Part shown: positions 1-26,534 of the stretch, piece after piece
Layout: each line of letters begins with the position of its first letter
Numbering within the stretch: the first letter of the stretch is position 1
Assembly (NCBI GenBank): GCA_007124575.1
Contig: SLEW01000002.1
Location: 1-26,534 of the forward strand
Direction of reading: 5' to 3'
Length of the DNA: 26,534 nucleotides
Source: Bacteroidales bacterium
Lineage (GTDB): Bacteria; Bacteroidota; Bacteroidia; Bacteroidales; UBA7960
Notes under the pieces: generated by a model
What the model was told of the DNA's origin: nothing
The model's input: only the letters and a program-made list of their open reading frames with translations
Database searches by the model: none
Translations under genes and position numbers: made by a program

Positions 1-106
1 TAACGATCCGGATATTGCCGGAAGGCCATACCATGGAAAGCTCATTTTCTCCCAGTGATGAGGGAATAAGATATAATGTGCCGGTTTGCGGGTTATTTTT
101 GTGCAT
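1..106 (-). CDS. SAM-dependent methyltransferase, RsmI/tetrapyrrole-methylase-like; N-terminal fragment running off the window edge
   Basis: Hand translation from ATG at 106 gives MHKNNPQTGTLYLIPSSLGENELSMVWPSGNIRIV. GxLYLIPxxLGE is the typical N-terminus of the Bacteroidota RsmI-like methylase. It starts 10 bp after the upstream stop. Not in the ORF track because it is truncated. Confidence 0.7.
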   Translation of the reverse strand, partial: MHKNNPQTGTLYLIPSSLGENELSMVWPSGNIRIV

Positions 107-116
107 AATGGCTCTT

Positions 117-1100
117 TTAATGAATGCTGCCCGGCTCTTCCAGCCAGGGTAGCCTGGCAAGATCCACATTGCCGCCAGACAGAATGATGGCCACGCGCTT
201 GTTTCTGAAAGGCCCCGGATTATCAAATATGCAGGCCAGGGGAACAGCAGCACTTGGCTCCACTATGATCTTCATCCGCTCCCAGATGAGGTGCATGGCA
301 CAAATGATGCTTTCTTCACTGACGGTGAGAATGTCCTTAACGCCTTCCATGATAATGGGATAGGTTTTGCTGCCCAGCGAAGTACGCAGCCCGTCTGCTA
401 TAGTCTGTGGCTTCTCCGAGGGGATAAAGCGACCCTGGCGAAAGCTTTGATACGCATCATCGGCCTTTTCCGGCTCCGCTGCGTATACAAGAGTTTTTGG
501 TGAGAAATATTTGGTGCTGAGGATGCTGCCACTTAGCAAGCCACCACCACCCACCGGTACCAGCAGGATGTCGGGCTCAGCAATGTCTTCATAAATTTCA
601 GCTGCAGCAGAAGCCTGACCTGCAATGATACGGTAGTCGTTATATGGATGTACCTCCATGGCACCGGTCTCTTTGACTACCTTCTCCAGCGTGGCCTCAC
701 GGTCGGACAGGGTAGGGGCACAGAAACGAATTTTCCCGCCATAATTATTAACGGCAGAAACCTTAATCTTTGGTGCACTCTCCGGCATTACAATATGAGC
801 AGTGATACCACGCATGCGGGCCGCGAGAGATAATGCCTGGGCATGGTTGCCCGATGAGTGCGTCGCTACACCCCGGAACAACTGGCTGTCAGACAGACCC
901 ATCACAGCATTACTGGCCCCCCTGAATTTAAAGGCCCCGCCCTTCTGGAAGTTCTCGCATTTGAAAAAAAGCCTGCTCCCGGTCATGCCGTCCAATGTGG
1001 AACAAGTCATCACAGGAGTCCGGTGGATATAAGGCCGAATTAACTTTCTCGCTTCCTTAATCTGTTGTTTGTCAGGCAATGTATCTTGACTAAATCCCAT
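117..1100 (-). CDS. PLP-dependent fold-type II serine/threonine dehydratase, serine racemase-like
   Basis: PLP-lysine motif FFKCENFQKGGAFKFRGA, THSSGNHAQA, PVGGGGLLSG, AEPEKADD and C-terminal LSGGNVD. No ACT regulatory domain (327 aa). Confidence 0.9.
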   Translation of the reverse strand: MGFSQDTLPDKQQIKEARKLIRPYIHRTPVMTCSTLDGMTGSRLFFKCENFQKGGAFKFRGASNAVMGLSDSQLFRGVATHSSGNHAQALSLAARMRGITAHIVMPESAPKIKVSAVNNYGGKIRFCAPTLSDREATLEKVVKETGAMEVHPYNDYRIIAGQASAAAEIYEDIAEPDILLVPVGGGGLLSGSILSTKYFSPKTLVYAAEPEKADDAYQSFRQGRFIPSEKPQTIADGLRTSLGSKTYPIIMEGVKDILTVSEESIICAMHLIWERMKIIVEPSAAVPLACIFDNPGPFRNKRVAIILSGGNVDLARLPWLEEPGSIH

Positions 1101-1115
1101 GATACGTTCGTGATG

Positions 1116-1583
1116 TCAGGATTGTTGGGAACGGATATTTTCCACGATCTTGTAACAGCTGGCATTAAGCATATCGTAAACATTTTTAAAACCGTCCCTT
1201 CCTCCATAATAAGGATCCGGTACTGGCCGGTTTTCTTCGGGATAAACCTCATTAAGTATTAGATCCACCTTACCAGCTTCTTCCTGATCAGCAGCGAGCG
1301 CAACAACGTCCTGGTAATTATTGCTGTCCATGACGTATATCTTATCGAAAATGTCGAAGTCGGACACCTCGAACTGCCTGGCCCTTTGCTTGGAAATATC
1401 GATACCGTGCTTGCTTGCTATTTCCTGTGAACGAAGATCCGGAGGTTCTCCCACATGATAGGCTGCTGTTCCTGCTGAATCAACTCGGACATCCAGCCCT
1501 GCTTCTTCCGCCCTTGCTCTCATGATGCCCTCCGCAAGAGGCGAACGGCATATATTCCCCAAACAAACCATCAGTATACGCAT
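1116..1583 (-). CDS. Low-molecular-weight protein-tyrosine phosphatase
   Basis: P-loop VCLGNICRSPLAE, DSAGT and DPYYG motifs; 155 aa. Confidence 0.95.
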   Translation of the reverse strand: MRILMVCLGNICRSPLAEGIMRARAEEAGLDVRVDSAGTAAYHVGEPPDLRSQEIASKHGIDISKQRARQFEVSDFDIFDKIYVMDSNNYQDVVALAADQEEAGKVDLILNEVYPEENRPVPDPYYGGRDGFKNVYDMLNASCYKIVENIRSQQS

Positions 1584-1621
1584 AGTAAAAATATATTTCG
1601 GTAAGTAGTCGTGGTAATTTT

Positions 1622-3073
1622 CTAGGTGACTTTGATGATGCTCTCAATTTCATCCACGTACCTTTTGAATCGCTTATCTGTATCCAGAAGGTTCCGGACT
1701 GTTTTGCAGGCATGCAATACGGTAGCGTGGTCCTTGTTGCCGCATTTATTGCCAATCACTGCCAGGGAAGATTTGGTGTAAAGCTTGGAAAAGTACATGG
1801 CCAGCTGCCTTACTTGTACGGTTTCCCTCTTGCGGCTCTTGGATTTAAGCTTATCCAGCGGGATGTCAAAATACTGACAAACGGTTTTTTGAATGTAATC
1901 GATGGTGACCTCCTGAGGTGCATGTTTGACAAACTTCTCTATTACCTGGGAAGCAAGCTTAAGATTGATGTCTTTCTTGTTCATGGATGATTGTGCCAAA
2001 ATAGAAATCAACGCACCCTCCATCTCCCTGACATTGGTGTTGATCTTGCTGCTGATAAGCTCCAGCACTTCCTGGGGCATTTCAACTCCATCGTTGAGTA
2101 TCTTCTTCTGAAGAATAGCCATTCGTGTTTCAAAATCGGGCACCTGCAAATCAGCCGATAGCCCCCACTTAAACCTGGACAGCAGGCGTGGTTCAATACC
2201 ACTCATCTCAACAGGAGGCTGATCGCTGGTGATCACAATCTGTTTGCCGTTTTGATGGAGATAGTTAAAAAGATGAAAAAATACATCCTGCGTTTTAGGT
2301 TTCCCGGCAAGACAATGGATGTCATCCACAACCAAAACATCGATCATGTGGTAAAAATGAACAAAGTCGTTTTGGTTGTTATTGCGTATTGAGTCGATAA
2401 ACTGGTTGGTAAATTGCTCTGCTGTTACATACAATACCGTCTTTTCAGGATAGTGGGTTTTTACCTCGATGCCAATGGCATGCGCCAGGTGTGTCTTTCC
2501 AAGACCATTGCCACTATATAAGAGTAATGGATTGAATGAGGTTTTCCCCGGGTTTTGCCCGACAGCCAGTCCGGCACTTCTGGCCAGCCGGTTACAGTCA
2601 CCCTGGATGAAATTGTCAAAGTTGTAAGAGTCAATTAGCTGCGGATGAATGTTAAGTTTCTTAAGCCCGGGAATGACAAATGGATTGGGAACCGTCTTGG
2701 ACTCCACAGAATCCTTGTTCAATTCAATGGGAATATTGATGGGCGGGTTCTTAAGAGCTTTCTTGTTCAGTGTGGGCGCATGAACAGTGAAGGGCTGGTT
2801 GTGCTGCCTGGATAAGGTATTGTCCATGATGATGCTGTATTCCAATCTGCCTTCCGGCCCCAATTCCTTTTTAATGGTCTTTTTGAGCAAATCAATATAG
2901 TGTTCCTCCAGCCATTCATAAAAAAACTGACTGGGAACCTGAAGAGTAAGAACATTTTCTTTCAGACGAACCGGCTTGATGGGCGCAAACCATGTTTTAA
3001 ACGCACTTGGACTGATGTTGTCCTTGATGACAGTTAAACATTGCGACCATACCTTTTCGTAAATCTGATCCAT
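1622..3073 (-). CDS. dnaA: Chromosomal replication initiator DnaA
   Basis: Domain I WxxCLxxI...FKTWF...VPSQFFYEW, Walker A SGNGLGKTH, Walker B VVDDI, RLLSRF, NVREMEGAL, and domain IV RQLAMY...DHATVLHA. Start moved from the ORF-track position to ATG 3073 (MDQIYEKVW, 483 aa). Confidence 0.97.
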   Translation of the reverse strand: MDQIYEKVWSQCLTVIKDNISPSAFKTWFAPIKPVRLKENVLTLQVPSQFFYEWLEEHYIDLLKKTIKKELGPEGRLEYSIIMDNTLSRQHNQPFTVHAPTLNKKALKNPPINIPIELNKDSVESKTVPNPFVIPGLKKLNIHPQLIDSYNFDNFIQGDCNRLARSAGLAVGQNPGKTSFNPLLLYSGNGLGKTHLAHAIGIEVKTHYPEKTVLYVTAEQFTNQFIDSIRNNNQNDFVHFYHMIDVLVVDDIHCLAGKPKTQDVFFHLFNYLHQNGKQIVITSDQPPVEMSGIEPRLLSRFKWGLSADLQVPDFETRMAILQKKILNDGVEMPQEVLELISSKINTNVREMEGALISILAQSSMNKKDINLKLASQVIEKFVKHAPQEVTIDYIQKTVCQYFDIPLDKLKSKSRKRETVQVRQLAMYFSKLYTKSSLAVIGNKCGNKDHATVLHACKTVRNLLDTDKRFKRYVDEIESIIKVT

Positions 3074-3161
3074 TCGTTGTTTTGGTTTTGGTGGTATTCG
3101 TAAGCAAAAATCCTCGACTTTGAATATCAAGGGTTAAGAAATGGAGCTTGAGCGTGTTTGG

Positions 3162-3195
3162 TTATTAACAAAAATGACCCAAAAAAAGTTAATAA
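3162..3195. promoter_or_regulatory. Inverted pair of DnaA-box-like 9-mers upstream of dnaA
   Basis: TTATTAACA at 3162-3170 (1 mismatch to TTATNCACA) and TTATTAACT on the minus strand at 3187-3195 (2 mismatches). They form an 8-bp inverted repeat, TTATTAAC-N18-GTTAATAA. Confidence 0.4.
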
Positions 3196-3220
3196 AAAAA
3201 TGTTTCAGCTCTTGTTTTTG

Positions 3221-4138
3221 TCATATTTTTATTGTATTGGATTCGACTAAATTATTTTCACCATCACGGTCAAAGTATACTTCCAGACGTCCGGCATATG
3301 CTCCACCATATCCGGCCTGGGCAATAGTGACATTTTTACCGGCGCGGTTAGTTACTGTTGCCGGCGGGTCAAGCAAGTTATGCGTATGCCCGCCAATAAT
3401 GACATGGGTAAGCGCAGTAGCTTCTGCTACCTTTATATCGCTCACTTTGCCATCCTCATAATCATATCCGAGATGCGAAAGACAAATGATAAGGTCGCAT
3501 CCATAATCATTTTTTAATTTTTGCTCGGTTTCCCTGGCGATTTTAATAGGGTCGTGGTAAACGGTGCCTTCATAAAGATTGCGGCTAACCAGCCCTTCCA
3601 GCTCAATGCCCAGTCCATACAGGCCTATTTTCAGGCCGTTTCTTTCGATTACGTGATAATCTTTGACCTTGCCTGCTAATATGGTGGCGCTGAAATCATA
3701 ATTGGCAGCCAGAAATGGAAAATCAGCATATGGCAGCACCTCCAGAAAACCGTCCATGCCATTATCAAACTCATGATTGCCAAAAGCTACGGCGTCATAT
3801 CCCATCTTGCTCATCAGCTTCAGTTCGGGTTTGCCGCCATACATGTTAAAGTATGGAGTACCCTGAAATACGTCTCCCGCATCCAGCAGCAGCAGATTGG
3901 GATCTTTCTCCCGCTCCCGGTTGATCAGTGCTGCCCGGCGTGCGTAACCGCCCATTCCCGGATAATCAGGATCTCCTTCAGGATATGGATCCAGACGGCT
4001 GTGGGTATCATTGGTATGAATGATGGTAATTTTATTGAGTCCTGCATGGCGCAGGGAAAGTGCCGGCAGGCCTGCCAGAGCGGCGGCCCCGGCGACACCC
4101 AGGGTTTTCAGAAATCGTCTTCGGTTAAGTTTTTGCAT
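3221..4138 (-). CDS. 5'-nucleotidase-type metallophosphoesterase domain protein with Tat signal
   Basis: Twin-arginine signal NRRRFLK plus hydrophobic stretch. Calcineurin-like motifs HTNDTHS, DAGD, GNHEFD, LSHLG and GGHTH. No C-terminal 5'-nucleotidase domain. Confidence 0.9.
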   Translation of the reverse strand: MQKLNRRRFLKTLGVAGAAALAGLPALSLRHAGLNKITIIHTNDTHSRLDPYPEGDPDYPGMGGYARRAALINREREKDPNLLLLDAGDVFQGTPYFNMYGGKPELKLMSKMGYDAVAFGNHEFDNGMDGFLEVLPYADFPFLAANYDFSATILAGKVKDYHVIERNGLKIGLYGLGIELEGLVSRNLYEGTVYHDPIKIARETEQKLKNDYGCDLIICLSHLGYDYEDGKVSDIKVAEATALTHVIIGGHTHNLLDPPATVTNRAGKNVTIAQAGYGGAYAGRLEVYFDRDGENNLVESNTIKI

Positions 4139-4140
4139 AA

Positions 4141-4914
4141 CTATTTAATGGTAATGCGTCCGTCAAGTTCACTGCCTATGGGTTCTCCCTGTTCATCTTT
4201 CTCAATGCAATATGCGATAATCGCATCCCTGATTCTTTTTCCCAGCATCTCTTCATCCTCCGGGTCGAGAAAAAACCACATGTCATCACCACCACCGGCC
4301 AGGTAATCCGAAGTCAGAATTTTGTAGTGGCGACTGTCATCGAAGGGCTCCCCCTGTATGTATACTTCTTCTACTTCACGATCTCGCACGGTCAGTTCAA
4401 TACCGCTAACCGGCATGCCTCTTTCAGCCGCGGCCAGGTATTCAAATGCCTCCCAGGTTTTTTCAGGAGTGAGGGTGAGTACGATCATCTCATTTTCAAA
4501 TGGCATCAGCTCAAAGATGTTAGCCCTTGTAACAGGACCTTCAGGCAAGGGTGCACGCAAACCACCATAGTTCAAAAGAGTAAAATCAATAGGTTTCTCA
4601 TCGTCGGGCATATAAAGATCACGTCCCTTCTTCATGATCAGATCTGCTACGAAGTTGTTAAGAAGCCCTTCAGGCGTCCCACGCTCCATGCGATGTTTTG
4701 AATGCGCCAGGACAACCTCCATCTCCGCCTCCATACTTTCCCTGTATATAGAGATGATCGAATCAACAGCATGGTCCTTCTCCGGAACATGTTCGCTGTC
4801 TATCGGAATGAGTTCACCTTCAACGTGAACAAGAGCCTCCGGCTGCCCGCATGATGCAAAAAATAAGAGTAAAAAAAAGCCTGTACCGATTAAGGAATTT
4901 CGGTTCCTGAACAT
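4141..4914 (-). CDS. 5'-nucleotidase C-terminal (substrate-binding) domain lipoprotein
   Basis: Lipobox LLLFFASC, NYGGLRAPL, IFELMPFEN, TSDYLAGGGD. Start moved to ATG 4914 (MFRNRN). It ends 2 bp before the phosphoesterase gene. Confidence 0.85.
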   Translation of the reverse strand: MFRNRNSLIGTGFFLLLFFASCGQPEALVHVEGELIPIDSEHVPEKDHAVDSIISIYRESMEAEMEVVLAHSKHRMERGTPEGLLNNFVADLIMKKGRDLYMPDDEKPIDFTLLNYGGLRAPLPEGPVTRANIFELMPFENEMIVLTLTPEKTWEAFEYLAAAERGMPVSGIELTVRDREVEEVYIQGEPFDDSRHYKILTSDYLAGGGDDMWFFLDPEDEEMLGKRIRDAIIAYCIEKDEQGEPIGSELDGRITIK

Positions 4915-5036
4915 GCTATTACTACGTTTAGTGGAAACAATAAGTAGCAATATTAAGACTTATTCTTCAAAAAAACAACAGACCGGAAAAGAAAAAATTT
5001 AATTATAAAAAGTCTCTTTAAACAAAGGTTTAGCAA

Positions 5037-5657
5037 TCAGCGTGTACGCAAAAATTTTATGGTAACATCCCTGAGTAAATTAATTTGTTCCACCACCCTG
5101 TCTGCTTCTTTTTGTCTTACGGAAAAATCAATGCGGCACGACATGCCAAAGTCATGTGCTGATTGTGGCAGATCAAACTCTTTCATGATGCGCATTACAT
5201 CGTTCATTGCAGGATATTCAAAGTACACACTGTAATAATCCCGTATGGTTTTGGTTACTATCTTATTGTTTTCAATAGCTTCCCTGGCGGCACCCTTGTA
5301 AGCATTGATCAGGCCCCTCACGCCCAGTTTGGTACCACCAAAATACCTGATTACCACAATGAGTGCATGGCATAATTCATATGACCGGAGTTGTCCCCAG
5401 ATGGGTTTTCCTGCTGTTCCGGAAGGCTCTCCGTCATCATTGAACTTATGTTGTTCCTGGTTATAGCCCAACACCCAGGCATAACAGTGGTGACGGGCAT
5501 CATGATAGGATTTTTTGACTTCATCAAGTATCTCTTTGATCTGATCTTCATCCTGCACAGGGAACGCCAGGGCAATAAATTTGCTGCCTTTATCCTTAAA
5601 TAAACCCGTGGATTTTTTGGTTATTGTTTTGTACGTGTCTGATTGATTATTTCCCAT
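5037..5657 (-). CDS. yigZ: YigZ/IMPACT family protein
   Basis: KGSKFIA, ARHHCYAW, DDGEPSGTAGKP, VIRYFGGTKLGVRGLINAY. Start moved to ATG 5657, 4 bp after the ribD stop. Confidence 0.92.
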   Translation of the reverse strand: MGNNQSDTYKTITKKSTGLFKDKGSKFIALAFPVQDEDQIKEILDEVKKSYHDARHHCYAWVLGYNQEQHKFNDDGEPSGTAGKPIWGQLRSYELCHALIVVIRYFGGTKLGVRGLINAYKGAAREAIENNKIVTKTIRDYYSVYFEYPAMNDVMRIMKEFDLPQSAHDFGMSCRIDFSVRQKEADRVVEQINLLRDVTIKFLRTR

Positions 5658-5661
5658 ACTT

Positions 5662-6717
5662 TTATGCTGCACCGGGATTTGTAAAACTATAGAAACACTC
5701 ATTTCCAATGATAGTATATGACATGTTGCCAGGCTCATACAATACGGGTGCAGGCACCCCTTTGCCAAAAAAATGTGCCCCTGTAAAGATTCTGGCTTCA
5801 TCCCACAGGTTCTTATCTATGAGGCTTTGGAGAAGATGGCGGCCACCTTCAACGATCATCGACTGGTGATTTCCACGGTAGAGCCTGGCCATCAGCTGAT
5901 CAAGCAATAAATCGTCGAACAGGATCTTCCAGTATTGTGTGCTGCCAGCGGTTTTCTCAATCTTTTCGTTGACAATGATGGTTGGCTGGCTGTTGTCCAG
6001 CAAGTTGAGATTCGCCGGGAGTGCGAGCTCCTGGTCAAGCACAATACGCAACGGATTTTCACCATGCCAGTCGCGAACATTCAGATGGGGGTTGTCTTTC
6101 ATCGCAGTCTGGGTGCCTACCATGATAACCGGCTCCTGCGTGCGCCATTTGTGCACCAGCATGCGCAACTTTTCGCTGGTGATCCATGTTGGCCTCTTCA
6201 CTGCGCCGGGCACCCGTTCAGCATCAATAAAACCATCAGCCGTTTGTGCCCATTTAAGGATAATGTAGGGTCGCTTCTTTTCGTGAAAGGTAAAAAATCG
6301 CTTATTGAGGTCCCTGCATGCATCCTTCATCACGCCTACCACCACTTCACAGCCACGGGATCTCAAACGCGCAATACCCTTACCCGCTACCGCATCGAAA
6401 GGATCTGCTGTACCAATAACTACCCTGGGAATCTTATTCTCCAGGATCAGATCCGTACAGGGGGGTGTCTTACCATGATGACAGCAGGGTTCCAGGCTAA
6501 CATATAAAGTGGATTCCCGCAACCTCCATATATCTTTCACTGACTGTATTGCGTGTACCTCAGCGTGTGCTTCCCCGTAACGGTGGTGGTAACCTTCGCC
6601 CACAATCCTTTTGTTGTGTACTACTACCGCACCCACCATAGGGTTAGGCGACACTTTGCCTAATCCCCCGCGGGCCAGATCCACGCATCGCTGCATGTAT
6701 AACTCATCTATACTCAT
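5662..6717 (-). CDS. ribD: Bifunctional diaminohydroxyphosphoribosylaminopyrimidine deaminase / reductase RibD
   Basis: SPNPMVGAV, HAE, Zn motif LEPCCHHGKTPPC, LKWAQTADG, GTQTAMKDNP, VEGG. Confidence 0.96.
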   Translation of the reverse strand: MSIDELYMQRCVDLARGGLGKVSPNPMVGAVVVHNKRIVGEGYHHRYGEAHAEVHAIQSVKDIWRLRESTLYVSLEPCCHHGKTPPCTDLILENKIPRVVIGTADPFDAVAGKGIARLRSRGCEVVVGVMKDACRDLNKRFFTFHEKKRPYIILKWAQTADGFIDAERVPGAVKRPTWITSEKLRMLVHKWRTQEPVIMVGTQTAMKDNPHLNVRDWHGENPLRIVLDQELALPANLNLLDNSQPTIIVNEKIEKTAGSTQYWKILFDDLLLDQLMARLYRGNHQSMIVEGGRHLLQSLIDKNLWDEARIFTGAHFFGKGVPAPVLYEPGNMSYTIIGNECFYSFTNPGAA

Positions 6718-6763
6718 GTGTCACACCTGTTTTGCAATTAAATAAAAACCACGAATGCCAATC

Positions 6764-7948
6764 CTAAATATACTTCAAACTAACCTCTTTGAGAAATTTC
6801 TCTTCCAGCATTCGTGCGATTTTTTTCATCACCGACCGTCTGATCTCCAGTTCCACTGGCAGGTTGGGGTCCTGATGTGCCACATTGACGGCCGTTCCTG
6901 CCACAAGATGTATGGCATCACTTTCCAGGATCTGCTTTACGATAAGGTCTGCCGGGCCCTTTCCCAGCTCTGTACGGGGGCTGTATTTATCAAGGATTTC
7001 GGCAGTTTTGCTAAGGGTAAGAATGCCTTCGGTTACCAGATCCACCCCGGGCATGAAAGAAACAGGCGGAAGGTCGGGATCATCAAGTTCGAGGGTGTCT
7101 TCAATGGGAATATTCAGCTCACGGCTCACGATATCTGCGGTTGTGCCACCACTAAGGATTTTATTTCCTTTAAAGTTTTTCACCAGTTCAGCAAGTTCCT
7201 TATCCTTTTTCTTCTCAAAGGGTGGGCCACTGCAAAGAAGAAGATGTCGGGGTTCACGAAAATAGATAACAGCAGCACTTGTATCATCCTTGGCCTGGTA
7301 GCCATCGTTGGAATGCGCTTTGTTCACCACCAATGCAGCCAGCTTTCCGGCAGCAATGCCGGGCTTGTCTTTTACCAGAGACAGAACATGTTCGCGCACG
7401 TTCTCATATCCCCAGCCAAGAAGGTATTTCCCCTTGCCAAGCCCTGACTGGGTGATGCCATCTGTCATCAAAAGGATACGATCCTCTTTTTGTGCTTTGA
7501 ACGTGCATGCCCTCAGCTCCTTTTGCGATTTGTCATCGGCTTCAAGCGTAATATACTGCCATTCAGGATCTAAAACATCTTCTTTGCGCAATACCAGGGC
7601 ATCGGGATTATCGTAGTTCAGAATGGTACACTGGCCCTCCTTGTCAATGTCCACAATGGTAAAGGTCGCATAACTGATCCTTCTTTCACTGCAAACCGGA
7701 AGGGTGTTCATGATGATGTCGGCGATCTTGTGGGCATCCTTATGTTCTTTGGTGAAATTCAGTGCCATGGTGGCAGTAAGCGTGGCAAGCAAATTCGCTT
7801 TCACACCGTGTCCCATGCCATCGGAAAGCACTACCACCGTCCGGCCTTCCTCCCTGACCTTCTCCGATAAAAACATATCTCCGCATATACGCTCTCCCAG
7901 ATGATTGCGCTGCGATGACCCCACTTCTATATAAAAACTATCTTCCAT
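6764..7948 (-). CDS. SpoIIE/PP2C-family Ser/Thr phosphatase with an extra C-terminal domain, HfsC-like
   Basis: PP2C metal-binding motifs CGD, LSDGMGHG, MTDG and DDTS are all present, followed by a ~165-aa domain (GGTTA, VDLVTEGILTL). It lies 23 bp downstream of a PAS-containing hydrogenase-like gene, as in hfsABC clusters. Confidence 0.88.
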   Translation of the reverse strand: MEDSFYIEVGSSQRNHLGERICGDMFLSEKVREEGRTVVVLSDGMGHGVKANLLATLTATMALNFTKEHKDAHKIADIIMNTLPVCSERRISYATFTIVDIDKEGQCTILNYDNPDALVLRKEDVLDPEWQYITLEADDKSQKELRACTFKAQKEDRILLMTDGITQSGLGKGKYLLGWGYENVREHVLSLVKDKPGIAAGKLAALVVNKAHSNDGYQAKDDTSAAVIYFREPRHLLLCSGPPFEKKKDKELAELVKNFKGNKILSGGTTADIVSRELNIPIEDTLELDDPDLPPVSFMPGVDLVTEGILTLSKTAEILDKYSPRTELGKGPADLIVKQILESDAIHLVAGTAVNVAHQDPNLPVELEIRRSVMKKIARMLEEKFLKEVSLKYI

Positions 7949-7971
7949 ACCGGTAGCTTACCTGCGATAGA

Positions 7972-9825
7972 TTAATCCTTGCCTGTTTTCCTGTACGTTT
8001 CAATGATGCTGTTGAGCATCTTTTCCGTGGTGCTGGCGCCTTCACCCAGAGAAAAGGCGATCTTCTGAACCATTTTCAGGTTCTCATCAATGACCTCGCT
8101 AACCCTGTTAATGATCTCTTCCTGCCGAACTTCCGCCACATACATGTCACGGAACACACCCCCCACGATTTTGTTGGGTTTCAGCGAATAAATACTTACG
8201 TTAAGCAGCCTGTCGTCATGCTGAACATCTTTGCCTATGATGTTCTCATCGTTTTCAAGCACGTAGGTAAAAAGATTGTAGAGGTTATAGGGCAGTAATG
8301 TTTTCAAGTCAGCTCCGGCAAGTCCGGGTATCACCTCGTTGATCATTTCGGCATCTTCGCCCAGTACCCGGATGAAACTTTCATTGGATTCAATTACCTT
8401 GAGCTTGTCGTCAACAATCACAGCTGCTGATGGCAGGTTTTTCAGCAGGGCAGAGGTTGTATCCGTACGTTGTTTGAGTTTCTGATTCTCTTCAAGAAGG
8501 GATTTTTCCTTGTCAATGAGGCTTTCCTGCTGTTGTTTTAATTTGTCATTATTGTTTTTAAGCGTCTTGATGTAATCTTGTTTGTTTTTGATCGAATAAT
8601 TAAGGCACATTTCAGGCTTTGAAAGGCCCTGGCTGATGCTGGCTGCGAAATCCTGGCAGCTCCTGAAGCCGCAGGCGTTGCATGCAGCACTCTCTTCCAG
8701 TCGCTTACCCAGGCTTTTAAGTATCTCTTCCAGTTGCTCATTGTTGGGTTGGGGCAAACGCTGATCGTCGCGTTCAAAACCCCGGCCAAGATCTATCTCA
8801 AGATGTTTGGCCATGTCTTTTTCCCACTGCTTTTTGTCAAAATCCCTGAGACGTTTATGAACGTAATCCACCACCATGGTACGTCGCAAATATTTGTTGG
8901 ACTGGTCGGTAGTTCCCGGCCCCATAAGACAGCCCGAGTGATAAAAGATGTTGAAATGTTTTTTCAGTGATTCGGTGTGGTCGTTGAATTCGTCCACGGC
9001 ATCCATCATGTTCATCTTTTCTTCAACGGTGATCACCTTGCCGTCAAGCAAAGAATCATCCACCTTCGACGCTTCCACTATGCCTTTGCTGATAGGATAC
9101 AGTGAACCGTGGTAGCCGATGGGTGCATCAAAGTCTGAATACTCAACCTTGGATTCCTTGATCTTAAATCTGTTGAAAAGGTCGCGCAGCTCTTTAAATG
9201 TCAGCACCCTGTCCACATATCCGTCTCCTTCATGCGCGCGTGCCTCATGTTTGGCCGATAAGCACGGGCCGATGAAAACTACTTTGAGGTCTTTGCCATA
9301 GTTTTTGCGCACGGTTTTGGCCGCCGCAGTCATGGGCGTCACAATAGGGGCAAGGTTATCCGTAAGCTCCGGAGCAAACTTTTCCACATAGGAAACAAGG
9401 CTGGGACAGTTGGCCATCAAATAATACTTGCCCTTGAAATTTGTCAGTAAATCATGGTATTTTCTGGCCACCAGGTCCACGCCAAAGGAAACCTCGTTCA
9501 CATAGTCGAAACCTAGTTTACGGATCATTTCCACAAACTTGCGGTAATCTGTGATATCAGGAAATTCACCGCTAATGGTGGGGTCTACGATGGCAGCTGT
9601 CTTGTTATCTGACTCCAGAAGCTCAACAGTCTCCTCCAGTTCACTAATATGACTTACTGCATCGGCAGCACAAACATAGAGGCAGCTTCCGCATCCGATA
9701 CACCGGCTGTGATTGACAACCGGCATGCCATCTTTGCTTCGGGTTGTTATGGCCTTTACCGGACAGGCCCTGATGCATGCATAAGATTGCGTACATCGCT
9801 TATGGTCTATTTCTATGATTTTCAT
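7972..9825 (-). CDS. Group C (sensory) [FeFe]-hydrogenase-like protein with FeS domain, coiled coil and PAS-like domain, HfsB/HydS-like; H-cluster motifs degenerate
   Basis: N-terminal ferredoxin-like motifs (CTQSYACIRACP, CIGCGSCLYVC). H-domain with P1 MANCP, P2 GPCLSAKHE and P3 FYHSGCLMGPG. FeS domain CNACGFRSC...EMC, coiled coil, PAS-like LPSAAVIVD...IESNESF, and C-terminal helix VQKIAFSLGEGA. Confidence 0.88.
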   Translation of the reverse strand: MKIIEIDHKRCTQSYACIRACPVKAITTRSKDGMPVVNHSRCIGCGSCLYVCAADAVSHISELEETVELLESDNKTAAIVDPTISGEFPDITDYRKFVEMIRKLGFDYVNEVSFGVDLVARKYHDLLTNFKGKYYLMANCPSLVSYVEKFAPELTDNLAPIVTPMTAAAKTVRKNYGKDLKVVFIGPCLSAKHEARAHEGDGYVDRVLTFKELRDLFNRFKIKESKVEYSDFDAPIGYHGSLYPISKGIVEASKVDDSLLDGKVITVEEKMNMMDAVDEFNDHTESLKKHFNIFYHSGCLMGPGTTDQSNKYLRRTMVVDYVHKRLRDFDKKQWEKDMAKHLEIDLGRGFERDDQRLPQPNNEQLEEILKSLGKRLEESAACNACGFRSCQDFAASISQGLSKPEMCLNYSIKNKQDYIKTLKNNNDKLKQQQESLIDKEKSLLEENQKLKQRTDTTSALLKNLPSAAVIVDDKLKVIESNESFIRVLGEDAEMINEVIPGLAGADLKTLLPYNLYNLFTYVLENDENIIGKDVQHDDRLLNVSIYSLKPNKIVGGVFRDMYVAEVRQEEIINRVSEVIDENLKMVQKIAFSLGEGASTTEKMLNSIIETYRKTGKD

Positions 9826-9933
9826 ACCCTGCGATTGCGATTATACTCTGTTGATTGTCCGGCGGAACCGGTTTTTCAAATCGATGACAAAAGGCAGACA
9901 GCAAAATGAAGGGCGCTGATTTCTTATCGGCCT

Positions 9934-10188
9934 TTAAGAACCGGAAAAATACGCGTCCAGAAGGTCTGTGACCTTATCAGGCGTTACCTGCGTATGTTTC
10001 TGATAATTAAGTAAGAGCACGGGGCCCTTTTCGCACTCCCCAAAACAATGTGAGCCCCTGAAAAGAACTATATCTTCAAGCCCACGCTCTTTCAGGTATT
10101 TTTTTATAATTCCGAGGGCCTGCTTGTTACCCCTGGAAAAGCAACTGCTTCCCATGCAAATGACGATCTCTGAATGCTCTTGTCCCAT
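9934..10188 (-). CDS. Thioredoxin-like [2Fe-2S] ferredoxin (NuoE C-terminal type), HfsA-like
   Basis: CMGSSC (Cx4C) and HCFGEC (Cx3C). Start moved to ATG 10188 (MGQEHSE, 84 aa). Confidence 0.85.
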   Translation of the reverse strand: MGQEHSEIVICMGSSCFSRGNKQALGIIKKYLKERGLEDIVLFRGSHCFGECEKGPVLLLNYQKHTQVTPDKVTDLLDAYFSGS

Positions 10189-10215
10189 AAAAGATATTAT
10201 TCCGATCAATAAATA

Positions 10216-10223
10216 CAAAATTA
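10216..10223 (-). promoter_or_regulatory. Putative Bacteroidota -7 promoter box for the hfsABC-like unit
   Basis: The minus strand reads TAATTTTG, matching TAnnTTTG, 27 bp upstream of ATG 10188. No clean -33 TTTG was found. Confidence 0.5.
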
Positions 10224-10243
10224 CGGAAAGCTTTCTGAAAAAC

Positions 10244-10261
10244 CAGTTAATTCCTTCACAT
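10244..10261. promoter_or_regulatory. Weak candidate Rex operator
   Basis: CAGTTAA-TTCC-TTCACAT matches TTGTGAA-N4-TTCACAA at 10/14 positions and overlaps the expected -33 region of the leftward promoter. Confidence 0.3.
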
Positions 10262-10361
10262 CTTATATACAAGAGTTTATTTAAGAATTAATCTAAATAA
10301 CATTAATGCCGCCTTTTTTTCGTTTTATGCCCCTTTGTTATGTCAAAACTATTTTTTTCTT

Positions 10362-10369
10362 TATCTTTG
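10362..10369 (+). promoter_or_regulatory. Putative Bacteroidota -7 promoter box for the hydCBA operon
   Basis: TATCTTTG matches TAnnTTTG. A TTTG lies at 10334-10337, 24 nt upstream, slightly longer than the usual spacing. Confidence 0.55.
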
Positions 10370-10383
10370 TTGCTAGGGTTAGG

Positions 10384-10407
10384 TGTATTGCAAACATTTG
10401 ACATACA
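10384..10407. promoter_or_regulatory. Imperfect 24-bp palindrome, candidate operator
   Basis: TGTAT-tg-CAAA-ca-TTTG-ac-ATACA gives 9 complementary pairs, just downstream of the -7 box. Confidence 0.35.
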
Positions 10408-10441
10408 GCACTTTAGTTTTGTTATAAGAAATTGTTTTATA

Positions 10442-10459
10442 TTGTGAACAAAATATCAA
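10442..10459. promoter_or_regulatory. Candidate Rex operator
   Basis: TTGTGAA-CAAA-ATATCAA has a perfect left half-site and matches 11/14 overall. It lies 12 bp before the hydC start, and a rex gene is in the same operon. Confidence 0.5.
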
Positions 10460-10471
10460 CACGATAGGCCA

Positions 10472-10945
10472 ATGACAGTTGAGCTGGAACATATTTTTAA
10501 AGTTTATCCCAACAGCAAGCGTGAAGACCTCATTCCCATGCTTCAGGCTATCCAGGATGAGCAGGGTTATCTTACGGAGGAGGTGATCCATGAAGTGGGC
10601 AAGTACTTGGATATCAGTGTGAATAAGATCTATGGGGTAGCCACTTTTTATGATAACTTTCGCTTTGGCCCTGTTGGCAGGTATCATTTTCGCCTTTGTC
10701 ACGGTACCGCATGCCATGTGGCCGGTGCATCAACACTTCAGAAAGAGTTGCAGAAGTTACTGAAGATCAATGCAGGTGAGACCGATAAAAATGGATTATT
10801 CAGCCTTGAGGTTGTTAGTTGCATAGGCGCTTGCGGACTGGCACCTCTGATTGAGGTCAATGAGGAGTATTATACAAATATTACCCTTGAGTCGTTAAAA
10901 GCCCTGGTGGACAAGATCAGGGAAAAAGAAAATGATGTCTTATGA
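10472..10945 (+). CDS. NuoE-like [2Fe-2S] subunit of a multimeric [FeFe]-hydrogenase (HydC/HndA type)
   Basis: LIPMLQAIQ, IYGVATFY, CHGTACH, SCIGACGLAP. ATGA overlap with the next gene. Confidence 0.93.
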   Translation: MTVELEHIFKVYPNSKREDLIPMLQAIQDEQGYLTEEVIHEVGKYLDISVNKIYGVATFYDNFRFGPVGRYHFRLCHGTACHVAGASTLQKELQKLLKINAGETDKNGLFSLEVVSCIGACGLAPLIEVNEEYYTNITLESLKALVDKIREKENDVL

Positions 10946-12891
10946 GCCTGGATGCGAAACTTGAGAATCGTCAGTTTTTGATCAACAAAGTCTTGCTGGA
11001 CCCCAGACGCGATGAAGATGCTGGCGTACGCAAGTCATTGTCATACATATCGGGGGAGCGGGTACACAAAGCCTTGATCTATGTCGGCATGGCAACTTGT
11101 GGCAAGGTAGCCGGAGCAAAAAAAACCTTTCTGGCCATTCAAAACTATCTCCAGGATCATGATATTGATGTTACGCTTGTAGAAGGTGGATGTGTAGGGT
11201 TTTGCAGGGAAGAACCTCTTGTGGATGTGCAGCTTCCCGGAAAGGCGCGCATATCCTTCGGAAATGTTACTTCGGATAAGGTACAGCCCCTCCTGGATGA
11301 TATACTCAACAACAACCTGCCTGAGCAGAAACCCCTGGGCCAGTATCAGAATCCAATTCTTCAGCAATGGGATGGTGTGCCTTTCATGGAGGAGCATGTC
11401 TTTTTTGCCGGACAGCAAAGGTTGCTGATGGACAATTGCGGAATAATTGATCCGGTTTCTATCGAGAGCTACATTGCTAAAGGCGGTTACTGGTCCTTTA
11501 CCGATACCATTTCCACAAAAACACCCGCCCAGGTTTGTGACATTATCGATAAAAGTGGCCTCGCCGGAAGGGGAGGAGGAGGCTACTCTGCAGGAAAAAA
11601 GTGGAACGCTGCCCTAAGCACGGTAAGTGACAACAAATACCTGGTATGCAATGCCGTTGAGAGCGATCCCGGCAGCTATATGAACCGGGCTATCATAGAA
11701 AGCAATCCGCACAGGCTTATCGAAGCTGTGCTCATTGCAGCTTATGCCATAGGCGCAGGTAAAGCCTATATCTTTATCCGGGAAGAATTCAGCCTCGCTA
11801 TCAGCAGATTGGAAAAAGCCATCAGCCAGGCCCGTGAAATGGGCATTATAGGGCATCATATCTTTGAATCCGGGGTAAACATTGATGTAGCTGTAAAAAA
11901 AGGAGCCCGTGCGTTTGTATGTGGTGAAGAGACGGCACTGATCAACAGCTTAGAGGGTAAACGTGCCATGCCCTCTTCAAAGCCTCCTTACCCGGCCGAA
12001 AAGGGCCTTTGGGATCATCCTACCATTGTTAATAATGTGGAAACCCTTTTTAATGTGCCCCTGATCCTGAAAAATGGCAGCGAATGGTTTCATGATACAG
12101 GCACAAAAAGAAGCAAAGGCACCAAAATATTTACACTTTCAGGCAAACTGAAGAACTATGGCACTGTAGAAGTACCTATGGGTATGACTTTTCGCGATAT
12201 CTTAAACGATATTGGAGGAGGCATGGCCGGCGAAAAAGACTTCAAGGCCATCGTGCTCGGAATCAACAGCGGAAGCTATATCACCGAAGAAACGCTTGAC
12301 ATCAAAGTAGACTTCGATGAATTAAAAAGCATAGGTGGCGCTCTGGGAAGCGGAGCCTTTGTAGTGCTTGACTCCGGAGTGTGTATGGTGGACATGGCCA
12401 AATACTTCACAGCCTTTTTTAAAAACGAAAGCTGCGGAAAATGTATTCCATGTCGCGAAGGTACCGCACGGATGCTGGAAGTAATGGAAAACGTCACCCG
12501 AAGACCAAGTGACAATCAGTCCTTCCAGACACTGGAAAGATTTAAGGGCGTGATGCAGCTAAAAAACCTTGCCGGGGTTATCAGCGAAACATCACTTTGC
12601 TCACTGGGGAAATCATCACCCTACGCCATTCTCAACACACTGAAACATTTTAAGAAAGAATTTGATGCACATATCTTTGAAAGGAAATGTGCAGCAAATA
12701 TATGCACCGACCTTAGGATATATCATATCGATGTGGATGCGTGCACAGGATGCACCGCCTGTTTTAAAAAATGCCCGGTCGATGCCATCATAGGCTCGCC
12801 CCGCTATCCACACTTTATCGTACAGGACAAATGCATCGGATGCGGTACCTGCTTTGACGTGTGTAAGTTTAATGCGGTGCTTATCAAATAA
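10942..12891 (+). CDS. NuoF-like flavin/NADH subunit of a multimeric [FeFe]-hydrogenase (HydB/HndC type) with an N-terminal thioredoxin-like domain; divergent FMN/NADH motifs
   Basis: GMATCG...GCVGFC, GLAGRGGGGYSAGKKW, CNAVESDPGSYM, FVCGEETAL, NNVETL, SCGKCIPCREG...SLCSLG, HIFERKCAANIC, and two C-terminal [4Fe-4S] motifs. Confidence 0.92.
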   Translation: MSLDAKLENRQFLINKVLLDPRRDEDAGVRKSLSYISGERVHKALIYVGMATCGKVAGAKKTFLAIQNYLQDHDIDVTLVEGGCVGFCREEPLVDVQLPGKARISFGNVTSDKVQPLLDDILNNNLPEQKPLGQYQNPILQQWDGVPFMEEHVFFAGQQRLLMDNCGIIDPVSIESYIAKGGYWSFTDTISTKTPAQVCDIIDKSGLAGRGGGGYSAGKKWNAALSTVSDNKYLVCNAVESDPGSYMNRAIIESNPHRLIEAVLIAAYAIGAGKAYIFIREEFSLAISRLEKAISQAREMGIIGHHIFESGVNIDVAVKKGARAFVCGEETALINSLEGKRAMPSSKPPYPAEKGLWDHPTIVNNVETLFNVPLILKNGSEWFHDTGTKRSKGTKIFTLSGKLKNYGTVEVPMGMTFRDILNDIGGGMAGEKDFKAIVLGINSGSYITEETLDIKVDFDELKSIGGALGSGAFVVLDSGVCMVDMAKYFTAFFKNESCGKCIPCREGTARMLEVMENVTRRPSDNQSFQTLERFKGVMQLKNLAGVISETSLCSLGKSSPYAILNTLKHFKKEFDAHIFERKCAANICTDLRIYHIDVDACTGCTACFKKCPVDAIIGSPRYPHFIVQDKCIGCGTCFDVCKFNAVLIK

Positions 12892-12904
12892 CCAGAGCTA
12901 AGCC

Positions 12905-14602
12905 ATGGAATGCAAGATAGAAGTTAACCATAAAACTTTAAAAGTACAGGAGGGTGAAAGCCTGTTGTCTGCTTTGCGTCAGCACGGATTTAAAATACCC
13001 ACCATGTGCCACATGAATCGTTTCTCTCCTACTGGTGCATGTCGGCTGTGTGTGGTGGAAGTGGAGGGTAAAAGTGACCTGATAACCTCTTGTTCCTTCC
13101 CTGTAGAGGCTGGCATGAAGGTACAAACAAACTCACAGCGCGTTATCAAAGCCAGGAAGTCATTGGTGGAATTGCTGCTGTCTGACCACCCGGATGATTG
13201 TCTTTATTGCCAGCGTAACGGCCATTGTGAGTTGCAATGGCTTGCAGCGGAAATGAACGTAAAAGAACGAAAGTATTTCGCAGGAAAACAAAAAGATAAC
13301 CCCGACTATTCCAGTACGTCAGTAGCAAGAGACCCTGCCAAATGTGTACTCTGCAGCAGGTGTGTTCGTATATGTGAAGAGGTGCAGCGTGTTACCGCCA
13401 TCGATTTCATTTCGCGGGGAACAAGAACAAAAGTCAACAGCGCCTTTCATAAAGGGTTGAATGTCTCTTCATGCATCCATTGCGGTCAATGCATCCAGGT
13501 TTGTCCTACCGCTGCGCTGACAGACATTTCACATCTTGAAAAAGTAAATGCCGCACTGGGCAATAAGAAAAAACAGGTGATGTTTGTTATCAGTCCTGCG
13601 GCAATAGTCAGCGTCACAGAACTTATACAATCCAAATCAAAAAACAAAGTCAGGGCCAGGCTGACTGCTGCCCTGAAAAGACTCGGGGCCAGCAAGGTGT
13701 TTGATAGCGGTACAGCTGCAGACATTCATGTGATGGAAGAGGCACGGCAACTTGCAGAATTAATCAGAAGCAAAGACAAAAAAGATCTGCCTCTTATTTC
13801 ATCCTGTTGCCCCTCATGGATACGTTATGCCGAAGGTTTCAAGCCACAGCTAACCCAGCACATAGCAAAAGTAAAATCGCCCGGACACATCGCAGGCAGC
13901 CTTATAAAGCTCAATTATGCCCGTGAGCATGACGTAGCCATGGAAGACATCTATACAGTATCAGTAACACCATGCGTTGCCAAAAAATATGAAGCAAGCT
14001 GGGAGGAAAATACACATAAGGGGGTATCGGAAGTAGATGCAGTGCTGACCGTTCGCGAATTATTCCTCCTGTTGCGCAGCTTTGGGCTCAACCTGGAACA
14101 GATTGAAGAGGAAGAGATGGATGCGCCTTATAACCATTCATCAGCAGCTGCCATAAAACTTGGCTATTCGGGTGGGAAAGCTGAATCGGTGGCACAGGAA
14201 TTGTTTAACATAATGGGCGGAAGCAAGAAAGAAGCCTTCCGGTTCATGCAGCCTAAAAGTATTACCAGCAAGAGAGAAACAAAGGTCAAAATAGGAAAAA
14301 CGCAGGTAGGCTTTGCCTGGGTAAGCAGCATTGCCGAGGCGGAAGACTACCTTAATGAACTTGGGGAGTCAAAGCGGGATGATATCCATTACATTGAGGT
14401 AATGGCATGCCTCGGGGGTTGTGCCGGAGGAGGTGGTCAGCCTATCAGCCGGGGTTTTGAACAGCCAAAGGCAAGAAAAAAGATCTCCGTCGAAATGGAG
14501 AAAAAGGCAGCATGGCAAAAAGCCTCCGGGAACACCATGGCGGCCGACCTGTTTGAACGTTTTTCTTTCAGACAAAATGAAATCTGGGAAGACCCATTTT
14601 GA
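12905..14602 (+). CDS. [FeFe]-hydrogenase catalytic-type subunit (HydA/HndD type, group A3 architecture), divergent
   Basis: 2Fe-2S (PTMCH, CRLC, TSC), His-ligated cluster HPDDCLYCQRNGHC, and 2x[4Fe-4S]. P1 ISSCCPSW, P2 TPCVAKKYE, P3 EVMACLGGCAGGGGQP. The C-terminal LLHTxY motif is absent. Confidence 0.9.
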   Translation: MECKIEVNHKTLKVQEGESLLSALRQHGFKIPTMCHMNRFSPTGACRLCVVEVEGKSDLITSCSFPVEAGMKVQTNSQRVIKARKSLVELLLSDHPDDCLYCQRNGHCELQWLAAEMNVKERKYFAGKQKDNPDYSSTSVARDPAKCVLCSRCVRICEEVQRVTAIDFISRGTRTKVNSAFHKGLNVSSCIHCGQCIQVCPTAALTDISHLEKVNAALGNKKKQVMFVISPAAIVSVTELIQSKSKNKVRARLTAALKRLGASKVFDSGTAADIHVMEEARQLAELIRSKDKKDLPLISSCCPSWIRYAEGFKPQLTQHIAKVKSPGHIAGSLIKLNYAREHDVAMEDIYTVSVTPCVAKKYEASWEENTHKGVSEVDAVLTVRELFLLLRSFGLNLEQIEEEEMDAPYNHSSAAAIKLGYSGGKAESVAQELFNIMGGSKKEAFRFMQPKSITSKRETKVKIGKTQVGFAWVSSIAEAEDYLNELGESKRDDIHYIEVMACLGGCAGGGGQPISRGFEQPKARKKISVEMEKKAAWQKASGNTMAADLFERFSFRQNEIWEDPF

Positions 14603-14622
14603 AAGACAAGGAATTTTACATT

Positions 14623-16674
14623 ATGACAGAAGACAAGACCAGAGAGATTATATATACGGTTAAAGACCGCTGCAAGGTATGCTATACATGTGTCAGGGAA
14701 TGCCCTGCCAAGGCCATAAAAATCATCAACGGCCAGGCAGAGATCATTTCCAGCAGATGTATCGCTTGCGGGAATTGCATACGGGTGTGCAGCCGCGACG
14801 CCAAGATGTTTGTCTTTTCAATAGACAAGGTGAAGACCTTGCTGCACAGCCATCAAAAAGTGGCTGCCATCGTTGCACCTTCCATTGCCGGTGAGTTTAC
14901 TGACATTAAAGACTACCGTCACTTTGTGGGAATGATAAAGGCCCTTGGTTTCGACTATGTGAACGAAGTGGCTTTTGGTGCTGAACTTATCGCAAGCAAA
15001 TACAAAGAACTCCTGGAATCCAAACCCGGAAGACCCCTCATATCTACAAGCTGCCCCTCTATCGTAAGCTATGTGGAAAAACACCACCCTCAGATTATTG
15101 ATTCCCTGGTTCCCGTGGTATCGCCAATGGTAGCCACAGCAAAAGTACTGAAGGAAAAACATGGCGACGATCTGCGTATTGTGTTTATAGGGCCCTGTAT
15201 TGCCAAAAAAGTGGAAGCTGAAGATAAGCAGTTTCAGGGTCTTATTGATGAGGTCATTTCTTTCCTGGAGTTGCGCAGAATGTTTGAAGAGAAAAAGCTT
15301 ACCGAAGAGAATGCTGAACCCCATGAATTTGACCCACCAGTGGCCGGTAAGGGTGCTATATTCCCTATAAGCGGGGGCATGTTGCAAACTGTAGACCTGG
15401 AAGAAGATTTTGTCAAAGGTGACATTATTGTGGCCGAAGGCCGGCACGACATCATCGAAGTACTGCGTGAATTTGAAGAAGGCTACCTGGAAGCCAAAAT
15501 GTTTGACCTCCTGCTTTGTAATGGCTGCATCAACGGCCCGGGTATGAGCCATAACCGGCAGTTCTTTTATAAAAGAAAGAACATATCCAACTTTGCAAAA
15601 AGAAGAAAAGATCTCATAGATCAGGATATGTGGCAGAAAGACCTGGAAACCTATCTGCAGCTAGAAATGAACAGAACATTTCAAGCCGATGATCAGCGAT
15701 TTACCGATCCACCTAATGAAGAAGAAATCCGTGAGGTGTTAAAACGTTTTGGGAAAAAAGAGCCAGAAGATGAGTTGAATTGCGGGGCATGTGGTTATGA
15801 TACCTGTTATGAACATGCTGTAGCCATCCTGCAAGGGTTAGCAGAATCAGAAATGTGCCTGCCTTATACCATAGACAAGCTGCATGAATATATCACGGAG
15901 CTGGATAAATCGAACCAAAAGCTGGCCTCTACGCAGGATGCTCTCAAGCAAAGCGAAAAGCTTGCATCCATGGGGCAACTGGCCGCAGGCATCGCACATG
16001 AAGTAAATAATCCGCTGGGGGTGGTGATCATGTATAGCCATATCCTGCTGGATGAGATGGATCCTTCATCACCGCTGTATCGCGACCTGAAAATGATCGT
16101 AGAGCAAGCCGACAGGTGTAAAAAAATCGTAGGCGGACTGCTCAACTTTGCCCGGAAGAGCAAGGTAAAGATTGATAAAGTAGACGTGAAAAAACTTATT
16201 AATGCCGGCCTGAAAACATTCGTGCTGCCCGAAAACGTGCATCTTGATATACGTATCAATACCCGCAACCCAGGCCTGGAATGTGACCATGACCAGATGG
16301 TGCAGGTCTTTTCCAATTTGTTTAAAAACGCAGTGGATGCCATGCCCGATGGCGGCAAGCTTAGTATCGTGGTAAGCGAAGAAGCGGGAAAAGACGGCCT
16401 GGCGATCAGTATAAGCGACTCTGGCACAGGAATTTCCAAAGAAAACCAGGAGAAAATGTTCGAACCCTTCTTTACGACAAAAGAAACAGGGCAGGGTACA
16501 GGCCTGGGACTTCCTATCATTTACGGCATCATCAAAATGCACAGCGGAAATATTAAAGTTGATTCAAATGACGATCCCGGGAAAGGTGCTACGGGAACCA
16601 CTTTTTACTTAAGCCTGCCCCGTAAGACTCCTGACAAGCATAAAACAACAAGCGAAGAAAAGCAGATTGGTTAA
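14623..16674 (+). CDS. Group C [FeFe]-hydrogenase domain fused to a histidine kinase (HisKA + HATPase_c)
   Basis: 2x[4Fe-4S] (CKVCYTCVRECP, CIACGNCIRVC), APS loop, P1 STSCP, P2 GPCIAKKVE, P3 LLCNGCINGPG, FeS domain CGACGYDTC...EMC, coiled coil. Kinase boxes: H AHEVNNP, N NLFKNAVDAM, DSGTGI, FEPFFTTK, GTGLGL. Start moved to ATG 14623. Confidence 0.93.
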   Translation: MTEDKTREIIYTVKDRCKVCYTCVRECPAKAIKIINGQAEIISSRCIACGNCIRVCSRDAKMFVFSIDKVKTLLHSHQKVAAIVAPSIAGEFTDIKDYRHFVGMIKALGFDYVNEVAFGAELIASKYKELLESKPGRPLISTSCPSIVSYVEKHHPQIIDSLVPVVSPMVATAKVLKEKHGDDLRIVFIGPCIAKKVEAEDKQFQGLIDEVISFLELRRMFEEKKLTEENAEPHEFDPPVAGKGAIFPISGGMLQTVDLEEDFVKGDIIVAEGRHDIIEVLREFEEGYLEAKMFDLLLCNGCINGPGMSHNRQFFYKRKNISNFAKRRKDLIDQDMWQKDLETYLQLEMNRTFQADDQRFTDPPNEEEIREVLKRFGKKEPEDELNCGACGYDTCYEHAVAILQGLAESEMCLPYTIDKLHEYITELDKSNQKLASTQDALKQSEKLASMGQLAAGIAHEVNNPLGVVIMYSHILLDEMDPSSPLYRDLKMIVEQADRCKKIVGGLLNFARKSKVKIDKVDVKKLINAGLKTFVLPENVHLDIRINTRNPGLECDHDQMVQVFSNLFKNAVDAMPDGGKLSIVVSEEAGKDGLAISISDSGTGISKENQEKMFEPFFTTKETGQGTGLGLPIIYGIIKMHSGNIKVDSNDDPGKGATGTTFYLSLPRKTPDKHKTTSEEKQIG

Positions 16675-16694
16675 ACAATAAAACACCATATATT

Positions 16695-17093
16695 ATGCTG
16701 AAAAAAGAAAAAAAAACCATCCTGATTGTCGATGACGATGTCGACTATCTTTTTCAGATGAAAGAAGGAATTAAGGACATGGGTTTTGAAGTGATCACTG
16801 CCGGGACGCAAAAGGAGGCAGAAGACATCATAGAACGTACCCGTCCCGACCTCGCTATCCTTGATCTGATGATGGAAAACCAGGATACCGGTTTCATCCT
16901 GGGGCATAGGATTAAAAACACCTATCCGGATGTGCCTGTGATTATCGTGTCGGCCGTCACCGCGGAAACAGGAATGCTTTTCGATGTGACCACGGAAGAG
17001 GATCGCGACTGGATCAAGGCTGAGCTTTTCCTTGATAAGGGCATCAGGATGGATCAGTTGCATAAGGAGATCAAGAAGCTTCTAAAAATATAA
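16695..17093 (+). CDS. Single-domain response regulator (receiver only)
   Basis: ILIVDDD, phosphoacceptor ILDLMM, IIVSA, and Lys in FLDKG. No output domain (132 aa). Confidence 0.92.
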   Translation: MLKKEKKTILIVDDDVDYLFQMKEGIKDMGFEVITAGTQKEAEDIIERTRPDLAILDLMMENQDTGFILGHRIKNTYPDVPVIIVSAVTAETGMLFDVTTEEDRDWIKAELFLDKGIRMDQLHKEIKKLLKI

Positions 17094-17097
17094 TCCG

Positions 17098-18222
17098 ATG
17101 GAAAATCTTAAGCTTTTGGTTGTTGATGATGAGCCTGGTATTCGCAGCGGGGTGAGTCGCATCCTTGAAAATTATACAGTAAGCTTTCCTTTTATGGATG
17201 AAGATTATGGCTTTACTGTGGATGTAGCGGAAACAGGCGAAGAGGCGCTTGAGATCATCAAAAGCAAACCACTCGACATTATCCTGCTCGACAACAAGCT
17301 TCCTGGTATCCAGGGAGTGGAAGTGCTTGAATATATAAATCAGCAAAACATCGACGTGGTGGTGGTGATGATCACTTCGTATGCCTCTCTTGAACTCGCA
17401 GTGAAAGCTACCCGGCAGGGAGCCTACGATTTTGTACCCAAGCCATTCACACCAAAAGAGCTGCGTGCATCCGTGGAAACGATCACAAAACAGCTGTTCC
17501 TTCGCAGGATGACCCAGAAACTTAACACGGAAGGTCGCCAGGTGCGGTTTCAGTTTCTTTCTGTGCTTTCACATGAACTGAAGTCCCCGCTCAATGCGGT
17601 AGAAGGTTATCTTAAAATGATGCAGGACAAAAAATATGGCGAGCAGATCACCGAATACATGGAAATGATAGACCGTTCGCTGCACAGAGTAAAGGGCATG
17701 CGGAATCTTATAATGGATATGCTTGACTTTACCAAAATTGAAAGTGGCAAAAAACAGCGGAAAATCAAACCTTTGGATCTGTGTGACATTAGCCAGCAGT
17801 GCGTTGAGGCATTTCAGCCTCTTGCTATTCAAAAAGACGTGGACATTTATATCAATTGTAGTGAAAAGATCACCCTGGAAGCTGACAAGCAGGAAATTGA
17901 GATTATATGCAATAACCTGATATCCAATGCAATAAAATACAACAAAAATGGCGGCAGGGTGGATGTCAACCTCAATAAGGAAGAAGACAAGGTAATCCTA
18001 AGTGTAGAAGATACAGGCATAGGCATGGAGCCTGAAGACACCAAAACTCTTTTCGAAGATTTTGTCAGGATTAAAAGCGAACAGACAAAGGATATCACGG
18101 GTAGTGGACTTGGCCTGTCGATTGTGAAGAAGATTCTGGATATGTATGATGCCAGTATCTCCATTGACAGTGAGCCTGGTAAGGGCAGCTGCTTTACCGT
18201 GGTATTCAATAACCAGGCATGA
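17098..18222 (+). CDS. Hybrid receiver-histidine kinase (REC-HisKA-HATPase_c)
   Basis: LVVDDE, LLDNKLPG, MITSY, PKPF; then SHELKSPL, NLISNAIKY, EDTGIG, F-box and GSGLGL. No transmembrane or sensor domain. Confidence 0.93.
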   Translation: MENLKLLVVDDEPGIRSGVSRILENYTVSFPFMDEDYGFTVDVAETGEEALEIIKSKPLDIILLDNKLPGIQGVEVLEYINQQNIDVVVVMITSYASLELAVKATRQGAYDFVPKPFTPKELRASVETITKQLFLRRMTQKLNTEGRQVRFQFLSVLSHELKSPLNAVEGYLKMMQDKKYGEQITEYMEMIDRSLHRVKGMRNLIMDMLDFTKIESGKKQRKIKPLDLCDISQQCVEAFQPLAIQKDVDIYINCSEKITLEADKQEIEIICNNLISNAIKYNKNGGRVDVNLNKEEDKVILSVEDTGIGMEPEDTKTLFEDFVRIKSEQTKDITGSGLGLSIVKKILDMYDASISIDSEPGKGSCFTVVFNNQA

Positions 18223-18261
18223 TTCAAAAAAATAATCAATAACAAGCATACAGGCAGAAAA

Positions 18262-18891
18262 ATGGGCAAAAACAAACCACAGGCGTTGCCGGGTAAAACG
18301 GTGGAAAGACTCAGCCAATACAGGCGGATACTATATAACAGCATCCGTGAGGGCAAAACCAACATTTACTCCCATGAGCTGGCCAAAATGATGAACCTCA
18401 CTCCTGTGCAGGTGCGCAGGGATTTAATGCTTATAGGTTATTCCGGAAGCCAGAGCAAAGGGTATGTTGTTAAAGACCTGGTGACCCTGATAGGCAAAAT
18501 CATCGACAGCGACAAAGGCCAAAGGATCATTGTGGTAGGGATGGGTAATCTGGGAAGGGCAATCACCAGCTATTTCAGCGGAAAGCGTGAAAAACTCTCT
18601 ATTGCGGCCGCATTCGACAACGATTTGCAGAAAACAGACCGCATCGTGGCCGGGATCCCTTGCTATCATATCAACCAGATAAAGGAATATGTAGAAAAAG
18701 AGGGTATCAGTATTGCCGTGCTGACCGTATCTCCCGAAGCCACCCATGATGTATCCAAAAAACTGCTGGAAGCAGGCATCAAAGGGATTTTAAACTACAC
18801 CTCTGTACCGCTTACCGTGCCGGAAGATGTTCACCTGGAAGAATATGATATTGTTACATCACTCGAAAAACTAGCTTATCTTGTAAAATGA
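18262..18891 (+). CDS. rex: Redox-sensing transcriptional repressor Rex
   Basis: Winged helix RLSQYRR...SHELA...QVRRDL...GY and Rossmann motif VGMGNLGRA. ATGA overlap with the next gene. Confidence 0.94.
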   Translation: MGKNKPQALPGKTVERLSQYRRILYNSIREGKTNIYSHELAKMMNLTPVQVRRDLMLIGYSGSQSKGYVVKDLVTLIGKIIDSDKGQRIIVVGMGNLGRAITSYFSGKREKLSIAAAFDNDLQKTDRIVAGIPCYHINQIKEYVEKEGISIAVLTVSPEATHDVSKKLLEAGIKGILNYTSVPLTVPEDVHLEEYDIVTSLEKLAYLVK

Positions 18892-19808
18892 AGGTATATT
18901 ATCATACCGCAGAAGCGGCAGGAAAGATAAAGAATGCAGTTGTTACCACAGGCTCCTTTGATGGTGTGCACGTAGGACATAAGTTGATAATAGACAGGCT
19001 TAATGAGATCGCTGATGACATCGGGGGCGAATCCGTGCTTATCACTTTTTATCCGCATCCGCGGAAAGTACTGTATCCCGATCAGCAAAGCCTGAAAATG
19101 ATTAACTCGCAGGAAGAAAAAATCGAGCTCCTTCGCAAGGCAGGCCTTAAAAACCTCATCATCATCCCCTTTTCTCTTGAATTTTCAAAGACAACTTCAA
19201 GAGATTTTGTAGTCAACATGCTCGTCGGCCATCTGGAGGCCCGTGTCATTGTCGTAGGACATAACCATCACTTTGGCTATGCCAGAAAGGGTGACTATAC
19301 ATACCTGCATCGCCTAAGCCGCGATGTGGGGTTTGGCGTGGAAGAAATCCCCCTGCAAATGATAGAAAATGAAACCGTTAGTTCTACGAAGATCAGGAAG
19401 GCACTGCAGGAAGGTTACATACAAAGAGCCAACGCTTACCTGGATCACCAATACATCATCAAAGGAAAACTTTATGATGGTCCTGTCTATTCCGGTATCA
19501 GCTCCCAACCCATGACAGGTATTGAAATTACTGCTGACGAGAAGCTTATCCCCCCACCTGGCATATATGCCACCAACCTGTTTTTGGAAGGCGAGTGGCT
19601 GAAAACCATGACATACATCTCCTATGTAGGTAACGGACAGCCCAGGGTGGAAAGCATGTTTATTTACGATGATGTGCGCGTCACAAACAAATCCGGTACC
19701 CTCTATTTTTACAAGCGTGTAATGGAGGGAGATCCGGCCGGAAATGGTTCAATGGATCAGAACATGATGAGTCAAGCCAGGGAAATGGTGGAAGACCTGA
19801 TCTACTAA
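18888..19808 (+). CDS. RibF-like FAD synthetase (FMN adenylyltransferase) with a degenerate riboflavin-kinase domain
   Basis: The N-domain is intact: GSFDGVHVGH, TFYPHP, VVGHNHHFG, VSSTKIR. The C-domain keeps IPPPGIYA but lacks GxxxGRxLGFPTAN and NxGxRPT. Confidence 0.85.
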   Translation: MKVYYHTAEAAGKIKNAVVTTGSFDGVHVGHKLIIDRLNEIADDIGGESVLITFYPHPRKVLYPDQQSLKMINSQEEKIELLRKAGLKNLIIIPFSLEFSKTTSRDFVVNMLVGHLEARVIVVGHNHHFGYARKGDYTYLHRLSRDVGFGVEEIPLQMIENETVSSTKIRKALQEGYIQRANAYLDHQYIIKGKLYDGPVYSGISSQPMTGIEITADEKLIPPPGIYATNLFLEGEWLKTMTYISYVGNGQPRVESMFIYDDVRVTNKSGTLYFYKRVMEGDPAGNGSMDQNMMSQAREMVEDLIY

Positions 19809-19830
19809 TGCAAGAAAATCTGGTACTATC

Positions 19831-20610
19831 ATGGTTGATAAAAAAAACATGACCATCACTTTTTTAGGAACAGGGACATCCACAGGTGTTCCGGTTGTGG
19901 CTTGCAACTGCCAGGTATGTACCAGTTCAGATCCGCACGATCAAAGACTGAGAACGTCTGTGATGCTCTCGCTGAACGGACATCACTATGTGATTGATTG
20001 TGGCCCTGACTTCCGATACCAGATGATACGGGAAAAAGTGGATGATATTTCCGCCATTCTTTTTACCCATGGCCATCGCGACCATATTGCCGGCCTCGAC
20101 GATGTACGTGCGTTCAATTATGTGCTCAATAAAACGGTAGATATCTATGCCACCGAAAGGGTGATTGACTCCATTAATAAAGAGTTTCCATACATTTTGA
20201 AGGAAAAACGCTTTTTTGGTGCCCCACAGCTTCATTTTCACATCATCGAAAATAAGCCATTTACAATAAACGGTACGCTATTCAAGCCTGTGGAAGTCCT
20301 GCATCATAAAATGCCGGTGCTGGGTTTCCGGGTAGGTGATTTTACCTATATTACAGATGCAAGTTATATCTCTGATGAAGAAAAAGAGAAGATAAAAGGA
20401 AGCAAGGTGCTGGTAATTAATGCGCTGCGTAAATCCAAACATATTTCTCACTTCTCTCTTGATGAAGCCCTGCAGGTGATTGAAGAGGTAAAGCCAGAAA
20501 AGGCATGGATTACACATCTTAGCCACTTCATAGGAATGCATGAGGATATCAATCGCTCCCTTCCCGGCCATGTTGCCCTTGCCTATGACGGCCTGCAAAT
20601 ACAGCTTTAA
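19831..20610 (+). CDS. Metallo-beta-lactamase-fold hydrolase, PhnP/YycJ-like phosphodiesterase
   Basis: FLGTGTSTGVP, IDCGPD, THGHRDHIAG, YITD, THLSH, AYDG. Confidence 0.9.
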   Translation: MVDKKNMTITFLGTGTSTGVPVVACNCQVCTSSDPHDQRLRTSVMLSLNGHHYVIDCGPDFRYQMIREKVDDISAILFTHGHRDHIAGLDDVRAFNYVLNKTVDIYATERVIDSINKEFPYILKEKRFFGAPQLHFHIIENKPFTINGTLFKPVEVLHHKMPVLGFRVGDFTYITDASYISDEEKEKIKGSKVLVINALRKSKHISHFSLDEALQVIEEVKPEKAWITHLSHFIGMHEDINRSLPGHVALAYDGLQIQL

Positions 20611-20674
20611 TCCCATAGAAAACCAACAACGCGATCAGCAGCCCCGTTTATCAGACTGTTGTATCTGGTAATTG

Positions 20675-20697
20675 AGCATTTAAATTATTTTAATGCT
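20675..20697. promoter_or_regulatory. 11-1-11 near-perfect palindrome upstream of hydG, candidate operator
   Basis: AGCATTTAAAT-T-ATTTTAATGCT has 10 of 11 pairs complementary and ends 39 bp upstream of a -7 box. Confidence 0.45.
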
Positions 20698-20736
20698 TTT
20701 TCTGTTTAAACATGCCTGCAGGTATGGAAAATTCCG

Positions 20737-20744
20737 TATTTTTG
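20737..20744 (+). promoter_or_regulatory. Putative Bacteroidota -7 promoter box for hydG
   Basis: TATTTTTG matches TAnnTTTG, 26 bp before ATG 20771. Confidence 0.55.
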
Positions 20745-20770
20745 TAATATCTATAGAAAATGTTTAAATA

Positions 20771-22198
20771 ATGATATATCACCCGCAAACATACCGTATT
20801 CCTGATAAAAGGATGCAGCCCTTCATTGATGCTGATGAGATTTGGGGCTTCATTAACGACGTGAAACCGGATAAGCAGCGTGTGAGGGATGTGATACAAG
20901 CGTCATTGGATAAAAAACGCCTCTCGCTTGAAGAAACAGCTGTATTGATCAATGCTGATGATCCTGATCTGATTGAAGAAATAAAAGAGGGAGCCAGGAC
21001 TCTGAAAGAAAAGGTCTACGGGGAACGCATTGTGTTGTTTGCCCCGCTTTATGTAGGCGACTTATGCACAAACAATTGCCAGTACTGTGGCTTCAGGGCA
21101 TCCAACAAAGAAGTGCAACGCATCACGCTTAATAAACAGGAACTCATTGTTGAAACCAAGGCATTGATTGATCAGGGTCATAAGCGGCTCATTCTTGTTT
21201 ACGGCGAACACCCCAAATATTCGGCTGACTTTATTTCTGAGACAGTAGACATTGTATATGGGGTGAAGCATAAAAACGGGGAGATCCGACGGGTGAACAT
21301 CAACGCAGCACCTTTTGACATTCCCGGATTCCGTAAGATTAAAGAGTCCGGGATCGGTACCTTTCAGATATTCCAGGAAACCTATCACGAGCCCACCTAT
21401 ATGCGTGTGCATCTGGGGGGTATTAAGAGGAATTACGATTGGCGTCTTACATCGTTAGATCGTGCTCAGGAAGCCGGGATCGACGATGTAGGGATAGGAG
21501 CACTGTTTGGTCTTTACGACTGGCGCTTCGAAGTTTTAGGCCTGGTAAGACATGTGAATCATTTTGAGGCCGTGTATAATGTCGGTCCGCATACCATCTC
21601 TTTCCCAAGGATACAGAACGCCATGTCACTCGACATAGACAAAAAGCACCTGGTGACTGATGAAGAATTTGTGCGCCTTGTATCCATCCTGCGTCTCGCC
21701 GTACCTTATACCGGAATGATCCTCACCGCCAGAGAGCCCTCCCACATACGTGATCAGGTGTTGCGTTTCGGTGTATCACAAATCGATGGCGGAACTAACC
21801 TGGAGCTCGGAGGCTACTCCAAAGGCAAAAATGAAGCACAAGACCTGAGTAAGGGCCAGTTTCAGATCAACGACAATCGCTCCCTGAGTGAAATCATGGA
21901 TGAGTTGATAAACAGAGGATACATACCGTCTTTCTGTACCGCCTGCTATCGACTGGGGCGAACAGGAGAGCACTTTATGGAGTTTTCGGTTCCCGGATTT
22001 ATCAAAAGATATTGTACCCCAAATGCCATGCTCACACTGGCAGAATATCTGGAAGACTATGCCTCAGAAGAAACAAAAAAAGCCGGATATAACCTGATTG
22101 ACAACAAAATTAAAGAGCTGGAACAGGAGCAAAAGACAGAAAAGCTTAAAGAAAAAATTGATAAAGTTAAGTCCGGACAACGAGATCTATATTTTTAA
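20771..22198 (+). CDS. hydG: [FeFe]-hydrogenase H-cluster radical SAM maturase HydG
   Basis: FAPLYVGDLCTNNCQYCGF (Cx3Cx2C), FQETYH, DDVGIGALFG, PHTISFPR, and auxiliary-cluster motif FCTACYR-x-YCTPNA (Cx2Cx22C). Confidence 0.96.
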   Translation: MIYHPQTYRIPDKRMQPFIDADEIWGFINDVKPDKQRVRDVIQASLDKKRLSLEETAVLINADDPDLIEEIKEGARTLKEKVYGERIVLFAPLYVGDLCTNNCQYCGFRASNKEVQRITLNKQELIVETKALIDQGHKRLILVYGEHPKYSADFISETVDIVYGVKHKNGEIRRVNINAAPFDIPGFRKIKESGIGTFQIFQETYHEPTYMRVHLGGIKRNYDWRLTSLDRAQEAGIDDVGIGALFGLYDWRFEVLGLVRHVNHFEAVYNVGPHTISFPRIQNAMSLDIDKKHLVTDEEFVRLVSILRLAVPYTGMILTAREPSHIRDQVLRFGVSQIDGGTNLELGGYSKGKNEAQDLSKGQFQINDNRSLSEIMDELINRGYIPSFCTACYRLGRTGEHFMEFSVPGFIKRYCTPNAMLTLAEYLEDYASEETKKAGYNLIDNKIKELEQEQKTEKLKEKIDKVKSGQRDLYF

Positions 22199-22209
22199 AT
22201 TCAGGAATT

Positions 22210-22476
22210 ATGCAACAGACCATGGTTCTCGGCATTTTGGTGTTTGACCGCATCAAAGAGGCCGGCAAAACACAAGAAGTACTTACCAGGCATGCTGATG
22301 TAATCCGCACAAGACTTGGATTTCATGAACTATCCGATAATATTTGCAGCCGTGTTGGTACAATCCTGCTGATATTGCAGGGAAAACCCGAAAAATGGGA
22401 GAGACTGCGTGAAGAACTCGCAAAGGTCGGCGGTATTGAAATAAAAGAAATGAAGTTCGAGCACATGTTCAAGTAA
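22210..22476 (+). CDS. TM1266-family iron-only hydrogenase system regulator (ACT-like), copy 1
   Basis: LGILV..R...Q.VLT....IRTRLGFH...G.I.L pattern; directly after hydG. Confidence 0.8.
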   Translation: MQQTMVLGILVFDRIKEAGKTQEVLTRHADVIRTRLGFHELSDNICSRVGTILLILQGKPEKWERLREELAKVGGIEIKEMKFEHMFK

Positions 22477-22487
22477 ACCATGATATC

Positions 22488-22739
22488 ATGTCAGAAATAA
22501 GAATTTTAGGCGTTCTGGTAGAGTCCAGAACGGAAGCAGCACAAAAAGTACAGGATATCCTCACCAAATATGGTTGTTCCATCAGAACACGAATGGGGTT
22601 GCATACACTGGAAATGGATGATTGTGAAAACTGCGGGCTGATTATCCTGGAGCTCACAGGGAGCCAGGAAGAATGTATGCGCCTGGAAAACGAGTTATGG
22701 AAACTCGATAATGTTAAAGTACAAAAAATGGTGTTCTGA
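22488..22739 (+). CDS. TM1266-family iron-only hydrogenase system regulator (ACT-like), copy 2
   Basis: LGVLVESR...VQDILTKYGCSIRTRMGLH...GLIILEL...VQKMVF. Confidence 0.85.
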   Translation: MSEIRILGVLVESRTEAAQKVQDILTKYGCSIRTRMGLHTLEMDDCENCGLIILELTGSQEECMRLENELWKLDNVKVQKMVF

Positions 22740-22792
22740 TCCACAAAAGACGATACAGAACATGTTTCATAAGCAAATAAACGAAAATCAAA

Positions 22793-23200
22793 ATGGCTAA
22801 ACTGGTTCATTTTTCTGAAGCAGCATCCCTGGCATTACATGCCATGGTGCTCATTGCTAAATCTGATAATCATATAAACGTAAATAGTATTGCAGAGGAG
22901 ATGGGAGCGTCTAGAAACCATCTGGCAAAAGTTCTTCAACAATTAGTAAAGCACAACTACCTGAAGTCAGTAAGAGGTCCATCTGGCGGTTTTATACTTA
23001 GCAAACCCGCGGATGAGATCAGCATACTTGAAATATATGAAGCCATAGAAGGCAAAATTGATGTCCCGGATTGTCCGTTGGACCGCAAAATATGTCCTTT
23101 TGAAAAGTGCCTCATGAATGGCCTTGTCTCAGATGTGACCATGCAATTTAAAAACTATTTTAAGGAACAGAGCCTGGAAGACTTCGTTACCCGTTCATGA
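22793..23200 (+). CDS. Rrf2-family transcriptional regulator with three Cys (likely Fe-S binding)
   Basis: ALHAMVLIA, SVRGPSGGFIL, IYEAIEG, and the Cys cluster CPLDRKICPFEKC. Confidence 0.92.
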   Translation: MAKLVHFSEAASLALHAMVLIAKSDNHINVNSIAEEMGASRNHLAKVLQQLVKHNYLKSVRGPSGGFILSKPADEISILEIYEAIEGKIDVPDCPLDRKICPFEKCLMNGLVSDVTMQFKNYFKEQSLEDFVTRS

Positions 23201-23261
23201 TCTTGCCGTGATCATTCAGGTATACCTGTCATTTGCTTTCTGGCGTTATGAGAACTATTAC

Positions 23262-24089
23262 ATGATAGTTGAAGCAGCAACCGATACAAATCAAGTTCTG
23301 ATCGCATTTGCGCTGACACTCTTTGCCGGACTTTCTACCGGTATTGGGAGCACCATTGCCTTTCTTGCCAAAAGCACCAACACGAAATTTTTATCTGTAG
23401 CCCTGGGCTTTTCCGGCGGCGTAATGATCTACCTTTCCTTTGTGGAGATATTTCCTGAGGCAAAGGAAATACTGTCTGCAGAAGTAGGATTGCATGGCGG
23501 TTATCTTCTTACCATACTGGCTTTCTTTACAGGAATCCTCTTCATCGCCGTGATAGACAAGCTCGTACCTGAATTTGAAAACCCGCATGAGCTGAAAAGG
23601 GTAGAGCAGATGTATGATAAAGAGCAACTTAAAAACAAAAAACTTTATCGCATGGGCATGATGTCTGCCGTGGCTATCACCCTTCACAATTTCCCCGAAG
23701 GTCTTGCCACCTTCATGGCTGCATTGCAGGATATCAGACTGGGGCTGCCCATAGCCATTGCCATCGCCATTCATAACATTCCTGAAGGAATAGCCGTTTC
23801 TGTGCCGATACACCATTCCACCGGAAGCAAACGCAAGGCTTTTACCTATTCTTTTCTTTCCGGACTGGCCCAGCCCGTGGGTGCACTGGTTGGATTCTTT
23901 ATTCTGATGCCATTCCTGAACGAGGTGGTCTTTGGCTTTCTTTTCGCTGCTGTAGCTGGAATCATGGTGTTCATCTCCCTCGACAGCCTTCTTCCGGCAG
24001 CACGTGAATACGGTGAACCACACCTGGCGCTTTATGGACTAACAGGGGGCATGGCTGTCATGGCCCTGAGCCTTGTGTTCTTTCTTTAG
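23262..24089 (+). CDS. zupT: ZIP-family divalent metal transporter ZupT
   Basis: AGLSTGIGS, GFSGGVMIYLSFVEI, HNFPEG, HNIPEG, AGIMVFIS. Start moved to ATG 23262. Confidence 0.92.
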   Translation: MIVEAATDTNQVLIAFALTLFAGLSTGIGSTIAFLAKSTNTKFLSVALGFSGGVMIYLSFVEIFPEAKEILSAEVGLHGGYLLTILAFFTGILFIAVIDKLVPEFENPHELKRVEQMYDKEQLKNKKLYRMGMMSAVAITLHNFPEGLATFMAALQDIRLGLPIAIAIAIHNIPEGIAVSVPIHHSTGSKRKAFTYSFLSGLAQPVGALVGFFILMPFLNEVVFGFLFAAVAGIMVFISLDSLLPAAREYGEPHLALYGLTGGMAVMALSLVFFL

Positions 24090-24951
24090 ACAGAAAGGCT
24101 TTCACTTTCGCATTTAGCAACCGCATGATCTGCCGGGAAAAACTATTATAATACCGTTTTTGCCTGAATCCCATTACCCAGCGAATGCCGTGTATGGCAT
24201 TGGTAAGAAAAATTTCGTCTGCTGACTCCAGGTCTGCTGTGCTGACCACTCGCTCAGCAACAGGAATGTCATGGTCGGATGCTAATTGCAGGATTACTCT
24301 TCGCATGATGCCATCCACGGCGCCCTGATCTGCCGCCGGGGTTATCAGGCGGTTTTTTCTGACCAGGAAGATGTTTGAGCTTCCTGCTTCCGCAACATGC
24401 CCTTCCTGGTTAAGCAGAATGACATCTCCCAGGCCTTTGTCTCTTTTATAAATACCCGCCAGAACATATAGTTGCGCATTGATGCTTTTTATATCAGCAA
24501 GTGCATTCAGGGGTTTGCTTATCTCAGGATAAACATCGGTAAGTAAGCCTTTGTTGTTGAGCGTATAATTTGGGATGTCCAGCTCCTCTGATTCAATGAG
24601 GTAAGATGCGTTGTTTGTGAATGGAGCATATAAACCACCTTCTTCGCGAAAGAGGGAAAAGCGCACCCTGGCATTACTCCCTGGCCCGTGGGCAGCATCG
24701 GCCAGTTCTATAACAGCGTTTTCGAACATTGTCAAAGACCATGAACTTCCGGTATTAAAATGTAGTTTGTCAGCAGCACGGTTAATGCGATCAAAGTGGT
24801 ATGAGGCCCACAACACTTTTCCCGCCGCTACCCGTATGGTCTCAAAAACGCCATCCCCATAAAGAAATGCGCGGTTCCGGGGAGATAAAGAGAATTCATC
24901 TTCCGGCAATACCTTTCCGTTATACGACAGCATTTTCATGGGTGCAAACAC
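24058..24951 (-). CDS. Class IV aminotransferase / aminodeoxychorismate lyase (PabC-like)
   Basis: NRAFLYGDGVFETIR, IKS, AEAGSSNIF, GIMRR, ADEIFLTNA. The exact start is uncertain (24951, 24939 or 24933). Confidence 0.88.
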   Translation of the reverse strand: MFAPMKMLSYNGKVLPEDEFSLSPRNRAFLYGDGVFETIRVAAGKVLWASYHFDRINRAADKLHFNTGSSWSLTMFENAVIELADAAHGPGSNARVRFSLFREEGGLYAPFTNNASYLIESEELDIPNYTLNNKGLLTDVYPEISKPLNALADIKSINAQLYVLAGIYKRDKGLGDVILLNQEGHVAEAGSSNIFLVRKNRLITPAADQGAVDGIMRRVILQLASDHDIPVAERVVSTADLESADEIFLTNAIHGIRWVMGFRQKRYYNSFSRQIMRLLNAKVKAFLSKERTQGSGP

Positions 24952-25025
24952 AGGTTGGTTTCAGTCCGGAGCATACGTCATGGCTTAGAAGCCGGCAGCT
25001 TGTAAGGGCATACCGGCAAAACCTG

Positions 25026-26534
25026 TTAGTACCGGATATTTAATCTATCGAATGTATCATCCTGAAGGATCTCAATGGCTTTCAAAAAAGCATCATCATC
25101 CTGGTTAATAACCCTTGTATATGCAGCAGTATCAAAAAGATTGCGTGCTATCAGACCTTTGAGCTGCCGTTTTAACCTTCTGTCAGTTTCTTCACAAATA
25201 TCCTCTTCCGGCTCCAGGTCTTGATCTGCTGCATATTCGTAAAGCTTTTGCTTAAGGCTCTGATCTACGTCAAAGTCCGCGATAAAAGCTTCCACGTCAG
25301 GATACCGGGTTGAAAGTTCTTCCCTGTGCTGATTGGTGTATTCTATACCGAAGTTGTTTAATATGCCTCTTCTCACCAATCTTGCATAGAAATCGGAAAC
25401 TTCGGTTGTATCCAGGGGGATAAAGAAGTCAGGCATGATGCCACCGCCGCCATAAACCACCCGCTCATTAATTTTGGTATGATATTTCAGGGAGTCGGGG
25501 AATGAGATGTTTTCGGGGCTTACCATTTCTCCCCGTGAAAGTCTGTCGGAAAGATCCTGGTAATATTCATCACTGCCCTGATCATAGGGTTTCTGTATGC
25601 TTCTTCCTGTGGGTGTATGGTATTGTGCTGTGGTAAGCCTGATGAGTGAACGGTCGGGCAACTCAAAGGGGCGCTGCACCAGCCCCTTGCCGAATGTCCT
25701 ACGGCCTATAACCAATCCTCGATCCCAGTCCTGCAGGGCTCCTGAGAGAATCTCACTGGCTGAGGCACTGCCTTCGTTGACAAGCACTACCACCTTACCC
25801 TCCTTGAAATTACCCCTGAAAGTGCTTTCAAAGTCTTGCCTGGGAGTGGCATGCCCCTCGGTATACACAATCAGCTGGTCACGATCAAGGAACTGATCTG
25901 TCAGATCAATGGCCACATCCAGATAACCACCGGAGTTGAAGTTAAGGTCCAGAATAAGATGTTTCATCCCCTGATCCAAAAGCTTTTCGCTGGCTTCACG
26001 ATATTCACGCATGGTGGTCCTGGAGAAGCGGTTAAGCTTAATGTAGCCGATCTCCGGGGCAGCCATAAATGCAGCATCCAGGGAATTAATGGGAATCCTG
26101 TCGCGTGTAATGGTAAAGTCAAGCAACTCATCAACGCCTGACCTCTTAATTTCCACGTCAACCTCGGTCCCGCGCTCACCACGAAGGTTATCCTGAACAA
26201 ACTCATTGCTTATATCACTCCCGTAGGCTTTCTCCCCATCAATGTTTATGATTTTGTCTCCAGGCAACAGGCCTACCTCTTCAGAAGGACCGCCAGGAAT
26301 GGCACTAATAACCACAATGGTGTCATTTAAAAGGTTAAACTGAATGCCGATACCCTCAAAACTTCCCTCCAGCGGCTCCTCTGCCCGCTGCCTGTCTTTG
26401 GCCGAAAGATATACGCTGTGCGGATCAAGCTCCTTCAGCATGCCCCTGATAGCATCTTCTACCAGCTTTTCATCTTCCAATTCTTCTATATAGGCGAATT
26501 CTATGAACTGTATGGCCCGCTGCAGCTTTTCAAA
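25026..26534 (-). CDS. S41-family C-terminal processing protease (PDZ + S41), 5' end outside the window
   Basis: LDPHS, GIGIQF, DLNFNSGG, catalytic SASASE and TFGKG. The frame stays open to base 26534 (FEKLQRAIQFIEFAYIEEL...). Confidence 0.93.
   Translation of the reverse strand, partial: FEKLQRAIQFIEFAYIEELEDEKLVEDAIRGMLKELDPHSVYLSAKDRQRAEEPLEGSFEGIGIQFNLLNDTIVVISAIPGGPSEEVGLLPGDKIINIDGEKAYGSDISNEFVQDNLRGERGTEVDVEIKRSGVDELLDFTITRDRIPINSLDAAFMAAPEIGYIKLNRFSRTTMREYREASEKLLDQGMKHLILDLNFNSGGYLDVAIDLTDQFLDRDQLIVYTEGHATPRQDFESTFRGNFKEGKVVVLVNEGSASASEILSGALQDWDRGLVIGRRTFGKGLVQRPFELPDRSLIRLTTAQYHTPTGRSIQKPYDQGSDEYYQDLSDRLSRGEMVSPENISFPDSLKYHTKINERVVYGGGGIMPDFFIPLDTTEVSDFYARLVRRGILNNFGIEYTNQHREELSTRYPDVEAFIADFDVDQSLKQKLYEYAADQDLEPEEDICEETDRRLKRQLKGLIARNLFDTAAYTRVINQDDDAFLKAIEILQDDTFDRLNIRY

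Follow-up and report, generated by a model that had tools for sequence, protein, structure and literature searches.

Results

Gene organization of the locus

In the present study, we analysed a 26.5-kb window (the whole stretch of DNA under study, 26,534 nucleotides) from a Bacteroidales bacterium of soda-lake origin, in which a trimeric iron hydrogenase, two hydrogenase-like sensors and Rex lie in a single gene block. The genes listed in a preliminary description of this DNA were all recovered in place by ORF calls, Pfam and NCBIfam, and the block runs beyond the end set there (20610) into hydG and then two TM1266-like genes. The tight packing of the right arm was borne out, with gaps of 13, 20, 20, 4, 39 and 22 bp, and both ATGA overlaps were read directly (10942-10945 and 18888-18891). 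The 283-bp divergent region also holds, provided that the small Fe-S gene begins at ATG 10188. This start agrees with the ortholog lengths and with a conserved Bacteroidetes-type -7 box; the alternative start TTG 10272, taken from the mechanical ORF, leaves a divergent region of only 199 bp.

The left unit lies on the minus strand. It carries a PP2C (SpoIIE/RsbU-type) Ser/Thr phosphatase (6764..7948; Pfam SpoIIE, 6e-18), of which 26 orthologs share 57-80% identity. In its AF2 model (pLDDT 85.7) residues 1-230 find their structural matches in phosphatases of the SpoIIE and RsbU type (E 2e-13 to 1e-8), and the C-terminal alpha/beta domain (residues about 235-394) is conserved and gave no significant structural match. 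The next gene encodes a HydS-type (group C, M2f-like) hydrogenase-like sensor of 617 aa (7972..9825), assigned by Pfam, AF2 fold and motifs (ANCPS, GPCLSAK and FYHSGC). Its layout is 2x[4Fe-4S], H-domain, Cx2Cx4Cx16C cluster (FeS PF04060), coiled coil and PAS-like domain. This gene had been described as a PAS sensor; the gene itself stands, and the PAS is below the Pfam threshold in the protein (E 0.017-0.027) and is backed by its orthologs, 11 of 29 of which match PAS_8 (best E 9.6e-6), and by a predicted b2-a4-b3 fold (AF2) downstream of the coiled coil. The first P3 cysteine of this sensor is His here and H, D or N across the clade, and Cys in most other orthologs. The third gene, in an hfsA-like position, encodes a small thioredoxin-like [2Fe-2S] protein of 84 aa from ATG 10188 (9934..10188; Pfam 2Fe-2S_thioredx, 3.6e-9), and its orthologs measure 83-120 aa from stop to stop.

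Promoter elements emerged when 11 orthologous intergenic regions were aligned. The Bacteroidetes -7 consensus is TAnnTTTG. A conserved block upstream of ATG 10188, TAATTTTG (10216..10223, minus strand), is a candidate -7 box of this type for the left unit, and TATCTTTG (10362..10369, plus strand), conserved as TAT[CAT]TTTG in orthologs, is the candidate for the hydC operon. Between both promoters lies a 21-bp block, AATTAATCTAAATAACATTAA (10286..10306), near-invariant in 8 of the 11 regions. The Rex-like operator Box L (10246..10261; reverse complement ATGTGAAGGAATTAAC) matches TTGTGAAnnnnTTCACAA at 10 of 14 positions and is among the best conserved blocks of the alignment. Box R, TTGTGAACAAAATATCAA (10442..10459; 11/14 match), ends 12 nt before the hydC ATG and is one of only two Rex-like sites in the window. 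Of the 13 loci of this clade, 11 carry the Box R element at -24 to -37, and other two-sensor loci have TTGTTA-N6-TAACAA at -84 to -93. The boxes keep their position across loci, with variable spacers. Both divergent promoters are flanked by conserved Rex-type operators.

The hydrogenase and its drift

The hydrogenase genes lie on the plus strand, as do all genes after them. They are hydC, a NuoE-like [2Fe-2S] subunit (10472..10945; Pfam 5e-48; NCBIfam nuoE_fam 147 bits, above the cut-off), hydB, a NuoF-like flavoprotein (10942..12891; Pfam), and hydA, a derived variant of the M3-type catalytic subunit (12905..14602; Pfam). The best PDB match of HydA is T. kivui HydA1 (8a6t, 6e-120), and HydB matches the same structure at 2e-159. 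The Cys ligands of the HydABC metal clusters are all retained and invariant. In addition, HydB keeps its N-terminal [2Fe-2S] and C-terminal 2x[4Fe-4S] domains, and its flavin/NADH site is rewritten in PDB alignments, where NADEGDPGAFMD has become NAVESDPGSYMN, GAGAF has become GARAF and GGPSGG has become GINSGS. With NADEG replaced by NAVES the Asp is lost, and the GGPSGG loop is lost too. Across the 13 closest loci CNAVESDPGSYMNR is invariant and the remaining derived motifs vary slightly.

HydA scores too low to pass the NCBIfam cut-offs for groups A and A6. The equivalents of Glu282, Ser319 and Arg286 are replaced, the Met353-equivalent is Thr, and GGVMEA is changed to GGKAES here and to GGKAEA in the family (117-119 of 119 homologs). 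The PF02256 (small-subunit-like) tail, which scores 81-88 bits in standard cassettes and 50-57 in two-sensor cassettes, gives 16 bits or none in this clade and is undetectable in this HydA. To call the active-site motifs eroded, as the preliminary description did, is too strong, since the four H-cluster Cys, the Cys299- and Glu279-equivalents, Lys358 and Glu361 are retained; the changes concern the proton relay, the second shell and the C-terminal tail. The two-sensor HydA lineage forms a single clade, with the soda-lake sub-clade on a long stem (0.51), and the ratio of HydABC divergence to that of the kinase sensor is 1.48 here versus 0.72-0.75 in standard cassettes, about twice. HydA, HydB and HydC of the soda-lake lineage are derived and evolve fast when set against the kinase. 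At least 13 species-level orthologs are free of stops and frameshifts, and strain-level variants comprise 33 synonymous and 7 non-synonymous changes (3:0 for hydA alone).

Kinase, receiver, rex and maturation genes

Downstream of hydA lies a hydrogenase-like histidine kinase, a group C sensor joined to HisKA-HATPase (14623..16674; Pfam). Across 71 orthologs, its four H-cluster Cys, Lys358, Cx2Cx4Cx16C and H-box do not vary. To our knowledge, this kinase-fused sensor type has never been purified. It is followed by a single-domain CheY-like receiver (16695..17093; Pfam 5e-16), with acidic pocket and phospho-acceptor Asp conserved in 73 orthologs, and by a receiver-histidine kinase hybrid (REC-HisKA-HATPase; 17098..18222; Pfam). 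The hybrid has no sensor, HPt or output domain in Pfam, and 68 orthologs conserve its receiver Asp, H-box and N/G boxes. By domain calls, the block encodes no DNA-binding response regulator and no Ser/Thr kinase.

The NADH/NAD+-sensing repressor rex (18262..18891; NCBIfam Rex subfamily 203 bits, cut-off 126) is followed by a ribF paralog (18888..19808), as in most two-sensor loci. The FAD-synthetase domain of this paralog is intact (FAD_syn, 153 bits) and its flavokinase domain has decayed (18.2 bits, below the 19.6 cut-off; 70-73 bits, then 24, then 18 along the series). Complete relatives carry a second, canonical RibF. Many two-sensor loci share with this one an MBL-fold hydrolase (19831..20610; Pfam, NCBIfam) whose gene separates ribF from hydG. 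The block continues with hydG, the H-cluster radical-SAM maturase (20771..22198; NCBIfam TIGR03955, 506 bits, cut-off 312), and two tandem TM1266-like small genes (22210..22739; Pfam PF21699, 6e-5 and 2e-8), labelled 'putative iron-only hydrogenase system regulator'. hydF was found in the genome.

Distribution, paralogs and expression

The synteny survey proposed earlier found that the arrangement recurs in dozens of species-level genomes. A sample of 200 genomes from the order includes about 73 with a full-length ortholog of the kinase-fused sensor, and in about 30 both sensors are divergent within 7 kb on a single contig. The 80 loci examined for synteny come from Bacteroidota, Planctomycetota, Acidobacteriota, Hydrogenedentota, Myxococcota, Lentisphaerota and others, and the order hydCBA-kinase-REC-REC/kinase is found in at least six other phyla too. 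The arrangement is far beyond chance, and the block is ordinary for Bacteroidales. Where a cassette lacks the PP2C arm, its HydA and HydB motifs are fully canonical, and individual parts are lost in some related loci (L020, L023 and L027). A search of the genome for a canonical HydABC paralog, also suggested earlier, revealed two canonical trimeric hydrogenases, and such paralogs were likewise present in all five other cassette-bearing genomes examined. In a soda-lake sediment metatranscriptome, RNA-library contigs cover every gene in the block; RNA coverage drops at the promoter region and the hydG gap, where DNA of the same sample is flat.

Discussion

The combination of a His-Asp arm, a PP2C arm and Rex around a single HydABC, as first described, is real at this locus. 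Its possible novelty was only partly upheld, as a two-sensor Bacteroidota layout was published in 2024 and left uncharacterised in the account given there (PMC11406978). That account describes BfuABC/HydABC 'sub-type V' with a kinase-fused BfuT, and its two-bfuT variant, known from three cultured Bacteroidota (Perlabentimonas gracilis, Tenuifilum thalassicum and Williamwhitmania taraxaci), shares phylum and gene order with the present block: a sensor upstream of hydC and a histidine-kinase-bearing sensor downstream of hydA. The layout is only noted and its meaning called unclear; the PP2C, Rex operators, relay, ribF paralog and derived HydA/HydB seen here are unmentioned for the variant as far as this account goes (PMC11406978). 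Our locus set includes a Tenuifilaceae MAG (L082), and the soda-lake clade is the most derived branch.

Subunits, domains and cluster complement are those of the electron-bifurcating HydABC of [FeFe] group A3 (T. kivui 8a6t, A. woodii 7q4v/8a5e, T. maritima 7p5h), from which the present enzyme differs in the replaced relay residues, lost PF02256 tail and sub-cut-off NCBIfam score of HydA and in NAVES for NADEG in HydB. The left unit resembles HydS/hfsABC(D) of Ruminococcus albus and Thermoanaerobacterium, in which a small Fe-S protein, a hydrogenase-like protein with a PAS domain and a serine phosphatase form one unit beside a hydrogenase, and genetics point to a regulatory role (PMC5707799, PMC11837493). 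Unlike those units, it is divergent from a trimeric enzyme, has no monomeric ferredoxin hydrogenase (hfsD/HydA2) after it, has no adjacent Ser/Thr kinase and has His for the first P3 Cys. Both sensors share with TmHydS (group C, M2f) and TamHydS (group D, M2e) the N-terminal 2x[4Fe-4S], H-domain and C-terminal Cx2Cx4Cx16C (PMC8163306, PMC10055695), as well as a replaced Cys299 and a small residue for Met353 (GPC); however, one sensor here is fused directly to HisKA-HATPase and the other lacks a cluster ligand. Rex regulation has been put forward both for R. albus and for the Hnd enzyme of Solidesulfovibrio (PMC10084766), and Rex plus HydS logic for bifurcating hydrogenases (PMC10084766, PMC5707799). 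As in Rex-regulated fermentative hydrogenase operons, rex is near the hydrogenase and the promoter has a candidate inverted-repeat operator of TTGTGAA/TTGTTAA type, but rex here lies within the operon, downstream of the relay, and there are two candidate boxes, one per divergent unit.

We believe, with a probability of roughly 60%, that the block would be a Rex-controlled operon for a trimeric NADH/ferredoxin-type [FeFe] hydrogenase (hydCBA) with two hydrogenase-derived sensor arms. When NADH/NAD+ is low, Rex would bind Box L and Box R and shut off both units, including rex itself because it sits within the operon; as NADH builds up, both units would be expressed. HydABC, matured by HydEFG, would then vent reducing equivalents as H2, or consume H2. 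The kinase-fused sensor may bind H2 at an intact H-cluster without a proton relay and signal to the kinase core by way of its C-terminal Fe-S cluster and coiled coil; the kinase would phosphorylate the single receiver and the receiver-kinase hybrid, with the final target encoded outside the block. The PAS-type sensor and its small [2Fe-2S] partner may set PP2C activity on a phospho-Ser/Thr protein. In the soda-lake lineage HydABC would still be functional, though shifted; since its proton path, its flavin site and its tail have all changed, turnover is probably slower or differently biased. In favour of this operon model count the domain calls, the synteny, the wide occurrence of the sensors in the order, the canonical HydA and HydB of cassettes that lack the PP2C arm, the invariant cluster Cys, the derived motifs fixed between species, the steady position of the Rex boxes, the metatranscriptome coverage, the excess of synonymous strain variants, the adjoining hydG and TM1266-like genes together with hydF in the genome, and the published proposals of Rex plus HydS logic. 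Against it count the missing relay residues and tail of HydA, the missing HydB motifs, a HydABC evolving faster than its own sensor, two canonical trimeric hydrogenases that could carry metabolic flux, a PAS sensor minus one H-cluster Cys, and a block with neither a DNA-binding response regulator nor a Ser/Thr kinase.

The preliminary description suggested that the whole locus is a sensing device and not a producing enzyme with a regulator attached. The canonical paralogs and the derived, fast-evolving HydABC favour that view; its step from 'derived' to 'not an enzyme' is not supported, as cluster ligands are invariant, derived motifs are conserved across species, synonymous variants predominate, and the hydC leader has a Rex-type operator as in Rex-controlled fermentative hydrogenases. 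Enzyme plus regulator is the ancestral logic, because the same kinase-REC-REC/kinase partners join fully canonical HydABC in many phyla. It is unlikely, in our judgement, that HydABC here carries no flux and serves as the redox input of signalling, a slow complex equilibrating with NADH, ferredoxin and H2 whose state is relayed to both sensors. Catalytic hallmarks that dwindle step by step between standard cassettes, two-sensor cassettes and this clade (relay residues, PF02256 tail, H-domain score, HydB flavin motifs), the doubled relative rate, the single two-sensor HydA clade with its long soda-lake stem and the canonical paralogs in every genome checked would fit such a role. However, the retained Cys299- and Glu279-equivalents and cluster ligands argue against it, known sensory hydrogenases are single chains lacking the entire relay including Cys299 (PMC8163306), canonical enzymes elsewhere use the same kinase partners, neither fusion nor co-variation evidence links HydA to the kinase, and a many-cluster complex of ~1,370 residues is a costly sensor.

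Improbable to a like degree is a redundant HydABC paralog that slowly loses performance under relaxed constraint, two other trimeric hydrogenases being available, with sensors, Rex and relay mainly regulating other targets (other hydrogenases, fermentation genes). Absence of stops and frameshifts, invariance of the derived residues themselves, the hydA variant ratio, RNA-library contigs over hydCBA and a candidate Rex operator kept directly before hydC all speak against decay, even though conservation of HydA and HydC in this clade falls below that of the sensors, REC proteins, Rex, PP2C and HydG, the kinase domain of the ribF paralog has decayed and one Cys of the PAS sensor has been lost in parallel, and L020, L023 and L027 lack individual parts. 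More doubtful still is a changed cofactor or substrate, in which the rewritten HydB site and a FAD-synthetase-only RibF paralog would point to a flavin or pyridine nucleotide unlike that of standard HydABC. The clade-wide change of the NADEG Asp to Val and of GGPSGG to GINSGS is consistent with this, as is a ribF paralog after rex in most two-sensor loci with canonical RibF elsewhere in complete genomes; yet the paralog also accompanies two-sensor cassettes with nearly canonical HydB motifs, and it could equally supply flavin for the PAS domain.

Returning to the Rex-controlled operon, the two-sensor layout is already in print, and what is new here is an enzyme that has drifted from the standard design. 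Most likely, HydABC of this soda-lake lineage is a functionally shifted enzyme under Rex and H2 regulation.

Results

The gene block consists of two units that diverge from a shared promoter region, and every gene that the preliminary description had named in it was recovered by ORF listing together with Pfam and NCBIfam family scans. The left unit, on the minus strand, encodes a small thioredoxin-like [2Fe-2S] protein (9934-10188), a 617-aa protein with 2×[4Fe-4S], an H-domain and a PF04060 Fe-S motif (the PAS-type sensor, 7972-9825) and a SpoIIE-type PP2C phosphatase (6764-7948). By Pfam, synteny and PP2C fold, the hfsABC-like set of small Fe-S protein, PAS hydrogenase-like protein and PP2C is complete in this one unit. 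The right unit, on the plus strand, carries hydC (10472-10945), hydB (10942-12891), hydA (12905-14602), an H-domain-HisKA-HATPase protein (the kinase-fused sensor, 14623-16674), a receiver, a receiver-kinase hybrid, rex, a ribF-like gene and an MBL hydrolase. Direct reading agreed with the tight packing described for this unit, with gaps of 39 bp or less and two ATGA overlaps. The divergent region measures 283 bp, as had been stated, when ATG 10188 is taken as the start of the small Fe-S gene; ortholog lengths and a conserved -7 box agree with this start. In the family scans the block extended past the MBL gene to hydG and two TM1266-like genes. These small genes lie in tandem after hydG (22210-22739), and one metatranscriptome contig lacks one base at 22267, within the first of them, by strain difference or assembly error. 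The source MAG is 2.08 Mb and 75% complete, the window is one entire 26.5-kb contig of it, and the same sequence is also present in many independent soda-lake and alkaline-sediment metagenomes from 2012-2022.

For the distribution of the cassette, a pattern scan from the HydA-homolog alignment against species-representative genomes matched more than 590 places, of which the best 80 were examined with 10-kb flanks. In nearly all of these best 80, hydC-hydB-hydA was followed by the kinase-fused sensor, a receiver and a receiver-kinase, and the hosts belonged to Bacteroidota, Planctomycetota, Acidobacteriota, Hydrogenedentota, Myxococcota, Lentisphaerota and others. Within the same best 80, standard cassettes are without the PP2C arm (the left unit) and usually have rex upstream of hydC outside Bacteroidota, while about 35 are of a two-sensor type, nearly all labelled Bacteroidota and one labelled Thiohalospira. 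In the two-sensor cassettes the PP2C, PAS sensor and small Fe-S genes are divergent and upstream of hydC, and downstream there are usually rex, ribF, the MBL gene and hydG. Of 200 genomes sampled evenly from the window's order, 97 had a strong match to the kinase-fused sensor, about 73 of these being full-length orthologs, and both sensors lay on opposite strands within 7 kb in about 30 of the 200 (the figures of 73 and 30 were counted by hand from the match table). At five loci (L020, L023, L027, L054 and L072) the kinase-fused sensor has been lost and the receiver or receivers after hydA have been retained; these natural deletions could inform on the role of the relay.

The HydA of the window had T. 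kivui HydA1 as its top match (6e-120), and it retains the N-terminal [2Fe-2S], His-ligated [4Fe-4S], 2×[4Fe-4S] and H-domain with four H-cluster cysteines in Pfam, with all cluster ligands kept and the ligand Cys and His invariant in a 22-sequence alignment. Its H-cluster motifs read SSCCPSW (P1), TPCVAKKYE (P2) and EVMACLGGCAGGGGQP (P3), with GGKAES instead of GGVMEA and KLG instead of IFG in the references. The group A proton-transfer pathway, which we take to be Cys299, Glu279, Ser319, Glu282 and Arg286 in CpI numbering, is incomplete when positions are set by alignment to the HydABC structures of T. kivui (8a6t) and A. woodii (7q4v): Cys299 and Glu279 are retained, and Glu282 is replaced by Gln, Ser319 by Ala and Arg286 by Leu. 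Among 119 HydA homologs, none has Glu at the Glu282 position, the family form GGKAEA is almost invariant, and only 11 show Met353 changed to Thr. The window HydA falls below the NCBIfam cut-offs (FeFe_hydrog_A, 343 vs 406 bits; A6, 544 vs 765 bits). HydB has its NuoF-like domain set with flanking Fe-S domains complete and all Fe-S ligands retained, and its flavin/NADH-site motifs are rewritten (NAVESDPGSYMN, GARAF, GINSGS), the first of them being invariant in 13 species-level relatives. HydC is above the nuoE_fam cut-off of NCBIfam.

These changes form the end of a graded series, which we compared from the standard cassette through the two-sensor cassette to the window clade (L006-L018 and L027). 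In HydA, the standard cassettes have canonical TSC[CS]PGW, MEEAsEL..R, MPCTAKKFE and GGVMEA, the two-sensor cassettes are partly changed and the window clade is most changed. In HydB, canonical CNADEGDPGAFMDR, GAGAF and GGPSGG give way to CNA[DAG]ESDPG and often GPGA, and then to CNAVESDPGSYMNR, GARAF and GINS[GK]. The PF02256 small-subunit-like tail of HydA scores 81-88, 50-57 and 14-16 bits along the series, with no match in the window HydA itself. HydA divergence relative to the kinase rises from 0.72-0.75 through 1.0 to 1.48, and HydB and HydC follow the same rate trend. In a maximum-likelihood tree, a branch with 100% support sets the two-sensor HydAs apart, and the stem of the window sub-clade is 0.51. 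The association of the PP2C arm with divergence rests on essentially one evolutionary lineage, and it therefore counts as a single event and not as repeated evidence. On the standard side, TSCSPGW, with Ser at the usual second P1 cysteine, occurs in many canonical HydA, including that on contig C31 of the source genome (G000:C31:3167-4084) and standard cassettes such as L037, L039 and L048; PMC11406978 likewise remarks on Ser as common at this position.

The ribF gene after rex is a paralog, and a canonical RibF is encoded elsewhere in the genome of complete relatives (loci considered: window 18888-19808, G001:C1:3696371-3697258 and G003:C9:80237-81121). The cassette RibF retains its FAD-synthetase domain and has a decaying flavokinase domain, which scores 70-73 bits in two-sensor loci and 24 and 18 bits in the window clade vs 141-152 bits for the canonical protein; standard loci have no paralog. 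Either the PAS domain or the altered HydB might receive FAD from this protein.

A search of the rest of the genome for a canonical paralog, as the preliminary description had proposed, found two further H-domains, both canonical with a PF02256 tail and both cut by contig ends. The one on contig C14 has a NuoE-like gene after it and is above the group A cut-off (493.5 bits) despite truncation, and the one on contig C31 has a second rex after it. The same two extra loci were present in all five other cassette-bearing genomes examined. In relatives, the first reads hydB-hydA-hydC, with a 460-aa group-D-like H-domain protein, a PHP protein and a small HATPase protein before hydB; the second reads hydC, a short hydB (about 400 aa) and hydA, with a Rex-like gene after it in one of three loci read. 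Beside canonical hydB-hydA-hydC, the group-D/M2e-like protein is of 450-470 aa with Fer4, a weak H-domain and FeS, and is accompanied by the PHP and small HATPase_c proteins at L087:9758-12801, L089:11824-14817 and L090:8565-11584. This neighbourhood resembles that described for TamHydS. Each trimeric hydrogenase thus has its own putative regulator, which fits a sensor lying next to the enzyme it controls.

Both sensors have 2×[4Fe-4S], an H-domain and a C-terminal Cx2Cx4Cx16C (Pfam Fer4, Fe_hyd_lg_C and FeS). P1 is STSCP in the kinase-fused and ANCP in the PAS-type sensor, P2 is GPC in both, and Cys299 and Met353 are replaced, these positions being mapped through group A enzymes only, as no solved HydS-type structure was found in the PDB copy used. 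According to PMC8163306, sensory enzymes are marked by loss of Cys299 and the entire proton pathway, replacement of Met353 and the C-terminal Cx2Cx4Cx16C, and the genetics of hfsABCD/HydS (PMC5707799, PMC11837493) provide evidence that PAS-type hydrogenase-like proteins regulate beyond mere catalysis. The 71 orthologs of the kinase-fused sensor show no variation in the four H-cluster Cys, Lys358, GPC for MPC, the C-terminal cluster motif or the H-box, and the Cys299 position is Asp or Ser; as far as its sequence tells, this protein is a well-kept sensor. The PAS-type sensor has the same build plus a long coiled coil and a β2-α4-β3 domain (model pLDDT 78). Its PAS domain is sub-threshold in the window protein, with PAS-like topology modelled at residues 467-560, and 11 of 29 orthologs match PAS models. 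Lys358 is absent throughout this family, and the first P3 cysteine is His in the window (codon 8938-8940), H/D/N in the window clade and Cys in most other orthologs.

Both receivers retain the acidic pocket and phospho-acceptor Asp, and the hybrid retains its H, N and G boxes; H-box and ATPase boxes are thus conserved in the kinases of the block. Pfam scans found no response regulator with DNA-binding or enzymatic output in the block and no Ser/Thr kinase or phospho-protein substrate partner within the window, and the block has no HPt domain. Cassettes without the PP2C arm have an extra upstream protein that consists of REC and about 70 further aa, and no output domain can be recognised in it. 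Stand-alone STAS proteins are encoded elsewhere in the genome, and no link from them to the hydrogenase locus was found. In the predicted model, PP2C residues 1-230 have a SpoIIE/RsbU-like fold. The remaining alpha/beta domain (235-394) is strongly conserved, and neither a Pfam hit nor a significant structural match was obtained for it: a Foldseek search with the entire PP2C model hit the phosphatase half only, and the ESM Atlas look-up gave unnamed clusters only, at 0.91. Stand-alone hypothetical proteins similar to this domain occur in Spirochaetota and Bacillota clusters.

In the divergent region, a Rex-type inverted repeat, TTGTGAACAAAATATCAA (Box R, 10442-10459), ends 12 nt 5' of the hydC start and matches at 11 of 14 positions; only two sites in the window reach at least 11/14. 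In 11 of the 13 window-clade loci the element recurs at an identical offset and its spacer varies, and other two-sensor loci carry TTGTTA-N6-TAACAA at -84 to -93. Phylogenetic footprinting, an alignment of 11 orthologous intergenic regions, showed both -7 boxes to be conserved, together with a second Rex-like box (Box L, 10246-10261; 10/14) just upstream of the leftward -7 box. The Rex protein is above its curated cut-off (203 vs 126 bits), and we infer that it would bind both predicted operators; control of bifurcating hydrogenases by Rex and HydS has been proposed in PMC10084766. Furthermore, most close orthologs conserve a 21-bp block between the divergent promoters, AATTAATCTAAATAACATTAA (10286-10306), at which the missing output regulator could act. 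A sigma-70 promoter and terminator scan gave fewer promoter-like sites than shuffled sequences and was therefore of no help for a promoter of Bacteroidetes type. The gene dnaA lies 7 kb leftward (1622-3130), and the cumulative GC skew changes direction in the divergent region. A replication origin at this strand and GC-skew switch at about 10 kb was considered as the cause of the conserved intergenic blocks and rejected, with 9 DnaA boxes vs 7.1 expected, unclustered; given this lack of enrichment, the turn in skew probably reflects the change of coding strand only.

Every gene is covered by contigs of a metatranscriptome whose sediment sample also yielded one of the DNA runs. The depth of these contigs drops in the divergent promoter region and in the 160-bp gap that precedes hydG, and the DNA run is flat, which points to RNA and not to carried-over DNA; expression level is poorly gauged by contig depth, and a contig spanning two genes is not proof of a single transcript. 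Forty single-base differences separate the window from these contigs, 33 synonymous and 7 non-synonymous (hydA 3:0, hydB 3:1, hydC 3:3, PAS sensor 3:0), and by this count the genes are under purifying selection in the population; between species, synonymous sites are saturated at 55-69% protein identity. Pseudogenisation of HydABC was rejected as the main reading, with frames intact in all orthologs and strain variants mostly synonymous.

Discussion

In the present study, we favour, with a probability of about 0.6, the reading that the block is a hydrogenase operon under the control of Rex and H2, of a type that is widespread and already noted, and that the properties of its enzyme have shifted in this lineage. 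The preliminary description had suggested that the whole locus is a sensing device. Its observation of the genes holds, and its interpretation is supported in part: the graded series bears out its sense that the HydABC of the window is unusual. Novelty, which it left to a database search, has to be narrowed: PMC11406978 (2024) describes HydABC/BfuABC clusters with an extra sensory hydrogenase 'BfuT' of PAS or kinase type, both assigned to C3 by HydDB, and reports that three cultured Bacteroidota (Perlabentimonas gracilis, Tenuifilum thalassicum and Williamwhitmania taraxaci) have two bfuT genes, the first upstream of bfuC and the second downstream of bfuA. The two-sensor layout is thus already in print, and that paper leaves it uncharacterised, calling its implications 'unclear'.

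That HydABC itself acts as a sensor is unlikely in our judgement; the altered proton pathway and motifs may be set on its side, and the retention of every cluster ligand on the other. Just as unlikely is a relaxed, redundant HydABC paralog, for which one may point to the two canonical hydrogenases of the same genome, and against which to the purifying selection seen in the strain variants. A changed cofactor or substrate, to be sought in the rewritten flavin/NADH site of HydB beside a complete domain set, is the least probable of these. The more specific proposal, that the complete trimeric HydABC of this soda-lake clade has turned into a slow redox-equilibrating input which responds jointly to NADH, ferredoxin and H2 and acts on two transducers derived from hydrogenases, must be considered quite improbable. 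If true, it would represent a multi-subunit hydrogenase as sensor, caught in a graded evolutionary transition from a working enzyme.

To our knowledge, no [FeFe] pathway of hydrogen sensing has been followed all the way from its signal to its output. The regulated operon preferred here belongs to a cassette that occurs very commonly among anaerobic Bacteroidales and in several further phyla, and in which a hydrogenase is coupled to Rex, to a sensor and kinase joined in one polypeptide, and to a second sensor that comes with a phosphatase. Since this cassette is present in cultured species, it offers a practical system for joint H2 and NADH sensing in fermenters. In addition, the graded series amounts to a natural experiment on the residues of a hydrogenase that tolerate change in a protein that is retained; it may be useful in this respect, and it could reveal the origin of sensory hydrogenases from enzymes.

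Follow-up and report, generated by a model that had tools for sequence, protein, structure and literature searches.

Detection of H2 by sensory [FeFe] hydrogenases is assumed to depend on a complete H-cluster, and the ligating cysteines and CN-binding residues of these proteins have been stated to be conserved (PMC10055695). The window analysed here, meaning the whole stretch of 26,534 nucleotides, encodes two proteins with a head of this kind, one of which (P0001) has replacements at such positions. This raises the question of whether P0001 can still hold an H-cluster and sense hydrogen. A preliminary description had proposed that it probably cannot hold a normal one and may be a pseudo-hydrogenase comparable to Nar1. 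The features that bear on the question are listed in Table 1.

Table 1. Features of the sensor gene and of its surroundings, with positions in the window
Feature	Position	Strand	Basis
PP2C/SpoIIE-type phosphatase, P0003	6764..7948	-	Pfam SpoIIE, E 6e-18
P0001, whole gene, 617-aa HydS-like PAS-type [FeFe]-hydrogenase-derived sensor	7972..9825	-	ORF and translation
C-terminal long helix, residues 564-614, strongly conserved ..QxIxxxLGEGAxxTE..	7984..8136	-	AF2 and alignment columns
PAS-like domain, about residues 463-563	8137..8439	-	AF2 topology and profile matches
Long helix from Fe-S part to PAS, residues 408-462	8440..8604	-	AF2 secondary structure, H408-462
C-terminal Cx2Cx4Cx16C (C382, C385, C390, C407), extra [4Fe-4S] cluster	8605..8682	-	Cys spacing; Pfam FeS, E 1e-4
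P3 motif F294-Y-H296-S-G-C299	8929..8946	-	Alignment; paralog LLLCNGC
P2 motif G186-P-C188-L-S-A191-K192-H-E194	9244..9270	-	Alignment; paralog GPCIAKK
P1 motif A138-N139-C140-P141	9403..9414	-	Alignment; paralog T-S-C-P
D81-P82-T83, replacing the A230-P231-S232 loop of the 2Fe cavity	9577..9585	-	Alignment; D81 GAC at 9583-9585
N-terminal 2x[4Fe-4S] ferredoxin-like domain, residues 4-57	9655..9816	-	Pfam matches (Fer4_10 and similar)
Small [2Fe-2S] protein, thioredoxin-like, resembling the C-terminal half of NuoE/HydC	9934..10272	-	Pfam 2Fe-2S_thioredx, E 3.6e-9
hydC-hydB-hydA (NuoE-like, NuoF-like, group A [FeFe] hydrogenase), divergent	10472..14602	+	Pfam
Paralog P0002, HydS-like head fused to a histidine kinase	14599..16674 (alternative start 14623)	+	Pfam, alignment
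HydG maturase	20771..22198	+	NCBIfam rSAM_HydG equivalog, 505.7 bits vs cut-off 312

The sensor protein and its neighbours

P0001 is a member of the H-domain superfamily (Pfam PF02906 fold). The Pfam model Fe_hyd_lg_C matched it with an E value of 1.4e-37 over profile positions 3-230 of 245, Fer4 and FeS domains were also found, the AF2 model has a mean pLDDT of 88, and the top 50 Foldseek matches consisted of [FeFe] hydrogenases only (E about 1e-20, about 430 columns). The Pfam hydrogenase model ends at residue 288, short of the P3 motif, and is full length in the paralog P0002. The four C-terminal cysteines are spaced exactly as Cx2Cx4Cx16C and were invariant across all alignments made; this motif for an extra [4Fe-4S] cluster is typical of group C and D sensors (PMC8163306).

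For the PAS domain, the full-length AF2 model and profile matching were used; folding residues 455-617 from the sequence alone reached a pLDDT of only 41. In the full-length model the region has the order beta-beta-helices-beta-beta-beta (pLDDT about 78-87), and against the PDB its profile matched Aer2 (E 0.002) and DcuS (E 0.0045) as well as YtvA and CitA, while the Pfam PAS matches were sub-threshold. Canonical representatives of about 575 aa end in a part homologous to this region. P0001 has marks of group C (M2f), namely the Cx2Cx4Cx16C motif, the PAS domain and the absence of CpI Cys299 and Met353. Group C sensors have two 4-Cys [4Fe-4S] motifs at the N-terminus; P0001 has the domain, with seven of the eight cysteines. 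With a PP2C gene alongside it also falls into HydDB group C3, an assignment that is taken from gene context.

The phosphatase gene starts 23 bp downstream of the sensor gene. Its metal-binding Asp motifs are invariant. At the C-terminus it has a conserved domain of some 170 aa, and for residues 225-394 the Pfam search gave no match. A complex prediction of sensor residues 400-617 with the phosphatase (score 0.02, no controls) speaks neither for nor against a contact; the link between the two proteins rests on conserved gene order, the phosphatase lying directly downstream in about 70 of 80 loci. The small [2Fe-2S] protein is encoded upstream of the sensor in most of the roughly 80 loci compared. 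The divergent hydCBA genes matched the NCBIfam model FeFe_hydrog_A6-like with an E value of 2.5e-163, yet under its cut-off; their gene order is conserved and they are the likely regulated target of the sensor module.

The paralog P0002 has the complete set of H-cluster motifs (APS, SC, GPCIAKK, CNGC). Wherever kinase-fused paralogs are present, all motifs covered by the matches are canonical (APS, xC, GPCxAKK, CxxC), even in loci whose PAS-type protein has lost its ligands. In addition to HydG, the maturase HydE (343 bits, above cut-off) and HydF (in two parts, each at a contig end, with 319 and 226 bits) are encoded elsewhere in the genome, so that the 2Fe subcluster can be made.

Residues of the H-site and their variation

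P0001 and its paralog share 40% identity (E 4e-121) and align without gaps through every motif. Equivalence to CpI (A230, C299/C300, C355, K358) was taken from HMMER alignments, free of gaps, with group A hydrogenases of solved structure, in which for example 'gpclsakhea' of P0001 stands against 'mpctakkfea'. Codon positions of the motif residues were verified by script, and together with the alignment this confirmed the four motif changes of the preliminary description (Cys to His, Lys to Ala, APS to DPT and Asn in P1), each at its codon.

Three of the four cubane ligands are in place, these being C140 (CpI C300), C188 (CpI C355) and the bridging C299 (CpI C503), and all three are invariant in 120 orthologs. 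The fourth, CpI C499, is replaced by H296, whose codon CAC (8938-8940) is indeed two changes away from a Cys codon (TGC or TGT). Around the 2Fe unit, A191 (9253-9255) stands at CpI K358, the Lys of the P2 consensus MPCxxKxxE, ungapped against both the paralog and the solved structures, and the Lys at the next position is retained (K192, CpI K359). N139 occupies the proton-transfer position of CpI Cys299 and is Asn in 118 of the 120 orthologs, and Gly186 takes the place of CpI Met353. K358, P324 and Q325 contact the distal CN, and the distance of A230 and P231 to the H-cluster is about 3.8 A (PMC10147833). The A-P-S loop, which lines the 2Fe site and hydrogen-bonds the proximal CN, is intact in P0002 and keeps its Pro in P0001. 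The importance given earlier to the change of this loop does not hold for Ser232 to Thr, which is conservative at a position where the active CpIII has Ala (PMC12138974). Ala to Asp introduces a charge at about 3.8 A from the cofactor site and may or may not disturb it. D81 is invariant among the 120 orthologs, whereas canonical group C proteins have Ala in 110 of 112. Besides the bridging Cys, G298, P82 and P164 are conserved.

The His codon and the other changes could have been sequencing or assembly artefacts, or signs of a decaying pseudogene, as the MAG is fragmented (324 contigs, 75% complete). Against this, the 617-aa frame is intact, the fold is modelled with good confidence, conservation is strong beyond the pocket, the same residue states recur in dozens of orthologs of 64-97% identity, and an identical protein is recorded on 11 public contigs. 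This explanation has practically no chance of being correct and was rejected on the 11 identical contigs and the presence of His in 42 of 120 ortholog clusters, which also bears out the earlier opinion that a base error was unlikely.

The spread of His versus Cys, which the preliminary description had wished to see, was followed in these 120 orthologous clusters (at least 64% identity). Position 296 is Asp in 43, His in 42, Asn in 32, Ser in two and Cys in one, and the ortholog tree requires 12 or more switches of state. His296 as a specific adaptation of P0001 was rejected, since it is one of three states among which the position switches. This toggling, along with the three invariant cysteines, fits a 3-Cys cubane that needs merely a polar neighbour.

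The earlier use of the Cys to His change as evidence against an H-cluster did not hold. With Asp or Ser at the ligand equivalent to C499, engineered CrHydA1 still accepted the 2Fe subcluster and oxidised H2 (PMC5855289), and the same is cited for His (PMC11023054, PMC11376134), with a raised potential and suppressed proton reduction in the His variant (PMC5855289, PMC11023054). Because such variants mature and stay active, His296 is compatible with an H-cluster, and on this analogy the replacement alone gives no evidence against one.

The change at Lys358 has another distribution. The PAS-type phosphatase-linked proteins of Bacteroidota are monophyletic (81 members, clade support 100/100); none has Lys at CpI position 358, and Lys359 (C+4) is kept in 80 of the 81. 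The change of Lys358 to Ala is older than the replacement of Cys499 by His. At the 2Fe cavity the entropy in the clade was 1.85 for A230, 1.59 for S323 and 1.19 for E361, against 0.15 each in 112 canonical group C proteins, which are more diverged overall (median entropy 2.56 vs 1.52). This shows a relaxed constraint on the residues lining the 2Fe site. Asp or Glu at position 230 occurs with Lys358 in 3 of 61 cases and Ala230 in 111 of 142, as raw counts that include shared ancestry. Some members (L069, L074 and L061) have no Lys358, yet they carry a canonical TSCCP with the proton-transfer Cys, hinting at a substitute for Lys358, in Lys359 or elsewhere, and at possible 2Fe binding in at least these members.

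The final clade tree was built without the motif columns. It required four parsimony changes at Cys499, and on it a single origin of all non-Cys499 forms was rejected (p-AU 0.0018). A quick first tree that included the motif columns gave five changes and a p-AU of 0.835 for the constrained single clade; it was not relied on because the constrained clade scored better there. Two sub-lineages are without all or nearly all of the four H-site ligands. One is mostly D-L-K-F, its member L047 retaining the P1 Cys, and the other is D-E/N-G-gap. Both retain the F-cluster cysteines, the C-terminal 4-Cys motif and the PAS part, and where flanks are present the order [2Fe-2S] protein, sensor and PP2C beside hydCBA is kept. 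The relatives of P0001 show every stage between an intact H-site and one that is fully lost.

Cofactor content and signal

We give about even odds to a role of P0001 as an Fe-S redox sensor that, like Nar1, does without the 2Fe subsite, and sensing of hydrogen in the usual manner has probably been lost. The preliminary description had arrived at a similar idea, and what stands of it is carried by the loss of Lys358 in the whole clade, the variable 2Fe pocket, the toggling at 499, the ligand-less sister lineages and the canonical paralog, its argument from Cys to His having fallen away. Against this reading stand the active CrHydA1 variants, the conservation of C299, G298, P82 and P164, the presence of HydE, HydF and HydG and the TSCCP of some members.

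These observations would be accommodated if P0001 were still a true H2 sensor, with a full H-cluster on a 3Cys/1His (or Asp) cubane and Lys359 or another residue in place of Lys358. A non-Cys ligand would raise the potential of the cubane and favour oxidation or binding of H2, as would be apt for a sensor, and maturation and activity are recorded for the Asp, Ser and His variants (PMC5855289; PMC11023054). The bridging Cys and the other ligand Cys are moreover invariant in the orthologs, and the C+4 Lys is nearly so in the clade. We nevertheless consider a true H2 sensor unlikely. Asn, a poor Fe ligand, occupies position 296 in a third of the orthologs, Lys358 is missing clade-wide and a carboxylate at 230 adjoins the place of an anionic cofactor. 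The residues lining 2Fe are under relaxed constraint, close relatives have kept the gene order without all or nearly all ligands, and the locus encodes a second, fully canonical sensor head. It is more improbable still that the former H-site is metal-free or structural, the accessory clusters or a PAS ligand doing the sensing and the three cysteines being remnants or having a role in folding. The ligand-less sisters do retain the remaining parts of the protein together with the gene order, which implies that the module works without metal at the H-site, and the C-terminal 4-Cys motif is invariant everywhere. In the 120 orthologs, however, C140, C188 and C299 never vary and position 296 is confined to Asp, His and Asn in spite of its many changes, and this is the purifying selection expected for a metal site and not for remnants.

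For the redox sensor without a 2Fe subsite a mechanism can be proposed from the residue states, conservation pattern, phylogeny and gene order that were observed; which cofactors are bound, what is sensed and that the phosphatase is contacted are what we infer from them. P0001, which is PAS-type and phosphatase-linked, would descend from the group C ('HydS') sensory [FeFe] hydrogenases and would have abandoned the 2Fe subsite while retaining the hydrogenase fold, the F-cluster domain (one ligand being Ser), the Cx2Cx4Cx16C cluster and the PAS domain. The former H-site would contain the cubane alone, bound by C140, C188 and C299, with a weak or exchangeable fourth ligand at 296 that is His in P0001 and Asp or Asn in orthologs. 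In the cavity for the anionic 2Fe unit, the anchoring Lys would be gone (A191) and a carboxylate would have come in (D81). The Fe-S clusters in series, which the small upstream [2Fe-2S] protein may feed, could then report the cellular redox state or the Fe-S/oxidant status, and the signal might pass from the C-terminal cluster along the long helix and through the PAS domain and then modulate the adjacent PP2C and, by way of it, how much hydCBA hydrogenase is made or how active it is. The kinase-fused paralog, with its full H-cluster site, would be left as the true H2 sensor of the locus.

More tentatively, and with clearly less than even confidence, the same may be proposed for the large Bacteroidota HydS-type clade as a whole. 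It would have dropped H2 chemistry and kept the scaffold as an Fe-S wire, in which the H-site cubane with its open or exchangeable fourth position would respond to redox state, oxidants or the status of Fe-S clusters. Paired with the kinase-fused canonical H2 sensor, it would make up a two-input (H2 and redox) controller of the bifurcating hydrogenase.

This widespread clade departs in graded steps from the rule of H-cluster conservation, and the canonical paralog in the locus serves as an internal control. Bacteroidota are dominant in anoxic sediments, digesters and guts. Caution is advisable in genome surveys against scoring each group C match as an H2 sensor. The clade also offers a natural experiment on what signal HydS-type modules hand on to PAS domain and phosphatase: should regulation persist in members without ligands, their input cannot be H2 at an H-cluster. 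The series from intact site to three cysteines to none would, if the proposal is true, record an enzyme site that was turned into a signalling part and then dropped.

Relation to known systems

Nar1 and NARFL are eukaryotic hydrogenase-like proteins of cytosolic Fe-S protein assembly, which have the fold without the 2Fe subsite or H2 chemistry, keep their Fe-S clusters and are not known to lack any of the cubane cysteines. The likeness to P0001 lies in a repurposed hydrogenase fold; Nar1 differs in having no PAS domain and no phosphatase partner and in belonging to another lineage. A non-Cys fourth ligand such as that proposed for P0001 is found in NsrR (3Cys+Asp) and IscR (3Cys+His), a recurring design for labile, signal-responsive clusters, although these are DNA-binding regulators of unrelated folds.

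The CrHydA1 variants C362H, C362D and C362S concern the same cubane ligand (CpI C499), and the natural His, Asp and rare Ser match the states tolerated there. The engineered proteins retain Lys358 and an unaltered 2Fe pocket, and their maturation was done in vitro. In the natural proteins Lys358 is absent, Asp is found at 230, and the ligand position is often Asn. As natural counterparts of C362H and C362D they could be used for studying how a non-Cys ligand tunes the cubane.

In the group C1 homologs of Hydrogenedentota the P1-P3 motifs could hardly be found and H2 sensing was doubted by the authors (PMC11406978). These proteins are a precedent for degenerate group C heads, from another phylum and subgroup and with a HATPase domain; a stepwise series or a paralog control is not described in that study. 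A similar gene layout is known from the hfsABCD genes of Thermoanaerobacterium and from Ruminococcus albus, where HfsA is a small protein, HfsB a PAS-hydrogenase and HfsC a serine-phosphatase homolog, and where deletion of hfsA or hfsB led to regulatory phenotypes (PMC5707799, PMC11837493). The likeness, which is one of gene layout, is that a small upstream protein, a PAS-hydrogenase and a phosphatase form one unit near catalytic hydrogenases. The HfsB/HydS modules belong to Firmicutes, whereas the module of P0001 is divergent from hydCBA and is accompanied by a second, kinase-fused head.

With group C (M2f) HydS proteins such as TmHydS of Thermotoga maritima, and with the 'phosphatase-linked' group C3 of HydDB, P0001 has in common the architecture of ferredoxin domain, H-domain, Cx2Cx4Cx16C motif and PAS domain, and the location next to genes for a group A hydrogenase and a phosphatase of PP2C type. 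The proton-transfer Cys is lacking and Gly replaces Met353 in the TmHydS type also (PMC8163306, PMC10055695, PMC5037454). TmHydS-type sensors are reported to conserve the four ligating cysteines and the residues that hydrogen-bond CN (PMC10055695). P0001 is unlike TmHydS in Cys499 to His, Lys358 to Ala, Ala230 to Asp and one F-cluster Cys to Ser, and in an extra coiled-coil helix of about 55 residues ahead of the PAS domain.

The F-cluster change was absent from the preliminary description. It affects the second Cys of the first ferredoxin motif, which reads C11-x2-S14-x2-C17-x3-C21. The codon of S14 is at 9784-9786, P0002 has Cys there, and among the 116 orthologs covering the position Ser was found in 112 and Thr in four.

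Architecture and gene neighbourhood of the sensor

The HydS-like sensor P0001 is an ORF of 617 residues, whose domains, motif codons and neighbours are listed in the table. It aligned with its kinase-fused paralog over 435 residues (40% identity, BLASTP) with all motifs ungapped, and HMMER, applied to solved group A enzymes, placed its motif residues, also ungapped, at CpI A230, C299/C300, C355 and K358. CpI numbers are used hereafter for 230 to 503, His296 and Ala191 of P0001 being equivalent to C499 and K358. A codon script confirmed each of the DPT, ANCP, GPCLSAK and FYHSGC changes named in the preliminary description.

Features of the sensor and of its surroundings
Feature	Position	Strand	Remark
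DnaA gene	1622-3130	minus
PP2C/SpoIIE phosphatase	6764-7948	minus	after the sensor
PP2C residues 225-394	6764-7270	minus	C-terminal domain, about 170 aa
P0001 sensor	7972-9825	minus	between [2Fe-2S] protein and phosphatase
4Fe-4S dicluster domain		minus	P0001 N-terminus (Pfam)
[FeFe]-hydrogenase large-subunit domain		minus	P0001; match stops at residue 288, short of P3 (Pfam, E 1.4e-37)
Small four-Cys 'FeS' domain		minus	P0001 (Pfam)
His296 (CAC)	8938-8940	minus	within FYHSGC (codon script)
Ala191	9253-9255	minus	within GPCLSAK (codon script)
A138-N139-C140-P141		minus	codon script
D81	9583-9585	minus	DPT; APS in paralog (codon script)
Ser14	9784-9786	minus	first ferredoxin motif
Small thioredoxin-like [2Fe-2S] protein	9934-10272	minus	first of the trio, before the sensor
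HydB	10942-12891	plus
HydA	12905-14602	plus
Kinase-fused paralog	14599-16674	plus
TM1266-like protein	22210-22476	plus	directly 3' of HydG

The first ferredoxin motif of P0001 reads CxxSxxCxxxC, Ser14 replacing the second Cys, which is present in the paralog; this change was absent from the preliminary description. All 116 of the best 120 orthologs that cover position 14 have Ser or Thr there, and across the Bacteroidota clade the position switches about six times between Cys and non-Cys, the latter being Ser, Asn or Thr. The cluster concerned would, on the model of FS4B of CpI, be the distal, surface-side F-cluster.

The AF2 model of P0001 (mean pLDDT 88, 92 aligned sequences) had only [FeFe] hydrogenases as its top Foldseek matches (E about 1e-20). 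Downstream of the four-Cys motif it shows a helix some 55 residues long, which leads into a beta-beta-helices-beta-beta-beta unit; a long helix ends the protein. This C-terminal part is homologous to the same region of canonical HydS-type representatives and its profile matches the PAS domains of Aer2, DcuS, YtvA and CitA (E 0.002-0.06); the Pfam PAS matches are sub-threshold.

The trio of [2Fe-2S] protein, sensor and phosphatase was found in about 70 of 80 loci of relatives, mostly divergent from hydCBA, and persists even around sensors devoid of H-site ligands (L029, L043, L052, L057 and L066). In the window the divergent plus-strand genes run hydC, hydB, hydA, kinase-fused paralog, receiver, receiver-kinase and Rex, followed by a RibF-type FAD synthetase, an MBL-fold protein, HydG and the TM1266-like regulator. 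Architecture and context place P0001 among the phosphatase-linked group C sensors (PMC5037454, PMC8163306), and the gene group resembles the HfsA-HfsB-HfsC module (PMC5707799, PMC11837493). P0001 lacks both the fourth Cys and Lys358, two defining residues of the H-cluster site.

Ligand states in orthologs and in the Bacteroidota clade

A threshold of E <= 1e-20 gave 2835 relatives of P0001. The best 120 of these (64-97% identical), all Bacteroidales or Bacteroidota where named, were taken as orthologs. In these 120 clusters C140, C188, C299, D81, P82 and G298 are invariant and N139 is kept in 118. Lys never occurs at position 191, which is occupied by Ala in 108 clusters and by Ser, Val, Thr or Leu in the rest. 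How widespread His is relative to Cys at position 296 had been left to such an alignment: Asp was found in 43 clusters, His in 42, Asn in 32, Ser in two and Cys in one. At least 12 state changes at this position occurred on the ortholog tree. The codons for these three residues, CAY (His), GAY (Asp) and AAY (Asn), are one-step neighbours, and the site therefore drifts among three polar residues while staying within the set. That the changes in P0001 are an artefact is close to inconceivable, because the identical protein occurs on 11 contigs and the same states recur in the orthologs.

The wider family was defined from 50%-identity representatives, which were searched exhaustively, and from 80 loci of species-representative genomes. 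The titles of these loci name Bacteroidota or one of its lineages, except for L044 (Hyphomicrobiales) and L053 (only 'metagenome'). The family members (about 620 aa, 41-80% identical to P0001) are monophyletic (support 100/100). None of the 81 has Lys at 358, while Lys359 is present in 80. The ligands, in the order C300, C355, C499 and C503, are CCCC in 56 of the 81, CCNC in eight, CCDC in four and CCHC in two, namely P0001 and its relative at L001. Ten have no ligand at all and one, at L047, is CLKF, with the P1 Cys as sole remaining ligand. These eleven fall into two groups by replacement, mostly D-L-K-F versus D-E/N-G-gap. The L047 protein (5307-7133) is an intermediate adjoining relatives that lack every one of the four ligands, which suggests that the ligands were lost step by step.

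In a careful tree that left out the motif columns, P0001's group of seven and the relatives at L037, L031 and L038 make up a clade of ten (98/98) in which Cys499 is absent throughout, and both degenerate groups are nested in a 29-member clade whose other 18 members have four Cys. A constraint that united all non-Cys499 proteins in a single clade cost 44.7 log-likelihood units and was rejected (p-AU 0.0018). An earlier quick tree did not reject it, but included the motif columns, and therefore the careful tree was relied on. Cys499 was lost at least twice, the parsimony count being four.

Constraint on the 2Fe pocket

Entropies in the 81 clade members were compared with those in 112 canonical group C representatives, which were picked for four Cys and Lys358, so that only the remaining columns are independent. 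Entropy was 1.85 in the clade and 0.15 in the canonical set at A230, 1.59 and 0.15 at S323, 1.19 and 0.15 at E361, and 0.89 and 0.31 at S232, although overall divergence is far greater in the canonical set (H-domain median 2.56 versus 1.52). Since the pocket columns vary in spite of this, the positions freed in the clade are precisely those contacting the 2Fe unit. The distal CN contacts are K358, P324 and Q325, and A230 and P231 lie about 3.8 A from the H-cluster (PMC10147833).

Lys358 accompanies Asp or Glu230 in only 3 of 61 sequences and Ala230 in 111 of 142, counts that are uncorrected for shared ancestry. The pairing of Asp230 with non-Lys358 also occurs in other group C-like lineages, and the 2Fe cavity may thus have undergone the same coupled remodelling repeatedly. 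Six kinase-fused or longer representatives outside the Bacteroidota clade (P0165, P0167, P0192, P0213, P0266 and P0187) have Asp230 with Arg or His at 358 and keep four Cys.

Where a kinase-fused paralog stands beside the sensor, every H-cluster motif covered by the match is canonical (APS, xC, GPCxAKK, CxxC). The paralog is an internal control, one head being under strict selection for the H-cluster site and the other, in the same genome, not. Its proton-transfer position is Asp (SSDCP) in most Bacteroidota members (loci L007-L066, minus strand) and Ser (STSCP) in the window. Asp is the only substitution known to preserve activity among CpI C299 variants.

Probable state of the former H-site

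The preliminary description took the Cys to His change as its central argument against a normal H-cluster. This does not hold, as CrHydA1 variants with Asp or Ser at the equivalent ligand take up the 2Fe unit and remain active (PMC5855289) and the His variant also matures, with a higher potential and loss of proton reduction (PMC11023054, PMC11376134); therefore His alone proves nothing on H-cluster loss. The pseudo-hydrogenase or Fe-S sensor reading proposed there survives on other grounds, namely the clade-wide absence of Lys358, the relaxed cavity and the ligand-free relatives. We favour, with about even confidence, a Nar1-like state in which three Cys and a weak fourth ligand would hold a cubane and the 2Fe subsite would be absent. 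This is because Lys358 is missing throughout the clade, 230 carries a carboxylate, a third of the orthologs have Asn at 296, selection on cavity residues is relaxed, relatives lost the site entirely or almost entirely yet kept the gene order, and the neighbouring kinase-fused paralog is canonical. In this state P0001 would sense redox or Fe-S status, its signal passing from the C-terminal cluster through the helix and the PAS domain to a putative contact with the phosphatase.

A tuned but complete H-cluster, for which the maturing CrHydA1 variants speak, is rather unlikely. Clade members with TSCCP and four Cys (L069, L074, L061) caution that some proteins may bind the 2Fe unit even without Lys358. 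Still less probable is a metal-free H-site, against which the invariance of C140, C188 and C299 argues.

Ligating Cys and CN-binding residues have been stated to be conserved in sensory hydrogenases (PMC10055695), and the P1-P3 motifs of Hydrogenedentota group C1 proteins have been reported as not recognisable (PMC11406978). Neither a natural His, Asp or Asn at ligand 499, nor the loss of Lys358 across a whole clade, nor a graded ligand-loss series with a paralog control was found described in the open-access literature.

The C-terminal domain of the phosphatase has no Pfam match; many of its residues are invariant over 37 orthologs (e.g. GPP, GxTT, TEG, HQDPNLP) and the domain may serve in docking or regulation. 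HydA did not reach the cut-offs that NCBIfam sets for group A6 and clostridial enzymes (544 versus 765 bits), and the small TM1266-like protein, annotated 'iron-only hydrogenase system regulator, putative', fell short of the Pfam cut-off (E 6e-5). About 5 kb separate the DnaA gene from the hydrogenase regulatory locus, and the cumulative GC skew turns around 8-10 kb; the window may be close to the replication origin. The genome, a MAG of 324 contigs and 75% completeness, carries five hydrogenase-domain genes with HydE, HydF and HydG. HydF is in two pieces at contig ends (C171:16-684 and C96:2-604), with HydE directly after the piece on C171, and this looks like an assembly break, not a broken gene.
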